Virus record (IMG/VR): IMGVR_UViG_3300026549_000041
Coordinates: 79,101-143,100 of that record
Strand: one strand, 5' to 3'
Length of the DNA stretch: 64,000 nt
Source: a virus
Lineage: Duplodnaviria; Caudoviricetes
Shown here: piece after piece, positions 1-64,000 of the stretch
Layout: each line of letters starts with the position of its first letter
How positions within the stretch are numbered: position 1 is the stretch's first letter
Translations under genes and position numbers: made by a program
The notes under the pieces: generated by a model
What the model saw: only the letters and a program-made list of their open reading frames with translations
Told to the model about the DNA's origin: nothing
Databases searched by the model: none

Positions 1-1
1 A

Positions 2-178
2 GAAGCATTATTTGTAACTGATTTTGATTTTAATCTTATTGATATTGATTTCACTCAGATTGAACAGGTAGAAGCAAAAATTCAAGAACATTCTGTATTA
101 GCAAGCAGAGTAGAAGATGCACCAGTTGAAGAGGATGATGATGAACCAGTACAAACAAAAGCAACATTTGATTGGTAA
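2..178 (+). CDS. C-terminal fragment of upstream gene, probably a replicative helicase (partial)
   Basis: Open frame EALFVTDFDFNLIDIDF...ATFDW* running into the window. Helicase identity is inferred only from its position before the primase. Confidence 0.45.
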   Translation, partial: EALFVTDFDFNLIDIDFTQIEQVEAKIQEHSVLASRVEDAPVEEDDDEPVQTKATFDW

Positions 179-190
179 GGGGGTTAAAGA

Positions 191-1318
191 ATGCCATATT
201 TAGATAAGGATGCAATTCTCAATTCACTTACTAAAGAAGATATAATTAAAATTTGTACTGAGATGGGAAGTCCTGAGTATAAAGAGGATTCTCAGGGGAA
301 TTTACTTTTTTCGACAGCAATTTGTCATGGTGGTGATAGTCCTCATAAACTAATCTATTATACTAATTCTCACCTGTTCCATTGCTACACCTGTTCAGAT
401 AGTTATGGAATAATTGAATTGGTTATTCGAGCATCAAGATTGAAAGGTCATAATCTTACATGGTTTAAGGCACTTGCTAAGATAGCGCAGATAACTGGTA
501 AATCATATGAAGGAACTCCAGAAGAACCTACAAAAACTATTACAGATTTTGAATGGATTAATAGATTAAATTCAATTAAAAAGAATACTAAAAATGTTCC
601 TAATCTGACAGAGATTAATGAGAATATATTAGAGATATTTTGGTATGTCCCTTATCAGGGATGGTTGGATGAACATATAAGTCGGGAAGCTTTATCAAGA
701 TTTGAGATTGGTTACTATGGATTAACAAATCAGATTACCATTCCTCATAGAGATATGAATGGAAGATTAATTGGAATCAGAGGAAGATATTTAAGCGATT
801 ATGATGCGCAAGTTTTTGGCAAATATGTTCCTTTATATATAAATGGAGAATTTTTAAGTCATCAATTAGGAAGTAATCTATATGGTTTGCATGTAGTTAA
901 AGATAAAATAAAACAATGTAAAAAGATTATGCTCGTAGAAGCAGAAAAATCTGTGTTACAAGCTTATTCTTATTTTAGAGATGATAGCTTTGTAGTTGGA
1001 TTATGTGGATTTAATATCACTTTTACTCAAATTAAGATTATACTTAAAGAATTAAAAGTGGAAGAAGTAATAGTTGGATTTGACAGAGATTATGAAGAAG
1101 CAGATTCATTTGAAGCTACAGCATATTATCAAAAGATAATTAAAAAAGTAGCTCCTTTAGTACCTTACTGTAGGGTTTATCTTGTATTAGATAAAAAAGA
1201 TAGACTTGGATATAAGGATTCTCCTACAGATAAGGGGAAAGATACTTTAATAGAACTAATGAAAGAAAAAATATTAATAACTATGAAAGATGTAAATGAG
1301 GCTTTAGGTAAGACATAA
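191..1318 (+). CDS. DNA primase (DnaG-like, Zn-binding + TOPRIM)
   Basis: CHGG...FHCYTC zinc motif, IPHRD..GRLIGIRGR, LYGL, VEAEKSV and VGFDRD TOPRIM motifs. Confidence 0.88.
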   Translation: MPYLDKDAILNSLTKEDIIKICTEMGSPEYKEDSQGNLLFSTAICHGGDSPHKLIYYTNSHLFHCYTCSDSYGIIELVIRASRLKGHNLTWFKALAKIAQITGKSYEGTPEEPTKTITDFEWINRLNSIKKNTKNVPNLTEINENILEIFWYVPYQGWLDEHISREALSRFEIGYYGLTNQITIPHRDMNGRLIGIRGRYLSDYDAQVFGKYVPLYINGEFLSHQLGSNLYGLHVVKDKIKQCKKIMLVEAEKSVLQAYSYFRDDSFVVGLCGFNITFTQIKIILKELKVEEVIVGFDRDYEEADSFEATAYYQKIIKKVAPLVPYCRVYLVLDKKDRLGYKDSPTDKGKDTLIELMKEKILITMKDVNEALGKT

Positions 1319-1365
1319 GCGATATTACAAATAGAGATTTATTATTAGATTTAGGATATGATGAT

Positions 1366-1590
1366 GTGATTATATTTGATAATCCATCATATGAAGGAGC
1401 ATTAATTGGAGTTACTTGGGACAACCAAGCAGTATATGATTATGATTTAATGATTAAATCATTAATGAAAGAAGATAATATGACAGAAGAAGAAGCCGCT
1501 GATTTTATTAGTTATAATGCTTCTTATCGTCAAGGACATGAATATCCAATTATTATGGATAGTATTAAAAAATGGAGGGATTATGATTAA
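1366..1590 (+). CDS. hypothetical phage protein
   Basis: ORF in operon; AVYDY..MI..LM...MTEEEA.DFISYN pattern. Confidence 0.6.
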   Translation: MIIFDNPSYEGALIGVTWDNQAVYDYDLMIKSLMKEDNMTEEEAADFISYNASYRQGHEYPIIMDSIKKWRDYD

Positions 1591-1592
1591 AT

Positions 1593-2618
1593 ATGTATAA
1601 CAATATAATAGAAGCAGAATATTTAAAAGATTATGTCCGTTCTGTAACTGAAGAGGATAGAAACAAATTACCGACTTATTCACATTCAAAATTAGAGGTG
1701 TATGAGAATTGTCCGTACAGATATTCATTACAATATGAACAGGGCAAGAGATCAAATGAGACTACATTGGCTTTAGAGCTTGGCACTCTAGCACATAAGG
1801 TGTACGAAAACGCCAGTCAAATGTGGAAAGAAGGAATAGTTAATTATGAAGATTTAAAATTTTTACTTGAGTATGGTGATACTGATAAAAAAATCTCTGG
1901 TATTAAAGATTTAAGTAAAAAATATTTTGAAGAATGGTATGAACCAGATTCAGAAGGACATACATATGGTTGGAAAATGGGACAATTTGACAAAGGGTTG
2001 CATGGATATATAAATAGTTTTAATTATAATGAATGGATTCCTTTTAAAGAAGAATATGATTTTGAATTTGTTTTTAATAATAGAGCTATTATTCATGGGT
2101 TCATTGATGCTATTTTAATTAATACTGAAGGTGATATGAAGACAGTTGATTTTAAAACATCCAAAAAAATCTTCCCGAGTAATAAGATTCCAACTAGTCA
2201 ACAGTTTAGTATTTATTGTATGGGTATGTTAAATAATTTTGGTAAATTACCTGTTCAATGTGATTATAAATTTATTTTGTTAAACCAAGAACAGAATGCA
2301 CTGACTTCTGGGTTTGGTAAGAGGATTGTCAAGAAATTAAATATGGTATTAGATAATATTGATAAGAATGGTGAGAGTGGAGTTTATATACCTAGTCCTA
2401 CGCCTCTTTGTTGGTACTGCCCATATAATAAAAATAATCCTAAAAACAAAGATTTTAAAAATGAATGTGAATATTATAGCTTGTGGAGTCCCCATGAGAA
2501 AAGGTGGGACATTAATAAGCGTTTCAATGTACTTGACTTGACAAATAACAAAGATGTAAATAAAATAGAAGATAGTAATTATAGTAATGATAAGAAACAG
2601 AGAAAGTTGATTTTTTAA
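1593..2618 (+). CDS. PD-(D/E)XK RecB/Cas4-like exonuclease with Fe-S staple cysteines
   Basis: YSHSKL..YENCPYRY, GTLAHKVYE, GFIDAI...VDFKTS, C-terminal CWYCPY...C. Confidence 0.8.
   Translation: MYNNIIEAEYLKDYVRSVTEEDRNKLPTYSHSKLEVYENCPYRYSLQYEQGKRSNETTLALELGTLAHKVYENASQMWKEGIVNYEDLKFLLEYGDTDKKISGIKDLSKKYFEEWYEPDSEGHTYGWKMGQFDKGLHGYINSFNYNEWIPFKEEYDFEFVFNNRAIIHGFIDAILINTEGDMKTVDFKTSKKIFPSNKIPTSQQFSIYCMGMLNNFGKLPVQCDYKFILLNQEQNALTSGFGKRIVKKLNMVLDNIDKNGESGVYIPSPTPLCWYCPYNKNNPKNKDFKNECEYYSLWSPHEKRWDINKRFNVLDLTNNKDVNKIEDSNYSNDKKQRKLIF
2538..2566 (+). promoter_or_regulatory. sigma-A/70-type promoter upstream of dnaE
   Basis: TTGACA-17 nt-TAAAAT inside the 3' end of the nuclease gene. Confidence 0.5.
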
Positions 2619-2632
2619 AAGTGAGGTAATAG

Positions 2633-2800
2633 ATGTTGGAAATTTTAGGAGAAGAGTGTGAACTGTTAAAGATTTGCAATTGTAAAACAGCGGCGTGTCG
2701 AGTTAGTCCACCAGATGAAGGGTGCTATTATTATAGATATTTTAAAAAAATAATTGAAAGAGTTGAAGAAATAAAAAATAAAGAAGGTAATGATACATGA
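2633..2800 (+). CDS. small Cys-rich protein (55 aa), not in ORF track
   Basis: GAGGT RBS, MLEILGEECELLKICNCKTAACRV...; stop overlaps the dnaE start (ATGA). Confidence 0.6.
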   Translation: MLEILGEECELLKICNCKTAACRVSPPDEGCYYYRYFKKIIERVEEIKNKEGNDT

Positions 2801-4127
2801 GTTATTATAGTCTGCATTGTCATACGGAATACTCAAACATCCGTTTTCTCGACAGCACAAATAAACTAAAAGATTTAATTGACACAGCCATTTCTCTCAA
2901 AATGAAAGGAGTGGCTGTATCAGACCACGAAGCTCTTTGTGGATGGATTAAAGCAATTCAAATTCAGAAGAAACTTAAAGAACAAGGTTCTGATTTTCGA
3001 ATATTTCTTGGAGATGAAATTTATTTAGTTGATTCAATTGAAGATGTAAGAGACAACTATATTCCTAGACAAACAAAATTTTATCATTTTATTTTAATTG
3101 CCAAAGACGAAATTGGTGGTAAACAGATTCGTCAAATTAGTTCTAAAGCATGGGAAAATAGCTTTTATACTGGAAAAATGTGTAGAACTCCTATTGCGAA
3201 ACATCAATTAGAAAGCATTATTGGAGATGAAAAAGGACATATAATCGCACAGAGTGCATGTATCGGATCAGAGTTAGCACATTGGATACTTCAGGATAAT
3301 CCTATTAAGTGTTTAGAATTTATTGATTGGTGTCAGGATATCTTTTTGCCTGAAAATTTTTATTTAGAAATGCAACCTAACGATTGTGATGAACAGGTTA
3401 GAGTAAATCAGGTAATAATTAAAATAAGTGAACAATTAGATATTCCTTACATTATAACAACTGATGCTCATTATTTGTCTGCTGACCAAAGAGATGTTCA
3501 TACTGCTTATTTAAATAGTAGAGAAGAAGATAGTCGTGAGACTGGAGAATTCTATAGAACATGTTATCTTATGGATGCAGAAGAAATTCATCAATGGATG
3601 GATAAACAAATTGGTGCAGATAAAGTTGATATCGCTTTAGATAATACTTGTAAGATTGCTGATAAGATTGAATTTTTTGATTTGAATCATACTCAAATTG
3701 TGCCTAAAGTGCCTATTCCCGAATTTGAAATGAAACATTTTTTTTCAGAAGTTTATGATGAATGCGAGTATATAAAAAAATTTGCTTATTCAGATGATAT
3801 TCATGATAGGTATTTTTTATATTTAATTGAAAAAGGATGGTTGGAAAAAGAGTATAACGAAGATTTATCTAAAGAAGAAATAAACAAAATGCTGCATCGT
3901 ATTGATGTAGAATTAAAAGCTGTATGGTTATCTAGTGAAAATATACATGATAAAATTTCAAATTATTATATTACCGCATTATTTATTGAACAAAAAATAA
4001 TGTGGGAAGATGCAGAATCTTTGGTAGGTGTATCTAGAGGTTCAATTGCATCCTTTTATACAGCTTATTTGATAGGTCTTCAGCAGATAAATTCTTACAA
4101 ACAAAACATTCCATATTGGAGACACCT
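2797..4127 (+). CDS. dnaE: DNA polymerase III alpha (family C), exon 1 (PHP domain to ...IPYWRH-L)
   Basis: LHCHTEYS, SDHE, TTDAHYL and SRGS motifs. Frame stops right after WRH; exon ends in U (CAC CT|). Confidence 0.9.
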
Positions 4128-5255
4128 TAAATAATAATATTTCCTAAGTTTACTTGCCTTATAGAATGAGGTGAGTATGTTGAATGAAATAGATTTGAAA
4201 ATGATTACCATGAAGGAACTTGGGTTTAGTAGTGCAGAAATTGCGCAAATGTTTGGACGAAGTAAAAGTTCTGTCATTTGTGATGTACGTAATCAAACTG
4301 AACAAAAGATTGATAAAAGAATTTGGACAGTTGACGATTTGTTCTTTCATAATATTGATTCTGAAGCTAAAGCTTATATATTAGGTTTTATAATGGCTGA
4401 TGGGTGTATATATGATAAAAGATTAGAAATAACATTACAAGAGTCTGATAAATATATAGTGCAATTTTTCTTAAATGCGATGCATAGTAATAATCCATTG
4501 AGAAAAAATATTATTGAAGATAAAATATATTATAGTTTTGCGATACAAAGCGAACAGGTAATTGTAGATTTATATAAATTAAATGTTACAGAAAAAAAAT
4601 CTTTAACATTAAATCCTCCTCCAGATTATCTAATTCCTGATAATTTATACCATCATTTAGTAAGAGGATTTTTTGATGGCAATGGGAGTATATGGTTTGA
4701 TAAATCTGTTAACAATTATAAAATGAATATAGTATCTACAAAACAAGTATTAGAACATTTCAGAGATAAAATGGGATGGAGTCATAATACAATCAGACTA
4801 GCAAATAAAAAAGATGTACCTGTATATAGAATGGATTATAGTGGGAATAATTTGGTTGCAAAATATTTAAATCAGCTTTATGATGATGCATCTATTTATT
4901 TAAACCGAAAATATATTAAATATATAGATTGTAAAAATAGAAGTGGTAAGTAAATAAGGAAATATTATTAAGGGCTGTGCTTTGGTAACAAAGTATTGCG
5001 TAACTGGTGAACTTTTATCTAAAAGGTGTATATTCAACGCAATCAGTAAATACAGGAAATGGTATTGAATGAATATGCTAACAGGGGAAGTCTAAGTTTG
5101 AAAAAATACGATAATCCTGTGCCAAGCTTGTTTTATAACAAGAAGGTCAAACGACTATTATGTAGGGTGGAGATAGATACCATTCGAAGCGCCAGTTCTC
5201 CTTATATAAGGAGTGAGATATAGTCTAGCCTTTATAGAAATATAAAGTATAAGCG
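4128..5255 (+). mobile_element. group I intron dnaE-I1 (1128 nt) with LAGLIDADG ORF
   Basis: U|TAA 5' junction and terminal G; core elements ACGACTAT (~5151) and GATATAGTC (~5217). Splicing gives CT|A = Leu and restores WRHLHESRPEMP. Confidence 0.85.
4171..4953 (+). CDS. intron-encoded double-motif LAGLIDADG homing endonuclease with N-terminal HTH
   Basis: YILGFIMADGCI and LVRGFFDGNGSI motifs; ORF bracketed by an imperfect inverted repeat (4132-4158 / 4945-4970). Confidence 0.85.
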   Translation: MSMLNEIDLKMITMKELGFSSAEIAQMFGRSKSSVICDVRNQTEQKIDKRIWTVDDLFFHNIDSEAKAYILGFIMADGCIYDKRLEITLQESDKYIVQFFLNAMHSNNPLRKNIIEDKIYYSFAIQSEQVIVDLYKLNVTEKKSLTLNPPPDYLIPDNLYHHLVRGFFDGNGSIWFDKSVNNYKMNIVSTKQVLEHFRDKMGWSHNTIRLANKKDVPVYRMDYSGNNLVAKYLNQLYDDASIYLNRKYIKYIDCKNRSGK

Positions 5256-5280
5256 ACATGAAAGTAGACCAGAAATGCCT
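5256..5280 (+). CDS. dnaE: dnaE exon 2 (25-nt micro-exon, (L)HESRPEMP)
   Basis: A CAT GAA AGT AGA CCA GAA ATG CCT supplies the conserved R..MP segment preceding the catalytic DxD. Confidence 0.85.
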
Positions 5281-6309
5281 AAGTAACATTGGGCTTTGGT
5301 GATGAACCGTGCCAACGGGTGTACAGTTTTAAATTGTGCTAACGGTATCAGTTAAATAAGCAAAGATGAATACGCTGACTAAGAGAGCCTACGGTCTTTC
5401 GTAAGATAGCAGGTAATACCGTGCGAAATAATTATCTGCTCTATAATTTCTAAAAAGGAGGAAATTATATGAATGGAGATTATAGAGTAATTGAATTAAC
5501 TAATAATATCAATAATAAAAAATATATTTTAATTACACAATCAGACCTTAAAGATGAATATTTTAAAGATGAAATACTAAAAAGATTAATTACTATTGCC
5601 CTTCCAGAAAATGTATCAGAAGAAGTATTGATATCTGGTACTAAAGAAGAATGTTATCAATATTATAATCAGTATAGAAGTGATAATAGAGTTATATATA
5701 ATCCTGAATATTACAATATTCCAGAATCACAATCTGAAATTGAAGATTATCAATTATATATTGATAAAATAAATAAAGAAAATTATAAACAATGGAGGCG
5801 TAATAATAATTATAAATATCAGACAGAACTTTTTAAACAACGACAAAGTGTGTATTCTAAAGGTGAAAACAATCCAATGTATGGTAAAAAGCATTCTGAA
5901 GAATCAAAAAAGAAAATGTCTGAAAATCGTAAAGGTCTTACTTGTGGAGAAAAGAATGGTAATTATGGTAATACAGGAGAAAAAGCAAAAAATGGAAAAC
6001 CTGTTTATCAATATGAAGATTCTGATATGACCAAATTAATTCATAGATTTAATACTATGGAGCTTGCTTTAGAGTATTTAGGATTAAAAGGTCATTCAGG
6101 AATAATAAAAGCAATTAAAAATAAAGAATTATATAAAGGATATTATTGGAGCAGATAAGGAAACGTGTAACGACTATTCCGTAAGGAAGTACAATCAGAG
6201 ATAGGCACTGATTGGAAGTGTCACCACTAGCACCATTAGTGCTAGGAGAGATAGTCTAGACCCGCTGTTAAATCAGCGTTAAAGTACCAAGAAATTGGGG
6301 GTGTGACAG
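5281..6309 (+). mobile_element. group I intron dnaE-I2 (1029 nt) with GIY-YIG-like/NUMOD ORF
   Basis: CCU| paired by IGS GGGC; AACATT pairs with exon-3 GATGTT (P10); ACGACTAT (~6170) and GATAGTC (~6250) P7 elements; terminal G. Splicing gives EMP|DVDID. Confidence 0.85.
5469..6158 (+). CDS. intron-encoded degenerate GIY-YIG-like protein with NUMOD3 and NUMOD1-like DNA-binding repeats
   Basis: YRVIELTNNINNKKYILIT N-terminus, GENNPMYGKKHSEESKKKMSE (NUMOD3), KPVYQY...YKGYYW C-terminus; AAGGAGG RBS. Confidence 0.7.
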   Translation: MNGDYRVIELTNNINNKKYILITQSDLKDEYFKDEILKRLITIALPENVSEEVLISGTKEECYQYYNQYRSDNRVIYNPEYYNIPESQSEIEDYQLYIDKINKENYKQWRRNNNYKYQTELFKQRQSVYSKGENNPMYGKKHSEESKKKMSENRKGLTCGEKNGNYGNTGEKAKNGKPVYQYEDSDMTKLIHRFNTMELALEYLGLKGHSGIIKAIKNKELYKGYYWSR

Positions 6310-8862
6310 GATGTTGATATTGATTCAGAAAAATCTAAAAGACAAGCTATCATTGAAGCAACAAGAAAGAATTTTGGTGAGGACAAGGTTCTAAATATTT
6401 GTGCATTTAGAACAGAGGGAGCAAAATCAGCTATTTTAACTAGCGCTAGAGGATTGGGAGTTAGTAATGATGAAGCCCAATATATTGCTAGTTTAATTCC
6501 TTCTGTACGTGGAAAATTAACACCGCTTTCTGTAATGGTATATGGAGATGAAGATAATAAACCAAATATAGAATTTATTAATGAATGTAAGAAATATAAT
6601 AGATTGATTGAAACGGCATTAAGTATTGAAGGAATGGTTTGTGGAAGAACAATTCATGCATCGGGAGTTATCATTTTTGAAAATCCCTATTATGAATTAA
6701 ATTGTATGATGAAAGCCACTAACGGACAGCCAACAACCCAATGGGACATGGATGATTCAACATATGCTGGTGGATTAAAATATGATTATTTAACAATAAA
6801 TAATCTTGATGCTATGCACCAATGTATGAATTTGTTAGTTGAATATGGTTATATTGATTGGCAAGGTTCATTATTAAAAACTTATAATAAATATTTTCAT
6901 CCAGATGTATTAGATTATTCTTCTGAAAAAATGTGGAAAATGGCTGAAAATCATGAGATAGTAAATCTTTTCCAATTTATGACTGACGTTGGTGCTCAAG
7001 CTGTAAAAAAAATCAAACCACGTTCACTTACAGAACTTGGTGTTGCTAATGCAGTTATGCGTCTTATGAGCGGAGAATCTGGTGGGGAACAGCCTCTTGA
7101 TATATATGTTAAATATAAAAATAATATTCAAGAATGGTATGATGTAATGGATAAATACCATCTGACCTCAGAAGAAAAAGATATAATAAAAAAATATCTT
7201 GAACATGCTTCTGGTATGTCTACTATGCAAGAAGATGTTATGAATCTTTCAATGGATAAAAATATTTCTAACTATTCGATGAAAGAAGCGAATGTTCTTA
7301 GAAAACTAATTGCAAAAAAGAAAGTTGCTCTTCATAAACAGGCAGAAGAAAACTTTTATAAAAAGGGTTTAGAAAATGGAACATCTCAAAATATGTTGGA
7401 TTATGTATGGAAAGAGTGTGTTAAACCTCAGTTGCAATATTCATTTTCTCTCCCTCATATCCTTGGATATTCAACAATTGCTGTTCAAGAAATGAATATG
7501 GCATATAAATATCCTATTATTTATTGGAATTGTGCCAATCTTATTGTTGATAGTATGTCTGACGAAGAGCTTGATGGCAGCACGAATTACGGTAAAGTAG
7601 GTATTGCAATTAATAATATGATCCAATCTGGTATTAATGTAACCCCTCCTTTAATTAATGAAGCTAAGTTTGGATTTACTCCAGATGAAAAAAATAATCG
7701 TATTATCTTTGCATTAAAAGCTATGAATGGTATTGGAGATGACATCGCTCAATCAATTATTCAAAATCGTCCTTTTAAATCTATGGAAGATTTTGCTACA
7801 AGAATGATTGATACAAAGATTATTAAAAACTCACAAATGGTTAAGCTGATAAAAGGTGGTTGCTTTACTGAGATTGATTCTGAAGATAAAACAGAAACCA
7901 TGAAGTGGTATTTGTCTAAGTATTGCATTAATCCTGTTGCTAGTTTGACGCTATCTCAATTTAATAAAATTGTAGAGCATAACCTGATACCAGAAGAGTT
8001 AAATCTTGCAGTTAAAATGGTTAATTTTAAAAAATATGTTCTCGATGATGAAGGATTATACGAAAAATGGATTGACCCGACTAAACCTAAAATTCCAAAA
8101 AAAGGTTATCATGATGGACATTATATTTTAGATGAACCTTCTCAAGAATTTTTTAAAGAACATTTTACTGAAGATAGTATTGTAGATGTAGTTGGTGGAT
8201 TTTATGTGTTATCTGAAAAGAAATTCATTAAAGAAATTGATAAGAAGATAGAACCGTTAAAAGAATGGTTTAATTCAGATGATGCTATTAATAAATATAA
8301 TCAAGCTTTATTTGACGAGGCGTGGAATAAACATGCAAATGGTACAACTGATGCTTGGTCTATGGAATCTTTAACATACTATGATAAAGACCATGAATTA
8401 AAAAATACTCCTGAAGAAATATATGGTATTGTTAATTTCTTTGAACTTCCAGAAGAACCGATTGCATATGAATTTTATACAAGATATGTGGATGGTAAAC
8501 CAAAAGCAGTACCTAAATATACTATTTTTCGTATTGCAGGAACGGTTGTTCAAGCTGATAATAATCATCATTCTGTTGCATTATTAACTACACATGGACT
8601 TGTAAATATTAAATTTAGTAAAGGTCATTATGCTTTTTATAATAAAACAATTTCAGAAATTGGTGAAGATGGTAAAAAGAAGACAATTGAAGGTAGTTGG
8701 TTAAAACGTGGAAATAAATTATTAGTAAGTGGTTATAGAAGAGGAGAACAATTTATTCCTTGGATATACAATGACACAATTTATAAGCATCGAATTAATT
8801 TGATTGAAAAAATAAACGAAGACGGAACATTAGAATTAAAAGCTGAAAGAGCAAAGGTATAA
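6310..8862 (+). CDS. dnaE: DNA polymerase III alpha exon 3 (DVDID catalytic motif to C-terminus); spliced product 1302 aa
   Basis: In frame with ORF 6454..8862; HASGVII, KYDYL, LFQF, YSFSLPH and GIG (HhH) motifs. Confidence 0.9.
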   Translation, partial: DVDIDSEKSKRQAIIEATRKNFGEDKVLNICAFRTEGAKSAILTSARGLGVSNDEAQYIASLIPSVRGKLTPLSVMVYGDEDNKPNIEFINECKKYNRLIETALSIEGMVCGRTIHASGVIIFENPYYELNCMMKATNGQPTTQWDMDDSTYAGGLKYDYLTINNLDAMHQCMNLLVEYGYIDWQGSLLKTYNKYFHPDVLDYSSEKMWKMAENHEIVNLFQFMTDVGAQAVKKIKPRSLTELGVANAVMRLMSGESGGEQPLDIYVKYKNNIQEWYDVMDKYHLTSEEKDIIKKYLEHASGMSTMQEDVMNLSMDKNISNYSMKEANVLRKLIAKKKVALHKQAEENFYKKGLENGTSQNMLDYVWKECVKPQLQYSFSLPHILGYSTIAVQEMNMAYKYPIIYWNCANLIVDSMSDEELDGSTNYGKVGIAINNMIQSGINVTPPLINEAKFGFTPDEKNNRIIFALKAMNGIGDDIAQSIIQNRPFKSMEDFATRMIDTKIIKNSQMVKLIKGGCFTEIDSEDKTETMKWYLSKYCINPVASLTLSQFNKIVEHNLIPEELNLAVKMVNFKKYVLDDEGLYEKWIDPTKPKIPKKGYHDGHYILDEPSQEFFKEHFTEDSIVDVVGGFYVLSEKKFIKEIDKKIEPLKEWFNSDDAINKYNQALFDEAWNKHANGTTDAWSMESLTYYDKDHELKNTPEEIYGIVNFFELPEEPIAYEFYTRYVDGKPKAVPKYTIFRIAGTVVQADNNHHSVALLTTHGLVNIKFSKGHYAFYNKTISEIGEDGKKKTIEGSWLKRGNKLLVSGYRRGEQFIPWIYNDTIYKHRINLIEKINEDGTLELKAERAKV

Positions 8863-8863
8863 A

Positions 8864-11113
8864 ATGAGTGTAAAAGTTAAAGCTGAAATAGAAGGAATTA
8901 GATTTTATAGAGACCAATGGGGCATCATTGTATGCTCCATTGATAAAGTATTAAAAGGTGATTTTATCGGTGATAAAAATGGAATGATTTTTAAAGGCAC
9001 TATGCCTGAACCAGTATTGGGTGCGACTTATATAATCATTGCTGATTATGTAGAAGACCCTAAATGGGGTAGACAATATAATATTAAATCAATTTATAGT
9101 GATGTGTCATTTGATAAAAATGATAAAAGCGGTAGACAAAAATTTTTGCTCAATCTTTTTACTCCTAGTCAAGTACAAGCTATGTATGATGTATATGATG
9201 ACCCATTTTCTGTATTAGATGCAGAAGATGTAGAAAAGCTTGTGCAAATTAAAGGCTGTGGTATTAAAACAGCAGATTTGTGGATTCGTAAATTTAAAAA
9301 GAATATTAATATTGCAAGAATTTTTGTTGAGCTTGAAGATTATGGTTTAACTAATAATATGATTAAGCGTTTGATGGACAGATATAATTCACCAGATTTA
9401 ATTATAGAAAAAGTTAAAACAAATTCATATGTTCTTGTTAATGAAGTAGATGGCATTGGTTGGAAAAGAGCAGATGAAATTGCACTTGCTGGTAATATCA
9501 AACCTGATAGTCCTATGAGAATTGGTGCTTATATAGTTTATTATCTTAATTTATGTGGTGAAAATGGTAATTCGTGGATTACTCCAGATGAATTATTGGG
9601 AGCTATTCTTGATAATCTTGGGGAAGAAATCCCCGATGAAAATATTACTATGGCTATTAGAGACCTTGGTAATAAATTATGGTGGAATGAGGATAAAGAT
9701 AAGATTGGCTTATCTAAATATTATAAGATTGAATATAGAGTTGCTGAAGAGTTGATTAGAATCAGAAATGCTGAATCCAATATTTATTGTAATGATTGGA
9801 GAATGCGTATTGAGCATCTTGAAAGAGTACAAGGATGGGATTTTACTGAAGAACAGATGAATGGTATTGAAGCTGTTTTAAATAATAATGTTACTGTTAT
9901 CCATGGTCTGGCAGGAACTGGAAAAACTTCTGTAGTTTCAGGCGTTCTTGAGGCTCTTAATAATTATTCAAGTGTAATGTGTGCATTGTCTGGAAGAGCC
10001 GCTTCAAGAATGAGTGAGATTACTGATAAAACAGGATATACAATTCATAGACTTCTTGGTTATCCTAAAGGGGCAAATGAATATCAAGGATTTGAATTTA
10101 ATCAAGATAATAAATTACCTTATAATCTATATATTCTTGATGAAATTTCAATGGTCGATGCTAAAATCTTTTATTATTTATTAAGAGCAATTCCAGATGG
10201 TGCTAAATTAATTTGTCTTGGAGATTCGGGACAATTGGAAAGTATCGGATGTGGTAATGTAGCTTATGATATGATTCATTCTGCTGAAATTCCTACAATT
10301 GAATTAACCAAAATCCATAGACAAGCCGCTAAATCAGCTATTATTACACAGAGTGTCGCTGTTAGAAATAGTAAACAAATAGTACCCAAAGATTGGGTTG
10401 GCACTGAGACAAGAGGAGAACTTCAAGACCTAGAACTTCACTGTTATTCTGATAGTAGTAATACATTTTATGAAGTAATGGAAATTTTTTCTAAACTGAT
10501 GGCTCAAAAAGATTTTAATATTATGGATTGCCAAATTATTGTTCCAATTAAAACCAGAGGGGACGCTTGTACTTATAAAATAAATAATACAATTCAAGAA
10601 TTATATAATCCTGCTTCAAAGAATAAAAAAGAAATAACAAGGTTATCAAATAATAATCCTTTTATTCTTAGAGAAGGAGATAAGGTAATTAACACAGTTA
10701 ATAATTATAGACTACAAACCCCAATCTATAATGGTAATATTGGGACAATTAAATCAATCAGTTATAATGAAGAATTAGATTCAAGAATTATTACAATTGA
10801 TTTTATAGGAATTGGGAATGTCGATGTTCCCGAAGATGCATGGAATGGGATTGAACTGGGATATGCTATTACAGTTCATAAATACCAAGGCAGTCAGAGT
10901 AAATATGTGATTTTTGGTTTGGATTTTTCGTCATATGCTCTTCTCACTAGAGAGCTTGTTTATACTGGAATTACCAGAGCACAGAAAAAATGTTATCTAA
11001 TTTGTCAAACAGGGGCACTAAGATATGCAACTGCACAACAAGGTGTTTCTACAAAACAAACCCACCTTCAGGATTGTTTATATGAAGTAGCACATCCTAA
11101 GTTGATTTTTTAA
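8864..11113 (+). CDS. recD2: RecD2-like SF1B helicase
   Basis: HhH repeats, GLAGTGKT Walker A, DEISMVD, GDSGQL, IHRQA, YAITVHKYQGSQ, YTGITRA. Confidence 0.9.
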   Translation: MSVKVKAEIEGIRFYRDQWGIIVCSIDKVLKGDFIGDKNGMIFKGTMPEPVLGATYIIIADYVEDPKWGRQYNIKSIYSDVSFDKNDKSGRQKFLLNLFTPSQVQAMYDVYDDPFSVLDAEDVEKLVQIKGCGIKTADLWIRKFKKNINIARIFVELEDYGLTNNMIKRLMDRYNSPDLIIEKVKTNSYVLVNEVDGIGWKRADEIALAGNIKPDSPMRIGAYIVYYLNLCGENGNSWITPDELLGAILDNLGEEIPDENITMAIRDLGNKLWWNEDKDKIGLSKYYKIEYRVAEELIRIRNAESNIYCNDWRMRIEHLERVQGWDFTEEQMNGIEAVLNNNVTVIHGLAGTGKTSVVSGVLEALNNYSSVMCALSGRAASRMSEITDKTGYTIHRLLGYPKGANEYQGFEFNQDNKLPYNLYILDEISMVDAKIFYYLLRAIPDGAKLICLGDSGQLESIGCGNVAYDMIHSAEIPTIELTKIHRQAAKSAIITQSVAVRNSKQIVPKDWVGTETRGELQDLELHCYSDSSNTFYEVMEIFSKLMAQKDFNIMDCQIIVPIKTRGDACTYKINNTIQELYNPASKNKKEITRLSNNNPFILREGDKVINTVNNYRLQTPIYNGNIGTIKSISYNEELDSRIITIDFIGIGNVDVPEDAWNGIELGYAITVHKYQGSQSKYVIFGLDFSSYALLTRELVYTGITRAQKKCYLICQTGALRYATAQQGVSTKQTHLQDCLYEVAHPKLIF

Positions 11114-11166
11114 CAAGTATATAATATAATAAAATGTAGAAAGATATAGATAAGGAGTAAATTAAT

Positions 11167-12393
11167 ATGATTAAAGTAGAAAATACGGATGTATATGGTT
11201 TCCAACACGCTACAAAAGCAGCAAGAAATCCCATGAACAGTTGGAATAAAAGTGATAGCGATTATTGCGGAGATATCAAAGATTGTGACGGATGTCAATA
11301 TGCCGAATATCCTAATATTTGTAATAATCCAATTGCTGATGGAGGAGATTATGTTATTGGTAAAAATGATTTAGACCTTATGCAACGTTTGTACAAAGCT
11401 GGTACTGAGCATAGAACATATGCAAGAATGATTTATGTATGGATGGATATTATGGCACCTCTGTACTGGTGGAAAGAAATGGACAGATATACAGTTGGTA
11501 AGTCTCAAGTATCATGTAGTACTATGCATCGCCTAACAGAAAAACCGTTCGATGTTTCAGACTTTAGTTTTGAACATTTAATTGGGAAAGATGAACGTGA
11601 ATATTTTGACCCTGTTATTGATGATGTTGAAGAGGTGTGGAAAACCATAGAACAATATCCAAATTATATGGTGAGTAATTTAGGAAATGTTTGGAGTATA
11701 AGGCGCAAGAAACAATTAAAGCCCTGTGTTAATTCATCCAATTATAAAAAATATGTATTATCAGGTAAAAATGTATATGCACACCGTTTAGTAGCAGAAG
11801 CATTTATTCCGAATCCGAATAATTTACCAGAAGTGAACCATAAGGACGGAAATAAGTGGAATAATTATGTTGAAAATTTAGAGTGGGTTACAAAGAGCGA
11901 AAACGCTTTACACGCATTTGAAAATGGTTTAAGGACGATTGATGGGTATACACGATATAAGGTAGCACAGACTGCTCATAAGTTTTCAGCAAAAGATGTG
12001 GAAGATATAAAGATATTATTTGAAGATGGGTGTACTAAAAGGGAAATAGCTGAAAGATATGGTTGTTCAGATTCTGTTATTTATAATATTGTAAATGGAA
12101 ATACATATATTCAGATTGATTTATCTCCGTATGATGTTGCACGTTTAACTGTCGAACATCTAAATCAATTAAGAGATATTTATTTAGAGACAAAAGATAA
12201 AGAAGATTGGTGGCAGTTAATTCAACTTCTCCCTTCGTCTTACAACCAAAGACGCACTATTTGTATGTCTTATGAGGTTGTATTTAAAATCATCAAGGAA
12301 CGTACAGGACATAGACTTGATGAGTGGAATGAATTTGTAGAGATTCTTAAGAATCTTCCTTATGTAAAAGAAATTATGGGTATTGAAAAATGA
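11167..12393 (+). CDS. ThyX-like (flavin-dependent thymidylate synthase fold) phage protein with an in-frame NUMOD4-HNH-HTH insertion
   Basis: RNPMNSW, APLYWWKE, SCSTMH N-part and LLPSSYNQRRT...HRLDEW C-part flank EVWKTI..YPNYMVSNLG and HRLVAEAFIPNP..VNHKDGNK.NN.VENLEW. The ThyX relationship is a tentative recognition. Confidence 0.65.
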   Translation: MIKVENTDVYGFQHATKAARNPMNSWNKSDSDYCGDIKDCDGCQYAEYPNICNNPIADGGDYVIGKNDLDLMQRLYKAGTEHRTYARMIYVWMDIMAPLYWWKEMDRYTVGKSQVSCSTMHRLTEKPFDVSDFSFEHLIGKDEREYFDPVIDDVEEVWKTIEQYPNYMVSNLGNVWSIRRKKQLKPCVNSSNYKKYVLSGKNVYAHRLVAEAFIPNPNNLPEVNHKDGNKWNNYVENLEWVTKSENALHAFENGLRTIDGYTRYKVAQTAHKFSAKDVEDIKILFEDGCTKREIAERYGCSDSVIYNIVNGNTYIQIDLSPYDVARLTVEHLNQLRDIYLETKDKEDWWQLIQLLPSSYNQRRTICMSYEVVFKIIKERTGHRLDEWNEFVEILKNLPYVKEIMGIEK

Positions 12394-12560
12394 AAATAAG
12401 AAAACCATACCAGAATGATATTGTGATTTTTATGTATATTGCTTTTGTAATATTAGCAGTGTTGATAATAATTTTTAGTATAATAGGAGCTTTTAAAATC
12501 CTTACATCAGACCTTCCATTTTGGATGAAATGGTTTTTATTAACTAGTGGAGGAAAATAA
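12390..12560 (+). CDS. small membrane protein (56 aa), not in ORF track
   Basis: MKIRKPYQNDIVIFMYIAFVILAVLIIIFSIIGAF...; ATGA-coupled to the upstream gene. Confidence 0.55.
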   Translation: MKIRKPYQNDIVIFMYIAFVILAVLIIIFSIIGAFKILTSDLPFWMKWFLLTSGGK

Positions 12561-12561
12561 A

Positions 12562-12798
12562 ATGACATCATGTAAATTTGAATTCCCTTGTAGCCCAAAT
12601 GACACAGTTTATTTAGTAACTTCATATGGGGTTGTTCGATTATTAGTTATGCAATTACAAATAGTGCGAGATATTAATAATGAACTTTCTCCTGTGGTAT
12701 GTTTTTATAATTATCCTTTTATTACATTAGAAGAAGCAAATAAGTATCTATTTGATACATATGAAAAAGCTCAGAAAGCATATGAGGAAGAGATTTGA
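12562..12798 (+). CDS. hypothetical protein
   Basis: GGAGG RBS before ATG 12562. Confidence 0.6.
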   Translation: MTSCKFEFPCSPNDTVYLVTSYGVVRLLVMQLQIVRDINNELSPVVCFYNYPFITLEEANKYLFDTYEKAQKAYEEEI

Positions 12799-12799
12799 T

Positions 12800-13018
12800 A
12801 TGTTATTTTATATTTGTTGCGCACAAGAAGAAAATAATTGTCCTAAAAAAGAAGAATGTAGAAGATATTTAAATGCCAACGAAGGAACTAGTTGGACATT
12901 ATTTAAATATATGTGTACTGAAGAAAATGATTATCATCTTTTCATGGAAAAAGAAGAAGATAATAATATTAAAAACAAAGAACAGGAGACTGTAAATGAA
13001 GAACAGAAAAAAGATTGA
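12800..13018 (+). CDS. small Cys-rich hypothetical protein
   Basis: ICC...CPKKEECRRY motif; packed between neighbouring genes. Confidence 0.55.
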   Translation: MLFYICCAQEENNCPKKEECRRYLNANEGTSWTLFKYMCTEENDYHLFMEKEEDNNIKNKEQETVNEEQKKD

Positions 13019-13205
13019 TTATGATGAAATAGTTGAGATTGGATTATCTCTTTTAAAAGATGAAACAGATGTATTATATGGAACAAGTGATAAAGACAAA
13101 GCAGAATCTGTTATGAGAATGTGCGGTATTATTGATTTTTTAAATGAATTAAATAAGGCAACACTAATCTGCGAATGTGACCAAGTTTGTAAATGTGAGG
13201 AATAA
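12996..13205 (+). CDS. hypothetical protein
   Basis: AGGAG RBS; ORF in operon. Confidence 0.55.
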   Translation: MKNRKKIDYDEIVEIGLSLLKDETDVLYGTSDKDKAESVMRMCGIIDFLNELNKATLICECDQVCKCEE

Positions 13206-13208
13206 AAT

Positions 13209-13778
13209 ATGGCACTAATTATAATTGCGGGAAAAAGCGGTTCGGGTAAAGATGCGGTTGTTAATGAACTTTGCAGACGAGGTTATAAAAGAATTAAAAC
13301 ATACACAACTCGTCCTATGAGACAACATGAATCACAGGGGAATCCATATTATTTTATTTCTGAAAAAGAGTTTAAAGAAAAAGAATCTCAGGGGTTTTTC
13401 CTTGAAACAAAAGAATATGATACTGTAAAAGGTATATGGTATTATGGTTCACCTAAAAATGAATTGCTCAGTTCTAAAAACAATAGCGAAAATCGACTAA
13501 TTATTTTGACACCTTCGGGCATAGAGGATTTTACCAAAGAGTCTCGAAGTAAAAAAATTAATGCGAAAATTATATACTTACGAGCAAATTCGGGTACAAT
13601 AAGCAAACGTCTCAAACGTAGAGGAGACAATCCTAAAGAAGTAGAGAGACGAATTGAAACAGATGAAAATGATTTTGTGGCATTTGAATATTACGCTGAT
13701 AAATGTGTTTTTAATAATAGCGGTACAGAATTAAGAGATGTTGTTGATATTATTGACGAATACATTCAAAGCTTGTAA
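13209..13778 (+). CDS. gmk: guanylate kinase-like protein
   Basis: GKSGSGKD P-loop, YTTRPMR, YYFIS, WYYG. Confidence 0.85.
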   Translation: MALIIIAGKSGSGKDAVVNELCRRGYKRIKTYTTRPMRQHESQGNPYYFISEKEFKEKESQGFFLETKEYDTVKGIWYYGSPKNELLSSKNNSENRLIILTPSGIEDFTKESRSKKINAKIIYLRANSGTISKRLKRRGDNPKEVERRIETDENDFVAFEYYADKCVFNNSGTELRDVVDIIDEYIQSL

Positions 13779-13837
13779 ATATTATAAGGATTAAAAGGAT
13801 TATAAAATATTATAATTTATTAGGAGGATATGATTAA

Positions 13838-14053
13838 ATGATAACATTGTATAGTACTGGGTGTTCCAAATGTCAGGTGCTTGAGAAAAAATTACATAAT
13901 GATGGGATTGAGTTTAATATTTCTGATGATATTGATACTTTAATTGAAAAAGGATTTATGTCTGCTCCTATTCTTAAAGTTGATGACAAGTTTCTTGAAT
14001 TTAAAGATGCTATTGATTGGTTAAAAAATAGGGGGAAACAAGATGAAAATTGA
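13838..14053 (+). CDS. NrdH-like/glutaredoxin-like redoxin
   Basis: LYSTGCSKC CxxC, cis-Pro motif SAPIL; immediately upstream of nrdD. Confidence 0.8.
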   Translation: MITLYSTGCSKCQVLEKKLHNDGIEFNISDDIDTLIEKGFMSAPILKVDDKFLEFKDAIDWLKNRGKQDEN

Positions 14054-15962
14054 TATTAAAGTAAATAAAGACTTTGAAAAAGCTTTAGAAATGAATAAGG
14101 CTAAATATGGAGAAGATTTTGAAATACTTAATGGATTTCATGAATCTCAATTAAATTTTTCTGATTTTATTGATGGTTTTATTGATAAGAATGTTGCAGA
14201 TGTTACTATTGATGGTAATGCTAATGCTCATCATAAAGATATTTGCAGTTTATTAGGAGAAAGAGGAAAATCAGAAGATAAACTTTTCGCATTCAATAAA
14301 ATTTTTTTTGAATTAAAGAAAAAATATGGATTAAGAACTGCAAAAGAATGGCTTGAAACAGAATATTCTGGTGGATTTTATTTACATGATGCTCCTTCAA
14401 GCACTTTTAAACCGTATTGTTATGCATATGATTTGACAAGATTAGCTACTGAAGGATTGTTCTTTTTAAATGGATATAATAATCAACCGCCTAAACATCT
14501 TACTACTTTTTTGGATGATGTAATTGAATTTATTTCTTTCTTTAGTAATAGAAGTTCAGGAGCATGTGGTATTCCAAATGTTCTTTTATGGACAATGTAT
14601 TTTTGGAAAAAGGATATTGAACAAGGATATTATTTAAAAGACCCAGATTATTATATTCGTCAATGTTTCCAAAAATTTATTTATAGAATTAATCAGCCAT
14701 TCTTAAGAGTAGACCAGAGTGCATTTGTTAACGTTTCAATCTTTGATAGAAATTATTATGAAGCACTGTTTGGTGGTGTAGAATTTCCCGATGGTACATA
14801 TGCGATTGATTATGAAGAAGAATTTATTAACCATCAAAAGATTTTTATGGAGGTTGTGTCCGATATTAGGACAGATAATCTTTTTACTTTCCCTGTGTTA
14901 ACATATAGTTTGTTATTTAAAGATGGTAAGTTTGTAGATGAAGATTTCGCAAGATGGTGCTCAGACCATAATACAACTTGGAATGATAGTAATTTCTTTC
15001 AGAGTGATAATGTTGGCACATTGAGTAATTGCTGCCGCCTTTTGTCTGATACTACAAAACTTGATGCTTTTATAAACTCAATAGGCGGCACTGCACTGTC
15101 TATAGGTTCTATTAAAGTAAACACAATTAATCTTATGCGAATCGCATATGAATCAGAATTTAATGAAAAAAAATATTTAAATATTTTGAAAAAAAGAAGT
15201 CTTCTTTGTTGTAAAACATTAGATGTAATAAGACATATTATAGAAAGAAATATTGAAAAAGGATTACTCCCTAATTATTGCGATGGTGGTATTGAAATTT
15301 CCAAACAATATTGTACTTTAGGTATTTTGGGCTTATTTGAAGTAATCGAAGGATTTGGTTATACGGTAAAAGATGAATTTGGCAATGTGTCATATACTGA
15401 GGAAGGGATTGAATTTGCTGATAAGATATTTAAAGTTTTAAATGATGTGAAAGATAGTTTTACAAATGAATATTCTTTTAACATTGAATCAGTTCCAGCA
15501 GAACGAGCTGCGGTAATTTTGTGTCAAAAAGATAATTTACTTTATGAAAAGAATGAGAAATTTATTTATTCTAATCAATGGATTCCACTTTCTGAAAAAT
15601 GCACGATTCAAGAAAAACTTAGGTTAAGTTCAATTCTTGATGCTAAATGTTCGGGCGGAGCGATAGCGCATATAAATTTGGGACAAAATTTCCCCAATAA
15701 AGATGTAGCATGGGATATGTTAAATTATATTGCAAAACAAAACGTGTTCTATTTTGCATTTAATACCCGTTTAAATGAGTGTAAAAATCATCATGGATTT
15801 GTTGGTACAGATATTTGTCCAGTATGTGGAGAACCTGTATATGACACTTATCAAAGAATTGTAGGTTTCCTTGAGCCTCGTAGGTCATATTCAAAAGATA
15901 GAAAAAAAGAGTTTGATACCAGAAAATGGTATGAATATGCTCAAATGAAAACGGAGATATAA
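14043..15962 (+). CDS. nrdD: class III (anaerobic) ribonucleotide reductase, no ATP cone
   Basis: YLHD, PYCYA, TFPVLT, SNCCRL finger loop, ESVPAE, SGGAIAH, CPVCG zinc site, RIVGF glycyl-radical loop. Confidence 0.92.
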   Translation: MKIDIKVNKDFEKALEMNKAKYGEDFEILNGFHESQLNFSDFIDGFIDKNVADVTIDGNANAHHKDICSLLGERGKSEDKLFAFNKIFFELKKKYGLRTAKEWLETEYSGGFYLHDAPSSTFKPYCYAYDLTRLATEGLFFLNGYNNQPPKHLTTFLDDVIEFISFFSNRSSGACGIPNVLLWTMYFWKKDIEQGYYLKDPDYYIRQCFQKFIYRINQPFLRVDQSAFVNVSIFDRNYYEALFGGVEFPDGTYAIDYEEEFINHQKIFMEVVSDIRTDNLFTFPVLTYSLLFKDGKFVDEDFARWCSDHNTTWNDSNFFQSDNVGTLSNCCRLLSDTTKLDAFINSIGGTALSIGSIKVNTINLMRIAYESEFNEKKYLNILKKRSLLCCKTLDVIRHIIERNIEKGLLPNYCDGGIEISKQYCTLGILGLFEVIEGFGYTVKDEFGNVSYTEEGIEFADKIFKVLNDVKDSFTNEYSFNIESVPAERAAVILCQKDNLLYEKNEKFIYSNQWIPLSEKCTIQEKLRLSSILDAKCSGGAIAHINLGQNFPNKDVAWDMLNYIAKQNVFYFAFNTRLNECKNHHGFVGTDICPVCGEPVYDTYQRIVGFLEPRRSYSKDRKKEFDTRKWYEYAQMKTEI

Positions 15963-15965
15963 TTT

Positions 15966-16472
15966 ATGATAATTAAAGGAATTATAGATGAAGATTTTGT
16001 AAATTATAAAAAACCTTCTATGTTAATTGCATTTCCTTATTGTTCGTTTAAATGCGATAAAGAATGTGGGAGGGCTGTTTGTCAAAACAGTCCTCTTGCT
16101 AATGAGTCTAATATTGAGATTGAGCATAATAAAATAATAAATAGATTCTTTGAAAATGATATTTCTGAAGCAATTGTATGCGCTGGACTAGAACCTCTTG
16201 ATAGTTTTAAAGATGTACTTAAATTATTGGCTATACTTCATCTTCCAGCTTTTGCTGTTTTTCAAACAGATGTTGTAATATATACTGGCTATACAAAAGA
16301 AGAATTACAAAACAAAATTTATAAAGATAATATTTCATATTTAGATAAATTAAAACAATATAAAAATATAATCATTAAATACGGTCGTTATATTCCAGAC
16401 CAAAAACCACATTATGATGAAGTGTTGGGTGTGAATCTTGCATCTGATAATCAATATGCAGAAAGGTTATGA
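15966..16472 (+). CDS. nrdG: anaerobic RNR activating radical SAM enzyme
   Basis: CSFKC...C cluster motif, GLEPL, IYTGYT, GRYIP...LASDNQ; follows nrdD. Confidence 0.85.
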   Translation: MIIKGIIDEDFVNYKKPSMLIAFPYCSFKCDKECGRAVCQNSPLANESNIEIEHNKIINRFFENDISEAIVCAGLEPLDSFKDVLKLLAILHLPAFAVFQTDVVIYTGYTKEELQNKIYKDNISYLDKLKQYKNIIIKYGRYIPDQKPHYDEVLGVNLASDNQYAERL

Positions 16473-16476
16473 TAAT

Positions 16477-16662
16477 ATGAAAATTAAAGTAACAGAAGAT
16501 AAAGAACTTGCTAATCAAATTAGGGCAAAGCTAAAGGAGCGTAATAATCTTTGCCCCTGTAAATTTGTAGACGCTCCAGAGAATTATTGTATGTGTAAAG
16601 AGTTCCTCGAACAATCTACAGGTGAATGTCATTGTGGATTATATATTAAAACAGAAGAATGA
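16477..16662 (+). CDS. ferredoxin:thioredoxin reductase catalytic-subunit-like protein
   Basis: CPC...CMC...CHCGLY matches the FTR-c CPC/CPC/CHC Fe-S/disulfide motif. Confidence 0.78.
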   Translation: MKIKVTEDKELANQIRAKLKERNNLCPCKFVDAPENYCMCKEFLEQSTGECHCGLYIKTEE

Positions 16663-16666
16663 AAAT

Positions 16667-17017
16667 ATGAATAATAAATATTATTTACCAAATCCAACTA
16701 TATATTATATTCGTCATTTAGGATTTCATTATTCAATTGATGCAGAAAATTATATCATGATATTTCCAATATTGAAATATAAAGGAAGACCAACTTTATT
16801 TTGCAAACTTATATATAATATACTTGACAATAGATTAAGTTATGATATAATCAAACCAAATAAAGACCCTTTGGCGTTATATTATAATAATAAATTTGGA
16901 AATGCTGAAGACTTTATTAAAAAAATAGATTCTATTGTTCATAGAAGAATACGAACAATGGGATTTAAAAAGAAAATGAAACATGTAAATAAAAAACAAA
17001 AGGAGAAAAAGGATTAA
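16667..17017 (+). CDS. hypothetical protein
   Basis: ORF in operon. Confidence 0.55.
   Translation: MNNKYYLPNPTIYYIRHLGFHYSIDAENYIMIFPILKYKGRPTLFCKLIYNILDNRLSYDIIKPNKDPLALYYNNKFGNAEDFIKKIDSIVHRRIRTMGFKKKMKHVNKKQKEKKD
16824..16851 (+). promoter_or_regulatory. near-consensus sigma-A promoter ahead of the 17017 gene cluster
   Basis: TTGACA-16 nt-TATAAT with extended -10 TG. Confidence 0.6.
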
Positions 17018-17628
17018 TGAACGGAGCAAATATTTTTAATGGAATGTTTGGTAAGATTGAAGCAGGTCTGGTAAGGTTGGATGTGCATGGCAATGTAGCT
17101 GTTAGGACTACAAATGGTTATAAATCTTATTCTACTAAGTCTAAGAGGTTGATTAACTGTGATAGTTTTGTATTTGACATTGGAGAGGAATTCTTTTTTG
17201 TAATTCCTACAAATAAAGTTGAAGTTAATGATATTATTCTTGCTACTGGTAAGAATGGTAAGAGAGTACCAAAATGTGTAATTGAAGTGAACGATACTTA
17301 TATTACAGTTATTAATTATGAAGATTCTGTAGTTGAGAATATTCTTCCTGAGCGTCATGTATTTATGGGTTCTACTTATTTCTATGGTAAGATTGTCTCT
17401 TTGTTTAATTTTAACAAAGATAAAAAGAATGGTGGATTTGAAAATATTCTTAAGTTCAAGATGATGTCTGAGATGATGGGAAATGGTTCTGGTAATAATC
17501 AGAATAATATGATGGGCAACATGATGATGTTATCTATGATGAACAATGGTGGACTTGATAACATGTTTAATTTTGATAATATGTTTTCTTTGGGTGAAAC
17601 AGAAGAGAGTAAAGAGGAGAATAAATAA
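17017..17628 (+). CDS. hypothetical protein with Met/Asn/Gly-rich low-complexity tail (partner of vWA gene)
   Basis: AAGGAG RBS; stop overlaps the vWA start (TAATG). Confidence 0.75.
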   Translation: MNGANIFNGMFGKIEAGLVRLDVHGNVAVRTTNGYKSYSTKSKRLINCDSFVFDIGEEFFFVIPTNKVEVNDIILATGKNGKRVPKCVIEVNDTYITVINYEDSVVENILPERHVFMGSTYFYGKIVSLFNFNKDKKNGGFENILKFKMMSEMMGNGSGNNQNNMMGNMMMLSMMNNGGLDNMFNFDNMFSLGETEESKEENK

Positions 17629-18503
17629 TGGGTAGTGGAAGTTTTACAACAACTAGTTTTACGGCGTATTCAACAAGCAGAGGAAGAACTGTTGATGCTA
17701 AAGGCATGGTAACATCTGATAGTTTGCAGGATTTTTATACACAAACAAAAATTCATAAAGATTTAAAACCTTATAAAGTAGTTCGTGAATGTTGTGATTC
17801 TGAAGAGCACCCTAACACAATTCCAGTAATTATTGGTCTTGATGTAACTGGTTCAATGGGAAGAGCTTGTGTTAAAACAGCTCAGAGTCTTAATACTATT
17901 ATTACATCTCTTTATGATAAATTTAATGATATTGAATTTATGATTATGGGTATTGGTGATTTGGCTTACGACAGCGCTCCTATTCAGGCTTCTCAGTTTG
18001 AATCTGATGTGAGAATTGCAGAACATCTTGATAAGGTTTATATGGAACATGGTGGTGGTGGTAATGGTTTTGAATCTTATACTGCTGCTTGGTATTTTGG
18101 ACTACACCATACTAAACTTGATTGTTGGAAGCGTGGTAAAAAGGGTATTATTATTACAATGGGTGACGAACCTCTTAATCCCTACCTTCCTAAATATCCT
18201 CTTGAGAAAATAACAGGCGATAATCTGGAAGCTGATGTAGAAACAAGAGATTTGTATGAACTTACAAAAGAAAAGTTTGATATTTATCATATTGCAATTG
18301 ATGATTTTGATGACTGCTATCAGATTTATAAATCAAGAGTAGATAAGACTTTTAAAGATGTACTTAAAGAAAATTATAAAATTTCTACTCTTGATGAACT
18401 TCCAAGTACTATCGTAAAGTGTATTGAAAATTCTGTTAATGGTTATTCTACAGAAAATTCTGTTGAGACTACAAATAATAATTCCAATTTAATTAGTTGG
18501 TAA
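17628..18503 (+). CDS. von Willebrand factor A (vWA) domain protein
   Basis: GLDVTGSM MIDAS motif, GGGGNGFESY, ITMGDE. Confidence 0.8.
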   Translation: MGSGSFTTTSFTAYSTSRGRTVDAKGMVTSDSLQDFYTQTKIHKDLKPYKVVRECCDSEEHPNTIPVIIGLDVTGSMGRACVKTAQSLNTIITSLYDKFNDIEFMIMGIGDLAYDSAPIQASQFESDVRIAEHLDKVYMEHGGGGNGFESYTAAWYFGLHHTKLDCWKRGKKGIIITMGDEPLNPYLPKYPLEKITGDNLEADVETRDLYELTKEKFDIYHIAIDDFDDCYQIYKSRVDKTFKDVLKENYKISTLDELPSTIVKCIENSVNGYSTENSVETTNNNSNLISW

Positions 18504-18516
18504 GTAAAATATATAA

Positions 18517-18537
18517 GGGGTGTTGGTATAACACCCC
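18517..18537 (+). terminator. GC-rich hairpin after vWA gene (weak terminator or stability element)
   Basis: GGGGTGTT-GGTAT-AACACCCC; poor U-tract. Confidence 0.4.
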
Positions 18538-18580
18538 GCTTAATAAAATATTAAAGATAAAAAAAGAAAGGGGTGATGAA

Positions 18581-19729
18581 ATGCCTACAAAAAATATTAA
18601 AATTATTGTAGGTTCAAATTACGGTGATGAGGGCAAAGGATTAACTACAGATTATTTTTGTAATCCTTCTGAGAAATGGCTTGGTGTATTAACAAATGGC
18701 ACATCTCAAAGAGCACATACTGTTGATACAGTTGATGGTAAACATCATGTGTTTTCTCATTTTAGTTCTGGTACTTTCCAAGGTGCAGATACTTATATCA
18801 GTGAGCACTTTGCGATTAATCCAATTACTTTCGTCAATGAATATCTCACTCTACAAAATAAATTTGATATTACACCAAACGTATATATTCATCCAGACTG
18901 TAAAATTATTACCCCTTTTGATATTTTAGCTAATTTAACTGAAAGAGAACAATCTGGTCTTCATAATACATGTGGTAATGGTTTTTGGAAAACACTTGAA
19001 AGATATAATGAAGGTTATGGAATAGGTAGAATATCATTCTTTTATAAAAAGAATGAGTTTTGGATGGAATATTTAAATAATATAGAAGAGTATTATAAAT
19101 ACAAATTAAAAAATATTGATTTAAATTTTAATGGTATTAAAGCACATTTTATAAATGACCTACAATTTGTATTAGACCATTCTTTCATAATTGGAGATGA
19201 AATTTTAAAAATATATTCAAATATCATTTTTGAAAATGGCCAAGGATTATTAATTGGAAGACAAAGTTCAAGAGTTGATTGGGATTTTTGTACACCGTCT
19301 AATACAGGAATGAAATATGCATATAATATAATTGAAAATAATATAATTAATGCAAATGTAGAAGTGTGTTATGTATCAAGAACTTATTTAACTAGACATG
19401 GTGATGGAGAACTGATTAATGAGTGTGGAGTAGAAGATATTAATAAATCAATTATTGACTATACTAATATTCCCAATGCATGTCAGGGCAGTTTAAGATT
19501 TTCTTGTTTTAATGATGAACAATTAATAAATAGATTGTATGAAGATTGGGTAAATAATATTAGTCCACCTCATTATTTCCTTAGTAAAAATAATTATAAA
19601 TGTTCTTTAATGTTGACTCATTGGAATGAAAAACAAATTGAACTAGAAAACATAAAAATCTGTAATTTATTTAATGGTAAAATTTATATTTCAGATGGAA
19701 AGACGAAAGAATCGATAAGGAGTATATAA
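18581..19729 (+). CDS. adenylosuccinate synthetase-like protein (divergent PurA family)
   Basis: GSNYGDEGKG, AHTV, ENGQGLL, TPSNTG, RTYLTRHGDG. Confidence 0.8.
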   Translation: MPTKNIKIIVGSNYGDEGKGLTTDYFCNPSEKWLGVLTNGTSQRAHTVDTVDGKHHVFSHFSSGTFQGADTYISEHFAINPITFVNEYLTLQNKFDITPNVYIHPDCKIITPFDILANLTEREQSGLHNTCGNGFWKTLERYNEGYGIGRISFFYKKNEFWMEYLNNIEEYYKYKLKNIDLNFNGIKAHFINDLQFVLDHSFIIGDEILKIYSNIIFENGQGLLIGRQSSRVDWDFCTPSNTGMKYAYNIIENNIINANVEVCYVSRTYLTRHGDGELINECGVEDINKSIIDYTNIPNACQGSLRFSCFNDEQLINRLYEDWVNNISPPHYFLSKNNYKCSLMLTHWNEKQIELENIKICNLFNGKIYISDGKTKESIRSI

Positions 19730-19734
19730 AATAT

Positions 19735-20013
19735 ATGTTTGAACTTTTAAAATTTGCAAATGAAAAGAAAGTAAATGTAAATATCAAAGTAATGGATGGC
19801 TCATATAGACCACTAGTTGGAGAAGTAATTAATATTATAACTTTTTCTAATGTAGACAATCCTTCTAAGACCAAGCAGGTAACAATTCTTAAAACTGATT
19901 CTGATATTAATATCAAAAATAAAATTATAACTGCTTTTAATTCAGTAGTTGAAAGAGATACTAGTTATTCTGAAATGATGAAAGCTCGTGAAGAGTTCTT
20001 TAGAGGACTTTAA
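19735..20013 (+). CDS. hypothetical protein
   Basis: AAGGAG RBS; ORF in operon. Confidence 0.55.
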   Translation: MFELLKFANEKKVNVNIKVMDGSYRPLVGEVINIITFSNVDNPSKTKQVTILKTDSDINIKNKIITAFNSVVERDTSYSEMMKAREEFFRGL

Positions 20014-20033
20014 TTTAGAAAGGAGTAAAATGA

Positions 20034-20255
20034 TTGATTAAAGATGGTACAGAAGTATTGGCAGTTTGTAACGCAATAACAGCAAAACATTTATTATCTA
20101 ATGATACTACAGGACATTTTTTCGATGTTTTGGTTATTACTTCTGTAATTGAAGGCGAGGAAGTAATTGTAATTCCTAAAGATGAATTCCTTTATTATCT
20201 TGAGCATGGCTGTTCTGATGTTCTGATTTTATTGGTGAATGAGGCATTAAAATGA
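20034..20255 (+). CDS. hypothetical protein
   Basis: AAGGAG RBS; TTG start. Confidence 0.5.
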   Translation: MIKDGTEVLAVCNAITAKHLLSNDTTGHFFDVLVITSVIEGEEVIVIPKDEFLYYLEHGCSDVLILLVNEALK

Positions 20256-20713
20256 TAATAAAAGAAGTTAAAAAAGACCTATTTACAGTTTCAGATGATT
20301 ATGCATTGGTACATTGTATCAGTGCAGATTTTAAACTAGGTGCTGGAATTGCTAAAAAATTCGATGAATTATTTGACGTACGTCAAAAACTTTTTAATGT
20401 GTTCCCCGAATCTTGGATACCAAGATGGGACAAAACGCAAGAAAGATTCAGAGGCGGTTCGATTATTCTATTTAGTGACTACACATTTTTTAATCTTGTT
20501 ACTAAACGCAACTATTGGGATAAACCGACATTAACAGCAATTGAAAACGCTTTAGTCTGGATGAAAGAACAATGCGAAGACCATTATATAACCAAACTTG
20601 CAATGCCACGCATAGGATGTGGGCTAGACAAACAAAACTGGTCTGATGTTAAACAATTAATCGAAAAGGTTTTTGCAGATACAGATATTGAAATTGTGGT
20701 ATGTAGTTTATAG
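20252..20713 (+). CDS. macrodomain protein, TARG1/DarG-like ADP-ribosyl hydrolase
   Basis: DLF...LVHCISADFKLGAGIAKKF, FNLVTK, AMPRIGCGLD..W. Confidence 0.82.
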   Translation: MIIKEVKKDLFTVSDDYALVHCISADFKLGAGIAKKFDELFDVRQKLFNVFPESWIPRWDKTQERFRGGSIILFSDYTFFNLVTKRNYWDKPTLTAIENALVWMKEQCEDHYITKLAMPRIGCGLDKQNWSDVKQLIEKVFADTDIEIVVCSL

Positions 20714-20722
20714 GAGAATATT

Positions 20723-21184
20723 ATGAAACAAATTATCATAGTTCGTAAAGATTTAAATATGTCTAAAGGTAAAATGGCTGCTCAAGTTGCTCATGCAAGT
20801 ATGGCATTCTTAACTAATGCGATAAAACATGGTGTTTGTGGAACAATGACAGATTTGTATGTTTCTCCAATAAATTATTATAAATGTTCTCTTTACATTC
20901 CGGAAGATATTTATAAAGAATGGATTTGCGGTTCATTCACAAAAATAATTCTTGAAGCCAAAAACAAGCATCAATTAGAAAAGGTGTATAAAATCGCTGA
21001 AGAAATAGGGCTTGAAGAGGGCGTTGATTATTTTCCTATAAAAGATAACTGCTATACAGAACTTGAGCCTGAAGAAGTTGACGAAAACGGTGTTGGAAGA
21101 ACACTAACTTGTGTCGGATTTATTCCATTAAAGGATGAGATTGCCAATAAAATTAGTAAAAAATATCAACTATATAAAGATTAA
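20723..21184 (+). CDS. peptidyl-tRNA hydrolase, Pth2 family
   Basis: KQIIIVRKDLNMSKGKMAAQVAHAS, KIIL, IKDNCYTEL, TLTCVGF. Confidence 0.88.
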   Translation: MKQIIIVRKDLNMSKGKMAAQVAHASMAFLTNAIKHGVCGTMTDLYVSPINYYKCSLYIPEDIYKEWICGSFTKIILEAKNKHQLEKVYKIAEEIGLEEGVDYFPIKDNCYTELEPEEVDENGVGRTLTCVGFIPLKDEIANKISKKYQLYKD

Positions 21185-21193
21185 GGAGAATAT

Positions 21194-21349
21194 ATGAACG
21201 AAACAATTAAGATAGTAGCGCAGTGCATCTTACTAATTCCAACAATTGCAACAATAGGAGCATTTTGGTTTTTAGTATTTTCAACAATTATTAATGGGAC
21301 TTTTCCTAAAAAAATAACTGATAAAGAAATTGAGGATAAAACAAAATGA
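21194..21349 (+). CDS. small membrane protein, not in ORF track
   Basis: AAGGAG RBS; MNETIKIVAQCILLIPTIATIGAFWFLVF... Confidence 0.55.
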   Translation: MNETIKIVAQCILLIPTIATIGAFWFLVFSTIINGTFPKKITDKEIEDKTK

Positions 21350-21483
21350 AAAATGTAATAACTGCTTTAATGACTGCGCATCTTATTTGTTATATGAATC
21401 AAAAAGAATTAATAGATGGAATCCCAAGTTTGGCTATTGCCATAGTTCTTGGAATTATATTAGTAATTAGTGATTATAGTTAA
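21346..21483 (+). CDS. small membrane protein, not in ORF track
   Basis: ATGA overlap with upstream ORF; hydrophobic AIAIVLGIILVIS. Confidence 0.5.
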   Translation: MKNVITALMTAHLICYMNQKELIDGIPSLAIAIVLGIILVISDYS

Positions 21484-21500
21484 AGGAGTAAATAATATAT

Positions 21501-21752
21501 ATGGATGTAAAATTTAAAAGATTGAATGATTTAGCAAAGATTCCTACAAGAGGAAGTAAATTTTCAGCAGGATATGATTTGTATGCCGCTACTGACAAAG
21601 ATATTCAAATTCCTCCACATGCTACTGTAATGATTGGGACTGGTCTTGCAATGGAGCTTCCTGTTGGATGGTTTGGAGCAATCTTTGCAAGGTCTGGGAT
21701 TGCAACAAAAAGAGGATTGAGACCTGCTAACTGTGTTGGTGTCTGTGACGCT
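21501..21752 (+). CDS. dut: trimeric dUTPase exon 1
   Basis: SAGYDL (motif I), ARSGIA (motif II); ends GVCDA within motif III. Confidence 0.9.
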
Positions 21753-22651
21753 AAAGGAGATGATATGATTGGCACTAACACTAAAATGCGAATGGTGTGG
21801 TAAAGAATTTATTTGCTATCCTAAAAGATATAAAACGAGTAAACATCATTGTTGTTCAAAAGAATGTATGAATAATTTGCAAAAGCAAATTAGAGAAAGT
21901 AATCCTGATTATTTAAACTGCGTTTGTGATATATGTGGTAAAAAATTTCATGTTAAACCATCACAAAAAATGAGATATAAACATATATCTTGTTCAAAAG
22001 AATGCGATGCTGAATATAAAAGAATAAGAATGTCTGGAGAAAATAATCATCAATATGGTTTAAGAAAAGAATTAAACGCCTCATGGAAAGGTGGTAAAAG
22101 AGTTAGTTCTTATGGCTATTATTTAATATATATACCAGAGCATCCTTTCTGTAATGGAGATGGTTGTGTTTTTGAACATAGACTTGTTGCGGAAAAATAT
22201 TTATTAAATGATGAAAATTCAGTTATTGTAGATGGGAAAAGATATCTTAGTCCAGAATACGATGTTCATCATATAGATGAAAATAGATTAAACAATGATG
22301 TTTCAAATTTAAAAGTAATGCTAAAAGGAGAGCATGTGAGATTACATAATCTTGCTAGAAAACAAGAAAGAAATGACAAAGGTCAATTCATTGCGAAAGA
22401 ATAATTGGCGTCAGAAAATTGCGGGATTAAGCGGGAAGGCTAAGTTAACATGTATATAAAATAACATGATAATATGCTAATCCGAACCGAAGGCTATAAT
22501 TATTATAGTCAGGGGCAGAGCATAGGTAGTGAAAAGATATAATCTACCCACGAGACCGCAACTATACAAGATAATGTATAGAAAAGATATGCCGAACTTA
22601 TAGGAAACTATAAGAACTACAGGATAAAAAGCCAGTAGGATAACATAATTG
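21753..22651 (+). mobile_element. group I intron dut-I (899 nt) with HNH ORF in the P1 loop
   Basis: Exon end TGACGCU pairs with IGS GGCGTCA (~22407) with a G-U at the splice site. ATAATT pairs with exon-2 GATTAT (P10). GCATA/TATGC P7; terminal G. Splicing gives GVCDA|DYRNE. Confidence 0.88.
21769..22404 (+). CDS. intron-encoded HNH homing endonuclease with two Zn-ribbon repeats
   Basis: CEWCGK..CCSKEC and CDICGK..CSKEC repeats; EHRLVAE...VHHIDENRLNNDVSNL...H. Confidence 0.82.
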   Translation: MALTLKCEWCGKEFICYPKRYKTSKHHCCSKECMNNLQKQIRESNPDYLNCVCDICGKKFHVKPSQKMRYKHISCSKECDAEYKRIRMSGENNHQYGLRKELNASWKGGKRVSSYGYYLIYIPEHPFCNGDGCVFEHRLVAEKYLLNDENSVIVDGKRYLSPEYDVHHIDENRLNNDVSNLKVMLKGEHVRLHNLARKQERNDKGQFIAKE

Positions 22652-22837
22652 GATTATCGTAATGAATATATTGTAGCTCTTCATAATGATACTACTGAGA
22701 CAAAAACAGTTCAGGCAGGAGAGCGTATTGCCCAGTTAATTCTTCTTCCTTATCAAACAATTGATTTTAAAGAAGTGGATGAACTTGATGAGACGGAACG
22801 TGGCGTTGGCGGATTCGGATCTAGTGGAGAGAAGTAA
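22652..22837 (+). CDS. dut: dUTPase exon 2 (spliced product 145 aa)
   Basis: DYRNE, GERIAQL (motif IV), RGVGGFGSSG (motif V). Confidence 0.9.
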   Translation, partial: DYRNEYIVALHNDTTETKTVQAGERIAQLILLPYQTIDFKEVDELDETERGVGGFGSSGEK

Positions 22838-22839
22838 TA

Positions 22840-23082
22840 ATGCCGAAATTTGATTATACAGATATACCATATAAACCAAAGATGAGCAGAAGAGAAGCGA
22901 TAGTAATACTGAATGATTATAGAAGCATTATCACGAATTCTGATTTTAAAGAGGCGTGTGAAGTTGCGATTTCCGAACTGGAAAAACAAGAAGATATTAT
23001 TATAAGAAACATCGAACTGACTGAATTGTGCAGTAAACTTACAAATATTCTTTCAGAGAACAAAGATACTAAGGAGAGTTAA
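22840..23082 (+). CDS. hypothetical protein
   Basis: ORF in operon. Confidence 0.55.
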   Translation: MPKFDYTDIPYKPKMSRREAIVILNDYRSIITNSDFKEACEVAISELEKQEDIIIRNIELTELCSKLTNILSENKDTKES

Positions 23083-23729
23083 TGTATACAGATATAACTG
23101 TCACATTTTATGAAAAAGTTATCAACAAAGAACTACCATTAGTAAACATCAATTATATATTTAATGGCAGTCCAATTGATTTTGCCCAAGAGATGTGCGA
23201 TTGGCTTTCGGATAAAACAATTACTACAGCCAATTTTGATGTAGATTCTATTGATGTAGCCAATGGATGTGGTTGTCTAGTGGCGCAGTATATAAAAAGT
23301 CATAAGAGTGGATTTGGCGAAATGTATATTATCCCCTTTGATAAGACGTTTTATAAACACGCAAAGTTTAATTATCACATAATTATTGATGGGGATTTAT
23401 CAAAACTGTCATGCGTTGCAAATGGAATCACGACGATTAGAATGACCAAATTTGGCGGAAGCGTTCTTTTTGAGGGGAGTCCAAATGATTTACTCAAATA
23501 TATCAATAAACTAAATGATAAATATGGGACATTAATGAGTGCTAAAGAAATTCATAACCCAACCTATGAAGAAATTATACAGATGATGGACAGACACATC
23601 TCAGAACTTAAAACTCTTATGAAAACAGATCCTTTAACGGCGAAAGAATTGGCGATGCAATCTCTTATCGCAACTGGCATGTGGGATGAATACGGACACT
23701 ATATTGGATTGGAGAAGTTAAACGAATGA
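23082..23729 (+). CDS. hypothetical phage protein
   Basis: AAGGAG RBS; NGCGCLVAQ motif. Confidence 0.6.
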   Translation: MYTDITVTFYEKVINKELPLVNINYIFNGSPIDFAQEMCDWLSDKTITTANFDVDSIDVANGCGCLVAQYIKSHKSGFGEMYIIPFDKTFYKHAKFNYHIIIDGDLSKLSCVANGITTIRMTKFGGSVLFEGSPNDLLKYINKLNDKYGTLMSAKEIHNPTYEEIIQMMDRHISELKTLMKTDPLTAKELAMQSLIATGMWDEYGHYIGLEKLNE

Positions 23730-24481
23730 CAGAAAAACAAGCGGTAGAAGTTATGGAGAGAGCGAGAGATAGTGGTTCTCCTCTCCCCAATATTGTTGAG
23801 TATTCTGAGGCACTCAGAAAGACTTATGAAGTTTTAGGAAGTAATTATACAGAGGAACAGTTAAATAATTGGATTCTTTGTGGTAAGTATCCTTTTCTTA
23901 TTCCTAGATATGATTGGAGTGGGGAAATTATAGAAGATTACGATTACACATCTACATATCTTGATGATATTCCAATAGGCTGGAAGATTGCATTTGGGGA
24001 AATGATGTGTGAAGAAATTAAACAGGAACTTATAAGATGTAATTATCTTGATGAATTTAGAATTATACAAGCGAAAGAAAAATTTGGCGGTTTAAGAATA
24101 TATACTAATGGTGAGCCAATAGGTTGTAAAGTTCAAGAGATTATAGACAAGTATTCGACTTTATCTGAAAACATTTGTATTATCTGTGGCAAACCAGATG
24201 TTCCGATAACAAACAGTGGATGGATTAGCCCTTATTGTAAGAAATGTTTTACGACTCCAAACGATTGGTATAAAAAAGAATTTCCAAACGAAGTTGATAA
24301 ATGGATTAAAAACCACCTTGAAGATTGGGAAGAATATAACAAAGAAGAAAACAATAAAATGGTTGATTCTTATACCGTTAAAAGTTGGTCTAAAGAGTGC
24401 GGTGAGAAAACAACTACATACAATATCTCAGAAACTGCTAATAAAATTAGAGCAAAGTGGAAAAATGAACATATTAAATAA
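23726..24481 (+). CDS. hypothetical phage protein with Zn-finger
   Basis: QAKEKFGGLRIY...ICIICGKP...YCKKC. Confidence 0.65.
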   Translation: MTEKQAVEVMERARDSGSPLPNIVEYSEALRKTYEVLGSNYTEEQLNNWILCGKYPFLIPRYDWSGEIIEDYDYTSTYLDDIPIGWKIAFGEMMCEEIKQELIRCNYLDEFRIIQAKEKFGGLRIYTNGEPIGCKVQEIIDKYSTLSENICIICGKPDVPITNSGWISPYCKKCFTTPNDWYKKEFPNEVDKWIKNHLEDWEEYNKEENNKMVDSYTVKSWSKECGEKTTTYNISETANKIRAKWKNEHIK

Positions 24482-24656
24482 ACTAATTTCATTATTTTTA
24501 AATAATAAAAAAGCGGTTACCAATACTGTCTGTTGTTCTGGTTGTAAACATTTGTTTTACTGGAATGATGGCAGTGTTGGATGTGATATTGAAAAAGAAT
24601 ATATCTGTATACCAAATGGTTTTATCTATAGAGAGGAGTCAAAAAATGATTCATAA
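24465..24656 (+). CDS. small Cys-rich hypothetical protein
   Basis: CCSGCKH...C...C; start reassigned to ATG 24465. Confidence 0.5.
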   Translation: MNILNKLISLFLNNKKAVTNTVCCSGCKHLFYWNDGSVGCDIEKEYICIPNGFIYREESKNDS

Positions 24657-25062
24657 AAATAGAGGCAATAGACGCTGGATGGATAAGCGTAAAAGAAGAA
24701 GTAAATATAATCTTTGTCAGAGGATTTGGGGAGACGCTATGTACTTCCTTGATGGTATTCTTGGTAAATATGACAAGGGTAAAATTCATGATATTGACCA
24801 TGCTGAAAAAACAAATGGTAAGGTTGCAGTAAAGAATGGTAAAGACAATGTTTCACGAGTAGGCACTCTTGGCAGACTTGGTAAGAACTACTCTCACTCC
24901 GATAAAAAGAAAATTGAAAGTTGTAATGATAAACTTAAAAACTATGAAGATGAATCTGAGTGGGAGAAGGTCGATGCAATAATCGGTACTGATGATAGTG
25001 AATCTTATTACGAATGTGTGGCAGAGAATAGTGGAGAAGCAAATGACGAATTATGGAGATAA
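24646..25062 (+). CDS. hypothetical protein
   Basis: GAGGAG RBS; start reassigned to 24646. Confidence 0.55.
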   Translation: MIHKNRGNRRWMDKRKRRSKYNLCQRIWGDAMYFLDGILGKYDKGKIHDIDHAEKTNGKVAVKNGKDNVSRVGTLGRLGKNYSHSDKKKIESCNDKLKNYEDESEWEKVDAIIGTDDSESYYECVAENSGEANDELWR

Positions 25063-25210
25063 TGAAATAAAACAATGTTGTAAGTGCGGTCGCTATATGC
25101 GTTTTAATATTAAATACATTAATGGAAGACCATTCGTAGGGTGGGAATGTGTTTGTGGATACAATGAACCTGTTATTAAGATTTTTTATTCAAATCGGAC
25201 AATCAAATAA
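25043..25210 (+). CDS. small Zn-ribbon protein
   Basis: CCKCGRYM...WECVCGY. Confidence 0.5.
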   Translation: MTNYGDNEIKQCCKCGRYMRFNIKYINGRPFVGWECVCGYNEPVIKIFYSNRTIK

Positions 25211-25228
25211 TACGTATAAGGAGAATAA

Positions 25229-25651
25229 ATGAAATATCCAAATTTAGAATTGATTGAATATATAACAGATAATCTTGCTGTAGAAACTTTTGATACTTTA
25301 TATAATTCTTACACTCATCGATTTAAGATGTATGTGTTTCCTCAGACTTGGAGTTCAACCGCACTTGGATTTAGTGGATGTGGTGGACAGGCGATAACCG
25401 AAGCGTACACAACGGTTGTCGAAATGAGTTGGGATTATATAAATAAAACTGATGATATAAGAGGATTAAACCTTACAGAATCAAAAGATAGAATTTATGC
25501 AGTATTCTTTGATGGTAAGTTTGCATATATGTATCTGAATCCCAGTGAACAGTTTTTTAAAGATTTAAATAATAGATTTATGGAATCTCAAAAAGGGTCG
25601 CAAATATATGATGAAGATTATACTGGTAATGAACGATTATCCTTTTCATAA
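25229..25651 (+). CDS. hypothetical phage protein
   Basis: FPQTWSSTALGF.G.GGQAIT.AYT motif; AAGGAG RBS. Confidence 0.65.
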   Translation: MKYPNLELIEYITDNLAVETFDTLYNSYTHRFKMYVFPQTWSSTALGFSGCGGQAITEAYTTVVEMSWDYINKTDDIRGLNLTESKDRIYAVFFDGKFAYMYLNPSEQFFKDLNNRFMESQKGSQIYDEDYTGNERLSFS

Positions 25652-25736
25652 TTATATTTGTAGTGTAACAGGATTAACATGTTGTGGATGTTCTTTGTAT
25701 TGTGAACATAGGAGAGAAAAAGATGACAAAGAATGA
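25629..25736 (+). CDS. possible 35-aa Cys-rich microprotein
   Basis: MNDYPFHNYICSVTGLTCCGCSLYCEHR... fills the gap between genes. Confidence 0.35.
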   Translation: MNDYPFHNYICSVTGLTCCGCSLYCEHRREKDDKE

Positions 25737-25917
25737 ATTATTCATAACCATAATTTGGGGAATAGTAGCATTAATACTGGGTATTTTTACATTTTATATA
25801 TGTCTTGAAATGATAATTATGGGCATACAATATGGTGATATTTTAAGTATTATATCTGGAATTCCATTATCTATTATAACTTTTGGTCTTTTATGCGAAG
25901 ATTTATTCATGTTATGA
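25723..25917 (+). CDS. small membrane protein
   Basis: AGGAG RBS; two hydrophobic segments. Confidence 0.55.
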   Translation: MTKNELFITIIWGIVALILGIFTFYICLEMIIMGIQYGDILSIISGIPLSIITFGLLCEDLFML

Positions 25918-25932
25918 ACATAGAAGAGAAGA

Positions 25933-26157
25933 ATGAATGACGAGTATGTGGAACAAATCCTCAAAAATCAGTTAGCAATTATGAATGTATTATATAATAT
26001 GTATTTACCAACAGTCTCACAATATCATTGTGGAAGCGTAGAGAGAACGATTGCGACTGATAACGGTAATAGGCTTATATATAATATTGAACAGACTGTA
26101 AATCTACTTGGAAGAATGCACAATGAAGACATCAATAGAACAAATAAAAAAGATTAG
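25933..26157 (+). CDS. hypothetical protein
   Basis: ORF in operon. Confidence 0.5.
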   Translation: MNDEYVEQILKNQLAIMNVLYNMYLPTVSQYHCGSVERTIATDNGNRLIYNIEQTVNLLGRMHNEDINRTNKKD

Positions 26158-26473
26158 AAATCAATACGGCTTCCCCATATGGTTAATTAATGAAGCTTTA
26201 AAATATTATAACAATGATGAAGATAAAACCGTTAAAAGATTAAAAGAAATATATTGTGCCGCTGGAGACCACCCAGATATTTATATAAAAAGAAGTATTG
26301 AAAAATTCATGAAAGAAATAAAACATCAAAAGGCTGAAGATAAAATTGATGAGATAAGATTATATCTTGATAACAATTTACATCCACTTGTTAGTCCAAA
26401 TAATTGGCAAGTATATTCTGATTTAGTTGATATGATAGATGAATTGGGCGAGTTGATTGAAGAAAATGGATAG
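26123..26473 (+). CDS. hypothetical protein with EF-Ts N-terminal (UBA-like) resemblance
   Basis: IEQIKKIRNQYG...INEALKYYNNDEDKTVKRLKE resembles the EF-Ts VKELRERTG...CKKAL..ANGD.EKA...L pattern. Confidence 0.45.
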   Translation: MKTSIEQIKKIRNQYGFPIWLINEALKYYNNDEDKTVKRLKEIYCAAGDHPDIYIKRSIEKFMKEIKHQKAEDKIDEIRLYLDNNLHPLVSPNNWQVYSDLVDMIDELGELIEENG

Positions 26474-26486
26474 GAGAGAATAATAT

Positions 26487-27173
26487 ATGAGTATAACAAT
26501 AACTGCACAACAAAAGCAAGAAGTATTTGAACCAATGTTCAAGAATTTTGAGACAGAAGAAATCTTAGAATATTTTAAAGAAGTGGTAACTAAAATACCA
26601 GATGCTATCTTTTATAAACCAGCAAGTAGTTCTGGAAAATATCATAATTCACAACAGATTGGTGAATATGGGCAATTAATTCATATTTATATGTTTTCTG
26701 ATATTCTTAATATGTTTCTGGATTTGGGATATAACAAACATAGATTTTCGAATCCAATTGAAAGGGATTTAATGAGATGTACTCCTGCATTGCATGATAT
26801 GTGTAAATATGGAATGGTTGGAAGTAGAACTCATACTACCAGTAAACACCCTCTTATGGCTAAAGAAAAATTAATTGAAATTAATAATCAAAAGAATTTC
26901 AATCATCCATTAAAGGAAGACCAGCTTAAAACATTATGTGAAATGTGCGAAAGACATTCTGGAGAATGGAATGTTTGGAAGGATAAACAAGCCTCTTATG
27001 GATATTGGGGAGATATTGGCGATGAAGTAACAACTGGAGAGATGGAAAAACCACAAAACGATAGAGACATATTGATTCATGAATGTGATATGTTAGCTTC
27101 CAGAACTTTTCTTACATATGTTATACCTGATGATTTGATTGAAAGATTTGAAAAGAACATCAAAATAAAATAA
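26487..27173 (+). CDS. HD-domain phosphohydrolase
   Basis: PASSSGKYH...H...ALHDMCKYG...H...RHSGEW...IHECDMLAS. Confidence 0.8.
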   Translation: MSITITAQQKQEVFEPMFKNFETEEILEYFKEVVTKIPDAIFYKPASSSGKYHNSQQIGEYGQLIHIYMFSDILNMFLDLGYNKHRFSNPIERDLMRCTPALHDMCKYGMVGSRTHTTSKHPLMAKEKLIEINNQKNFNHPLKEDQLKTLCEMCERHSGEWNVWKDKQASYGYWGDIGDEVTTGEMEKPQNDRDILIHECDMLASRTFLTYVIPDDLIERFEKNIKIK

Positions 27174-27197
27174 CCCAATATCCAATCTCTCCTTTCT

Positions 27198-27240
27198 AAA
27201 GGTAATCAAAGGTAATCATAAAAGTAATCAAAAATAATTA
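27198..27240. repeat. four phased direct repeats (G/A)(G/A)TAAT(C/T)A
   Basis: GGTAATCA at 27201 and 27211, AGTAATCA at 27223, AATAATTA at 27233; 10-12 bp spacing. Confidence 0.6.
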
Positions 27241-27244
27241 GTGT

Positions 27245-27273
27245 TTGACAAGAACAGACCACTATGATATTAT
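27245..27273 (+). promoter_or_regulatory. sigma-A promoter upstream of tRNA-like element
   Basis: TTGACA-17 nt-TATTAT with extended -10 TG. Confidence 0.65.
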
Positions 27274-27302
27274 ACATTTGTTGTCGCCAAGACAGCAAAT
27301 AA

Positions 27303-27362
27303 GCTGGCATAGCACAGTCGGTAGTGCGTCGCATTGGTAGTGCGGAGGTCACGAGTTCGATT
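27303..27362 (+). pseudogene. 3'-truncated/degenerate tRNA-Thr(GGT)
   Basis: Acceptor 5' strand GCTGGCA, D-arm GCAC/GTGC, anticodon arm TCGCA-TTGGTAG-TGCGG, ACGAG-TTCGATT. The expected 3' CTCGT-TGCCAGC is absent. Confidence 0.75.
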
Positions 27363-27425
27363 TTCTTTGTTCTGTTATTAATTGTATAAGCCAAAAAATC
27401 ACCTCCAAAAAAGTAAAAAAAAATA

Positions 27426-27446
27426 GGGAGAGTACAAGACCCTCCC
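27426..27446 (-). terminator. intrinsic terminator ending the tail/lysis arm
   Basis: GGGAG...CTCCC hairpin followed by a T-run on the - strand. Confidence 0.7.
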
Positions 27447-27463
27447 ATTAAATATAATATTTA

Positions 27464-27736
27464 TTACTCACCAGTAGGCTCTGTTTCTTCTTCGGGTTCT
27501 GGCGTAATAACCACATGTTTATAACACTGGTTTGCAATAGCCCTGCCATCACATGTAAGAAGAGTTGCACTATGCTGTGGCAGTTCAGAAATAGCCGCCG
27601 CCGCAAGTACCTCGTGATATTTTGATTCTGCTTTAAGTCTAGCCTTTGTTGAATCTGTATCATATGCAAAATGAACAATATGACCAAATTCACCATTTGC
27701 ATACTGTTGAATTTCAATAATATAAAATTGATTCAT
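27464..27736 (-). CDS. hypothetical protein (tail-fibre-associated region)
   Basis: AAGGAG RBS; acidic Pro/Glu tail. Confidence 0.65.
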   Translation of the reverse strand: MNQFYIIEIQQYANGEFGHIVHFAYDTDSTKARLKAESKYHEVLAAAAISELPQHSATLLTCDGRAIANQCYKHVVITPEPEEETEPTGE

Positions 27737-27759
27737 AATTTTTCTCCTTTATTTAGTTT

Positions 27760-28107
27760 TCATTCCTCGCTCACCTCTTCGGGTTCGGGTATCGGTTCAG
27801 GTGTCATGTCGGGAAATGCTCCGATGCACTCACGCATGATCTGCCGTCCGTCTGCTCTTTCCAAAGTGACCACCATCATCACACGAGTGGGGTTGGCATT
27901 CGCATAGTTGGTGGATAACTGTGCAAGATATGCGGATTTTGCCATGCTCAAGGCTTTCTCTTCATCTCCGTTCGGATTGCCGTCCGCAGAGGGATATGCC
28001 CGTGAATCGAATGTCTTGGGGAATCCCGAAACGACTGAGAAAAGCCCTTCGGGATGGGATTCTGAGGTTACTACCTGAGAGGCGTTTACGATATAGATTT
28101 GTCTCAT
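27760..28107 (-). CDS. hypothetical protein (GC-richer)
   Basis: AAGGAG RBS before ATG 28107; PEPIPEPEE tail. Confidence 0.65.
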   Translation of the reverse strand: MRQIYIVNASQVVTSESHPEGLFSVVSGFPKTFDSRAYPSADGNPNGDEEKALSMAKSAYLAQLSTNYANANPTRVMMVVTLERADGRQIMRECIGAFPDMTPEPIPEPEEVSEE

Positions 28108-28121
28108 GCAGTGTCTCCTTT

Positions 28122-28487
28122 CTACTGCTGATAAAGGATTGTGTACGTGTCCCCTGCTGATGCAGTCAAAGCATACGTGTACGACCAAACCTTAGATGTA
28201 TCCGATTCATGACTGTATAAGCTGTTCCTGTACCTAGAAAATACGTTATTATTCGGATTCGCCAAATCATATGCTCCATGCACCAACTGATTATTTATAA
28301 ACGTATTCGGGTCTAAATTGTCCTTGACAATTAGTGCAAATGTCACCCCAGTGGGGAGGTTGTTTGCTATAAGCTTAGCAAATCCAGCAGCCCATTCTAT
28401 GGCATTTTGCACTGTCACCCGTTTTTGTTTCCAAACTCCACTCGCCATACTCAGCATCACTCTCCTTCTTACTTCAATCATGTCCAT
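28122..28487 (-). CDS. hypothetical protein downstream of tail fibre
   Basis: MDMIEVRRRVML start overlaps the fibre stop. Confidence 0.6.
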   Translation of the reverse strand: MDMIEVRRRVMLSMASGVWKQKRVTVQNAIEWAAGFAKLIANNLPTGVTFALIVKDNLDPNTFINNQLVHGAYDLANPNNNVFSRYRNSLYSHESDTSKVWSYTYALTASAGDTYTILYQQ

Positions 28488-30076
28488 GACATCACCGCCC
28501 CGTAGATTCCATCAAGGATGTTAATCTCATACGTTGTATCCGCTTCTGCCACAAATGCTCCATCGGGAAATTTGACCGTACTAGGCAGAGTTACTACTGT
28601 CGGAGTTGAGCCACTCGTAAACACCACATCGCAGATGCCTGTCTGACTAGGAGTGAAATCCAGTGTAGCAACTTCTCCGCAGACGTATCTGTAATCTGCC
28701 TGTGCGGCAATGGTAGGAGTCGTGCCTGTCACGTTGACCGTCACCATGCCGTTGTGACCATCCATCACATCAGCCGTCTCCGTTCCGTCCGCATCGGTGA
28801 TAGTGATTCTGTGTCCGCCTGTGATGGGAGTTATGGTGACTGTCGGGGAGATGCCGTCAGCACCAGTGTCACCCTTTGCGCCTTGAATACCTTGCGCTCC
28901 TGTCGCACCAGTATCGCCCTTGTCTCCCTTATCGCCTTTGTCACCCTTAGGACCTCTAATACCACGGGCATCAACATTGGTATTTACGTATTCAGCGTTA
29001 CTTGCGTCCCACGCATACCAATAACCATCAACAACTTTTGGATAGTGAGTAACATTAGTAGCAGATTGATTTTTATATTGTTCTGCTTCGTTTGCAGACT
29101 GAGATGCACTATTCGCAGATTGACTTGCACTATTTGCACTTTGACTGGCAGAACTAGCGCTCTGACTAGCGCTTTGAGTATCTTCTTTAACACTATCAGA
29201 TATATCTTCAATTTCTTCAGCTGTTTCATCAATTTGATTTTTTAAAGCTTGAACATCATTTTTAAAATTTAATGTTTTATCCCTATATCCTTTTGTTTCA
29301 TCTCTATAATCAACAGTATATTGTTTTGCCTGAACAGCTTGATTCTTTACTTCTAAAGCTTCATCTCTATAACCCAATGCTTCATTGGATGCATTAGTAG
29401 CAACTTCAGATTTTTGTTGAGCAATGTTTTTAGATTCAAGAGCACTCTGAGCAGATTGTTCAGCTTGTTGGGAATAATTCAAAGCTTTATTTTCTGATGT
29501 GGCTGCGTTCTGCGCAGATGTTTCAGCTCTTCCAGAAGCATCAATTGTTTCCTGTGCTTTTTGATTAATAGTAGTAGCAGTAGAATCAATATTTTCTTTA
29601 AGAGTAATAACATCTTCTTTAATATTAGAAACAATTATTTTATCAGAATCTGTTTTATTTGCATTTTCAGTTGTTATATCAACAGCATTATTTAACTCTG
29701 CAATTGCTCTATCTATTGTAGATTGCTGTACAGGAAGAGGTTCTTCATCCGTAGGTTTGGCTCTTTTAGTTAATGGTATTCTAACTTCATATATAGTCTC
29801 ACCATCAGTTGTTTTACTATGCAGATATATCCAAGCATAAATCTGTAAAGCCCCATTCCAAAAATATTCATCGGGAATCTCAACTAAATTATCACTACCA
29901 ATTTGAGTTTTAGATTCACCTTTATCTTTATTTGAAAAATGCACTTCAAATGCTTGTGGCAAATTTAAATCTGCAAAGTATAAATATTGCCCACGATTAT
30001 ATTGATATTGTGATTTAGAGGTGACTTGGTGTTTGCCTTTAAAATATATGTAAATTATATTTTGTTTTAAAGCCAT
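28478..30076 (-). CDS. tail fibre/baseplate protein with coiled-coil and collagen-like repeats
   Basis: BppU-like N-terminus (QYNRGQ.L...EVHFSN), SASQSA repeats, Gly-X-Y run GPKGDKGDKGDKGDTGATG. Confidence 0.75.
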   Translation of the reverse strand: MALKQNIIYIYFKGKHQVTSKSQYQYNRGQYLYFADLNLPQAFEVHFSNKDKGESKTQIGSDNLVEIPDEYFWNGALQIYAWIYLHSKTTDGETIYEVRIPLTKRAKPTDEEPLPVQQSTIDRAIAELNNAVDITTENANKTDSDKIIVSNIKEDVITLKENIDSTATTINQKAQETIDASGRAETSAQNAATSENKALNYSQQAEQSAQSALESKNIAQQKSEVATNASNEALGYRDEALEVKNQAVQAKQYTVDYRDETKGYRDKTLNFKNDVQALKNQIDETAEEIEDISDSVKEDTQSASQSASSASQSANSASQSANSASQSANEAEQYKNQSATNVTHYPKVVDGYWYAWDASNAEYVNTNVDARGIRGPKGDKGDKGDKGDTGATGAQGIQGAKGDTGADGISPTVTITPITGGHRITITDADGTETADVMDGHNGMVTVNVTGTTPTIAAQADYRYVCGEVATLDFTPSQTGICDVVFTSGSTPTVVTLPSTVKFPDGAFVAEADTTYEINILDGIYGAVMSWT

Positions 30077-30110
30077 TATATTTCTCCTTCACAATTTATT
30101 TTCTAATTTG

Positions 30111-30142
30111 AAAAAAAGGAGAGTGGTTTGACTCACTCCCCT
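30111..30142 (-). terminator. intrinsic terminator after holin
   Basis: GGGAGTG..CACTCTCC hairpin followed by T7 on the - strand. Confidence 0.65.
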
Positions 30143-30158
30143 CTATATTATTTACAGT

Positions 30159-30452
30159 TTATCCAACAGTAGTCTGTCCGATTTTTCCAATAAGGTCACT
30201 GACATAGTTAGAACCACGGCTCATAACAATACCAGTTAATACCATTCCAATATAATGATTAACTGTCAGTCCAAGAGGAATAAACATATCTGCATTAAAT
30301 GCAAATGCAAGACCAATACCAACAACAATTGTCACTATCTGTGTAATTGCTGTCTTTTTCTCTCCACCATAAAACATTTCAGCAATGTTTTTACCATATT
30401 CCACAAGACCTTCAATCAGAATTGCTACTGCAATAATAATCGCTATATTCAT
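30159..30452 (-). CDS. putative holin
   Basis: Three hydrophobic helices, TGIVMSRGSNYVSDL motif; in the lysis cassette. Confidence 0.7.
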   Translation of the reverse strand: MNIAIIIAVAILIEGLVEYGKNIAEMFYGGEKKTAITQIVTIVVGIGLAFAFNADMFIPLGLTVNHYIGMVLTGIVMSRGSNYVSDLIGKIGQTTVG

Positions 30453-30466
30453 AATTTATTTCCTCC

Positions 30467-30880
30467 TTAATTACTAACCTTAAAATTATTTTTTTCTAAA
30501 CGTTCTTGATAATCGTTCTTAATGTATTTAATTGATGCTTCAGTTTGATGATTCTTGAATTCGGGATGCTCCCTACAATAATTTAAATAATTTGTAATAT
30601 CTTGCATTACTTGCACATAGCTATCATGACTATGTTTCCATCCTTCAAGAATTTCATCCATAAATTTAAGAATACGGACACGACATGAAATTGCACTGCG
30701 CTCACTTAATTCGCCATCAAGCTTATCAATCTTTTCATCAAGTTTTTTAATCATTTCAATTATTTTGTTTGAACTATCTTCTTTATTATCCTTGCGTTGC
30801 AACAGGAATTGTATAAATCCCCACAACGCATTTGAACCTATAACAGCCACAAAAATTGCTATAATTGAATCTCTGTCCAT
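30467..30880 (-). CDS. N-terminally anchored membrane protein (holin/antiholin-like)
   Basis: Single TM segment plus coiled coil; directly downstream of the endolysin. Confidence 0.55.
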   Translation of the reverse strand: MDRDSIIAIFVAVIGSNALWGFIQFLLQRKDNKEDSSNKIIEMIKKLDEKIDKLDGELSERSAISCRVRILKFMDEILEGWKHSHDSYVQVMQDITNYLNYCREHPEFKNHQTEASIKYIKNDYQERLEKNNFKVSN

Positions 30881-30912
30881 CGGTATATCCTCCCTATAAT
30901 TTATAATATATA

Positions 30913-33900
30913 TTATTTACGTTTTACATAGGAAGAATAGACATAGCCATACTTCCCATTGTACTTAATTAAATACCAGTCACCACTCTGACTGCATACG
31001 CCTACCTCTGTTCCTTTTCGAAGAGGACTAAAACTACAAGTATTTGCGGAAGAGTTAGGCTGAGTTCTTACATTTAATGTACCACCATTTGTATTAACAA
31101 CTCCCGTCCATTTAACCGTATGAATATCATCGGTTACTGGGTCTGGATTAGACACTTCACTTATTTTGGTTTTGCTAATATATTGCTTCTGAACATACCC
31201 AAATTTGCCATCGTATTTAATCAGATACCAATCACCTTGTTCATGAGATACACCAACTTCAGTACCTTGTTTTAAGCCACTGAAAGAGCATTCTTTTGCA
31301 GATATATTAGGCTGAAGTCTAACTGCAAGTTTTGTATTTCTGCCGATATTAACATAACCTTTCCATTTAACGCTATGCATATCATCAGACACAACAACTT
31401 TATTTGCATCAGATGTGATAGCAGTAGAAGAGTATGCTGGTCTACAGAATTTTGCATTAACATCTCTAAGGTTGTAAGTCTTCTGACAAACACCACCACC
31501 ATTAGGTACAACCGAAGATGCACCACTTGTATTACCTTCTATTGTAGTAAAAGTATTACCACTAACTGCAATGACTAATCCTGTATGAGCATATGCGCCA
31601 TTCTTCCAGAAGATTACAATATCACCAACTTGAGGAGTTGAATATTTTGTAAATAATCCAGCAAGAGTAGGACAGTAAACATATGGATAATGCTTAAGCA
31701 GTTCTTTTGCTCGTTCTTTACCTAATGCTTTTGTAAATACCCAAGTTATAAAACAACAGCACCACGGCTGACCTTGCCATTCTGGTTTAATCTCAAACCA
31801 ATGTTTGGTAGTATTTTCATCTGATGCCCCTTTTGTTTTATCATAAAGAATCTCTTTATTATTTTTATATTTAAGGGCTTTTTCAAGATATCCAAGATCG
31901 CTCTTCGCAACTTCAATAACCTTTTCAAGTTCAGATTTTTCAATCTTTACTGGCGCACTTGTTTCTATCACTTGATTAACAGAAGTTTTAACAAGATGAA
32001 AAGGCTTATATTGATATGACATATCAACGTTTCCACTAATACCGTTTACAGAACCCTTAGATGTATACTGCCACATCACATAAATGCCAGTATATTTAGT
32101 GGCATCAACACCATATTCAGCAACCCATGTATTTTCGTTTGTATCTGTAGCAAACTGACTCATATCAAGGTTGTTGTAAAGCCATGACCGTGACGCATAA
32201 ATACCAACAGGGATATCCCACTTCAGCAAATCATCACAAATAATCTTGAGCATTCTTGTTCTCTTTTCTTTAGAAAGATTATCAGAACGTCCACTCTTAT
32301 CACGTTGAACAACTTCACTATCTAAATAAACAGGCATTGCAATACCGCTTTTTATTACTTCATTTTTAATAAACAGTGCTTCTTCATGTGCCTCCGCATC
32401 TGTAATACTGCAAGGGAAGAAATAGAATCCATGCTCAATACCATATTTTTCACAAGCAGACCTGTATTCTTTATATTTAGGGTCATATGTAATAGCACCA
32501 GTCTTGCTTCCTCTATAACCAATTCTAATAATTACAGGATATCCAGTAGCTTTAACAGCACTCCAGTTTGTGACATTATTAAATTGAGATATATCAATAA
32601 CTGTTCTCTTTGTAAAAGCGGTTGTATTAGTTATCTTAGTGCCATAGCAATTATCATCGAACTGCCATGTCTCACCATCAATCTTAACTGTAACACTACG
32701 ATATGCGTGACCTTGATTTTTTCCACTAACTGGTTCAAGATAACATTTTCTGCCATTATAATCTAACCAACCAGTCTGCATATATCCATTTGTAGGATTA
32801 AGATAATACCAGTTATTATCATCATAAACCCAACTAGTCTTCATATAACCATCAGTTTTATCAAAGTAGAACCAAGACCAACCTTTACTCCACTTAAGAT
32901 ATTGCCAACCAGTAACCATATATCCATGTTCATCAAAGTAGAACCAGTTTTCGCCTTTACTCCATTTAAGTAATGCCCAACCAACAGCCCATGTACCATC
33001 TTTATATCTATACCGCCAGCCGTTAGAATCAATAACCCATCCTTCTAAATATCCACCATTATATGGGATAGTATAATTCCAAGAAGAACTGCCTTTTGTT
33101 ATTGTTGCCTTACCCATAGCAAATGTCATATTAATATCAGAACCAATGCAATCAATAACTGTAATCCCAGCCTCCTTACAACGCCTTGCACCATAAAGCG
33201 TAAAGTCATTAGTGCCAACGCCATTAGGCTCTAAATCGTTGTACCAACATAAGTTAGCACCATGAGATTTTAAACCATTTGCTTGCGATTGAGGACAATT
33301 GTTCCCATGATGTGGAATTTTAAAAAACTTGACCGTTAAGCCAAGTTTTTTAATAAAATCCCATATTCTTTCTGAACCATCACCACTTGTCCAGTAATAT
33401 AAATCGGGGAAGTATAAACACAAACTTCCGTCATTTACATAAGACCAACCATAAGTATCGTCATCTTCAACTTTACTTGGTTGTTCTCTATAGACATTAA
33501 ACTTAATATCCCCAAGTTCAACCTTATCACCATGAACAAGATATTTTACTTCAATATCTCTGTCCTTTGCTTCAGATATCATCCTATTAAGATAATCAAT
33601 ATCTTCTCTAACAGAATTACTGCCTCGATTATTACTAAGACCCTTTTTTAAAGAATTAGGGTCATAGCAATAAAAACATAAAACAGTAAAATAAGAATCT
33701 TTTATAATTTTTCTAAGACCATCCCCGTGGTCACTATGAGGATGTGTCAGTAATAAATATACTTTTTTAATATTATTTTCTTTTAAATAGGAGATAAGTC
33801 TTAATGCACATTCACCATCACCGCCATCAACAATAAAACAGATATTGTTTTTTGTGTCGATGAAGACTTGACTATCTCCATATCTCGTTTCTTTGCTTGG

Positions 33901-33933
33901 TCGTTTAAAACAAGCAACCCAACTTTTTATCAT
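30913..33933 (-). CDS. multidomain endolysin: MBL-fold hydrolase + cell-wall-binding repeats + GH25 muramidase + CHAP + 2 SH3b
   Basis: THPHSDH/IPHHG (MBL); WYYL/WFYFD..GYM.TGW repeats; DISQFN...YLDSE...WQYTSKG (GH25); PWCCCF...HTGLV...EGN (CHAP); two LNVR..P...GDWYLIKY.GK.GYV domains. Start set at AAGGAGG-ATG 33933. Confidence 0.85.
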   Translation of the reverse strand: MIKSWVACFKRPSKETRYGDSQVFIDTKNNICFIVDGGDGECALRLISYLKENNIKKVYLLLTHPHSDHGDGLRKIIKDSYFTVLCFYCYDPNSLKKGLSNNRGSNSVREDIDYLNRMISEAKDRDIEVKYLVHGDKVELGDIKFNVYREQPSKVEDDDTYGWSYVNDGSLCLYFPDLYYWTSGDGSERIWDFIKKLGLTVKFFKIPHHGNNCPQSQANGLKSHGANLCWYNDLEPNGVGTNDFTLYGARRCKEAGITVIDCIGSDINMTFAMGKATITKGSSSWNYTIPYNGGYLEGWVIDSNGWRYRYKDGTWAVGWALLKWSKGENWFYFDEHGYMVTGWQYLKWSKGWSWFYFDKTDGYMKTSWVYDDNNWYYLNPTNGYMQTGWLDYNGRKCYLEPVSGKNQGHAYRSVTVKIDGETWQFDDNCYGTKITNTTAFTKRTVIDISQFNNVTNWSAVKATGYPVIIRIGYRGSKTGAITYDPKYKEYRSACEKYGIEHGFYFFPCSITDAEAHEEALFIKNEVIKSGIAMPVYLDSEVVQRDKSGRSDNLSKEKRTRMLKIICDDLLKWDIPVGIYASRSWLYNNLDMSQFATDTNENTWVAEYGVDATKYTGIYVMWQYTSKGSVNGISGNVDMSYQYKPFHLVKTSVNQVIETSAPVKIEKSELEKVIEVAKSDLGYLEKALKYKNNKEILYDKTKGASDENTTKHWFEIKPEWQGQPWCCCFITWVFTKALGKERAKELLKHYPYVYCPTLAGLFTKYSTPQVGDIVIFWKNGAYAHTGLVIAVSGNTFTTIEGNTSGASSVVPNGGGVCQKTYNLRDVNAKFCRPAYSSTAITSDANKVVVSDDMHSVKWKGYVNIGRNTKLAVRLQPNISAKECSFSGLKQGTEVGVSHEQGDWYLIKYDGKFGYVQKQYISKTKISEVSNPDPVTDDIHTVKWTGVVNTNGGTLNVRTQPNSSANTCSFSPLRKGTEVGVCSQSGDWYLIKYNGKYGYVYSSYVKRK

Positions 33934-33989
33934 ATATGTCCTCCTTTTTAGACAATAAAAAAAGAACATAATGTTCTTTGAATTCTTAC

Positions 33990-36900
33990 TTATAATGCGC
34001 TTGATTTAATACACAAAACTTTAAAAGTTAATTTAATTCTAAGAGCAGAACCACCAGTATTCCAGTTACCAATATAACAAGTAATATTACTTCCAGATAA
34101 ATTTATATAGCCCATAAGCGCCCATGTATAATGAGCATAAGAGCTAGTCCAATCACTTGCATCTATAATCTGATATGAACTAAAAGCAATCGGAGTATAT
34201 CCAGCAGCACCAACCGCTATAGTTGGTGTAATACCATTATTATAACTTATGGTTAATTTATCTCTAGTTACTGTAACAATTTTAAATAATGGGTTATTAG
34301 TCGAAGAAGCATCTAATAATCTTCCATTTAGTCTAAGATTTCCAACAACCGATGCGATGCCAGTAACAGTTAAATTCTTATCAACATATTGACTATCTCT
34401 AACAACAAGGTCAGTTCCTACAATTACACTGCCGTTATTTAATACTCTAAATTTTGGATTACGATTTTCATCTTCACATAGTAAATAATCAGTGGCATTT
34501 GTGCTTTTTTTATTTATTGTAATATTTGGAATATTGTCAGCAGAACCTTCTACAATTAAACTTTTGCCAACTTCAAGGTCACCCATATTTTCAACATTAC
34601 CATCCCAATCTACATTAAATGCATTTGACCTATCGGTATCATTTGCGCCATTACCAATGGCAAAAGCAAGTGGGAAAAACTCATCATTATTTAAGTTATA
34701 TCTACCAATAGATAATTGATTATCATTATTAGCATACAAACTTTCACCCATTGTTACTGAAAACGGAGCCATTATTGCATTTTTGCCTCTTGTTCCAAAT
34801 GTCATAGCAGGGGCTTTTGTATAAGCAGAACTTTGATAAATTTCGCCATAAGCAACTTTGCTCCACAAACCCAGAAACATTGACTCATTTTCATTGTTGC
34901 CACTTGTTCTGACACATTTACCATGAAATGATGATAACGTAATTGTTATTGCCCCATCATAAGTGACTGTTTCAACAGCGGTTAAATCATACGAATCTCC
35001 AAAAATATTTACAAAAGATGCAGTAATTGTATAGGTAGTGGTTTGGGCTGTTCCATGTGTAAAAGTAAAAGGCGGTAAATCAATGGAATATTTACTTGCG
35101 TTGAAACCATAGGCAAAACCAGAAATTTGAATTGCGCTACTATTAACCGAATTAACTTTTACATTTGTTAAATTTGATTTGCAATATTCAATTGCAAATA
35201 TAGCGGTCATACTTTTATTATAAAATGTCACATCTACAGAAAAACCAGAACCAACAGTATCGAGCGTAATGGAGGTTGAAGACCACACATCGGTCTCACC
35301 AGAAGGCGCTACCTCTGCCTCTGTAACAACAGTTCCTTCTGTTGAATTAACAGAAAATACCGTTGCTCCACTATTATTAATTGATTTTATTCCGTCTTTT
35401 TCAATTACAAATCTTTGTTCATTATTCGCTCCAATAATTGCACCACTTGCGCCAAATGTAGCCAATTCTTTTTTATATATAGGGTCATAGAACCTAGTAT
35501 TATCACCAGTAAAACTGGCAAGAGTTGTTGTACCATTTCTTATATCAACAGAGTCATTGTCAATAAATACGTTTCTACCAGTTGCAGTACTGGGTGTTTG
35601 TTCACCATCTTGCATATCGGCAACCATAATACCAGTATTATCAACCGCCAAATAATTTGTCGCAACCTTTCTAGCATCTATTGCATTAGCATTTGCATCT
35701 GTCAACCCATTATCTAAAACAGCAGTTGTATCAGTTTCTGTGTTATCAGTCCAAACAATATGGCTTTTAGTCCAATAATAACAATCCTCAACATAAGGTG
35801 GAACTGTAGTAGACCACGAACCGCCAATTTGCGTAGTGTTAGATGTGGATAAATAATATTGATTAGTAATAGAAGACACTCCTTTACCAGTATCTCCATG
35901 TACGCCTTTTATATTATTTACATATATCCATTTTGCAGTAGATGCATCTCCACCTAATGTACAACGATAAGTATTATATGTGCTTGTATTAAGATACATA
36001 TCCCCTTCAACAGCAGAAGATATTCCACTTCCAGAAAAAACAGTAGCAGTAGTAGACGTTCCTGTTATAGATGTACCAGAATACCATCTGCCACCATCTT
36101 TACCATCTTCTCCGTCAAGTGCAAGACCATATGTAAATTTTTTAGTAAAAACTTTATTATCAACTGTAATTGGAACATTTAATACACCATTTTTTGCGAC
36201 CATAGATGAAGTAACACTTACCCTAAAAGCGGCATTAACCGTTCCATTGTTTAATAATGATGTAGTCATTCCTGTAGGTTGACCAGTAATCGTACCAATT
36301 GTAGCCGCTATTTGAGTTGTTCCTTTATAAGCAATAACATTACATTCAATTTCACTTGCAATAGCAGAAGTTGTATTACCAGCAAATGTATGATTTTCAT
36401 TTGTCAATATGACAGTATAAGCATCATTACCATCTACACCATCAGTAACGACAGAGATTACTTGTTGGTCGAGTAGAGTATTAGTACCACCAGATGCGTA
36501 TAAAGAACAACGAAGAGCAACAATATCATCAAGTTCTGAAAAATCTAACTCTACTGTTGGTTCATTTAAAGTCGATGTATATTGAATTTCCCAATTTTCA
36601 TTATCTGTTGTTGTTTCAATTCTAAATCTACCATGATAATTACCCATAGTATTTGTACCAGTTTTTGATTTTGCCGTTAAAGTAACATAATAAGGAGAAT
36701 AAATCCCATTTTTATCTTTTACGACTGTAACAGGAGATACAATTAATTGATATACTGTAGAAGCAAACCCTTGCCTATTACCAGCAAATACTGTCGTACC
36801 ATCAGCGGAAACAGATAATACAGTATATCTATAATAACTGTACATAATAATATCCCCAACCTTAACAGATGCATTAGAATCTCCTATTAAATTAGAAACA

Positions 36901-37001
36901 GTAAAAGTATAACTTGGATATTCTGGCGCTACAGTTGTAGTCCAAATTTGTGACCCCTCTTGCACTTCTGTTATTGTATATGTGCCATAGCTGACTGCCA
37001 T
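33990..37001 (-). CDS. tail fibre/receptor-binding-type structural protein
   Basis: DG..G..AYTVILTNE.H.F Ig-like modules, Thr/Ser/Gly-rich; located in the tail module. Confidence 0.7.
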   Translation of the reverse strand: MAVSYGTYTITEVQEGSQIWTTTVAPEYPSYTFTVSNLIGDSNASVKVGDIIMYSYYRYTVLSVSADGTTVFAGNRQGFASTVYQLIVSPVTVVKDKNGIYSPYYVTLTAKSKTGTNTMGNYHGRFRIETTTDNENWEIQYTSTLNEPTVELDFSELDDIVALRCSLYASGGTNTLLDQQVISVVTDGVDGNDAYTVILTNENHTFAGNTTSAIASEIECNVIAYKGTTQIAATIGTITGQPTGMTTSLLNNGTVNAAFRVSVTSSMVAKNGVLNVPITVDNKVFTKKFTYGLALDGEDGKDGGRWYSGTSITGTSTTATVFSGSGISSAVEGDMYLNTSTYNTYRCTLGGDASTAKWIYVNNIKGVHGDTGKGVSSITNQYYLSTSNTTQIGGSWSTTVPPYVEDCYYWTKSHIVWTDNTETDTTAVLDNGLTDANANAIDARKVATNYLAVDNTGIMVADMQDGEQTPSTATGRNVFIDNDSVDIRNGTTTLASFTGDNTRFYDPIYKKELATFGASGAIIGANNEQRFVIEKDGIKSINNSGATVFSVNSTEGTVVTEAEVAPSGETDVWSSTSITLDTVGSGFSVDVTFYNKSMTAIFAIEYCKSNLTNVKVNSVNSSAIQISGFAYGFNASKYSIDLPPFTFTHGTAQTTTYTITASFVNIFGDSYDLTAVETVTYDGAITITLSSFHGKCVRTSGNNENESMFLGLWSKVAYGEIYQSSAYTKAPAMTFGTRGKNAIMAPFSVTMGESLYANNDNQLSIGRYNLNNDEFFPLAFAIGNGANDTDRSNAFNVDWDGNVENMGDLEVGKSLIVEGSADNIPNITINKKSTNATDYLLCEDENRNPKFRVLNNGSVIVGTDLVVRDSQYVDKNLTVTGIASVVGNLRLNGRLLDASSTNNPLFKIVTVTRDKLTISYNNGITPTIAVGAAGYTPIAFSSYQIIDASDWTSSYAHYTWALMGYINLSGSNITCYIGNWNTGGSALRIKLTFKVLCIKSSAL

Positions 37002-37022
37002 ATAAGCACCTCCTTTTATCCT

Positions 37023-39572
37023 TTAAATTGTTACCTTTACATCAATGGTAAGTTTTTTGTCAACTAAATCACCATCAATATAAATTACTTTTGCTCCTTT
37101 ACCACCAGCAGAAGGAGTCCCAGTAGTTGTTGGGTTTCCGTCTTTATCACGGTAATACCAATTATATGTCCCTGTATATGTATCAGTTGCAACATTCCAT
37201 TTTGTTGTATATTTATAAAGTGTTACAGTCTTTGCCGTTGAATCAAGTAAATAACAGTAATCACCATTTTTATTACCAGATGTGGGCAATGTATCTACAA
37301 ATCTTTCTGATTTAATAGGGTCAAGCTCTTTACCATTTCTATATACCATTGCATAAATAGCACCAACACCATTTCCATTAACAAGCTTGTCACCAACAGA
37401 TGAAAGAAGTGTAACTTGAATTGGGTCTTGTTTATCTAATACAGACATATACTGTATATAATCTTCATCGTTATAATGTGCTATACATTGAAAAGATGCG
37501 TAACCATCTACCATAGAGTTTGTAACAGTTAATGTTTTTGCTGTTTGCCCACTAATTGTCGAATAAGAACCATTTTCAAACTTTTTCCATATATATGTGG
37601 CTGAATTAGTTACATCAGTTGCACCATCAATTAATGCAGCTTCAATTGTTACAGTACCAGTACCATTTTCAATTATATTTCCTCCATTAGGCGTACCGAG
37701 TTGAAGAATAACTGCATTAATTCCATTCGTACCATCTTTACCTTGTCTTGCTTTACCCCAGCTATAATCATATGTAACTGTTTTATTTGCTTCTGTAAAT
37801 CTAAATGTAAACGTAATAACACCATTATCATTTGAAATAGCTGTTCCAGCTGTAATAACATATTGAATAGAACCATCAGCACTTGTTGTAGCATTTGTAA
37901 CGGTTGGTGTAATTCCAAAAAGACTTGGTGGATTAACCACTGTTGTTGCCACTTTAGTTGTTCCTTGATATCCAGCAAATGGTATAAGAATTGTATAAGT
38001 CGATGTTACTTTTCCATCACCATCTACAGGAATACCATCATAAGAATTTCCTACAATAATATTTAATGCATCAGTTCCATCATCACCTTTATCACCTTTA
38101 CCACCAGTCTGACCATCTGTTGTTACTGCAACAGTTTGTATATCAAGTTGTTTTGATGTGCCGCCAGATTCAAATAAAACACATACAATAGATGTACAAT
38201 TTTTACCTGTTACAGGAGTATAATCACGATATCCATCATTTTCGTCAGAACTTGATGTATATTTTGCTTCAGTAGATGGAGTTATATCTTTTGCTAAAAT
38301 ATTTTCATATATTTTAAATCTGCCTTTATAAATACTCTTTGTCTGATTTTGTGTTTGATACGAATAAAACCTGACAGAAGCAGGTGTAAAAGTCGGCGTA
38401 TTTCCAATAGTTTTATTTAAAGCCAATGTGCTTGGCTCAAGACTATAAACAATGGGAGATTGACCGTCAGCACCACTTTCAATTTTAATTACTGAAAATT
38501 GTTTTAAGATTGGGTCATGCCCATTCTTTGTGGCTGTAAAATTTATAGTGCCAGTTGAACCAACCATATTTGTAATTGCCACAGTATCATTCGCAACAGT
38601 TGTAGTAGAAGTATTAACAGTAAGATTATTAGTATCATAAGATACATTAATACTCCATTGACTAGTAATATCTTCCCCACTTTCATAAATAATAATTCTA
38701 GAAACTGCGTCAGAATAATCAGCAACTCCAGAAGAATTAACTGGTATCATTTGGTCTTCATTTGTTAAAACAGCAGAAATAGTATCTGTGCCAGCCGCAC
38801 CATCTCTAAGTTTTGTAATTGTATGATAATCATATATATCATTATTAGTTGTAACAAGTTTAATTACACATTTATCATTTGTAAAAACAGAATGACTTTC
38901 ATTAACAGTTAATGTTGGACTAGTTCCACTATTTGGATAAGTAGCCCAAGAACCATTAGATTGTTGATATTGCCATGCGCTAATATTTACACCAGAACCA
39001 GTTACTCTACCATTTAAAGTTATTGTTGATGTACCTTTAATTGTTCCATCACCATTATATTTAAAAACACTTTCTCCAGTAATAGTAGCAGATTTAACAC
39101 TAGAAGCCTGTTTTGTCATTGTGAATGTAATTTCACCTTGTGCAGTTAAAGCCTGACTAAGAGTCGGCTCTTGATAAGACACAGCTACAATATATGTAAT
39201 CATTGTACTATTTTCAGTAAATTTATTTTGATTTACAACGAGTGTTCCTTTAGGTATGGTTTCACCACCGACTTCCATAGTGCCATCACTAATAGTCTCA
39301 CCTGTTGTAAGAGCAGTTACAGCTCCAATTCCTTCTCGCCTAGACCAAGTTACAGTTACATTATTATCGCTTGTAGACAATTGTTCACCACCATACCAAA
39401 TAGATGGAGAGAGTATAAGATTATTTGACCCCCAGTTTGGTGTAAATGAATTTTGGTCTGGACTATATATTATACTTTGTGGCAGATTTGATTTTGGATA
39501 TATCGAAAGTTCCCCGACATCTGTAACATCCACTATTGAAATACTGCCATAAGATACAGTTGTTGTTGCCAT
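37023..39572 (-). CDS. minor tail protein with Ig-like repeats
   Basis: Beta-rich repeats separated by short GxDG linkers. Confidence 0.7.
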   Translation of the reverse strand: MATTTVSYGSISIVDVTDVGELSIYPKSNLPQSIIYSPDQNSFTPNWGSNNLILSPSIWYGGEQLSTSDNNVTVTWSRREGIGAVTALTTGETISDGTMEVGGETIPKGTLVVNQNKFTENSTMITYIVAVSYQEPTLSQALTAQGEITFTMTKQASSVKSATITGESVFKYNGDGTIKGTSTITLNGRVTGSGVNISAWQYQQSNGSWATYPNSGTSPTLTVNESHSVFTNDKCVIKLVTTNNDIYDYHTITKLRDGAAGTDTISAVLTNEDQMIPVNSSGVADYSDAVSRIIIYESGEDITSQWSINVSYDTNNLTVNTSTTTVANDTVAITNMVGSTGTINFTATKNGHDPILKQFSVIKIESGADGQSPIVYSLEPSTLALNKTIGNTPTFTPASVRFYSYQTQNQTKSIYKGRFKIYENILAKDITPSTEAKYTSSSDENDGYRDYTPVTGKNCTSIVCVLFESGGTSKQLDIQTVAVTTDGQTGGKGDKGDDGTDALNIIVGNSYDGIPVDGDGKVTSTYTILIPFAGYQGTTKVATTVVNPPSLFGITPTVTNATTSADGSIQYVITAGTAISNDNGVITFTFRFTEANKTVTYDYSWGKARQGKDGTNGINAVILQLGTPNGGNIIENGTGTVTIEAALIDGATDVTNSATYIWKKFENGSYSTISGQTAKTLTVTNSMVDGYASFQCIAHYNDEDYIQYMSVLDKQDPIQVTLLSSVGDKLVNGNGVGAIYAMVYRNGKELDPIKSERFVDTLPTSGNKNGDYCYLLDSTAKTVTLYKYTTKWNVATDTYTGTYNWYYRDKDGNPTTTGTPSAGGKGAKVIYIDGDLVDKKLTIDVKVTI

Positions 39573-39629
39573 ATATTTTCCTCCATAAAAAAAGATTGAA
39601 AAATCAATCCTTATCCTTTTATTCTATAT

Positions 39630-42600
39630 TTATTGTTCTATTGTTACCTCACAACCAAATACCGCTTTACTAGTAACATCATCTGAATTTATTGTAATTA
39701 TATTTGAAGTTGTGTATCTTGACCAAGAGGGGTCTAAATTTCCATTTTTATCCTTTTTAGTCCATTTAAATCTAGTTATTTCTGAAGTAATATCTTCACC
39801 ACCTCTATATACAGTAGCCGTAAGAATTGTTGATATATTTTTATTTTTAAATATATTTCCAGCACTTGAATCTATTTGTATAGTAATTGGTAAAGATATT
39901 TCAACATCTTCAATTGCTTCATTTATATATTCAATAAGTGGTTTACCACCTAATGTAATTGAATTTCCTGCTATTTTTACATCGCCATCAGAATCCACAT
40001 AGATATATTTTTCTACATATGGTCTACCTTGGTCATCTACTTTTTGCTTTTGTACAACAAATAAATCTGTATTATCTTCACCGTCAATGGCAGTAACCTT
40101 TAAACCGTCATCACCCATTTCAAATTTTCCAGATTCAGAAAATATTTTAAGATTTTCACCCAATAATAATTGACCGACAATAGTAGATGCAATAATACCA
40201 TAATCTTCTTTGGTTGTTTTAGTTTCAGGGTCATAATACATAAAATGACCAAGACCAGCTTTTACTGTTTCCCAATCATCATTTGTATAATATATACCTT
40301 TATTTAATAATTTAATTTGTTCAGGACTATATTCATCATCAAAATCATTTTTAGCTCTCATTAATGCACCCTGAGAATTTAATACAAAATTTTGTGTATT
40401 AACATCATTTATAATTTTATTTTGATTTAATATAAGTCCTTGTTTTTTCTGTTGTTCAATTGTTTTATTTGCTACAACGCCCTTTTCAGCTTGTCTCATT
40501 ACTGTATTATAACTAGTTGCCATAGTACGTGCTTGAGATAGAAGACTAGCGATATCAGACATTGTATCTCCAGAATAAATAACATCAGAAAATTCAACTT
40601 CTAATTCTTCTGGTTTTGTATAATCTATTTCCCAATTAGTTAATCTTAATTTATAAACCTTATCATCAACTCTTACTCTTAACCAATTACCGCCATCAAA
40701 CAAACTAATAAATCTTTTAAGAGTCGAATCAACAAAATGAACTCCATCTCCAACATTATGAACTTCTCCATTACTATCAATATATAAACCTTCACCAATA
40801 TATTGAATTTGAGAACTATCATCACTAACAAGTATTTTTCTAAATTCTGGTAGCAAGAATAAATTATATAAAGAACAACTAATAGAATGTTGAATAGTAG
40901 AGGCTTTTATAATTTCTTCTTGTGCTTTTTTAAAATAATCTTGTGCTCTACTAATAACCTCGCTATCTGCCAATCCATCTGATATAAAATTTGAATTAGA
41001 ATATTCCGTTTCTCTTCTATATAACATTAATTCAGAATATAATTCTTCTCCAAAAAAGTTATGCATATCAAGAGTATTAATTATATCCTGTCTAACAACA
41101 TCTATATCTTCAATAACTTGTTCAACAGTTTTTATTTCTTCTTCTCGAACCGTTTCTTCTTCCATAATTAATTTTCTTTTTTTCCAATATGGATGATAAA
41201 ACTGTTCATAATATGGACTATCTACAGTGCCTTGATTAGCATCTGCTAAAATATCCATAGTAGCAGAACATAAATCATCAAGTAAGCTTAATGCATCTAA
41301 AGAATACTTTTGTAATTTAGGTTTAAAAACCGTTTCAAGTTCTTCATCAGTATAATCTTCTTGAAGAAAAGATACATCTCCAATATCTTCAACTTTATGT
41401 TCTTCCATCATTTTTTGGATTTTTTGTTTTAAAAACTGAGCACCATCATTATTAAAAATAATAGTCAAAGTTGTATTTGCAGTATCTTCATTATCAGTTA
41501 AAGAAGTTACTGTAATAGTTCCTGTCCAAATATTATTTTCATAAGTTGAATCAGTAATTTCAATTTTATATCTTGAAGTATCAACATATACTTTAGCATA
41601 AGATTCTACAGCAGTATTGGCAGCTGTTAAAGACATAGCAGAAGAGTCTTCAGTCCCAATTGGTGACATATGCTCAAGTGTAAGTTTGGCTATTTGTTCA
41701 TCAGCTGTGGTTTCAGCCACATCTGGAGACGATGGCATCATAGTTGTTTGCAAACAATCTTTAAAATTAACTGCATTATAATCATAATTAGTTAATTCAG
41801 CATATCCCTGAATTGGATTATTCATAACAGGAATATCTTCTTTAATATAGTTTTGATATTTATTAACTAATATATTATATTTATTTATATTTTCATCAGG
41901 AAGATATATACTATAATCTTTTAAATAACCATCATATATAGTTTCATATTGATTTAATTTAGTTACCAATTCATCCGACATATCTTCTTTCATTTCATCT
42001 GAAAAATAAAAAAGATAATTTGAACCATTTGGATTACAATTTCGAATAGCTGCTTCCATATATTCATCACCAGCACCCATTTTAAAAAAGTTTTTAACTT
42101 GGTCTGTATTAGATGTAAAAGATATAGAATCAGTTAGATTTTCAGCATTAATAAAAATACCAGTATCTTCTCCATAACCATTTTGAATATTGGTACTTCC
42201 ACAATTGGTACATACTCCATGAGTATAATTACCACGCTTTCCGCAATCTTCACAATAATCCATTAAATCATAAGCAGAAATTGTTCTATGAAATATATTA
42301 TCATCTGTATTATTATCAGATTCTCCAAATATAAATAAACATCCAATTTCTGGAGCAATAGTTTGATTTAAAGCATCAACAATAGAAGTTCCATTAAAAC
42401 TAAATTCTCTTTGAAGATTTTTTAATGTTTCATCTACATGAACAATTGAATAATGAGACGCTTTATCTGATAATAAACGATGTAGAAGAGAGGCTTTAGG
42501 ATGTTCAGGATTATAAAAAACAGTCCCATATTCTTTCCCATCTATAGTTATTATTTCATAATCATCTCTAGCTATATCGTTCTCTGTATTAATTTCAATA

Positions 42601-42974
42601 TTATATAATTCTAATTGCCCTAATTCTGCTTCATTAGCATGAAGACCTGTAATATGTTTTATGGTGTCATTACTTTCATCTATATTAACAGTAATTTCAT
42701 ACCATTTATATCTTGGGTCTTTTACTGATGGTAAAAATATAAATTTAAAATCTTTGATAAAATCCCAATATATATTTTTTATACCATTTACTTCTTTATA
42801 TACGTCAAAACTAATCTCACTAACATCATTTAATGGATGACTACATCGAAACTCTTGTATATTATTAATAACTCCAATTTTTCTTCCTGAACGAGTACAT
42901 AATACTACAATTGGAACTAGAATGTTCTTATCAATATCTGTTTCAATTTTATCGTTATATCTATAATCCATCAT
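39630..42974 (-). CDS. baseplate hub/Tal-like tail protein
   Basis: Follows the Dit-like gene; large protein with coiled-coil middle. Confidence 0.6.
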   Translation of the reverse strand: MMDYRYNDKIETDIDKNILVPIVVLCTRSGRKIGVINNIQEFRCSHPLNDVSEISFDVYKEVNGIKNIYWDFIKDFKFIFLPSVKDPRYKWYEITVNIDESNDTIKHITGLHANEAELGQLELYNIEINTENDIARDDYEIITIDGKEYGTVFYNPEHPKASLLHRLLSDKASHYSIVHVDETLKNLQREFSFNGTSIVDALNQTIAPEIGCLFIFGESDNNTDDNIFHRTISAYDLMDYCEDCGKRGNYTHGVCTNCGSTNIQNGYGEDTGIFINAENLTDSISFTSNTDQVKNFFKMGAGDEYMEAAIRNCNPNGSNYLFYFSDEMKEDMSDELVTKLNQYETIYDGYLKDYSIYLPDENINKYNILVNKYQNYIKEDIPVMNNPIQGYAELTNYDYNAVNFKDCLQTTMMPSSPDVAETTADEQIAKLTLEHMSPIGTEDSSAMSLTAANTAVESYAKVYVDTSRYKIEITDSTYENNIWTGTITVTSLTDNEDTANTTLTIIFNNDGAQFLKQKIQKMMEEHKVEDIGDVSFLQEDYTDEELETVFKPKLQKYSLDALSLLDDLCSATMDILADANQGTVDSPYYEQFYHPYWKKRKLIMEEETVREEEIKTVEQVIEDIDVVRQDIINTLDMHNFFGEELYSELMLYRRETEYSNSNFISDGLADSEVISRAQDYFKKAQEEIIKASTIQHSISCSLYNLFLLPEFRKILVSDDSSQIQYIGEGLYIDSNGEVHNVGDGVHFVDSTLKRFISLFDGGNWLRVRVDDKVYKLRLTNWEIDYTKPEELEVEFSDVIYSGDTMSDIASLLSQARTMATSYNTVMRQAEKGVVANKTIEQQKKQGLILNQNKIINDVNTQNFVLNSQGALMRAKNDFDDEYSPEQIKLLNKGIYYTNDDWETVKAGLGHFMYYDPETKTTKEDYGIIASTIVGQLLLGENLKIFSESGKFEMGDDGLKVTAIDGEDNTDLFVVQKQKVDDQGRPYVEKYIYVDSDGDVKIAGNSITLGGKPLIEYINEAIEDVEISLPITIQIDSSAGNIFKNKNISTILTATVYRGGEDITSEITRFKWTKKDKNGNLDPSWSRYTTSNIITINSDDVTSKAVFGCEVTIEQ

Positions 42975-43789
42975 GAGAAAGTCACCTTCCTTACAGGATT
43001 ATAAGAAATCTTACAATCACAACTTAAATTTGATTTAAATTTATTAACCGTATTTCCATATACATTATATATTTTAGGAAAAATCCAATTAAAATCATTA
43101 TAAATATTATGAGAATTAATAGAAGAGGATACTTGCATCAATTTATCAAATGTAATTATTTCTCCACTAGTACAACCTTTAATTTCTGTTTTTGTTTCTA
43201 CATTATTAAAAATATTGGTCAATACTAAATCACCACTTTCTTTTAATTCTATAACTACTGTTGGAACAATACTTCCTTCATCAAATGAAAAATCTGGTAA
43301 AATTAATTCTTCATCTCCACCCAATTCTTTTTCATATAAAATTTCTTCTCCAATTGCATATGGACGATTAGAAATAAAAGTAGCATTAAATCCAGCAGTT
43401 TCTTCACCAACTTTAATCCATTGTAAATTAAAAGAACCTTCCCAATATACATCTGCATATTCTACTTCATTTAATATTTTAAATTTATGAGAAGTAGGAC
43501 GATTGAGCCAATATTGTATATCTTCAATTTCTTGAATAGAAAAATATGGATTGTCCTCATTATCTTCACAATAATTTTTAGCAATAGAAAATTCAATCTC
43601 TAATCTGTCTTCAAACGTACTGGTCACAAAAGGTTGATATTTACCTCCAAATAAAGATATTGAATTAAATGTTCTTTGTGAATCAGTTGTAATATCATCG
43701 TCTTGCATACCATTAAAACTAACAATACCTAACCCCTTAGTGCTTAAAGCTATACCGTCATATTCAAAGTCACTAAATCTCACTCTCAT
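42971..43789 (-). CDS. distal tail protein (Dit-like)
   Basis: Directly after the TMP; DFEYDG..LS, WLNRP, FPKIYN..N patterns. Confidence 0.65.
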   Translation of the reverse strand: MRVRFSDFEYDGIALSTKGLGIVSFNGMQDDDITTDSQRTFNSISLFGGKYQPFVTSTFEDRLEIEFSIAKNYCEDNEDNPYFSIQEIEDIQYWLNRPTSHKFKILNEVEYADVYWEGSFNLQWIKVGEETAGFNATFISNRPYAIGEEILYEKELGGDEELILPDFSFDEGSIVPTVVIELKESGDLVLTNIFNNVETKTEIKGCTSGEIITFDKLMQVSSSINSHNIYNDFNWIFPKIYNVYGNTVNKFKSNLSCDCKISYNPVRKVTFS

Positions 43790-43813
43790 CCCTCCTCTCA
43801 TTTAAAATAGAAA

Positions 43814-43845
43814 ACCGCCCTATTCTTTTTACGGAATAGGGCGGT
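43814..43845 (-). terminator. intrinsic terminator after tape measure gene
   Basis: ACCGCCCTATTC/GAATAGGGCGGT 12-bp stem followed by TTTCTATTTT. Confidence 0.75.
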
Positions 43846-43850
43846 GATAA

Positions 43851-46800
43851 TTATCGTACAATATAACTATATTTTTTATAATTATTATTACCATTAGCTT
43901 GACCTAATGTAATCTCTTGTACCCATTTTTCAAGTTTCTTATTATTCATTAAATCATTAACAAATTTATTAGCATCTTGAACACCATTAGCAATAAATTG
44001 CATATTTACAATTGGTGGTTGTCCATTAGAATTATTACTATTTTGAATAACCCTAACATCTGGAGTAGTATATTGTTTCAAATATTTAGCTGGGTCAGTT
44101 AATGCCTGATACATATTTTTCATAGCGCTATTAGGAATTACGGAATCTCCTTTGTTAAGAGGGGTGAGGATTGCCCCATCAGATTTTCTGATAATCGCTT
44201 CGGCTTTATTACCTTCGTTTGTCCAATACAATCCACTTGTTCCTACGCCAGATGTACCAGTTTTATAACCTTTCCACTTACCATCTTTCTCAAAAGTAAG
44301 CCATCCTTTATTTGTAAACCGTCTACCATTTTTGACCATAGTGCCATCACTAGTAACATAGTAAGCACCTTTTTTAGGATTAGTAGTTACTCCATTATAA
44401 TCAATCCAAGCATTAGTAAGCATTGCTTTTGTTCTAGGGTCGAAGTAATACCAATCGGTGCCATTTCCCCATCTAAGTTCAGCCCAACCACTAGCGGCTT
44501 GTCCTTCAGAATTAAAATGATACCATTTACCACCAATTTGTTGCCAACCAGTAAGCATTACACCAGAACTATCCATATAATAAGTCTTTCCAGACTCTGA
44601 ATAGAATCCAGTTTTCATAGCACCTTTACTATCTAAAAGATACCATTTACCATCAATTTTCTGCCATCCTGTTCTTGCAGAACCATCAGAATTCAAATAA
44701 TACCATTTACCATTAGCGTATTGCCATCCATTGGATAACATAGCACCACTCTTGTCCATGACATAAGTTTTGCCACCTACTGTTTGTGCTCCAGTAAGCA
44801 TTTCGCCTTTGCTATTGGTTAAATACCATTTATTATTATCTTTTATCCATCCTGTTTGGGCAGCCCCATCAGAATTCAGATAGTACCACTTGCCATTAGA
44901 GTAATGCCATCCATTAGAAAGCATTGCTCCCGAAGAATCCATGACATAAGTTTTACCACCAATTTGTTGAGCGCCAGTTTGCATGACACCCTGACCGTTC
45001 ATATAATACCATTTATTATTGTCATATAACCAGCCAGTTTTCGCAGAACCATCAGAGTTGAGATAATACCATTTACCTCCAGATTGTTGCCAACCACCTG
45101 AAAGCATAACACCATTATTACCCATGACATAAGTTTTGCCCTTAATTGTCTGAGCACCAGTTTGCATTTGACCTTGGTTATTCATATAATACCATTGCCC
45201 ATTAAGATTTTGCCAACCAGTCTGAATTTCACCTTGATTATTCATATAATAGCGTTTGCCATTTATAGTCTGCCAACCAGTTTGAGCAGCACCAGAGCTA
45301 TCTAAATGATATTGCTTACCATCAGCGGTAATAAACTGCGAACCTGTTAATTGTTTACCTTTTTCAAATCTATATTTTTTACCATTCTTTTCAGCCCATC
45401 CAGTATAATTCTTGTCCTGAGTACCATCAGACCTGAAATATCCTGTAACAGTATTGCCATTTTCATCTCTGTAAGTTTGAATGTTGCCATCATGCCTTAC
45501 AGCTTCGGTCATAGTATCTTTGGCTGCTTCTTCATTAGTTTCTTTTTGCACACGTTGATAATAATCTACTATCTTTTTAACATTATCTGCTATAGATGCG
45601 ACATTATTATTTTCAAATTGGCTACTAAAATAACTAACAAAAGAACGGCTCATATCATCAAGAGTAGATTTTAAAGTATCAGAAGGAGTATAACCATAAG
45701 AAGAAGCCAAATTATTAATTGTATCTTTAATAATTCCTCTACTTGTATTAGCAGTATCAATTGCCTCTCTTACAACACCTTCTATATCTTTTAATTTATT
45801 CTCTAAGAATTCTTCAAAACTTTCTTCAAATTTTGAAAGCATATCCTTAGTTTCGGATAAACGTCTATCATCTTGTGTTTCTTTAAGACTTTGCCTTGCT
45901 TCTTCAATTTGATTCTTTAATTGCTGTCTCTTAGTTGCAGTTTCTTCAGAATCATCATTTTGAATTGCCCTATACTGCTTTTCAAGTTTGTTTAATTCTT
46001 TTTGTTGGTCTGCAACTTTCTTAGCGTAATCAATTTGGTCTTTTTGTGTTTCAAGTAATTCCTCATAATCATCTATAAGTTTCTTTACATAATCAATTTG
46101 TTTCTTAATACCTTTTTCGGTAACATCAACAATTGAATCTTTCATCTTCTTAGCACCAGAAGCAGCATCTTGTTGTGCTTCTTTTAACTCTTTAAGTTTA
46201 TCAACTAATATTTGATTATAAGGGTCTTTTGCTAAGTCTTCTTGTACTTGATTTATTTCTTTTTGATATTCTTGAACTTCAGCAAAATACACATCATATT
46301 CATGAGCTAACAATGCAAGAGCAGTAGTACCTTGAGCAGTTATATCACCTTGTTCGGTGAACAAATCATCTTCGTTCATAAGGTCATATAAAAATTCAAG
46401 TTCATTTACAACACCATCAATACTATCATGTATTTTATCCCAACGAGTCCAATCAACCTCATTAAGAGCTTTATCGTAACTAATTAAATTATTTTCTGCT
46501 TCAGCAATAGCTGCGCATACATCTGCAATGGCAGATTCCATTTCAGACCATGCTTCAGAACCATATTCAATATAACCAGAATTTAAAGCTTGCTTTTCTC
46601 GTGTCTTCAACATTTGAAGTTCTTGATTTAATTTAACAAGTTTCTTTTGTTCTTGGTCATATTGTCTGTAAATAAGAATTTTAGAACTTAATTTTCCAGC
46701 CTCTTCAAGTCTATCAATAAAAGTATCTTGAACATCAATTTCATGCTGAATAGCTTCAACCATATTATCATAATATGTTTGAGTATTTTCAAACAATTGC

Positions 46801-47439
46801 TGATATAATTCGCCACGCTTATTAGTAAGGTCAATTAATGCTTGCTCACTCGCTACGGCTTTGTTGTAATAATTCTGATATTCCTGAATTTTATCCCATA
46901 AATCGCTATCGGTTACATCTTCAATACGGAAAGCACCATCTCTAATTTTCTGTTTCCAAGATTCGCTCAGATTAATAGAATTGGCTTTATTAATATATGT
47001 CTGATATGCTTTACGTTGGTCAGATATTTCTTGTGTAACAAGTCTTAAATTATCTATAATTGAATCATTTCTATCTTCCCAAGTATTATAAGTGCTACCT
47101 ATAATCTTATCTAAATCAGAAATTCTCGCTTCAATTCTGCCAATCAGAATCTCAACTTCATCTAATGTATTCTTAGTTTCTTTTGCATCTTTAGAAGAAG
47201 AGTTTCCTCCACCAGAGCCACCAGAGCCACCAGAACCTCTTGAACCGCCTGAACTACCACTAGAACCTCTTGAAGAACCTCCCATACCAGTAGAAGTCTT
47301 GCTAGGTCTAAGGGCACCAGAAGACGAACCATGAGAATAAGCAGTACCATTTGCAAACCCGACTAAATGTCCACGACCTTTATTAGAAGTAACATAACCA
47401 TTTTCTAATAATTCTTTACTTTGTTTATGATTAAAAACA
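43851..47439 (-). CDS. tape measure protein exon 4 (coiled coil + cell-wall-binding repeats)
   Basis: In frame with ORF 43851..47285 and open up to VFNHKQSKELLENG; joins exon 3 as KGDI|VFNH (AT|T). Confidence 0.82.
44270..45480 (-). repeat. tandem ~20-aa choline/cell-wall-binding (CW_binding-type) repeats inside TMP
   Basis: Repeated GWQ..GGKWYYLNSDG.A.TG units. Confidence 0.8.
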
Positions 47440-47871
47440 CTTTGTATTTATTTTAGTTCGCTACACTAAAACGACTGATAAACAGTCCTCTATATTTCTA
47501 CAGAGAATAGACTATATCTTTATGTAAATATTATATTCATGTTTAATTCTTCATTTATTTCATTATAAAATTTTGATTTGGTAAAATCATCCATATTATC
47601 CTCCGATTAATATATTTAAATATAATATTTACATAATCACCTTTTCCAACTACCAATCGCTTGTAGTTGTACTTCCTTGCGGAATAGTCGTTGAGCGTTT
47701 TCCTATTCGGAACTTCGCTGCTGATTGCCCATTGTTACATTTATATATTTTTTAAACATTCACATTTAGATTTATTTCATTCTTATGTTGTAGTATATAT
47801 AACTTTAGGGGTTTCCAGCAATTAAATGATTTATTTTATATACATCACTGTATATAGACACTATTTTATTA
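47440..47871 (-). mobile_element. group I intron TMP-I3 (432 nt) with HEG remnant
   Basis: GACAU| pairs with IGS GTGTC; AAAATA pairs with exon TGTTTT (P10); CAACGACTAT / AAGATATAGTC core; terminal G. Confidence 0.85.
47520..47594 (-). pseudogene. 24-codon remnant ORF in an intron peripheral loop
   Basis: GGAGG RBS then MDDFTKSKFYNEINEELNMNIIFT*; enclosed by a 17-bp inverted repeat TATGTAAATATTATATT. Confidence 0.5.
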
Positions 47872-50800
47872 ATGTCACCCTTTTTAAGATTTACAAATTC
47901 AGCACCATCATCACCAACAGTAAACCAATTACCATCACGGACAACTATCTCAGTTCCTAACTCACCTGTAAGGGCAGTTTGGTCATCGGGAAGTCCCCAT
48001 TTACCACCAGCATATGCATGATTAGAAACTACAGAGCCTTTAACAAATGCAGTACCATATGCATGAGCTGTACCATTTGCAAAATGCGCCCTATAATTTG
48101 ATGCTAATTCATTAGCTTTGTTAATAGCTGATTGAATACCAGATTTAAGAGCACTTAACCCAGAAGAAGAAAAATTAGCAACAACACTTACAGTTTTACT
48201 TTTAACAGAATCAATTGCACTTTTCATAGCTTGCGCATCATTAATTACTTGATTTTTACCTGCAAGCATAACACTAGGAGTGGCTTTTTTATTATCTAAT
48301 TCTTTTGTCTGTTTATTTACATCATCGCTACCTTTTTTAAATTCTTTTGAATCCATCCCAACTTCGGGTTTAGGATTTTGTTTATCAATTTTCTTATTCT
48401 CTTCTTGAACATGTTTTGCACCTTTATCAAAAGGAGAAGTGTCCATTGACGTAGTTACAACCTGATTAACTTGTTCTTCTGATATGGTTTTATTAATTTG
48501 TGTATTTGTTGTTGTGGTATCTTTAGGCTTGGGAGTATCGCCAGTTGTTTTTACATTTATATGAAGCTCTCCCTTTTTGGCTAATTCTAATAATTCTTCA
48601 CCAGTTGCGTCTGGTTCAAGCCCCCATTTTTGTTTAACTTCTTCAGGTAAATTAGCAATTGTGTTTAATTCTTCTTTAAACTCTTCATCAGCATCCCAAT
48701 TAAAATGAATATCTTTATGTTGAGCTGCATAATCTAATTTAGAATTAATATCATCAACAACTTTTTCAGCTGCCATAAATTGGTCAACTGTAATCGAATC
48801 ACCACTAATATTTGATTTATTTAATAAATTTACTCTATACTGTAATTGTGCTAATAATTGGTCTAAATATTGAACTTGAGTATCATCTACATTTGGACGT
48901 ATTTCTTTTAATGTGTTTATTTTTTCTTGTAAATAATCAACATTGTTTAATAACATGGGGTCAATAGTAAACTGTTCTGAAAAATCAGTTTTCCCCGCTT
49001 CTTTTGAATAAGAAGACAATTTATTTACAATATCATTAATATTCTTTTTAGATGTTTCTAATTCTTTAGAATCAAATACTTTAAAATCAAATATTTTTCC
49101 TTCAACAAATTCACGTTTCTTCGCAGCCATAAAATTTAATAAATCAGCCACTTGTTGAAGTTTTTCTGTTTTTACTTTAGGGTCTAGACTTGTGTCTTCA
49201 GCAAGAGATTGTTGATAACCCATGAGCTTCTGCATTGCATCATCAACTTCCCTTTCACTTTTAGGGTCTAAATTAATTTTTAATTCAGTACCAGTAGTTT
49301 CTTCTAATGCTTCTTTAGCAGAAATAGCCTTTTCTTTTAATTGCTCTAAAGAGAACAAAGGCTGGTCTAAATGAATTTCAAAGCCAGCATCAGCAGCTGC
49401 TCTTAAAATAGAATGGACACTTTCAATATCCATGCCTAACATTTCGGCTATTTGATAATCACCATTTTCAGTGAAATCGAACCAACCTTCTTCAAGATTG
49501 ACAAATTCTTTTCCAACTTCTTTTTGCTTATTTTGAATAGCATCAAAGAAATTCCAAACACCTTGAGAAGTAGTTTTACCATTAGCATCAACCGTAAAGA
49601 AATCTGCTATAGAATAACCACCAGTTCCTTCTATGTCTTTTGTAACTTCATCAAATTTTTCTTTTATTTTTTCAGCAGAAGAAGTCCAAGCATCCCAATC
49701 TTCATTTTCATCATTAAAAATTAAATCAATCCAACTTCTAGTCTTTTCACCAGCCCAACCTCGTTCAAGCTCATCTTTAACAGCGTCATATCCACTATAA
49801 ACGCTATTATACATTTCACGTTCGCCCTCACTATTCTGTTTAGACAACCATGTTTGATAAGCTGAATTAGCATTATTAAATGTCATTAATTGTTCATTTA
49901 ATTTATCAATATTATCTTGAATAGCCTGTCGCTGTTGTATAAAACCAGAGGTGTCTTCACCAGCTGCTTTAGCCTGAAGATATCCTTCTTGTAATTTATC
50001 TAATGCTTGATATTGTTCGTACATAGAAGAAGCATAATCAGCCTTGACCATAGCTTCTTGTTCTTGTCTTAATAAATATGCCCCTTGAGTATTTAAATGA
50101 TAACCATTTGCAGTTCTTTCTAATACCGAATCAAGATTATCACCAAAAGCAGCTCGTAATTCAGTTAATGTTTGTTCTGTTAAACCTGTACCTTTTGCAG
50201 ATTCAGCAAGAGCAGTATTTAATGTATTAAGAACTCCTATGGCACTTTCGACAGAAGAAGAAAACGCATTATATGAGTCAGAAGCCATATATGCAACATC
50301 AGCTGCATCTCCGTGAACAATTCCAGCAGTTACTAATGCATTAATTAAATTATCTGCATCAGCAGTAGTCCATCCCATTGCATCCATTAATGCCTTTAAT
50401 GCATCAGCATATTTTCCACTTGCATAAGTATTATCTTTAAGTGTCGCCTGAATATCAACTTTATCTGGATTTAATTTATATAATTTTTCGGCGGCTTTAT
50501 AAGCTTTCTTTTGTTCTTTGGTTAATTTACTTTGGGCTTTAGCATTATCTTTAAGAGTCTTTTTATCAGTCCCTCCAAATAATCCTTCTTTTTCTTCAGG
50601 CACAGGGATATCTTTAAATAATTCAACTGTATCTCTAAATTTATTTTTAGCGTCAACTAAAGAAGTATCTATTTTATCAAATAGAAGAGCGAATTGTCCA
50701 TTATCGCCAACTTTAAGAAAATCATTTTTAGCTTTAGTCGCTTCATCAAAGGCTTTACGTGCTTCATTAATTTTTTGAGTATCACCAGTAATATAAGCAT

Positions 50801-52613
50801 CTTCAAGATTAGAAACAGAAGATTGATAATTCTTATAAATGTCATAACCTTTAGTATCATTACCAGCCAAATCTAATTCTAAACCTTTAAGAGCTGTTGC
50901 TTCATATTTATCAACAACTTCATAAGCTTTACTAATCTGTTCCTCTATTTTTGCAATTTGCTTATTAAGTGCTTCAAGAGTATCTCTATCTCTATACTCT
51001 GCTTTTAATTCTTCAAGAGCTTTTTTGGTATTTTCTAAGGCATTAATACCATCAGAAGCAGTTCCTTTTACAGAAGCATTAAAAGTACCCATTCCAGCAG
51101 CTTGAATTCGAAATCCATTTTTTAATAATTCATCTGTTATTGCTTTATCTAAATTTGCATTTCCAGTATTATTTAAACCAATATTATAAGACCTATTATT
51201 TTTATTATATTCTTGTTCAGCTACTTGGAAACCTTCATAATCTTTAAAATATTGGTCTTGCGCTTCTTTTTGACTAATTGAATTTAATAATCCAACTTGT
51301 TCTTCAAGTTTACCATTAATTAAATCAACACCTTGAGCCGCTGTACCATACTGTTCTGTAATTGACTTTTGAATATCTAATATTTGTTGTTTAACATTTA
51401 TTGTTTCTTGTTCAGATAAATCTCCAGAATCTAATTGTGCTTTTAATTGCTTGTAAGATTCTATTTGTTGAGATGTAGCTTCTTGTTGAGTTTTAATATT
51501 TTCAGCTGTTGCTTTCGCATCTGCAAATACAGATTCTCTATGTGCATCATATGCTTTTTTAGCAGCAAATAATACAACAGCCGCTGCACCTATTGCTAAT
51601 GGAACAGCTCCAATAGTGCTTACTAATCCTGTAAAAGCACCTTTTAACAAATTAATTCCACCAGAAGCTTTAGCAAAAATTCCACCAGATTCAGCAACTT
51701 GTTCCGCTTCTTCTGCCATACCTAATTGAACATAGGCTAACGCTTGTTCTTCAACAGATAATGTTTCTGCTTCATTTGATGCAGTTTTAGCGACAGAAGA
51801 AGCAATACCTGTTGTATCAACTGCTGATTCTGCAAGTTCAGCCCCAGTAGCTTCAATACTCGCTTCTGTTTTGGCTTTTTCAGAAACAGTTTTTGCAGCA
51901 TTAATTGCAGTAGCAGTTTCTTCGATTACATTTAAACCTTCTTGAGCCTTAGCCATTTCTTCAGTAGCTTTTTGGGCTTCATTTAAACCATTAGCCCAAT
52001 CTAAAAATTGAGTAATTATCCCTTTTCCAGACCTAGCTTTTGTAATAATATTTAAATAAGGAAGCATCAATGCTAAAGTTGTAGGAAGTACTCCTATAGC
52101 ATTTGCAAAATTAACAACTGCTTTAGCAGCATCAATAAAGAAATTAATAATTTCTCTATTAGCAGCATTCGCCCACATTTCTTGCCAAGCGTTGGTGAGT
52201 TGAGCAAGGTGACCCGATATACTTTGTACATATTTATCGTTTTCCCGCATAGCAGAGCCATTAGCTTCTTGAGAAGATTTATATGCTGCCTCTAAAACAT
52301 CAGGAGATTGGAATATACTAGCAGCAACATTTGCTCTTGTTTTTCCTGCAACAGTTTCCAAAAGCAAGTTAGCATTATTTCTACCTAATTGTTTGTCTGT
52401 ATCAACAATTTCTTGATATATTTGAGCAATACCAAGCATTATTTCATATGTTGATTTATAATTTCCATTATCATTTAAAATATCAAAACCTTTAAATCCA
52501 TTAGAAGCAACTGCTGTTGCTTCTTTAATTGTATCTCTAAGTTTTGATTGTGTTGTAATAAGACTGTCAGTATCTTCACCTAGTTCTTCAAGTTCTTCTT
52601 TTGCACTTTTTGT
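47872..52613 (-). CDS. tape measure protein exon 3
   Basis: TKSAKEELEELGED...GNYKSTYEIM...LLETVAGKTRAN TMP core motifs; ends ...NLKKGD-I. Confidence 0.85.
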
Positions 52614-54079
52614 CTTTCTGTTACTTTCAACTTTTAGTTTACTGACCATAATAATATTATGGCGATTAGTCATTTCTGGCTAATTCTCACATTTCATATT
52701 AATTGGGTTATAGTGTGAGTTCGGACTGTATATTCATCCTATTTATCCAATAGGAGATAGCTCAATTTATATAATTACTTATATAAATATTACAGTCTCT
52801 ACGGAAGTAGTGTATATTATTTATATGTTTAAAATTTCTTTTATATTTTTATTATGCTCTATGTATATTTTTTTAGGAATCCAATAATACCCATTTGCAT
52901 AATATCTTTTAGTATGAATACACGAAGCAATATTTCCACTTAAAATACCAGTTTTTCTTTCTGCTTCTTTATAATTCACATAACTGTTTATATAATTATG
53001 ATTTACAGAAAATTGCATAACTTCAACATAATTACATTTACTATAATTCTTAGGATAAAATAATCTATTAGAATATAAAGCATCATAAATACGATGTGGA
53101 GAAATTTCTAACAAATTAGCTATTTCAGTTACTTTATTTCCCTCATTTAATAACGATTGAATTTTATGAACATCTAATTTATTCTTGTCCTCTTGAATAA
53201 CCCAATCAGGTATTTCTTCTAAATCTGGAAAAAACAACTTACAATAATCCAATACGCTAATTTTGTCAATTTTATAGTCATAAAATTTATACCCTTTATT
53301 AATCCAATAATCTTTTTTTATTTTATCTCTTTCTTTCTGAGCTTCCCTTTCATGAAACTGCCCTTGAATTTCAATAGCAATTTTTAATCTATGATTAACA
53401 ATATCGGTACACATAATAGCATTTGTATTTGGATTAATACAAGAGGGGTCTTCTAGAATAGTATCAGGATACTTGTTCATAAATAATTGTTTTAATACAA
53501 TTGCATGTAAAGATTCTTTTCGTCCATCACAAATAGGACAAATTAATCCTCTATGAGAATCCTTTTCCGAATCTCTAGAACCTCTTAAGGCATTAAAAAA
53601 AGACATATGAATTATTTCTCCGCATCTTTTACAGCGGAAATCTAGTATTTTGTTTCTGGTATAACTATCATCAACCTTAGACAATAATTCAAAATTATTT
53701 TCCTTCTCATAGATTAAATATTGTTTAATATTTTCTTCTAAATAAGGGTTACTCTTATGAAACCACATACGAGAAGAGTAATTGGTTCTCTTTAACAAAA
53801 TTTCTCCTGTTACAAATGCTTTATAAATTCCATCAGAGATTGCTAATTTTTGTTTTGTATTTTTATATTCATTTTTAGGTGTTAAAATTTTAATACCAAA
53901 TTGATTTGAAAAATCAACCATATCTTCAAATTTTCTTTTAAACATATAACACTACCTTTCCACGGTCTTGTCGCCCCAATACGATTTTAACCGTTATAGC
54001 TATTTTCTAACATAACATAATTATATAATATATACATGTTAATGTCCATAGATTGCTCTATGTTCGGGCACATCTATTT
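52614..54079 (-). mobile_element. group I intron TMP-I2 (1466 nt) with PD-(D/E)XK ORF
   Basis: CGGGU| pairs with IGS GCCCG; GAGACTGTA / TACAGTC P7; 3' end GTAACAGAAAG|. Splicing gives RLTG|TKSAKEEL. Confidence 0.85.
52821..53945 (-). CDS. intron-encoded putative homing endonuclease (Zn-ribbon + Vsr-like PD-(D/E)XK + NUMOD1-like)
   Basis: CKRCG..CPICD, TDIVNHRLKIAIEIQGQFH...RDKIKK, C-terminal EAERKTGI...IASCI..ANGYYW. Confidence 0.7.
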   Translation of the reverse strand: MFKRKFEDMVDFSNQFGIKILTPKNEYKNTKQKLAISDGIYKAFVTGEILLKRTNYSSRMWFHKSNPYLEENIKQYLIYEKENNFELLSKVDDSYTRNKILDFRCKRCGEIIHMSFFNALRGSRDSEKDSHRGLICPICDGRKESLHAIVLKQLFMNKYPDTILEDPSCINPNTNAIMCTDIVNHRLKIAIEIQGQFHEREAQKERDKIKKDYWINKGYKFYDYKIDKISVLDYCKLFFPDLEEIPDWVIQEDKNKLDVHKIQSLLNEGNKVTEIANLLEISPHRIYDALYSNRLFYPKNYSKCNYVEVMQFSVNHNYINSYVNYKEAERKTGILSGNIASCIHTKRYYANGYYWIPKKIYIEHNKNIKEILNI

Positions 54080-54427
54080 ACCCGTTAATCTAAGTGCAAT
54101 AGTTCTTAATCCGTTTCCTGCTTTAGATACATCTTGTACAACTTGGTTACCAGCAGTTACCAAAGCGAGTGCTTCATCCATATCATTTCCAGCCGTCTTT
54201 AAAGCAGAAGCGGAAGCTTGTAACGCTTCAGCTGCACCACTTGTACTTATACTATAATTATTACCAACTTCATTTAATTTATCTATTATATTCATCTTAG
54301 ATAAATCATTATAGGCAGCTCCCATAGCAATTAAACTCTTAGTTGCTTCATCAATACTCTGAAATTCAGAAACATTCATAAGTACATTAGCACTTTTAGC
54401 AGATTCAGAAGCCTCTTTTAATGTTTC
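54080..54427 (-). CDS. tape measure protein exon 2 (116 codons)
   Basis: ETLKEA...IIDKLNEVGNNYSIST...GNGLRTIALRLTG, typical TP901-type TMP core. Confidence 0.85.
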
Positions 54428-55452
54428 CTTTTTGTTACTCTTTTTATTTAAAAATAAAAAGGGATAGGTCATTTCTGCCTATCTCTGCAATTTTTTGTTT
54501 TATTCGATTATATTTGCAGAACAGACCATACCTTCATCCTAAGAAGGATGCTCCCATACGCTTAATTGTTACCTTTCAAGCTGTGGTCGTTACGGGACTT
54601 ATATATTTATTAATCATATTAATTATATCCTCTTTTGTTTTGTAATACGGAATTCTCAATAATTCAATATTATGGCTAAATGCATATTCATTTTTTATCT
54701 TATCATTTTCTTTAGTAACTCCAAACTTTTCTTCACCGCCCCAACCTTTTATTGGTTCAAAATGATGAAGCCCATCATATTCAATTAATAAATTATAATC
54801 ATATATATAAAAATCATAAGATAATAAATTAGTACCATTTTTATTTTTACAATCTGGAAATCTTTTCTGATATTCGAATTTAATATTTAACATAGTTAAA
54901 TAATCAAATATAAATTCTTCCCATTGGCTATGACGTTTACAACCACAAGAAGTGGTTTGTCCGCTTGTTAAATTTGTTCCATATGTATCGAACTCTTGTC
55001 CACAATCGCATTTACAGTGCCATTTAATATGTCCTTGATTATCTCGAATTCCTGTATCTTCAATAACCATAACATTATAAAATTTTTTACCTGTTAAATC
55101 TATTTTCTTGTGTTTATGACCTACATTTTTTATATGTTTAGTAGCACCAGATCTTAATGCATCTGTTCGAATAATATATTCTTTTCCATCTATTCCTAAA
55201 CATCTGCAATAAGCTCTCATATCTTTTCCGCATCTTTTATAAATCATTTCTAAAACGGTAAAATCACCATAAGTTTCACCAATTATATTTAAAGTTCTTT
55301 TAATTTTTTATCCCACCTTTCATGGGATTAATTAATATAAATAATAATATATACATTACCCACGGAGTTGCCTATCTCTAGGGTTTCTCCGTTTTGAGAG
55401 AGTTTTCATCTGTATATTACTATACAGCGGAGCATAGAACATTTGTTCCCAT
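54428..55452 (-). mobile_element. group I intron TMP-I1 (1025 nt) with PD-(D/E)XK ORF
   Basis: GGU| 5' junction; ACGACCA / ATGGTC P7; 3' end GTAACAAAAAG|. Splicing gives FMRLG|ETLKEA. Confidence 0.82.
54576..55304 (-). CDS. intron-encoded putative homing endonuclease (CxCxC repeats + Vsr/DUF559-like nuclease), probable ATT start
   Basis: WHCKCDCG..L.SG.TTSCGC and YDFYI..YNLLIEYDGLHH...NDKIKN...LLRIPY. The frame stays open 19 codons upstream of ATG 55247, to an ATT spaced 9 nt from AAAGGTG. Confidence 0.72.
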   Translation of the reverse strand: MKRTLNIIGETYGDFTVLEMIYKRCGKDMRAYCRCLGIDGKEYIIRTDALRSGATKHIKNVGHKHKKIDLTGKKFYNVMVIEDTGIRDNQGHIKWHCKCDCGQEFDTYGTNLTSGQTTSCGCKRHSQWEEFIFDYLTMLNIKFEYQKRFPDCKNKNGTNLLSYDFYIYDYNLLIEYDGLHHFEPIKGWGGEEKFGVTKENDKIKNEYAFSHNIELLRIPYYKTKEDIINMINKYISPVTTTA

Positions 55453-58400
55453 ACCCAAACGCATAAAATCGGCAGTTGAATTTTGTAATTGTAATGCACT
55501 TGTACCAATAGCGTCAGCTGTTTCAAAAGTAGTCTTTTGATATCTTTCTAATGACGTTCTTGTTTCATCAGAAACTTTCATCATCTCTGTAAGAGCATCA
55601 TCAAATTGATGAATTACTTCAAATCCTTGACGGAATTGATTAAAGATTTGATAGAAAGAAAATTTAGTAGCAAGAAAAGCAATTCCTTCTTTCATCTTTA
55701 AAGTCATCATGTCCCAAATAGAAAAACTTTTCTTTTGTTCAGCTGAAAATTGCTGAACATCAGCTTTCATTGATTCATAACTAGCTTTACTAATAGTTGC
55801 TCCTGATTTTAAAATATCTAAATATTTTTTTAATTTATTAGAAGCATCATCAGATAAATTAACATCACCGCCCAAAAGTGATTCTATTTTATTTGTTAAT
55901 CCTGAAACTTCCTTCTCCGTTGCATTAGCCGTACCTTTTCTTGTTAATTTTATTAATGCGTCGATTTTATTTTTTAATGATTCAACTTCTTTATTAGCTT
56001 CTTTTAATTCTTTTAAATCTGTTGTGTCTGATTCTCTTAGTTGTTTTAATTTTTCGACAGATTTAATGTATTCCTCTAAAGCATGATTTAAATTAATTAC
56101 ATTTTGTTGCTGTTCTTTTATTTTATTAATACTGTCCGAATTTACCCCATCTGTTGAAAGAGATTCAAGAGGTATTATACTTCCTTCAGCATTTAAAGTT
56201 CCATAAGATTGTATTGTATTAATAGCATTTTTCTTAACTAATTCATCTGACCTTGTTTCGAAAAAACTATCTATCCTATCTTTTAATTCTTTTAATTCAT
56301 TTTCAGCTTTTTCTGTATCTTTAGCTAATTGTAATGCAATATTTTCTTGAGAAGCAGGAGAATTAATTTCAGCTCTTAATTCTTTAACTTTTATCATAAG
56401 ATTGTCAAAAAGTTTTATTAATTCAAAAACTCTTTGAGGGTCACCAATAAGTTTCCCATCAGAATCAAAAGAAGAACTTAGTTCTGTTTTAATATTTCTA
56501 ATTTTTTCATCAATTTCAATTAATTTATCTGCATTTTCAGTTAAAGATAAATTTCCAAAAGGATTTAATATCTTTTCGATATTTAATTCACTATTAATAT
56601 ATTCTTCTTTTTTACTTAAACTAGCAAATTGCTTTTCTATTTGTTCTCTACCAACTTCAGTATAACGATTAATCATTTGTCCAATCTGGTTAATATCGCT
56701 ATTTGTTGTGAAAGAGATTTGCCCTTCAATTGGAATATTAATAGGTTTATTTTTAGCTTCTTCATCAGCTATTTTTTGAGCATGAGCTTTTTCTTCTTGA
56801 ATTATCTGTTTATATTCTTCACCCAAATCATGAGTATTTTGGTCAATAACAGAAAGAAATGATAATTGCCCATCAACTTCGCCTTTTTCGTCCCAAGCAT
56901 ATAATTGCAATTGGTCTTTATATTCCTTTATTTTATCTTGATTTTTCTTTTGCTGTACTGACAAACTCTGTTCTATAAAACGAGCTTGTTCAAGTTCTAA
57001 TTGAGTTTGTTTTTGATTCTGTTCGATTTGTTTTTTTTGTATATTTTCTTGTAATTGCAATCCTTGCTCTGAGATATCACTATAAGCCTTTTGAGTTTTT
57101 ATAGAATCTTGTATAGATTTATTTCTAATTTGCTCAGATTGCTCAATTAATCTTGCTTGTTCTAACTCTGATTGATAATTTTTTTTTGCTTGTTCTATTT
57201 TTTCTTTTTGTGTGTCTAATTGAATTTGTTTTCCTTGGTCTTGTACTAATTCATGTCTGTTTTGCTTGTCGTTTTTTGTATAAATTTTATTAATATTAAA
57301 ATCACTAACTTGTTCTTGTTGTCTATTTTGTTGTAAAGCAGTTTGAAGTTCTTTCTTTTTTATATCTTCAATTCTTTTTTGTTGCTCTAATTCCATAGAA
57401 TTATTTTGCTCATATATAGCATTACGAGCTTCTTGTATTCTTAATAATTCTATATTTTTTTCTTCTTCTGCTTTAATATCTGTTTCTATATTATTTTCTT
57501 TTTTAGGAACGCTATTTTTTGTAAGGTCTATATCTTCAACTTTTTCTAAAGCTTCCGCTTCTTGTTCAATTTTAGGCATAGAAGCAACAATAGATTGAAG
57601 AACATCTTTATTTGCTTCAACAAATTTTCTTTTTGCTTCCGCAGCTTCTTCGGCAGAACCCGAAAGAAAATTAAAACCTTTTGATTCAGTATTAATTTGA
57701 GCCATCGAAGCATCAATAGAAACTTTTATATCTTCAAATATTTTAGAAATAGCAGTTGCAGGATTGGCATTAGAAATATCTTGATTAATTTGTTCTATTA
57801 TTTTATCAGGAGATAAAGTATTAGAAACAATTTTATTTAAATCTCCACCTTCTTGAATTACAAAAGACCTTAATTGTTCAATTAAAGTTTTATAAACATT
57901 TATTTTATCAGTTAAAGGGGCATTAATATCATCAACAATAGAAAAATCAGACATCATGGTTTTTACATAATTACTACCACCTTCTAATTTAGACAAAGCA
58001 TTAAATGCAGAAGAATCATCTCCATATTTATTTACAAAATAAGAATCTAATTCACTATATTGTTTTTCTAATTCTTTTAATATTTTTCTTTTAGCTTCCC
58101 CTTGTTGACCAATAGGATTATTATTAGGCAACCCGATATTAAGATTAAAATCTTTTTGTTTAATTTCTCCTAAAACAGCACTCAATTCTTTTAAAGCGTC
58201 TGTCATACTCTTAACAGATTGAGTAATAGAAGGAATATCAGAACTATCATCTAACGTTCCAAGAGCTTTTTGAATATTACCAAGAAGGGTTAATATTTCT
58301 TGCAATTTTTCTGGAGGGATAGAAGATGGTATTGAAGCGTTAGAAGTTGAAGTGGTGTTCTTTTCAGATTTTGTTTCTTCAGTTTGTTCCTTCTCAGTAT

Positions 58401-60864
58401 TTTCTTCTTTTTTAGTGCGTTCTCTATCTTCTTGAGCAGCTCTTTCTGCTTCTTCTTTTTTTCGTTGTTCTTCTTCTTTTCTTTTAATTTCTAATTTTTC
58501 TTCCGCTTGTTTTTGTTTTTCTAAAAGTTGGTCTTTTTTTTCATTTAATTCTACTTGACGATTATCTAAATCAATCTGCTGTTGTTGAGCCTCTTGAAGC
58601 TTTCTTTTTGTTTCATCATATATTTTTTTTTGGATATTTCTTTCTTCTTCTAATTGTTTCAATCTTTCTTCATAACGTATTTTATCTTCATCGGTCTCTT
58701 GATTTTGCTCTATACTTTGAGTTATTTGTGTAAGCTCTGTTTCACTTTGCTGTTTTTGTTTTTCTAATTTAGAAATATTAATATCTGAAGAATTAAGTTC
58801 TGCTTCTTTTTTTTCAATTGCTTTTCGATTATTTTCTTTAGCCTTTTGAGGGTCATCACTTAATTGTTTGTTTAATTGCTTTTTTTGTTGTTTTAATTTA
58901 TTTATTTTATCTTGTAATTGCTGTACTTCATTTTCTATTTCTTTATATATTTCTTCTTCTCGTTGTTTATGCTGTTGTAAATAATTAATAGCTTCTTGAT
59001 ATTCATAATCATTATCAGTATCAAATTGTTCATTATATAAACGACTATCTGCAATACCTATTCCTTTTGCTGCTTGCCACGCTTTATAATGCTTAACCAC
59101 AAAGCGCATTCTTTCTGCTTCTTTATCTGTCCATTTAGAAGAACTAGGATTTTCTCTAAATTCACGATATTTCTCACCTAATTGTTTAAGCCTTTCATAA
59201 GCCTCTTTCTTATTTTTAAACTCATATTCTTGTGCTAATGGAGCATTATAAAAATTAATCCATGCTTTTTCATTATCTAATCCTTTTTGCTCTTCATCTA
59301 ATTTTCCTTGAGAAGCATTAATTTCTTCATCTAAAGGAGGAAGTATTTTCTCTAATTGTTTTTCTCCGTCTTCGATATTTTTTTTTATTTCTTCTCTTTC
59401 AGATATCAATTTATCATAAGTTTTTTTTATTTCATCTCTTTTAGTTTTTTCTTCTTCAAGCTGTTGGTTTAAAGAAGCTACTGTATTTTCTAAAGCATTT
59501 TTTTCTCTTTCGGCATTTTCAAGTGAACTCGTATATTTTACATGTTCATTCTGAAGACTTTGGAAATCTCTTTCTTTTTCTTTTAATTTATTTTCTTCAA
59601 CAGGCAATTGTTTTTTTAATTGAATTTCTTTATCTTGTGCTTTATCTAATTTGTCATCAATTTGTCTTAATTCATTATCTATTTGTCCTATTTGGTTTTT
59701 ATAATCTTGGATTAGTTTTTCTTCATCTGTATCTTCAAATTGTGACTCTGTTTTTTCTGTATTCTTTTTATATTTTTCATCTTCATTTTGGGTTCTTTTT
59801 CTTAATTCTGGTTTTTCTTTAGAGCTTAATTTAATAGCTCGTTTGGTTATACTACCAGCTCTTATTGTTGTAGGAGGATTTTCTGGCGCTTCTGCGTCAT
59901 ACAAGCTTTGCATTTTTTGATTAGTTGTATTTTTAATTCCCTTGGTCAAATCAGAATATGTTATCTCTTGCGCAGAAGATTTATAAATCCTATCTAAAAC
60001 CGCAAAATATTCTGCACTTTTATTTTCTATATATTTAACTGTAGCTTCATCTAGACTTTCTTGTGCAGATTGTAATAAATATTTATAATCTAAATCTTTT
60101 AAGTTTTCATCTTCAGCTTTTCCAAATTCTAGACCTAAAAATTTTCCTCTTAATAAATATCCTAATAAATCTTGTCCTTCATTTTTAGTAAGTCTTTTAC
60201 CAGACTTAGCTTTTTTATTAAGTTCATTAAGAGCAGATAAAGTTGCCGTAGGATTAACACCATATTGCAAAACATCATTATAATCACCACTTAACTGTAA
60301 AATGGCATCAAGCCTTTTTGCTCCTTTAGTGTATTCTTTCTTCGCCGCATCTTTGCCTCTACCACTTAAATCCGAAAGAGAGGGCAATACAGTAGTAAGG
60401 ATTCCTTGTTTTTGTCTTTCAGTTAAACCCTCTATGGTTTTTAGAATATCCATTACATCGTTAAGGTCTGCAATATATGCTTTTAAATCTTCTCCACTAA
60501 AACCTTTTAACTTACTATAATCTTGTTTAATACCAATATCCCGAAGATTTGTTAAAGCACTTTCAAATCCTTTAATCATTTGTATACGAATTTCATCGGA
60601 TATTCCCTCTTTGTTTATTTCGTTAACAAAATTAGGAAGTATAGAACTTAAGTCCAAATTTTTTACTCTACTTTTAGAAAGAATTTCATTAATATTCCTA
60701 ATAGCTTCAGCAGCTTTTTTTTCTAAATCTTTATTATTAAATTCAACATCTAAAGGGACTTGTTTTAATTGAGCACTGAGTCCCTTTTTTAAATCACTCG
60801 CTATATCCTTAAAATTTTGAAGTTCAACACTCAGGCTGATTTTACCTTCAGCATTTACTCCCAT
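55453..60864 (-). CDS. tape measure protein exon 1 (spliced product ~4696 aa)
   Basis: AAGGAGG RBS; long coiled coil ending ...DDALTEMMKVSDET...ADFMRLG. Confidence 0.85.
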
Positions 60865-60885
60865 CTCAAGTCACCTCCTTTTTCT

Positions 60886-61410
60886 TTAAGAAAAACTTAA
60901 TATTGAATACGATTGAGCCTTAGCTTTTTCAAAACCTTTAGATAACAATTCTCTTTTAAAATCTCTAGAATAAGCTTTTCTTTTAATTCTATTAATTCTA
61001 TCTGGCAAACCTTGTATTTCTCGCCAATAAGCATTTTTACCATAACCTACTTTTTCTTGACCATGAATTCCCTTAATCCAAACATCATTATAAATATCTT
61101 CTTCTGTATAAGATTTACCTTTATCATGATTAGTAAAAGCTGAATTAATAAAAATACCACCTTCATAAATATTTCCTTTGATAGCTATAAATTTTTGATA
61201 AGATAAATCTCCCATTTGACCAGTTCTATCATATAAACGAGGTTCATCATATTCCATATAATACTCAGCCATTTCCCCAAAAGCAAATTTATCAAGTTGA
61301 TTTTGCGCTTCATCAATAATTGCTGTAGCACAAGTCCTAGCGAACTTTTCTATATCTTGTGTAATAGCTTTTTCATTCAAAATTACATCAGGTTTAACAT
61401 TGACCTTCAT
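60886..61410 (-). CDS. hypothetical protein upstream of TMP
   Basis: ORF in the late operon; YDRTG motif. Confidence 0.6.
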   Translation of the reverse strand: MKVNVKPDVILNEKAITQDIEKFARTCATAIIDEAQNQLDKFAFGEMAEYYMEYDEPRLYDRTGQMGDLSYQKFIAIKGNIYEGGIFINSAFTNHDKGKSYTEEDIYNDVWIKGIHGQEKVGYGKNAYWREIQGLPDRINRIKRKAYSRDFKRELLSKGFEKAKAQSYSILSFS

Positions 61411-61412
61411 CC

Positions 61413-61979
61413 TCAATCACCTTTATCTTTCTTTAACACCTCGACCAATCCTTTCCAATCAACTTCCTTACTAATCTTTTCAACTCCATTAAGAAACTTA
61501 TCAATCACACCATGAATCATAGGAGCGTATTTAAGAACTTGATTAGAAATAAAAGCATGAGGTTCATAGTAATTAGTCATCATATCATCAGTCTTCATTT
61601 TTAAAACACTATCTAAAGTAGTGATTAGATTATCAGGCATTAACTGACATACCGCCTCAATTAATCCTGCTTTAGAAAGAAGATTAAATTCTTCCATCCA
61701 TTTATCAGAATGAACAGTGATATTAGTATATTGATTAAAAATAGTATAAATATACATTATATATTTTTTGCATGTATTAACTTTAATATTACCATTTTTA
61801 TCATAGCAACTATTAGCAAGAATCTGGTCACATAATACTTCGACCACTTCAAAATTAATATAATCAACAAACTTAACAGCGGTTTTTAAATAAGATTCCT
61901 TTGCTGTAGTTGTACTAAATTTATTGTATTTATTTACGAAATCTTTAACATCAATTTCAATAGTATTCTTAATTTCCAT
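61413..61979 (-). CDS. hypothetical protein (possible tail assembly chaperone by position)
   Basis: AAGGAG RBS; lies between the tail gene and the TMP. Confidence 0.55.
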   Translation of the reverse strand: MEIKNTIEIDVKDFVNKYNKFSTTTAKESYLKTAVKFVDYINFEVVEVLCDQILANSCYDKNGNIKVNTCKKYIMYIYTIFNQYTNITVHSDKWMEEFNLLSKAGLIEAVCQLMPDNLITTLDSVLKMKTDDMMTNYYEPHAFISNQVLKYAPMIHGVIDKFLNGVEKISKEVDWKGLVEVLKKDKGD

Positions 61980-62017
61980 ATCAATTCTCCTTTTCAATCA
62001 AAAATAGAAGAGTAGTT

Positions 62018-62557
62018 TTACTCTTCTTCAGACCATTCATTTATATATGCTTGCCCGATATTTATAGCATCAGCTTCATTATCATCTACATCTTTATTAT
62101 ATATATCTTTTATTAATTTAATGGAAGCCGCTTTGCAATCATCTCTTTTACGAGCATTAATTCCCACCAAATTTCTCCATTCAGATGGAGTATATTCTAC
62201 ATAAAAAATAATAAATTCCCCAGTTGGAAGATTCATTGGAGTATCCATATTAAGTTGTACACAATATGCCCATATACCACCTATCAATTTGACCAAAGTA
62301 TTAATCGTAGACATATTTTGTCTTTTACCCGAACCTACAATATCTTTTTCTATAACAAGAATATCTGGCTCATATTTTTGTATATGTTGAATTATATCTA
62401 TATACATTATTTGTAATCTATCTTCTGTATTATCTTTTATATGAGACCAATCTAATACGCCCGATTCTTTATATATACCATTTTTAAATACAGCCCACCC
62501 TGTTTTAGTGGAACTTGTATCTAAAGATAGGAGAGTAACTTCTTTATTCTCATTCAT
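62018..62557 (-). CDS. RuvC-like Holliday junction resolvase
   Basis: LSLDTSSTKTGWAVF, LVIE, PSEWR, DDNEADAINIG. Confidence 0.82.
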   Translation of the reverse strand: MNENKEVTLLSLDTSSTKTGWAVFKNGIYKESGVLDWSHIKDNTEDRLQIMYIDIIQHIQKYEPDILVIEKDIVGSGKRQNMSTINTLVKLIGGIWAYCVQLNMDTPMNLPTGEFIIFYVEYTPSEWRNLVGINARKRDDCKAASIKLIKDIYNKDVDDNEADAINIGQAYINEWSEEE

Positions 62558-62799
62558 ACTGTATTCTCCTCTAAAGCGTAATTAAGCCATAGTTTATATG
62601 CTTTTTGTGTTTCTTCTTTTAGAAATACCATAACAAGTACTGATTCTCCTTTTTTATCAATACTGGTATATATATCAATAGGATATATTTTATTACTTAT
62701 ATATAATTTGGCTTGTTTCATGTTAATCAACCTAACTACCTCACTTGAAACATAAGGTCTAGGTTTTAAATTTGATTGAACAAAATCTATGTCTTTCAT
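62554..62799 (-). CDS. hypothetical protein
   Basis: AAGGAGG RBS; Q.KLYI...YPID motif. Confidence 0.6.
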   Translation of the reverse strand: MKDIDFVQSNLKPRPYVSSEVVRLINMKQAKLYISNKIYPIDIYTSIDKKGESVLVMVFLKEETQKAYKLWLNYALEENTV

Positions 62800-62821
62800 C
62801 CTTTTCCTCCTTACAAAATAC

Positions 62822-62890
62822 AAAAAAAGGGCATAACCCACGAACAGTGAGTTACACCCTATTGTTTTTGCTTTAAATAAATCACTGTTC
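62822..62890 (-). promoter_or_regulatory. terminator with overlapping alternative pairing (attenuator-like RNA)
   Basis: AGGGTGTAACTCAC-TGTTC-GTGGGTTATGCCCT + T-run; upstream GAACAGTGA is complementary to TCACTGTTC in the hairpin. Confidence 0.55.
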
Positions 62891-62902
62891 AATTAATACT
62901 AA

Positions 62903-63337
62903 TTACTTACCATGTTTATGAGCAACAGCTTTAGGATACACTTTCTTTGACTCTGCTTGAAGATTAGATTTAAATTGAGATACAGTTTCATTTGCCATAT
63001 CCTTAACTACATCTTGTTCAATTTCTTCATCTTTTTTTTCAATCACTTCTTCATTAATATCTTTAGAATCAATTTCTCCCATAATTTCTTTATAGGCTTT
63101 TCCATAACTTCCTTTATATTGCATATGTCTGGAAGTGTCTTTGCTCTCAATAGCTTGTTTAACTTCTTCTTTAGAAATTTTGTTATAAATAAAATCTGTC
63201 AGTAAAGATGTAATATCTTTACAATCTTCACTACAATAACTAAACATCCATACAGGCTTATCTTGAAAAGCGCTGCATGAATTACAGTACTCGTATACCT
63301 TGCCACATAAAATGCAGCTCCTATCATATCTCGCCAT
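62903..63337 (-). CDS. hypothetical protein with N-terminal Cys-rich Zn-binding domain
   Basis: CILCGK.YEYCNSC...YCSEDC; AAGGAG RBS. Confidence 0.65.
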   Translation of the reverse strand: MARYDRSCILCGKVYEYCNSCSAFQDKPVWMFSYCSEDCKDITSLLTDFIYNKISKEEVKQAIESKDTSRHMQYKGSYGKAYKEIMGEIDSKDINEEVIEKKDEEIEQDVVKDMANETVSQFKSNLQAESKKVYPKAVAHKHGK

Positions 63338-63378
63338 ATCTGTTTGTCTCCTTTTATATTTATTTTTTAAGAAAAAAT

Positions 63379-63402
63379 ATGGTGCGTTTTGAGGCGCACC
63401 AT
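63379..63402 (-). terminator. intrinsic terminator after putative major tail gene
   Basis: ATGGTGCG/CGCACCAT stem followed by ATTTTTT on the - strand. Confidence 0.7.
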
Positions 63403-63443
63403 ACCTGATATTATTAGTCAATTATATTTAACTAAAAATTAAA

Positions 63444-63509
63444 TTAATCTTCCTCTGCATCTTCTGTAGCATAGTAAACCTGATACAGAGTCTTATCAAC
63501 GGAACAGTA
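63444..63509 (-). CDS. putative major tail protein, last exon (YCSVDKTLYQVYYATEDAEED*)
   Basis: Continues LQVD| in frame after intron removal; missed by the ORF track. Confidence 0.7.
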   Translation of the reverse strand, partial: YCSVDKTLYQVYYATEDAEED

Positions 63510-63830
63510 CAATTATACCCTCGGTTTCCCGATATTTATTAGGGGTTTAGAGCACATCATCATCTTGTATTAATAAACAAGAGCAAGGCACTTCAGATAA
63601 AAGAATTTCACTTTTATCCTACGGACTTCATCATCTCATTAAGATGGTATGTCCTGCTCGTTTGACCTTCAAGAATATTACTATTCAAGCTTGGCACTGG
63701 ATTGCCATTTTAAAGGTTTCCCAGTTAGCATAATTTCTAATCGTCATTTCCTACGATTCCTAAACGTAAATTACACACCATATATTTATATGTTCACCTT
63801 GTTTAACGTGGACAACTTGTCCCGAATTTT
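63510..63830 (-). mobile_element. ORF-less group I intron (321 nt) in putative major tail gene
   Basis: GTGGAU| pairs with IGS GTCCAC; GCTAAC..AATCC.GTGCCAAGCTTG..GAAGGTCAAACG core resembles dnaE-I1; GAGCA/TGCTC P7; terminal G. Confidence 0.82.
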
Positions 63831-63932
63831 ATCCACCTGTAAATCACCTGTAAAATCAATAGAGGTGTCATCACCACCCAGCGCAATAGTAGTCTCAGGA
63901 CTAGGCTGGAAGGAAGGAAGCACAATATAAAC
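63831..63932 (-). CDS. putative major tail protein, internal exon (VYIVLPSFQPSPETTIALGGDDTSIDFTGDLQVD)
   Basis: 102-nt open exon bounded by G| and U| junctions. Tail-tube identity is inferred from position and a beta-rich C-terminus. Confidence 0.7.
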
Positions 63933-64000
63933 CATTCTGTTACTTTCCCTGTGCAAAGGGTACTGACCATTTCTGGCGAGTAGGAGTTTCCACCTACTTC
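63933..64000 (-). mobile_element. 3' end of another group I intron (partial, continues beyond window)
   Basis: GCCAGAAATG...GTCAGTA...AAAGTAACAGAATG| closely matches the 3' end of TMP-I2. Confidence 0.7.

Follow-up and report, generated by a model that had tools for sequence, protein, structure and literature searches.

Interrupted genes and intron borders

Within the 64-kb window (the whole stretch of DNA analyzed here), eight insertions interrupt four genes: two are located in dnaE, one in dut, three in the tape-measure gene (TMP) and two in a gene predicted to encode the tail-tube (major tail) protein (Table 1). Seven of the insertions are complete, and the eighth, tail-I1, is cut by the contig end. 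The splice borders were set to the base by nucleotide and protein alignment with intron-less relatives. Upon removal of the insertions, the frames of DnaE (1302 aa), Dut (145 aa) and TMP (4696 aa) are open and align without gaps to the intron-less alleles, and the tail-tube frame amounts to about 260 aa. All seven complete introns are preceded by U, and the last base is G in all eight, the truncated tail-I1 included. A preliminary description of this DNA, starting at position 4128, which is the first base of dnaE-I1, had listed eight insertions with a terminal G, a U at the 5′ junction and a P7 element in the complete ones, and recovery of open frames and conserved motifs upon removal. All these features were found, with P7 in each of the seven complete introns, and the check that it proposed on homologs across the predicted junctions yielded contiguous alignments.

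Table 1. Exons, introns and intron-borne ORFs of the four interrupted genes (positions in the window; tail-tube assignment predicted)
Feature	Position	Strand	Remarks
dnaE exon 1	2797..4127	+	PHP and start of Pol III alpha domain; Pfam PHP, DNA_pol3_alpha; PDB DnaE alignment
dnaE intron 1 (dnaE-I1)	4128..5255	+	1128 nt; preceded by U4127; last base G5255
LAGLIDADG endonuclease ORF of dnaE-I1	4171-4953	+	in P1 loop
dnaE-I1 ribozyme core	4954-5255	+	
dnaE micro-exon	5256..5280	+	25 nt; (L)HESRPEMP, just upstream of catalytic DVDID motif
dnaE intron 2 (dnaE-I2)	5281..6309	+	1029 nt; guide at intron nt 11-14
NUMOD3 (GIY-YIG-type) ORF of dnaE-I2	5469-6158	+	between P6 region and J6/7
dnaE exon 3	6310..8862	+	begins at DVDID; Pfam finger and HHH domains
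dut exon 1	21501..21752	+	intron-less homolog in G001
dut intron	21753..22651	+	899 nt
HNH endonuclease ORF of dut intron	21769-22401	+	in P1 loop
dut intron core	22402-22651	+	250 nt, contiguous
dut exon 2	22652..22837	+	
TMP exon 4	43851..47439	-	phrog_4211 positions 1826-2541; endolysin phrogs; endolysin-like C-terminal repeats
TMP intron 3 (TMP-I3)	47440..47871	-	432 nt; no endonuclease gene; guide at intron nt 11-15
TMP exon 3	47872..52613	-	phrog_4211 positions 773-1637; spliced frame open
TMP intron 2 (TMP-I2)	52614..54079	-	1466 nt; guide at intron nt 11-15
TMP-I2 ORF	52821-53945	-	374 aa, in L6; NUMOD1 23.7 bits (cut-off 22.8)
TMP exon 2	54080..54427	-	116 codons, TP901-type TMP core; phrog_4211 positions 669-784
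TMP intron 1 (TMP-I1)	54428..55452	-	1025 nt; guide at intron nt 20-23
TMP-I1 endonuclease ORF	54576-55247	-	in L6, extends into J6/7-P7
TMP exon 1	55453..60864	-	1804 codons
tail-tube exon 3	63444..63509	-	21 codons and stop; YCSVDKTLYQVYYATED... matches intron-less homologs
tail-tube intron 2 (tail-I2)	63510..63830	-	321 nt, no ORF; guide at intron nt 18-23
tail-tube exon 2	63831..63932	-	34 codons; matches intron-less L024 and about 60 other loci
tail-tube intron 1 (tail-I1), last 68 nt	63933..64000	-	cut by record end

The polymerase gene and its micro-exon

The two dnaE introns are located at the catalytic Asp motif and separated by 25 nt. The end of exon 1 is fixed by the intron-less alleles L110-L112, and the alignment of exon 3 with DnaE from the PDB opens at the catalytic Asp pair. 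The three intron-less alleles contain the same 25 nt (22-24/25 identical) with the same peptide and read ...PYWRHLHESRPEMPDVDIDSE, identical to exon 1, the micro-exon and exon 3 joined; furthermore, spliced DnaE aligns without gaps over the micro-exon to the DnaE of G001, an independent contig from another sample. Reading of the micro-exon as an intron hairpin (CCAGAAAUG, which recurs close to the 3′ termini of TMP-I1, TMP-I2 and tail-I1) was ruled out because the intron-less alleles have the micro-exon and CCAGAAAUG lies in different hairpins elsewhere. The order of splicing around this exon could gate the production of DnaE.

dnaE-I1 matches the Rfam group I model RF00028 (53.5 bits at 5004-5247; gathering score, 50 bits). 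The loop carrying its ORF is closed by a 13-bp helix (4132-4144 with 4958-4970), P1 pairs CCU with GGG at 4972-4974 (3 bp, U.G pair included, and 3 more past a bulge), and P7 is GACUA/UAGUC. As the guide, we prefer GGG(C)UGU (4972-4978), which provides the U.G pair and adjoins the 13-bp helix; two other candidates, GAGGUG (4168-4173) and AGGUGU (about 5025), would give U-A at the splice site or a one-base shift and were rejected. The ORF product matches phrog_4645 (E 3.5e-45) and is of the LAGLIDADG type, with a Pfam match below the cut-off. In dnaE-I2, the guide AACAUU+GGGC (5285-5294) forms a P10 of 6 bp with the 3′ exon and a P1 of 4 bp (U.G) with the 5′ exon; P3 (GGUGAU/GUCACC), P7 (GACUA/UAGUC), P7.1, P7.2, P8 and P9 were assigned as well. 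This intron is 85% identical to TMP-I3 over 40 nt, and its ORF matches Pfam NUMOD3 (41.6 bits) and phrog_314. Compared with L108, an independent contig, the ribozyme parts of the dnaE introns are 96.8-99.3% identical and the LAGLIDADG gene 80.7%, which suggests that the RNA is under constraint.

The dut, tape-measure and tail-tube genes

The dut gene of G001 is uninterrupted, and the size difference equals exactly the length of the insertion. The spliced product is a dUTPase ending in the motif RGVGGFGSSG. A contiguous 12-nt guide (22401-22412) pairs with the ligated exons at 12/12 positions, and only 1 in 500 shuffles was as good. P3, P6, P7.1, P8, P9 (GAAA loop) and a U.G-ended P1 of 6 bp are present, and P7 (GCAUA 22520-22524 paired to UAUGC 22588-22592) aligns in register with those of five other introns. 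The ORF product matches Pfam HNH_3 (25.5 bits; cut-off, 24.8). A homologous RNA core was absent at all nine loci found with the HNH protein, so that direct homologs of this intron provide no covariation.

The four TMP exons splice into a frame with zero internal stops. At the TMP-I1 site, the flanks are joined in G001 and in L008, L009 and L010, the last three of which carry a single open frame over the junction (...STADFMRLG followed by E.L). The helices of TMP-I1 comprise P2, P3, P4, P5 (GAGA loop), P7 (GACCA/UGGUC), P8, P9 and a P1 of 4 bp, with P7, P8, P9 and P9.1 recovered by RNAalifold with compensatory changes; its ORF matches phrog_559 and phrog_9084 (homing endonucleases). Exon 2 is supported by tblastn with the TMPs of Sundance and Tsamsa. 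L008-L010 lack the insertion at the TMP-I2 site, and the residues of the Sundance TMP continue from ...RLRG straight into the following exon. TMP-I2 has a 5-bp P1 (CGGGU/GCCCG), P3 (54002-53998 with 52762-52758), P2, P4, P6, P7 (GACUG/CAGUC), P8 and P9, with covariation, and, minus its ORF, is 72% identical to the ORF-less, Rfam-recognized tail-I1. The TMP-I3 site is uninterrupted in G001, with a difference of 432 nt. TMP-I3 matches RF00028 (50.7 bits at 47488-47881), and its helices are P1 (GACAU/GUGUC), P3, P4, P7, P7.1, P7.2, P8 and P9, with the P1/P10 guide paired at 11/12 positions. It retains one 24-codon ORF, in L8, preceded by GGAGG.

Pfam and PDB sequence searches with the tail gene were empty, and its identification as the tail-tube gene comes from the predicted fold of an intron-less homolog of its product, that of a siphophage tail-tube protein. 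Both of its intron sites are read straight through in about 60 of 74 related loci. The tail-I1 fragment, with its terminal G directly before VYIVLPSF, shows 100% identity to G001 and to the 3′ terminus of a full-length 361-nt intron located at the opposite end of the record (2653-3013), which scores 36.9 bits with RF00028. tail-I2 (24.6 bits, E 0.0016) is 99.4% identical to its copy in G001 and has a 6-bp P1 (GUGGAU/GUCCAC, U.G) and a P7 (GAGCA/UGCUC) with compensatory changes relative to the other introns. The record ends themselves are diverged duplicates, 89-96% identical.

A common group I core

Rfam recognized the introns unevenly. As to the covariance-model check proposed in the preliminary description, dnaE-I1 and TMP-I3 score above the gathering threshold of RF00028 and tail-I2 and the full tail-I1 copy below it, but dnaE-I2, dut, TMP-I1 and TMP-I2 gave no match, even as short pieces. 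ORFs of 670-1125 nt interrupt three of these four, and in Bastillevirinae phages the match is only partial where an endonuclease gene occupies a loop (PMC11878797); in dut, however, the core is short and contiguous, so that the inserted ORF cannot account for the missing match. The outcome also varied between runs: when the whole window was run with the "evalue" setting, even the group I match of the gathering-threshold run was lost, a search of record positions 5001-14000 and 23001-29000 was empty despite a score of 38 bits there in the genome-wide search, and a search of eleven short intron pieces recovered three introns. Thus, an absent Rfam match is weak evidence here.

In each of the seven complete introns, the elements follow the order P3 < P4-P6 < P7 < P3′ < P8 < P7′ < P9; helices other than P7, P8 and P9 were assigned manually and checked by complementarity alone. 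The four Rfam-silent introns have an ordered core of P1 and P3-P9, with P7 in register with the recognized introns and compensatory changes. RNAalifold, applied to two alignments, recovered unprompted P7 (pairs 5/5 in all rows), P8, P9 and P9.1, and the first alignment has compensatory changes in 22 of 41 pairs. The P7 variants GACUA/UAGUC, GACCA/UGGUC, GACUG/CAGUC, GAGCA/UGCUC and GCAUA/UAUGC differ on both strands. There are six copies of the motif AACGACYA, against an expectation of 1.2; four of these copies represent the J6/7-P7 of predicted introns, on the correct strand. Subgroup IA introns have additional hairpins, termed P7.1/P7.2, that separate P7 from the 3′ strand of P3 (PMC2504315). 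Such hairpins are present in dnaE-I2, TMP-I3, tail-I2 and dut (P7.1), and P7.1 was also recovered in the TMP-I1/TMP-I2/tail-I1 alignment; the introns of the window are thus subgroup IA-like. Two other candidates were discarded: the halves of a P7-like pair at 33898/33868 (minus strand) are only 20 nt apart within a long ORF, indicating a chance match, and a 311-nt gap (21182-21500) holds two small membrane-protein ORFs.

The statement of the preliminary description that most introns have clear P1/P10 pairings holds for dut (12/12), dnaE-I2 and TMP-I3 (11/12); in tail-I2 and TMP-I2 P1 alone is clear, and in TMP-I1 (4 bp) and dnaE-I1 the pairing is weak. The U.G-ended P1 measures 6 bp in dut and tail-I2, 5 bp in TMP-I2 and TMP-I3 and 4 bp in dnaE-I2 and TMP-I1. 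In the five introns without an ORF near the 5′ end, the guide is located within intron nt 11-23, and in dut and dnaE-I1 it lies directly 3′ of the ORF. When an uninterrupted 12-nt P10+P1 guide was sought at any intron position, the shuffle test was significant for dut only; its power is low for AT-rich introns around 1 kb long. At the dnaE-I2 and TMP-I2 sites, the U at -1 is synonymous, and A, G or C takes its place in alleles lacking the intron.

Proposed splicing and homing

Taken together, we assign a probability of about 0.88 to the reading that the eight insertions are group I introns of the subgroup IA-like type, distributed over four genes of a Fnu1-like siphophage. In the pre-mRNA, the internal guide would pair with the last exon bases, such that a U.G wobble marks the cleavage position; an exogenous guanosine docked in P7 would attack after that U, the terminal G of the intron would then replace it, and the exons would be ligated, restoring the four frames at the lengths given above. 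Self-splicing is predicted here from sequence and structure. Because the host frames are broken, both replication and tail assembly would depend on splicing, as the preliminary description had proposed.

Five of the introns carry homing-endonuclease genes, located in loops L1 or L6 and belonging to LAGLIDADG, NUMOD3/GIY-YIG-type, HNH and two other kinds, and tail-I2, tail-I1 and TMP-I3 (with its short ORF) carry none. The endonucleases are predicted to be active and presumably drive spread of the introns into intron-less alleles in mixed infections. Free-standing endonuclease genes are also present in the genome, e.g., ORF 660-1958 of the record, which separates the tail-tube gene from the gene that follows.

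Alternative explanations

It is unlikely that, among eight insertions that all derive from introns, some (likeliest among dut, TMP-I1, TMP-I2 and dnaE-I2) no longer self-splice, having decayed or needing a protein helper, which would leave the host gene inactive or dependent on a maturase-like factor. These are the four introns without an Rfam match, the P1 of TMP-I1 is short, and decay of endonuclease genes does occur here, as TMP-I3 retains just a 24-codon ORF. However, the replicative polymerase, tape measure and tail tube are essential, the exons are still in frame with the conserved motifs regained exactly, the core pairings are intact and covarying, and the twin dnaE introns are kept in independent metagenome contigs, their ribozyme parts 97-99% identical.

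In some T4-like phages, the separately translated pieces of split genes assemble without RNA splicing. That the insertions are free-standing homing-endonuclease cassettes, with the gene pieces likewise translated apart and assembled as proteins, would fit the endonuclease genes in five of them and the free-standing ones in the same genome, but is highly improbable: three insertions are devoid of endonuclease genes, neither start codons nor ribosome sites are present at the junctions for the downstream pieces, two of the pieces measure 25 nt and 21 codons, respectively, and each insertion has a structured non-coding RNA portion of 250-400 nt that shows group I features. Even less credible are inteins, group II introns or an assembly artifact. 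Since the host frame reaches a stop codon 1-22 codons into every insertion, these are not inteins; none contains a reverse-transcriptase ORF, and the only group II match in Rfam was a chance-level one of 45 nt elsewhere in the window. The diverged duplicates at the record ends imply that contig ends mix variants, yet the same introns recur in L108/L109 and G001, independent contigs obtained from other samples.

Intron load across the genome and its relatives

Outside the window, the 143-kb record of this uncultured phage carries three more precise endonuclease-bearing insertions, bringing the genome to at least eleven introns, and the relatives G004, G005 and G006 have 3-6 Rfam group I matches each. 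The earlier suggestion of an intron-rich lineage is supported by these at least three further introns and by the different sets in relatives, which make the clade suitable for studying intron gain, loss and site switching.

Homologous introns occupy other sites of the same genes, namely in dnaE of G001 and, after ...KLNEVG, in TMP of L008-L010. TMP-I2, tail-I1 and the TMP intron of G001/L008-L010, which lies about 160 nt upstream, share a core with about 70% identity in the 3′ halves, and the guides differ among the three. Similarly, the core of dnaE-I2 is found again about 1.1 kb downstream in dnaE of G001 and in nrdD of Fusobacterium phage Fnu1. Tentatively, one or two ribozyme families might be actively moving to new sites in the clade, beyond cognate homing, although we consider this rather doubtful. 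If true, the clade would be a natural system for observing ectopic group I transposition, by reverse splicing or illegitimate endonuclease-driven repair.

Comparison with known systems

Three self-splicing group I introns, with exon skipping, reportedly occur in orf142 of Staphylococcus phage Twort. TMP likewise has three introns in one phage gene, and close spacing raises the same question of splicing order and exon skipping; the host genes differ, however, and the 25-nt micro-exon at a polymerase catalytic motif sets the present case apart.

A close parallel is provided by Bacillus cereus-group prophages, with the group I introns TMP-IVS1, IVS2 and IVS3a/b and those in tail-tube and terminase genes (Tourasse and Kolsto 2008, PMC2504315). 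There, too, subgroup IA introns reside in tape-measure and tail-tube genes, at up to three sites per TMP gene, with GIY-YIG or HNH genes in some and lost from others, related cores fitted to different sites via P1, and stops soon after the 5′ splice site (PMC2504315), whereas here eight introns in 64 kb extend over dnaE, dut and tail genes. In sequence, the present introns are apparently unrelated to the Bacillus ones. In a survey of Bastillevirinae (NAR 2025, PMC11878797), 45 introns were found in 52 genomes, with a single-genome maximum of 6 (Table 3 therein). These large Firmicutes phages similarly have several group I introns each and up to three per polymerase gene (PMC11878797), but that polymerase is of family A rather than DnaE, and the present genome is denser, with most introns in tail genes. 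Cluster J mycobacteriophages carry one or two introns per genome, in capsid and tail genes (Pope et al. 2013, PMC3706429); there, too, group I introns interrupt structural genes of the virion in large siphophages and were recognized from relatives lacking them, with U ending the exon and G the intron. Splicing there was demonstrated by RT-PCR, whereas for the window introns it is predicted.

The notion in the preliminary description that phage introns lie mostly in nucleotide-metabolism or polymerase genes is therefore dated, given the published tape-measure, tail-tube, terminase and capsid cases (PMC2504315, PMC3706429). Such structural-gene introns (tape measure, tail tube, capsid) have been in the literature from 2008 onward, so the present ones are an unusually dense case of a familiar class of selfish element and reveal no new mechanism. 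Resolved to the base, the load is very high for a phage (eight introns within 64 kb, at least eleven within 143 kb, compared with six at most in PMC11878797), and it comes with a micro-exon where a replicative polymerase has its catalytic site and with a four-exon tape-measure gene.

Essential genes of this kind will be returned as fragments by gene callers, as the preliminary description had anticipated. Fnu1 (NC_055035), the sole phage record that resembles the window at the nucleotide level (74 nt, 86.5%, in dnaE-I2), is an example: its nrdD (gp058-gp060) is entered as two CDS flanking a GIY-YIG gene, in a record that carries no intron annotation. The match to dnaE-I2 falls in the unannotated gap of that gene, i.e., in a host gene different from that in the window (nrdD vs dnaE).

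Insertion borders from intron-less alleles

The window occupies the final 64 kb (79101-143100) of a 143,100-nt IMG/VR virus record, the completeness of which was estimated by CheckV at 96%. The only nucleotide match to the window in the phage collection was a 74-nt stretch of Fusobacterium phage Fnu1, and its tape-measure protein (TMP) has relatives among large siphophages, including Sundance, Tsamsa and Lactococcus 949. Genes are on the plus strand up to ~27.2 kb (replication and nucleotide metabolism) and on the minus strand in the remainder (tail module). At this switch, an Rfam tRNA match of 34.2 bits covers model positions 6-65 (27308-27369, +), where ARAGORN found no tRNA.

The preliminary description had placed eight group I introns, each with a terminal G, in dnaE, dut, TMP and a tail gene. 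The borders of every insertion were set using alleles of IMG/VR relatives that lack that insertion (see table), and the alignments confirmed all eight as well as the last base G. A U precedes each of the 7 complete introns, as proposed; at the dnaE-I2 and TMP-I2 sites, this U at position -1 is synonymous, versus A, G or C in intron-less alleles. Homologues of all four genes align uninterrupted across the junctions, and removal of the insertions does restore open frames, yielding a 1302-aa DnaE and, from four joined exons, a single TMP frame of 4696 aa.

In dnaE, U4127 is the last base of exon 1, and exon 3 begins at G6310 with DVDID, the catalytic Asp pair according to alignment with Taq DnaE, leaving ~8 codons absent between them. 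The dnaE sequence of three related intron-less loci (...PYWRHLHESRPEMPDVDIDSE) corresponds exactly to exon 1, bases 5256-5280 and exon 3, with 22-24 of 25 nt identical in the middle segment. Thus, two introns flank a 25-nt micro-exon, and the spliced protein aligns without gaps to the uninterrupted DnaE of the relative G001. Similarly, the dut junction ...VCDA^DYRNEY (^, intron site) corresponds to VCDFDYKGEY in the uninterrupted G001 gene. The eight introns are predicted to be spliced.

The spliced tape measure (43851-60864, -) is, at 4696 aa, very long even among large siphophages, and its final exon encodes endolysin-like repeat domains.

Insertions and associated features (window coordinates unless marked "record"; G001, relative; L, related loci; RF00028 gathering score, 50 bits)
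Feature	Position	Strand	Border evidence	Rfam group I (RF00028)	ORF
dnaE-I1	4128-5255	+	intron-less L110-L112	53.5 bits	LAGLIDADG-type, 4171-4953, in L1 loop
dnaE micro-exon	5256-5280 (25 nt)	+	present in intron-less L110-L112		
dnaE-I2	5281-6309	+	intron-less L110-L112	no match	NUMOD3/GIY-YIG-type, 5469-6158, between P6 region and J6/7
dut intron	21753-22651	+	absent from G001, difference exactly 899 nt	no match	HNH, 21769-22401, in L1 loop
TMP-I3	47440-47871	-	absent from G001, 432-nt difference	50.7 bits	24 codons, in L8 loop
TMP-I2	52614-54079	-	site empty in L008-L010; Sundance TMP residues continue across	no match	NUMOD1, 52821-53945, in L6 loop
TMP-I1	54428-55452	-	flanks contiguous in L008/L009/L010 and G001, single open frame	no match	phrog homing endonuclease, 54576-55247, in L6 loop
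Tail gene exon 3	63509-63444	-	uninterrupted related loci		
tail-I2	63830-63510	-	uninterrupted related loci	24.6 bits, E 0.0016 in small search	none
Tail gene exon 2	63932-63831	-	uninterrupted related loci		
tail-I1	3' end G63933, 68 nt present, cut at record end	-	uninterrupted related loci	36.9 bits (full copy)	none
Insertion	record 5737-7268	-	precise vs G001		LAGLIDADG
Insertion in phrog_4088 gene	record 9985-11148	-	precise vs G001		GIY-YIG
Insertion	record 25115-26021	-	precise vs G001	38 bits	HNH

Group I identity of the insertions

The Rfam model supported the assignment in part: two introns reached the gathering score, two scored below it, and four were unmatched. Three of these four are split by ORFs of 670-1125 nt, insertions that the model is unable to span, a limitation also noted for ORF-split introns in a 2025 study of Bastillevirinae (PMC11878797); the core of the dut intron is contiguous yet missed, which is a weak point. 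By inspection, with complementarity checked by script, all 7 complete introns display the canonical order P1, P3, P4-P6, P7, P8, P9, and several carry the P7.1/P7.2 hairpins of subgroup IA. The P7 element previously described for the complete introns was thus found in every one of them, and was recovered in two alignments folded with RNAalifold. The first, combining the 3' halves of TMP-I1, TMP-I2, tail-I1 (two copies) and a G001 TMP intron, folds into P7, P7.1, P8, P9 and P9.1, with both-side changes at 22 of 41 pairs. The second consists of core sequences from dnaE-I1, tail-I2, dut and three further introns in the record; in it, P7 pairs at 5 of 5 positions in all 6 rows, with double changes in dut and tail-I2, and a P9 hairpin was recovered as well. 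The two alignments are independent support for the group I assignment. Furthermore, the J6/7-P7 motif AACGACYA occurs 6 times (1.2 expected), and 4 of these copies lie, correctly oriented, in predicted introns.

The P1/P10 pairings, described as mostly clear, are so in only some of the introns. They are convincing in dut (12 of 12 contiguous, reached by 1 of 500 shuffles) and in dnaE-I2 and TMP-I3 (11 of 12 at intron nucleotide 5); tail-I2 and TMP-I2 have a good P1 only, and TMP-I1 and dnaE-I1 are weak.

Endonuclease genes

Five of the introns carry endonuclease genes; TMP-I3 holds nothing more than its short ORF. Comparison with L108, an independent contig, gave 96.8-99.3% identity for the ribozyme parts of the dnaE introns and 97% for the exons, whereas the LAGLIDADG gene reached only 80.7%. 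This pattern fits RNA under constraint with the endonuclease gene turning over, and suggests that the LAGLIDADG gene of dnaE-I1 was exchanged or is fast-evolving. Once its ORF is removed, TMP-I2 shares 72% identity with tail-I1, which has no ORF and is recognised by Rfam (BLAST E 7e-12 for the 3' half), and dnaE-I2 shares 40 nt with TMP-I3 at 85%.

A NUMOD4-HNH-HTH endonuclease module was also identified in frame within a phrog_6721, possibly ThyX-like, protein (11167-12393, +); it has no stop codon and leaves too little room for an intron core. At the same position, G001 carries a different, uninterrupted ThyX-like gene.

Tail-tube gene and record ends

The tail-gene borders are fixed by ~60 of 74 related loci, which run uninterrupted through both sites (...TLRA^VYIVLPSF...GDLQ(T/V)D^YCS...EDEE). 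The 68 nt that remain of tail-I1 match, without a difference, both G001 and the last part of an intact 361-nt intron (record 2653-3013). The only family match of the product was phrog_2729 ('virion structural protein'), with no match among Pfam and PDB sequences. The predicted structure of an intron-less homologue (mean pLDDT 77) resembles siphophage tail-tube proteins (SPR tube 8ygm_A, E 9e-12, TM 0.64; the major tail proteins of YSD1 and Chi match as well), and this modelled fold match identifies the gene as the major tail (tube) gene. It lies upstream of the tape measure, the expected place for a major tail gene. A RuvC-like Holliday-junction resolvase gene (62018-62557, -) is located between the two, within the tail module.

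The record ends are diverged duplicates with 89-96% identity (window 62745-64000 versus record 1-2720). Between the tail-tube gene and the gene that follows, the record-start copy has an additional 433-aa endonuclease-like ORF (record 660-1958). The second tail-tube intron of this copy is also a different one and lies after ...IDFTG, four codons upstream of the insertion point in the window. Thus, two strain variants of a genome that is circularly permuted or terminally redundant seem to be joined in the contig.

Introns elsewhere in the genome and in relatives

Three further insertions outside the window were defined relative to G001, and two of them hold stretches resembling TMP-I3. Together with the eight in the window, this one genome thus contains at least 11 introns, compared with a maximum of six per genome among the 45 introns in 52 genomes of the 2025 Bastillevirinae survey (PMC11878797). 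A 2008 paper described tape-measure (three sites), tail-tube and terminase genes with group I introns (PMC2504315), and a 2013 paper added introns of capsid and tail genes, demonstrated by RT-PCR (PMC3706429); no description of a phage dnaE with a group I intron was found in the limited literature collection searched. The present genome is therefore a dense new example of an already known kind of intron-bearing phage genes.

The proposed reading as an intron-rich lineage is supported by the three additional insertions and by 3-6 Rfam group I matches in each of three relatives (G004, G005 and G006). Homologous cores occupy other sites in relatives: the dnaE intron of G001 is placed 1.1 kb downstream, and the TMP intron of L008-L010 follows ...KLNEVG. 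Finally, in the published Fnu1 genome (NC_055035, 51137-54813), nrdD is annotated as two CDS with a GIY-YIG gene between them, and an unannotated gap there is 86.5% identical to dnaE-I2 over 74 nt; this is probably a group I intron that the annotation lacks.

Follow-up and report, generated by a model that had tools for sequence, protein, structure and literature searches.

Two unrelated group I introns enclose a 25-nt micro-exon ahead of the PDxD motif of a phage DnaE polymerase and may form a linked cassette

Adjacent group I introns separated by small exons have been described in phages of Firmicutes. Several such introns with small internal exons interrupt Twort orf142 and phiNIT1 nrdE (rNDPL), and exon skipping was observed in SIOphi and Twort (PMC11878797). 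Two further systems bear on the mobility of neighbouring elements. In phage T4, MobE drives trans-homing of the nrdB intron, which carries the defunct I-TevIII, by co-conversion (PMC2790892), and in the Haloferax MCM-a/MCM-d inteins two active neighbouring nucleases hinder co-homing into empty alleles (PMC10643990). Here we describe two group I introns that lie 25 nt apart in the dnaE gene of a virus, in what we call the window, i.e. the whole 64-kb stretch of DNA analysed, which is the final part of a virus record of 143.1 kb. The locus shares with those of Twort, phiNIT1 and SIOphi the adjacent group I introns of a Firmicute phage and the small exon in a core gene. It differs from them in that the host gene encodes a family C polymerase and in that no linked nuclease pair has been described there. 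The polymerase introns of the Bastillevirinae, unlike those of the window dnaE, reside in phrog_17 genes, and for group I introns at the PDxD motif of DnaE no published precedent was found in our incomplete coverage of the literature. A micro-exon between phage introns is known from published work, and what is new is the catalytic loss under selection in the protein of the second intron, HEG2, together with its linkage to intron 1.

The window dnaE is flanked by a PD-(D/E)XK nuclease gene and a RecD-like helicase gene, and its nearest named relatives are the SPbeta-type yorL polymerases (~50% identity). Related dnaE loci come mainly from gut and rumen-type assemblies and from Clostridia bins, which points to a Firmicute host; the phage itself appears to be SPbeta-like, uncultured and of gut type. 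A near-consensus match to a sigma-70-type promoter (2538-2566, + strand, 11/12) lies ~230 nt upstream of dnaE, in a scan that performed overall at chance level, as did the terminator scan. Elsewhere in the window we noted a 408-aa ORF (11167-12393, + strand) with NUMOD4, HNH_3 and HTH domains in frame mid-ORF, a tRNA (27308-27369, + strand) near a sign flip of the GC skew at about 28 kb, and another group I intron (47488-47881, - strand; Rfam RF00028, 50.7 bits).

Removal of the two introns (4128-5255 and 5281-6309; Table 1) yields a 1302-aa frame with a single stop. The product has the PHP domain, the palm with PDxD, the fingers and the HhH domains of a family C polymerase. The Pfam profile DNA_pol3_alpha is matched from position 8 to 94 in exon 1 and restarts at 103 in exon 3, and the 8-position gap corresponds to the residues encoded by the micro-exon. 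Intronless relatives (L002-L004, 73-80% aa identity; L-numbers denote related phage loci) read the identical peptide without interruption, and SPbeta yorL, Taq DnaE and E. coli DnaE are colinear with the spliced window DnaE across the motif. In yorL (NP_046685.1), which shares ~50% identity with the first 300 exon 3 residues, the motif is likewise uninterrupted, unlike in the window gene. The junctions, the 25-nt exon and the 1302-aa product given by the initial annotation thus proved exact, as judged from the Pfam gap and the intronless alleles, and its proposed alignment to intronless DnaE bears them out. Its placement of the micro-exon at the catalytic motif holds insofar as the micro-exon encodes the eight residues preceding PDxD; exon 3 begins with the first of the two Asp codons and has the second as its third codon. 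These Asp residues are the catalytic ones in family C polymerases.

Taken together, the sequence points to splicing to the 1302-aa DnaE. Unspliced RNA would run into a stop at codon 446 and RNA retaining intron 2 at codon 454, while skipping of the micro-exon shifts the frame, as had been predicted, and leads to a stop at codon 472. None of the enumerated alternative in-frame U|...G| junction pairs gives a peptide of the intronless type. Other splice sites, e.g. after U4128, are ruled out by the frame, the P1 pairing and the intronless alleles. Split polypeptides or inteins are ruled out by the in-frame stops after both 5' sites and by the eight missing residues, which are present only in the micro-exon. 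Exact spliced or skipped junction patterns had no match in viral contigs, a set that is mostly DNA and hence uninformative.

Table 1. Coordinates of the split dnaE gene, its two introns and their reading frames in the window
Feature	Position	Strand	Description
dnaE exon 1	2797..4127	+	PHP domain and first part of palm; ends in U
Intron 1 (site +17)	4128..5255	+	Group I, 1128 nt; ORF in P1 loop; ends in G
Intron 1 P1 5' strand with 13-bp extension	4125..4144	+	Pairs with 4958-4974, beyond the ORF; U4127 pairs with G4972
Intron 1 ORF RBS hairpin (predicted)	4151..4177	+	12 bp; masks ribosome-binding site
HEG1	4177..4953	+	258 aa; N-terminal HTH and double-motif LAGLIDADG
Intron 1 ribozyme core	4977..5255	+	P2, P3, P3.1, P3.2, P4, P6, P7, one clear P7.x hairpin, P8, P9.0, P9
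Micro-exon (exon 2)	5256..5280	+	25 nt; last base of Leu444 and codons 445-452; ends in U
Intron 2 (site +42)	5281..6309	+	Group I, 1029 nt; without P2; P7.1 and P7.2; ORF in P6a loop; ends in G
Intron 2 P1	5277-5282/5289-5294	+	Folded core
Intron 2 P10	5285-5289/6311-6315	+	5 bp
Intron 2 ORF RBS hairpin (predicted)	5443..5468	+	Masks ribosome-binding site
HEG2	5469..6158	+	229 aa; GIY-YIG-fold domain, NUMOD3, C-terminal helical DNA-binding-type module
dnaE exon 3	6310..8862	+	Opens with Asp453 and Asp455 of PDxD motif; fingers, HhH domains

Both introns pair the 5' exon-terminal U with a G in P1, end in G, are precisely absent from homologous intronless alleles and fold into P1-P9 cores, with P3, P4, P6, P7 and P8, a G-binding pair in P7 and supporting covariation. 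For intron 1, 97% of the cells are paired and both-sided changes occur in 30/67 pairs (0/500 shuffles; slid controls 34-45%); for intron 2, covariation over eight alleles is seen in P3, P3.2, P7.2 and P9.1. P3.1 and P3.2 are present in both, and the subgroup IA2 marker, P7.1 plus P7.2 between P7 and P3', is represented by both hairpins in intron 2 and by one clear hairpin in intron 1. Rfam RF00028 matches neither of the two ORF-containing dnaE introns of the window; it does match ORF-less relatives in L272, including the site-42 intron, and in L151. The two cores show no detectable kinship beyond the P7 element and belong to different clades. Hence, of the claim that two independent homing elements met here, the separate origin is upheld by the unrelated cores, the different clades and the different nuclease families, whereas activity of both is not supported, given the missing catalytic residues of HEG2 and an Asn in motif 2 of HEG1, the protein of intron 1.

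CCU stands at the end of each 5' exon and GGG is available in each guide sequence, which permits cross-pairing, so that occasional exon skipping is chemically plausible, as in the Twort, phiNIT1 and SIOphi cases. The end of exon 1 can form 3 bp with the intron 2 guide (-2.1 kcal/mol), compared to -5.6 for the correct exon. The initial annotation further expected that shared exon bases would constrain the order of splicing. The weak P10 of intron 1 would take the first few micro-exon bases and P1 of intron 2 the last four; since the two do not overlap, the micro-exon imposes no evident order.

Spliced alignment was used to classify about 240 related dnaE loci. Five group I intron sites fall within 32 nt, at offsets +13, +17 (intron 1), +33, +42 (intron 2) and +45 counted from the Pro439 codon. 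In a census of 131 clusters at 90% identity, 106/131 contain intronless alleles only and 12/131 include site 42; both site-17 clusters (2/2) are double, but the association is weak, given that one of these clusters represents the lineage of the query itself. Doubles of the 17+42 type comprise, in the window lineage, the window, L005, L316, L065, L066, L067, L313, L314/315 and L317 (exon 3 not being reached in L066 and L317), and further L340-343 and L243. All of them have the 25-nt exon, and a 13+42 double (L272) has one of 29 nt. Two of these doubles carry compact ORF-less twin introns, namely L243 (6446-7140; 350 and 320 nt around the 25-nt exon) and L272 (3976-4590; 312 and 274 nt around the 29-nt exon). 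Single-intron alleles exist for both sites (L063, L068 and L069, and many for site 42), ORF-less site-42 introns are common, and the site combinations vary freely. The 17+42 combination seems to have arisen about three times, since the core tree, calculated with FastTree and with L243 on a long branch, assigns different introns to L341 and L243. This distribution is expected from repeated invasion of a conserved active-site sequence and speaks against both a switch and mutual exclusion. That each intron destroys the homing site of the other, as proposed initially, is not supported as a barrier: doubles are frequent and of repeated origin, and the two introns of the pair diverge together as one block. 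The best reading is that the micro-exon is a by-product of hotspot crowding, without a regulatory role.

More interruptions were noted downstream in dnaE, near residues 514-525, about 680 and about 830 (L068 ~4424-5400, L070 ~3686-4325, L329, L330 and L337). The ORF of one site-42 intron (L320, 2914-3690) translates only if TAG is read as Gln.

HEG2 resembles I-TevI and the SegE-like GIY-YIG enzymes (PDB 1LN0, 1MK0; PF19835) in its fold and its NUMOD3-type tail. It superimposes on the I-TevI catalytic fold with Z 8.0 and an rmsd of 2.4 Å over 81 residues, and relatives at ~40% identity carry PF01541/PF19835. A Foldseek search with HEG2 gave nothing at E 0.001, the best match being I-TevI at E 0.009, and the single-sequence fold reached a pLDDT of 41. 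In GIY-YIG enzymes the Tyr serves as general base and the Glu binds the metal (PMC3045582). Unlike in I-TevI and the SegE-like enzymes, both are replaced in HEG2, where Ile8, Leu21 and Tyr66 occupy the positions of the GIY Tyr, the YIG Gly and the helix Glu. The GIY Tyr and the Glu are replaced in 5/5 cluster representatives of the HEG2 clade (SH 99, with long branches), with Glu to Tyr in all five. All members are full length, at identities down to 41-45%. Among close alleles pN/pS is 0.09-0.17, and for the nuclease-fold domain alone it is 0.07 between window and L316 (p 8e-5); between distant members this domain shows no measurable constraint, and the most conserved part of the protein is C-terminal. 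Read from sequence, the catalytic residues of HEG2 have thus been lost while the protein is under purifying selection.

In every traced locus (window, L005, L316, L065, L067, L313, L314/315 and L317; P0122, nearly identical to the L065 protein, was left out of the tracing) the degenerate HEG2 lies behind an intron 1 with HEG1, in hosts that are 52-100% identical. Canonical relatives of HEG2 occur in single site-42/45 introns; the exception is a more distant canonical relative in the double L341, whose first intron has no ORF. The doubles L341, L243 and L272 carry one nuclease ORF or none, and no double allele with two canonical nucleases was found among the about 240 dnaE loci. Outside dnaE, L012 holds a group I intron with a HEG2-related ORF (~2770-3920), and genome C1, outside the window, has a group I signature with a canonical-looking GIY-YIG ORF in a seeming capsid gene (~10011-11146, - strand).

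HEG1 has two LAGLIDADG helices, with a Pfam match below the cut-off. Of its metal ligands, Asp75 is present in motif 1 and Asn169 stands in motif 2, so that the two are not both acidic. Asn169 is shared by window, L005, L316, L065 and L066; the motif 2 Asp is kept in L067, L313, L314 and L317 and in the singles L068 and L069. Asn for Asp in a LAGLIDADG motif would weaken or abolish one active site, and HEG1 of the window subclade may therefore nick or be inactive. It is under purifying selection (pN/pS 0.09-0.45). Genome C1 has, outside the window, a HEG1-like LAGLIDADG gene (5810-6865, - strand) that seems to be free-standing and encodes Asp in each of the two motifs.

Several observations suggest that the intron pair moves or descends as a unit. 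Doubles and intronless relatives are intermingled in the host tree. Over the stretch made up of the micro-exon and the 17 nt of exon 1 next to intron 1, window and L065 show 0/42 differences compared to 99/570 outside (p 8e-4), whereas L065 and its intronless sister L078 show 9/42 compared to 46/570 (p 0.008); splice-site pairing explains only a few of these 42 exon bases. The intron 1 cores, the intron 2 cores and HEG2 branch in similar orders within the window lineage, and L063, which is nested among doubles, has secondarily lost intron 2 and most of HEG1. Close alleles carry mosaic versions of HEG1, which points to recent exchange. HEG2 seems younger than the host split (dS 0.39 vs 1.02), so the block was not always inherited intact. 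The synonymous divergence of HEG1 from L065 equals that of dnaE, and vertical descent with losses thus accounts for part of the pattern with no need for active homing. Moreover, owing to their common ancestry, the doubles are not independent observations. The best reading is that of an old cassette of two introns, equipped with a single nuclease and its disarmed partner; inheritance or copying of the block would include the micro-exon.

A complex model of HEG1 and HEG2, calculated with alignments built in this analysis, scored 0.73, compared to 0.00 for the best of 3 controls. This mark is attained by 58/80 solved complexes and 2/110 mismatched pairs, and blind-picked neighbouring genes passed in 7/44 tests of the predictor. 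The runs have at least 31% of the contacts in common, with a partner pLDDT of at least 67. In the modelled interface, HEG1 3-28 (the N-terminal helix) contacts HEG2 15-17, 36-43, 77-85 and 91-105. Compared to the remainder of the domain, the interface positions of HEG2 show stronger conservation among clade members (p 0.008, in a partly circular test), and several are clade-specific (77, 79, 85). On the HEG1 side, positions 15 and 17 (Leu/Ile and Phe) are common to all doubles and differ from the singles L068 and L069, these two proteins being the whole contrast set. The model thus suggests that HEG2 probably binds HEG1, while a role of HEG2 in joint homing is a more tentative proposal, slightly short of even chances.

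The explanation we favour, if by a modest margin over even odds, is that a hotspot pile-up has turned into a cassette with one nuclease, in which HEG2 is kept as a partner of HEG1. The anatomy, the hotspot, the linkage, the catalytic-residue loss and the purifying selection are taken from sequence and the contact from the model; the splicing, the homing and the job of the partner are what we infer. The codons ahead of the DnaE PDxD constitute a hotspot for mobile group I introns, in which two unrelated introns landed 25 nt apart and may thereafter have acted as one cassette. In the RNA, each ribozyme would splice itself out to give the 1302-aa polymerase, with intron 1 probably spliced first as it is finished first. 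In the DNA, the 25 nt between the introns would leave too little room for repair to stop there, so that a cut empty allele would copy intron 1, micro-exon and intron 2 together, and a single nuclease would suffice for the spread of both introns. HEG2 would have lost catalysis and retained, under selection, the fold and the DNA-binding tail, most likely for binding the N-terminal helix of HEG1 as an accessory arm or regulator. Taken furthest, this would amount to a two-subunit homing machine from different nuclease families, in which HEG1 cuts or nicks, HEG2 docks as DNA-binding arm or regulator, and the intron-exon-intron block spreads as one without double-cut interference. This extension is speculative, and we hold it to be somewhat less probable than its negation. 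No natural heterodimer of LAGLIDADG and GIY-YIG-derived proteins, nor a complex between the nucleases of adjacent introns, was found in the incomplete literature searched. A one-way block may exist, with intron 1 hiding a long GIY-YIG site. An I-TevI-like nuclease cutting 23-25 nt upstream of site 42 would hit site 17, which is regarded as a numerical coincidence.

The alternative that survives best, although we consider it unlikely, is a plain pile-up, in which intron 2 hitch-hikes on intron 1 and HEG2 serves a separate function (as autorepressor, in DNA binding, or in aid of intron 2 as maturase or RNA chaperone) without contacting HEG1. It accounts for the linkage, the identical exon block and the lost catalysis, agrees with the strong conservation of the C-terminal part of HEG2, and has a precedent in the T4 nrdB intron that depends on MobE (PMC2790892); for the maturase variant, a LAGLIDADG maturase is known from a bacterial intron (PMC3984707). 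However, it predicts neither a passing complex model against zero controls nor cassette-specific residues on both modelled surfaces, and the frequent site-42 introns that lack an ORF indicate that a maturase is no general requirement. Improbable is the view that in the window subclade both proteins are no longer homing nucleases and, within a vertically inherited cassette, aid splicing or prevent exon skipping, alone or together. Asn169 of HEG1, present alongside continued purifying selection, and the possible CCU/GGG cross-pairing at both introns would fit. Against it stand the ORF-less twin introns of L243 and L272, the intron 1 of L063 with its ORF deleted, the HEG1 mosaic among close relatives, which indicates recent exchange, and the older cassette members, which keep both Asp. 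The idea of an on/off control of polymerase synthesis through the micro-exon, by its regulated skipping or by ordered splicing, put forward initially as a replication switch, is highly improbable: the stop after skipping, the weak pairing of exon 1 with the intron 2 guide and the skipping seen in SIOphi and Twort speak for it, but no regulatory input was found, most relatives are intronless here with freely varying combinations in the rest, the correct exon pairs more strongly, and the cores of introns 1 and 2 are dissimilar. In this last respect the window pair differs from the Twort pair, whose cores are not dissimilar.

The preferred cassette shares with T4 nrdB/mobE a dead intron nuclease carried by the cut of its neighbour. 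In T4, MobE is free-standing and I-TevIII is defunct, whereas the helper in the window resides in an intron 25 nt away and HEG2 has kept its full length, evolves under purifying selection and is predicted by the model to bind this helper. With the Haloferax MCM inteins the cassette shares the presence of two closely spaced mobile elements within a replication gene, and the lack of doubles with two canonical nucleases fits an escape from interference of the Haloferax type. In practical terms, such genes are missed by annotators, and many truncated DnaE entries stop at these sites. Natural alleles exist in every state, i.e. empty, with either intron or with both, and with or without ORFs, and the partner idea, involving two small proteins and a 2.2-kb locus, is directly testable. 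More generally, the locus bears on the coexistence of two selfish elements at neighbouring sites, to which a cassette, with a pseudo-nuclease partnered with the enzyme of the other intron, may be one solution.

Follow-up and report, generated by a model that had tools for sequence, protein, structure and literature searches.

A putative splicing-free homing endonuclease cassette residing in frame within a ThyX-fold gene of gut phages

Homing endonucleases are conventionally taught to spare the genes that they invade by residing in an intron, in an intein, or between genes. The T-even phages carry free-standing seg and mob genes, including Aeh1 mobE in nrdA and T4 mobA in gene 60, which do without splicing, cut at a site apart from that of insertion, and co-convert flanking sequence; these are separate open reading frames (ORFs) that lie between genes or split the host gene (PMC2988022). 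A non-splicing homing insertion, the ShiLan type, is described in actinobacteriophage DNA methylases (PMC11855218; PMC9957025). It has a homing-like patchy distribution, is open in the host frame, lacks intein and intron signals, and is proposed to be tolerated as a loop; its HNH nuclease is out of frame and separately translated, and the insertion lies between conserved codons. In other phage methylases such as Taj_79 (PMC9957025), a second LAGLIDADG domain is present in frame as a domain of its own; the enzyme is predicted to be intact, no splicing element was detected, and the monophyly of the nine sequences is not rejected (vertical inheritance).

We describe here a gut phage locus in which a NUMOD4-HNH-HTH module lies in frame within a gene whose product is predicted to have the ThyX fold. 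The cassette resembles the seg and mob genes in the absence of splicing, in a cut site (inferred here) apart from the insertion site, and in flank co-conversion, but it leaves the host gene as one ORF. It differs from the ShiLan type in that the nuclease itself is an in-frame folded domain, placed in a hypervariable loop and accompanied by replacement host codons on both sides, and from the Taj_79 type in that it is an HNH element known from ∼100 alleles of at least four lineages, and monophyly of the hosts of the closest cassettes is rejected. The intron-encoded HNH nicking endonucleases of the I-HmuI type have the NUMOD4-HNH core in common with it, although the ThyX cassette has no group I intron, is fused to its host at both ends, and has a different C-terminal HTH. 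No ThyX or thymidylate synthase with an in-frame NUMOD4-HNH is described in the literature that we searched, most subscription papers being outside that search. A sequence-only reading of this locus had put it forward as a candidate for an undescribed system, which is slightly too strong given the published non-splicing precedents (PMC11855218; PMC9957025).

The window, by which we mean the whole 64,000-nucleotide stretch analysed, is part of a 143-kb virus record (96% complete) of a gut phage. The gene is one uninterrupted ORF within a block of phage replication and nucleotide-metabolism genes, with dnaE pieces and RecD2 upstream and a guanylate-kinase-like gene and nrdD downstream, and there is no step in GC content at the ORF. 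The same reading had placed a stop-free, in-frame NUMOD4-HNH-HTH fusion in a ThyX-like protein with the insert at 11581–12125; the fusion holds by the ORF, by Pfam and by fold, and the coordinates hold as codons 139–320. The features are listed in Table 1. The upstream dnaE is itself in pieces (2797–4134 and 6454–8862), between which lie a weak LAGLIDADG-like ORF (4171–4953) and a NUMOD3 ORF (5469–6158), and these interruptions (2797–8862) are likely to be nuclease-bearing introns missed by Rfam. The other HNH genes of this genome are ordinary free-standing ORFs, as are the nearest non-ThyX viral HNH matches.

Table 1. Coordinates of the ThyX-fold gene, its inserted nuclease and the host codons that travel with it (positions in the window).
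Feature	Position	Strand	Basis
ThyX-fold host protein with in-frame homing endonuclease, single ORF of 408 aa	11167..12393	+	ORF calling, Pfam, structure model
Resident host N-terminal part, codons 1–115	11167..11511	+	Near-identity to syntenic empty allele L082 (98% nt over 11090–11529)
Upstream host codons travelling with the cassette, 116/122–138; family-A signature R122, L123, F135 (empty alleles: K, I, H/C); left exchange boundary within 11512–11529	11512..11580	+	Comparison with L082 and other alleles
Putative immune version of the inferred target, codons 119–124, immediately following the serine of the active-site loop; ACN ATG CAY AAR ATH retained in empty alleles	11521..11538	+	Allele comparison; target role inferred
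Inserted module, codons 139–320, in place of a short variable loop (∼9–30 codons in aligned empty alleles)	11581..12126	+	Alignments
NUMOD4 DNA-binding motif, aa 156–196	11632..11754	+	Pfam E 1.3e-10
HNH nuclease motif HNH_3, aa 203–247	11773..11907	+	Pfam E 4e-12
Helix-turn-helix HTH_7, aa 275–310	11989..12096	+	Pfam E 2.9e-5; structure model
Downstream host codons travelling with the cassette, 321–341, its own version of the long ThyX helix	12127..12189	+	L082 comparison, structure models
C-terminal part of the resident host; R379 and H382 invariant	12190..12393	+	96.5% to L082 over 12190–12533

An AlphaFold2 model of the whole protein (mean pLDDT 87) matches H. pylori ThyX over residues 2–406 (Z 14.3, rmsd 2.9, 186 aligned) and I-HmuI (PDB 1u3e) over residues 156–258 (Z 15.4, rmsd 1.6). 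The model of an empty allele, one without the cassette, also has the ThyX fold (Z 13.1, rmsd 3.1, 185 aligned), and the host part matches the solved ThyX structures compared with Z of 11–14 at 11–20% identity. The NUMOD4-HNH core is related to I-HmuI in sequence as well (phmmer E 5.6e-13), and where I-HmuI has an Asp ahead of its HNH His, the window protein has Asn at the aligned position. In empty alleles the insertion site is a short loop of variable length ahead of a long helix. In the model of the window protein, the NUMOD4-HNH-HTH domain protrudes as a loop from the ThyX fold, after the active-site segment and before the long helix. Two copies modelled with FAD as a complex scored 0.39 against a mark of 0.42, and this result is not used as evidence.

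The host protein was identified as ThyX only by the fold search, sequence searches of PDB, NCBIfam and Pfam with the host part having given nothing useful. The family is PHROG 6721, a large phage family of unknown function. The window allele itself has no Pfam or NCBIfam match, whereas relatives give weak Thy1 matches and some filled relatives reach the Thy1 cut-off. The RHR motif, which binds FAD in ThyX (PMC6514825) and is there followed by a Ser and an Arg, is missing from both filled and empty alleles, which instead have DRYT or DTYK followed by SCSTMH; this segment we take to be the counterpart of the RHR region, matched to ThyX sequences by eye. No ThyA or Thy1 match was found in the 96%-complete source genome. 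In sister phages with RecD2 89–95% identical, the slot after RecD2 is occupied by another gene, one that Pfam recognises as Thy1 (L442 5585–6133; L444 and L445 4784–5404), and it is possible that this replacement represents an escape from homing. One filled allele follows FolD and precedes dUTPase. The fold, the weak Thy1 matches of relatives and the genomic slot all recall ThyX, although the family lacks the RHR motif and is only 11–20% identical; the host protein is likely to be a divergent flavin-dependent thymidylate synthase, albeit without activity data. The argument on the element requires only that the host protein is kept functional.

Comparison of alleles shows that the mobile unit is ∼660 bp (about 11515/11530–12189) and includes altered host codons on both sides of the nuclease. 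Outside this unit the window matches the syntenic empty contig L082 at 98% upstream and 96.5% downstream; inside it the two are diverged, and L082 has ∼165 bp in place of the 660 bp. Filled alleles of distant hosts (L083 and L085) show the mirror pattern, with mostly 70–100% identity per 10-codon bin inside the cassette and mostly 40–80% outside. From these sharp mosaic boundaries it follows that the cassette takes in host codons 116/122–138 and 321–341. Another pair of filled alleles, L003 and L006, do not differ over ∼245 codons that span the cassette, and to either side their host codons have diverged. The family-A signatures R122, L123 and F135 are present in 41/47, 47/47 and 47/47 alleles respectively, whereas empty alleles have K122 (289/303) and I123 (281/303). 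Family C keeps the wild-type upstream codons and has changes at codons 349–350; over all lineages, the lineage-specific changes are at codons 119–124 and 349–352. In L213 (2826–3045), family-B flanks are joined in frame and the nuclease is deleted; we interpret this single case as a loss-stage remnant, showing that the nuclease can be lost in frame and leave the putatively immune flanks behind.

No Hint or intein family was found in the window protein by Pfam at E≤0.1, and the edges of the insert have no conserved pair of an initial Cys or Ser with a terminal His-Asn, nor are they conserved as splice residues. Rfam gave no intron match at E≤5 in 11000–12600 and none in 20 related loci; it does detect a group I intron elsewhere in the window (47488–47881, minus strand, E 6.4e-10), between two long minus-strand ORFs. 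Rfam silence alone is weak evidence, since Rfam missed probable nuclease-containing introns in the split dnaE and in another ThyX-like locus (L404, described below), and for this reason RNA constraint was tested directly. Not one of 23 four-fold third positions is invariant among nine family-A cassettes, synonymous sites vary freely along the entire cassette (pS 0.32–0.85), and the cassettes give only a weak consensus RNA fold, whose covariation term over 711 columns is −0.57 kcal/mol. A HINT domain needs more than 100 residues and a group I core is ∼200 nt; only ∼17 and ∼10 codons of the insert lie outside the nuclease domains, and there is therefore no room for either.

A stop codon after the nuclease is absent from every cassette lineage, and the nuclease frame runs on into host sequence at either end, both in the window gene and in 31/31 filled loci, although an additional internal start is not excluded. 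Protein searches can return in-frame fusions only; the DNA scans gave 31 intact filled loci and none that was split, a small sample. Scans for promoters and terminators showed no excess over shuffles. An intein is rejected, since NUMOD4, HNH and HTH explain the insert both by sequence and by model, and, in the absence of transcript data, a recognisable group I intron core is rejected by the lack of an Rfam match, of room beyond the nuclease, of invariant four-fold sites and of covariation support. Neither is it a free-standing homing endonuclease ORF, with its own start and stop, nor a ShiLan-type element, its nuclease being in the host frame. The element thus lacks the defining features of the intein, intron, free-standing and ShiLan classes, as far as these can be judged from sequence and model.

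The dereplicated host alleles comprise 98 filled and 303 empty, with filled alleles over-represented owing to the queries used. Broad unselected scans, which sampled the loci only in part, found the cassette in 1/595 genome loci (mostly Clostridia assemblies) and 4/570 metagenome loci, less than 1%. At least four cassette lineages (A, to which the window belongs, B, C, and at least one more) occupy the same loop, all of them NUMOD4/HNH-HTH. A search for longer forms gave 34 large inserts at this loop, all 34 of them HNH, and neither another nuclease type nor an intein was present among them.

In a host-part tree built without the cassette, the window is nested among empty alleles (SH-aLRT 95, 97, 98), and forcing together the hosts of its six closest cassettes is rejected (p-AU 1.6e-7); the nearest empty alleles of this 46-row tree were chosen on purpose, which biases its count of changes, and only the nesting and the AU test were used. 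A 401-allele host tree has 49 filled/empty changes. Host and cassette distances are weakly correlated (rho 0.22–0.43), and sister hosts often carry different families, such as P0020 (A) with P0081 (C) and P0057 (A) with P0089 (C), with support of 0.99. Some family-A cassettes belong to large phages with dnaE, and others lie in loci whose replication genes are of the DnaB or IstB type. The cassette thus spreads horizontally between distantly related phages, occupying one locus sporadically with co-conversion of its flanks. The origin of the lineages is less clear; a free tree scatters them among other HNH domains, although a single clade is not rejected (p-AU 0.47, only 105 columns).

Most of what had been claimed from sequence alone is borne out. 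The host is ThyX-like, by fold and not by sequence profile, and without RHR; the proposed tolerant surface loop is a loop of variable length, with both parts folding in the model; the stated lack of group I core room and of an intein signature is upheld by Rfam, Pfam, edge conservation and synonymous variation; and the predicted homologs without the insert exist, the sporadic distribution conflicting with the host tree. An HNH domain in all homologs, or detection of HINT, had been named as refuting, and neither was seen. The motifs FSFEHL and TVEHLNQLRD had been taken as the host boundary, and this failed, both flanks belonging to the mobile cassette. That the protein is bifunctional and unspliced remains an inference without enzyme, nicking or RNA data.

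The nuclease is under strong purifying selection: when the window is compared with related alleles, for which dS is near 1, dN/dS is ∼0.03–0.07. HNH residues N224, H225, N237 and N246 are 99–100% conserved in the 98 filled alleles, and the motif is intact in 120/123 filled alleles. Residues conserved in the host part of empty alleles are retained at 0.955 in filled and 0.977 in empty alleles (50/51 in the window). The travelling flanks keep host-invariant F128, D132, F133, S134, L332, N333 and R336 at 99–100%, and dN is far below dS in the host codons that the cassette carries. Half of the family-B alleles have Ser in place of K103, a residue 99% conserved in empty alleles. In L086 (233–235), a close filled allele, conserved W101 is replaced by TGA, which could be a nonsense mutation, an assembly error or recoding.

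The likely explanation, in our view and with strong comparative support, is a splicing-free homing cassette with its target in conserved codons beside the loop, although nicking, an unprocessed product and enzyme activity are all inferred, there being no RNA, protein or activity data. The fusion protein would be made whole with both halves working, and in a cell with two phage genomes its nuclease domain would nick the empty allele, by analogy with I-HmuI and the T4 Mob enzymes (PMC2988022). Given how variable the loop is, the target presumably lies outside it; lineage-specific changes suggest that it is conserved codons 119–124, ∼45–60 bp upstream, whose alteration in cassette-bearing alleles would make them immune. 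In family C the changed codons 349–350, with wild-type upstream codons, suggest a different target. Recombinational repair may then copy the stretch between the nearest conserved blocks (the SCSTMH and TKDK/WWQ regions), so that the nuclease arrives with ∼40 replacement host codons; the outcome is shown and the mechanism inferred. The nuclease may later be lost in frame with the immune flanks left behind, as in the one case of L213. Such an element would resemble a free-standing homing endonuclease that cuts at one site and inserts at another, but it would reside within its target gene. A bolder reading, to which we lean with only modest confidence, is of a widespread and actively spreading class of homing endonuclease with neither splicing nor a separate ORF, in which a nucleotide-synthesis enzyme stays active with the nuclease as a permanent part, and the nuclease cuts the conserved codons next to its loop and rewrites them as it moves, with lineages displacing each other at one locus and the full cycle of gain and loss visible.

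Three rival explanations can be considered. The best of them, still unlikely, is that a mobile cassette disables or impairs the host enzyme, the phage using bacterial thymidylate synthase and the disrupted gene being dispensable. In its favor, the gene is exchangeable among sister phages, L086 has its nonsense codon upstream of the cassette, and frequent homing into fresh alleles would also leave resident host parts looking intact. However, the cassette-borne host codons keep the host-invariant residues at low dN, in all 31 loci classed as filled the ORF continues into the C-terminal half of the host, which a dead gene would not need, and the ThyX fold is preserved in the model of the filled allele. 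Removal or bypass of the insert by some unrecognised means is very unlikely, be it a cryptic intron, ribosomal hopping, proteolysis, or an internal start giving a separate nuclease; some nuclease-containing introns do escape Rfam, but the codons beyond the Pfam domains are too few to hold a group I core or HINT, synonymous sites are free across the cassette, no lineage has a post-nuclease stop, and no splice-residue pair is conserved at the edges. Equally improbable is a domesticated fusion, in which the HNH-HTH benefits the phage by autoregulation or by cutting competitor phage DNA and spread by selection on ordinary recombinants; strong purifying selection, the few decayed nuclease copies and the precedent of intron nucleases that confer a competitive advantage (Goodrich-Blair and Shub 1996, cited in PMC2988022) speak for it, but a homing cycle fits the low prevalence (1/595, 4/570), the lineage-specific flank codon changes, the lineage replacement in sister hosts and the in-frame loss in L213, and homing is in any event consistent with competition against the empty allele.

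If the homing reading is correct, the ThyX cassette family represents a further route by which a homing endonuclease may spare its host gene, that of permanent in-frame residence in a tolerant loop, for which the evidence is ∼100 natural alleles, the empty sisters matched to them, and tests on trees. Apparently the selfish gene persists because it is tolerated as an extra domain, and it moves active-site-adjacent codons between very different gut phages. The arrangement bears on the possible origin of inteins and multidomain proteins, with a nuclease entering a gene before any splicing domain. It also draws notice to a large unannotated ThyX-fold family without the RHR motif; annotation pipelines would call such fusions merely HNH endonucleases.

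Several related loci have other arrangements. In L404 (1089–2147), a ThyX-like homolog is split in its active-site region by a 1-kb insert with a separate 246-aa ORF, nuclease-like by eye and with no Rfam intron match, and we regard this as a second, different element aimed at a ThyX-like gene. The ThyX-like proteins P0398 and P0415 have a ∼100-aa insert of no clear Pfam family in the N-terminal variable loop (after residue 37). Two tandem ThyX-like genes are present in L320 (2001–3462), and the sister phage L445 has a separate NUMOD4-HNH-like ORF (332–1003) in its dnaE region.

Follow-up and report, generated by a model that had tools for sequence, protein, structure and literature searches.

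The window analysed here, a stretch of 64,000 nucleotides (positions 79,101 to 143,100 of the IMG/VR record IMGVR_UViG_3300026549_000041), carries four coding segments on the minus strand between positions 43851 and 60864. The question raised by this locus is whether they encode separate proteins or a single tape measure protein (TMP) whose gene is interrupted by introns. An earlier note, made from the sequence alone, had proposed one giant TMP gene assembled by splicing from four exons. In all likelihood the locus is one gene for a TMP of 4,696 residues, interrupted by three mobile group I introns for which self-splicing chemistry and endonuclease activity are predicted. The source phage, uncultured and about 143 kb in size, is probably a siphovirus infecting a Gram-positive host in the bovine gut; the sheath family PF04984 was not found in the record.

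Gene organization

Joining the minus-strand segments 60864-55453, 54427-54080, 52613-47872 and 47439-43851 of the window gives a single frame of 14,091 nt (5412 + 348 + 4742 + 3589 nt), which comprises 4,696 codons plus a stop codon and contains zero internal stops. The exon lengths, the two phase-0 introns and the junctions given in the earlier note, together with the protein length of about 4696 aa, were all reproduced from the window; the phases of the three introns are 0, 0 and 2. The junction peptides are ..FMRLG/ETLKE.., ..LRLTG/TKSAK.. and ..KKGD[I]VFNHK.., and a repeated T at junction 3 allows the joint to shift one base either way. The features of the gene and its surroundings are as follows.

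60874..60879, minus strand: Shine-Dalgarno sequence AGGAGG, 9 nt 5' of the TMP ATG at 60864
55453..60864, minus strand: TMP exon 1 (5412 nt, 1804 aa), coiled-coil-like N-terminal extension
54080..54427, minus strand: TMP exon 2 (348 nt, 116 aa), centre of the PhageMin_Tail / TP901-type TMP domain
47872..52613, minus strand: TMP exon 3 (4742 nt), matching phrog_4211 positions 773-1671
43851..47439, minus strand: TMP exon 4 (3589 nt), opening in the conserved motif ..VFNHKQSKELLENGYVTS.. and closing with the stop codon
44276..45290 (approximate), minus strand: C-terminal choline-binding / cell-wall-binding repeats in exon 4 (PF01473, PF19127)
42971..43801, minus strand: downstream neighbour, phage tail protein with DUF6558 N- and C-terminal domains (PF20195, E 6e-28; PF20753, E 8e-26)

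Residue 1 of the joined protein coincides with the start of 25 homologues. Exon 1 on its own gave no Pfam or PHROG match, and its end (..NSTADFMRLG) is the beginning of the conserved TMP core. Exon 2 matches PF10145 (E 1.3e-7), phrog_4211 (E 2.5e-23) and TIGR01760 (E 4.6e-6); taken alone it scores 32.1 bits against PF10145 (cut-off 33.2), the domain being divided over exons 1-3. Two hydrophobic segments are encoded in exon 3, at residues 2086-2110 and 2246-2274 (about 52044-52118 and 51552-51638). The C-terminal repeats of exon 4 match PF01473 (E 1.2e-58) and PF19127 (E 2.1e-48) in 10 stretches each, with tandem repeats at 44664-45285, and C-terminal domains of the same types are also annotated on full-length relatives.

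The product of 42971..43801 is probably a distal tail protein. Further tail proteins of 1114 and 849 aa are encoded downstream of the TMP gene, and two overlapping ORFs upstream of it (61413-61997 and 60886-61416) gave no family match.

Homologues across the junctions

Uninterrupted homologues align without gaps over junction 1 in 89 of 120 proteins, over junction 2 in 54 of 120 proteins and over junction 3 in 94 of 119 matches, a read-through that is, as judged from the alignments, far above chance. All three junctions lie inside highly conserved peptide motifs. Among relatives of 3158-5000 aa, 11 of 17 are single ORFs spanning all three junctions; one protein of 4623 aa (P0248) aligns in one HSP with query residues 305-4341. 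A shorter homologue, P0003 (1921 aa), is 91.5% identical to exons 1 and 2 joined and ends at the intron-2 site. The TMP profile phrog_4211 matches exons 2, 3 and 4 collinearly at 669-784, 773-1671 and 1819-2541, and PF10145 is present on uninterrupted homologues. These homologues and collinear matches, with the spliced contigs described below, bear out the proposal of one giant TMP gene.

At each of the three sites, intron-less alleles are frequent in the relatives. In the clade at least seven alternative interruption sites were counted, at query residues 1804, 1859, 1884, 1908, 1920, 2010 and 3501, with perhaps another at 3691.

It would be extremely unlikely that the four segments are instead separate proteins, a split tape measure with intergenic DNA and free-standing endonuclease genes between them. 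Gene callers do report ORFs of 1814, 132, 1622 and 1144 aa here, and likewise in many relatives, but neither exon 2 nor exon 3 possesses a start signal, and the first ATG of each (54472 and 52673) falls within the conserved intron loop CAGAAAUGA. The breaks, moreover, lie inside the most conserved motifs, where 54 to 94 homologues read through, one of the intervening sequences is a bona fide match to an intron family (RF00028), and joined forms are present.

Group I introns and their ORFs

The three inserts that interrupt the single TMP gene, and the ORFs within two of them, are listed here.

54428..55452, minus strand: intron 1 (1025 nt, group I, phase 0), with helices P1-P9.2, skipped exactly in RNA-library contigs
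54576..55247, minus strand: intron-1 ORF (223 aa), putative homing endonuclease with PHROG matches, in the P6 region
52614..54079, minus strand: intron 2 (1466 nt, group I, phase 0), with core helices and an ORF in the P6 loop
52821..53945, minus strand: intron-2 ORF (374 aa), putative homing endonuclease; NUMOD1 DNA-binding domain at its C-terminus
47440..47871, minus strand: intron 3 (432 nt, group I, phase 2), RF00028, without an endonuclease ORF

On the evidence of their sequences, all three inserts are classified as group I introns. A T closes every 5' exon and a G closes every intron (3 of 3), with a U-G wobble in P1. Intron 3 scores 50.7 bits against RF00028, for which the gathering score is 50, and its P1 wobble (U47872-G47861) was taken from the Rfam alignment. 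Introns 1 and 2 gave no match in Rfam, whole or as halves; the RF00028 model does not span ORF inserts of 0.7-1.1 kb. An E-value-mode search of positions 43000-61500 against Rfam returned no match, intron 3 included.

In intron 1, P1, P2, P3, P4, P5, P6, P7, P8, P9, P9.1 and P9.2 were found by script to be complementary and in canonical order, P1 being formed by GGGU/AUGGGA (the slash marks the splice site) with UUCUAUGCUC. For intron 2, in which P1 is CGGGU paired with GCCCG, the script found P1, P7, P8, P9, P9.1 and P9.2, and P3, P4 and P6 were identified by eye only. The J8/7-P7 segments of introns 1 and 2 read GAAGGUAUGGUC and GAAUAUACAGUC, the Rfam consensus being AAGAUAUAGUC. Covariation is seen in the 3' half of intron 1: across three sequences (intron 1, intron 2 and a Thomasclavelia phage intron) the pairing of P7 and P9 is preserved via 2 and 3 compensatory changes. 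The last 12 nt of introns 1 and 2 are nearly identical (AGTAACA[A/G]AAAG).

Group II introns were considered and rejected, as the inserts begin with AUGGG, AAAUA and UAAUA, not GUGYG, and contain no RT-like ORF. Inteins were likewise rejected on account of the in-frame stops which, from the ORF ends, follow the three junctions after 10, 1 and 22 codons.

The intron-1 ORF, the 3' end of which overlaps J6/7 and the 5' strand of P7, matches phrog_559 (HNH endonuclease, E 1.6e-36), phrog_9084 (homing endonuclease, E 1.5e-26) and phrog_7140 (intron-encoded nuclease, E 1.2e-10), and in Pfam it has a weak DUF5889 match alone. The intron-2 ORF matches NUMOD1 (PF07453) with 23.7 bits (cut-off 22.8), has sub-threshold matches to DUF559 and DUF2726 (E about 0.1) and gave no sequence match in PDB. 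Its nearest Atlas clusters are viral NUMOD1/DUF4379 proteins, and it shows a weak likeness to the nuclease core of the intron-1 ORF (E 0.016). The position of the introns in highly conserved coding stretches is that expected of elements which spread by homing.

Spliced and circular forms

The data on splicing are assembled contigs from an RNA-labelled bovine-gut library, obtained in two runs of one sample; this sample may be the window's own source, and some DNA could be in the library, the contigs reaching up to 45 kb. The contigs skip the 1025 nt of intron 1 exactly (joint 54427->55453) and the 432 nt of intron 3 exactly (joint 47438->47871, in contigs of 6.5 and 21.5 kb), with 0 mismatches and at least 255 letters on each side. 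The 1466 nt of intron 2 are also skipped with 0 mismatches (joint 52612->54079), the shorter side comprising only 29 letters. These joints support the assembly of the gene by splicing, more weakly for intron 2.

Circular forms were found for two of the introns. In a circle of 1017 nt the terminal G of intron 1 (G54428) is joined to 55444 (nucleotide 9), and in one of 412 nt the terminal G of intron 3 (G47440) is joined to 47851 (nucleotide 21). Both circles are 5'-truncated, and their joints have up to 201 (intron 1) and 156 (intron 3) letters on the shorter side with no shared letters.

The joined contigs could also be read as presence/absence polymorphism, that is, as DNA of an intron-less form of this phage which co-occurs with the intron-bearing genome. 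The possible DNA content of the library and the length of its contigs would fit such a variant, as would the frequency of intron-less alleles at all three sites in relatives and the coexistence of an intron-2 contig with exon flanks and the joined form. However, circles closed at the terminal G of introns 1 and 3 are a signature of group I RNA circularisation without a DNA counterpart, and the flanks of the joined contigs match the window with 0 other letters; an intron-bearing genome would, besides, still need splicing to make its TMP. Of the forms observed, it is the circles alone that would be hard to account for by DNA. On balance this polymorphism appears unlikely as the origin of the joined contigs.

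The earlier note had further suggested that exon 2 could be skipped and that splicing could affect tail assembly or its timing. Exon skipping, or slow or partial splicing, in particular of intron 2, would then yield altered or truncated TMPs or a metered TMP supply that times assembly. Exon 2, with its 348 nt between phase-0 introns, would lend itself to skipping, and the near identity of the final 12 nt of introns 1 and 2 points the same way. An unspliced intron-2 contig (52584-54108) coexists at a depth of 12-14 with joined forms at 33-50, contig depth being no measure of splicing efficiency. Against this, no exon 1-exon 3 joint was among the joints listed (15 of 37), the part of the TMP domain encoded by exon 2 is its conserved core, and in many close relatives one or all of the introns are missing, so that this phage type is independent of them. 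Group I introns pick their splice sites through their own P1/P10 pairings, and for this reason exon skipping is not expected. A regulatory role of splicing is thus regarded as very improbable, and neither the proposed exon-2 skipping nor an effect on assembly or timing found support. Truncated TMPs from unspliced RNA, which the note also suggested, may arise because stops follow each 5' splice site, but early stops of this sort are common in phage group I introns.

Proposed expression of the gene

With three group I introns in one TMP gene as the preferred explanation, each intron would fold after transcription and be excised by its own ribozyme, with P1 formed between the last U of the exon and a G in the internal guide, and with the 3' splice site set by the terminal G of the intron. 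The ligated exons would form one message, translated from the strong ribosome-binding site, and introns 1 and 3 would circularise after excision via their terminal G. On unspliced RNA, ribosomes would be halted at the intron stops (codons 10, 1 and 22). The choline-binding repeats at the C-terminus of the TMP probably touch the host wall during infection.

A broader reading, which we consider unlikely, combines these elements: the conserved TMP core would be a homing hot-spot in this clade of gut phages, the introns and endonucleases would serve as weapons, and the TMP supply would be limited by slow removal of intron 2. If this were true, the endonucleases would cut intron-less TMP alleles of co-infecting relatives, dragging flanking TMP sequence along, and ribozyme kinetics would be coupled to the onset of assembly of the ~0.7 um tail.

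Comparison with known systems

In Staphylococcus phage Twort, orf142 contains three group I introns. The gene described here resembles those of the orf142 type in that several group I introns, some with homing endonucleases, occur in one late or essential phage gene; it differs in that the host gene is a TMP gene and is far larger. Intron-split phage capsid, tail, terminase and polymerase genes are listed in two papers (PMC3706429, PMC4299906).

The closest precedent in the same kind of gene is in prophages of the Bacillus cereus group, whose tape measure genes contain the group I introns TMP-IVS1, IVS2 and IVS3 (Tourasse and Kolsto 2008, PMC2504315). According to the available part of that paper, several conserved TMP sites, a patchy distribution and the presence or absence of endonuclease genes are common to both systems. 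The same part describes introns of classes IA1/IA2 with up to two per gene and TMPs of '>1200 aa', whereas here three introns occur in one gene and the TMP, at 4,696 aa, is more than three times as long. The present phage is, by comparison with those prophages as described there, an uncultured gut phage for which spliced and circular forms were seen in situ.

The cultured Thomasclavelia phages TR-TP1 and TR-TP2 (PQ571309.1, PQ571310.1), which have a gut Firmicute host, carry an unannotated intron in the TMP region. Their DNA is 73% identical to the 3' half of intron 2 over about 160 nt; the matching stretch follows an 'HNH endonuclease' CDS and precedes the next one, immediately 3' of the CDS annotated as 'tail length tape measure protein', and P7 and P9 covary with the introns described here. 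The insertion site differs, however, and the TMP of these phages is much shorter (its annotated pieces have about 727 and 383 aa) and shows no tblastn similarity to the present TMP.

Among large siphoviruses with very long tape measures, Bacillus phage Tsamsa has a TMP CDS of 9372 nt (3123 aa) and a 440-nm tail, Lactococcus phage 949 has a TMP CDS of 9831 nt (3276 aa), and the tail of Thermus phage P74-26 is nearly 1 um long. The TMP cores of Tsamsa and 949 share 38-43% identity with exon 2, and the TMP genes of these two phages are uninterrupted at the matched place; the TMP here is about 1.4-1.5 times longer. Scaling from the TMP and tail of Tsamsa gives about 660 nm for the present phage, whose TMP would thus set a tail of about 0.66-0.70 um. 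The TMP of a close relative, compared with those of isolated phages, gave a best match of at most 20% coverage and at most 33.5% identity (13 records).

Group I introns in TMP genes are a kind of arrangement known since 2008 (PMC2504315), and the gene here is unusually large. Automatic gene calling divides the TMPs of this phage and of many relatives into 2-4 'proteins' and endonucleases, and as a consequence viral catalogues give TMP lengths and predicted tail lengths that are too low; the same unrecognised annotation problem seems to affect the cultured phages TR-TP1 and TR-TP2. The uncultured phages of the clade are about 145 kb in size, and their single-chain TMPs of 4,400-4,750 aa, which end in choline-binding repeats, are among the longest tape measures seen, and the contigs show natural excision and circularisation of group I introns within a gut community.

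Gene organization

The source record, 143,100 bp long and rated 96% complete in IMG/VR, ends with the 64 kb of the window, whose G+C content is about 30%. Four long open frames with three gaps between them occupy the minus strand from 60864 to 43851. Exon and intron boundaries were taken by reading the sequence, and the joining of the exons was scripted.

Exons and introns of the tail tape measure protein (TMP) gene
60864-55453, minus strand, exon 1, 5412 nt
55452-54428, minus strand, intron 1, 1025 nt
54427-54080, minus strand, exon 2, 348 nt
54079-52614, minus strand, intron 2, 1466 nt
52613-47872, minus strand, exon 3, 4742 nt
47871-47440, minus strand, intron 3, 432 nt
47439-43851, minus strand, exon 4, 3589 nt

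Joined by script, exons 1-4 give 14,091 nt in a single frame (4,696 codons plus stop), which starts at ATG 60864 with AGGAGG ahead of it. Introns 1, 2 and 3 are in phases 0, 0 and 2 (script), and across the three junctions the peptide reads RLG|ETL, LTG|TKS and GD[I]VFN. The exon lengths, their sum of 14,091 nt and the junction peptides listed in an earlier note were reproduced exactly when the exons were rejoined by script.

That note had read the locus as one giant TMP in four exons, a reading supported by a collinear profile, uninterrupted homologues and full-length relatives. The middle part of the core domain typical of TMPs is encoded by exon 2 (PF10145, E 1.3e-7; TIGR01760 also matches). 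The TMP profile phrog_4211 is matched collinearly by exon 2 (profile positions 669-784), exon 3 (773-1671) and exon 4 (1819-2541). The end of exon 1 has 120 homologues in the comparison, of which 89 cross junction 1 gap-free and 54 junction 2; junction 3 is spanned, with the reading ..GAEFVNLKKGDIVFNHKQSEELLENGYVTS.., by 94 of the 119 matches around it. The homologue P0003 (1921 aa) contains exons 1 and 2 unbroken with 91.5% identity and ends precisely at the intron-2 site. All three junctions lie within a single ORF in 11 of 17 relatives (3158-5000 aa), and therefore intron-free single-chain TMPs of this length exist.

Examples of relatives in which one ORF covers the three junctions (query, the joined four-exon TMP)
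P0248, 4623 aa, one HSP over query 305-4341
P0251, 4433 aa, covers 4597 of the 4696 query residues
P0245, 4701 aa
P0256, 4745 aa

As judged from sequence comparison, the four segments are one TMP gene; family matches, junction homologues and full-length relatives concur.

Intron identity

The three inserts are group I introns. Intron 3 scores 50.7 bits against the Rfam group I intron model RF00028 (gathering score 50), and in the P1 helix of the Rfam alignment the terminal exon U 47872 is wobble-paired to G47861. The final base is U in every 5' exon and G in every intron (n=3). For intron 1 the script found P1, P2, P3, P4, P5, P6, P7, P8, P9, P9.1 and P9.2 complementary and in canonical order, with a U-G wobble at the splice site in P1. 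For intron 2, P1, P7, P8, P9, P9.1 and P9.2 are complementary by script, and P3, P4 and P6 were recognised only on visual inspection. The J8/7-P7 strands of introns 1 and 2, GAAGGUAUGGUC and GAAUAUACAGUC, are akin to the Rfam consensus AAGAUAUAGUC, and the 3' halves of the two introns share 76% column identity. RNAalifold, run on introns 1 and 2 with a homologous stretch of Thomasclavelia phage TR-TP1, gave five pairs in P7 (two compensatory) and six in P9 (three compensatory).

Rfam searches in evalue-mode with introns 1 and 2, whole and as separate 5' and 3' halves, returned chance-level matches only; the same mode over 43000-61500 was empty, intron 3 included, which is regarded as a quirk of the tool. 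A gathering-score search of the loci of five relatives detected no intron. In-frame stops occur 10, 1 and 22 codons into inserts 1, 2 and 3. Together with the boundary sequences, these stops rule out a group II intron, an intein and recoding by frameshift or bypass.

Introns 1 and 2 contain ORFs of 223 aa and 374 aa. By its PHROG matches (phrog_559, E 1.6e-36; phrog_9084; phrog_7140) the intron-1 ORF is assigned as a homing endonuclease. In the intron-2 ORF a NUMOD1 domain scores over its cut-off, and the nuclease part lacks a family assignment. PDB sequence searches with both ORFs gave nothing meaningful.

Spliced and circular forms

Sequencing runs X1 and X2 represent one bovine-gut sample sequenced twice from an RNA-labelled library. 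Of the words sampled from the locus, 97-98% occur in this sample, whose relevant contigs match the window with zero mismatches. Intron 3 is absent from contigs of 6.5 kb and 21.5 kb, which pass from exon 4 to exon 3 and skip exactly 432 nt (47438 to 47871, one ambiguous base). Intron 1 is absent from contigs of 7.8 and 7.9 kb, which pass from exon 2 to exon 1 and skip exactly 1025 nt (54427 to 55453). For intron 2, a joint from 52612 to 54079 omits 1466 nt and is weak, its shorter side having 29 letters only; an unspliced contig (52584-54108, depth 12-14) occurs beside this joined form.

Excised group I introns form circles closed at the terminal G. A self-closing contig of 442 nt joins 47440 to 47851, corresponding to a 412-nt circle of intron 3 minus its first 20 nt, and a contig of 1047 nt joins 54428 to 55444, a 1017-nt circle of intron 1 minus its first 8 nt. 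A DNA origin of these two circles is hard to explain. The evidence for splicing consists of contigs of one sample, possibly the source sample of the record itself, and the library may include DNA. Runs X3 and X10, from other studies, include relatives that match parts of the locus at 90-99% identity, with none of the listed joints, and have no bearing either way. The proposal that exon 2 may be skipped is unsupported; of the 37 joints, the 15 listed include none that links exon 1 to exon 3. The proposed timing of tail assembly by splicing likewise found no support.

Further introns and candidate introns in the genome and clade

Group I introns or intron-like elements number at least eight in this 143-kb phage, the TMP introns counted.

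Matches to RF00028 outside the TMP gene (G000:C1, the whole virus record)
G000:C1 84104-84347 (window 5004-5247), plus strand, 53.5 bits; overlooked by the whole-window Rfam gathering run
G000:C1 25152-25410, minus strand, 38.2 bits
G000:C1 2743-2988, minus strand, 36.9 bits
G000:C1 2206-2394, minus strand, 36.7 bits
window 63527-63789, minus strand, group I intron-like element upstream of the tail module, sub-threshold (24.6 bits, E 0.0012)

The core of the element at 63527-63789 has short matches (55-80 nt, 85-99% identity) in 197 phage records of Staphylococcus, Listeria, Enterococcus and Bacillus.

In relatives of the TMP, ORF breaks recur at query residues 1804, 1859, 1884, 1908, 1920, 2010, 3501 and 3691. 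Three viral loci have a 1253-nt insert between query residues 1859 and 1860, within the equivalent of exon 2 (L014, 5166-6418; L015 and L016, 3748-5000). This insert and the breaks at 1884, 1908, 2010 and 3691 look like further intron sites in the TMP gene. From the recurrent breaks and the insert we thus infer that the TMP core is an intron hot-spot in this clade.

Related systems and tail length

Earlier work describes group I introns at three TMP-gene sites in prophages of the Bacillus cereus group, with up to two per gene (PMC2504315), and phage genes with several introns (PMC3706429, PMC4299906), so the present arrangement is a new case of a known kind. The literature search delivered no paper on this phage clade, and a search for related viral loci seeded with the first part of exon 4 was empty. 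Isolated phages searched with the protein of relative P0036 gave distant core matches only (13 records, at most 20% coverage and 33.5% identity).

In the cultured phage TR-TP1 (L024; PQ571309.1, 27376-32535), and identically in TR-TP2, the annotation places, in this order, a 'tail length tape measure protein' CDS and an 'HNH endonuclease' CDS; next come DNA with homology to intron 2 in its 3' half and a coiled-coil 'hypothetical protein'. In both phages an unannotated group I intron probably splits the TMP. A tblastn search of the TR-TP1 locus with the joined TMP gave no match.

A helical residue spans about 0.15 nm. The predicted tail here is roughly 660 nm by scaling from phage Tsamsa, or roughly 700 nm at 0.15 nm per residue; the long tail proposed earlier is plausible. 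For comparison, the TMP of phage 949 has a CDS of 9831 nt, and that of Tsamsa a CDS of 9372 nt (3123 aa) with a tail of 440 nm. The predicted 660-700 nm is shorter than the tail of P74-26, which is described as nearly 1 µm long and as the longest known.

TMP C-terminus and neighbouring genes

Two hydrophobic segments lie past the core of the TMP. The protein ends in about 10 choline-binding (cell-wall-binding) repeats (window 44276-45290, minus strand), which are common to full-length relatives and hint at a choline-decorated Gram-positive host. Self-BLAST of the TMP listed no internal repeats, yet TRF detects cell-wall-binding repeat units. Wall-anchoring modules are unusual in tape measures. 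Directly downstream of the TMP gene comes the gene of a DUF6558 tail protein, and then those of large tail proteins. No sheath family was found in the whole record, which weakly fits a siphovirus.

Other features in the window
62018-62557, minus strand, RuvC-like Holliday junction resolvase (phrog_159, E 2.5e-17), within the tail block just upstream of putative chaperone ORFs
30913-33969, minus strand, 1018-aa protein with a tail-protein region, endolysin-like domains and choline-binding-type repeats (phrog_291, phrog_6219, phrog_7043)
27308-27369, plus strand, tRNA-like, weak Rfam match (34.2 bits) without ARAGORN call

The 1018-aa protein is probably a tail-associated lysin. Seven clear tRNAs lie elsewhere in the genome.
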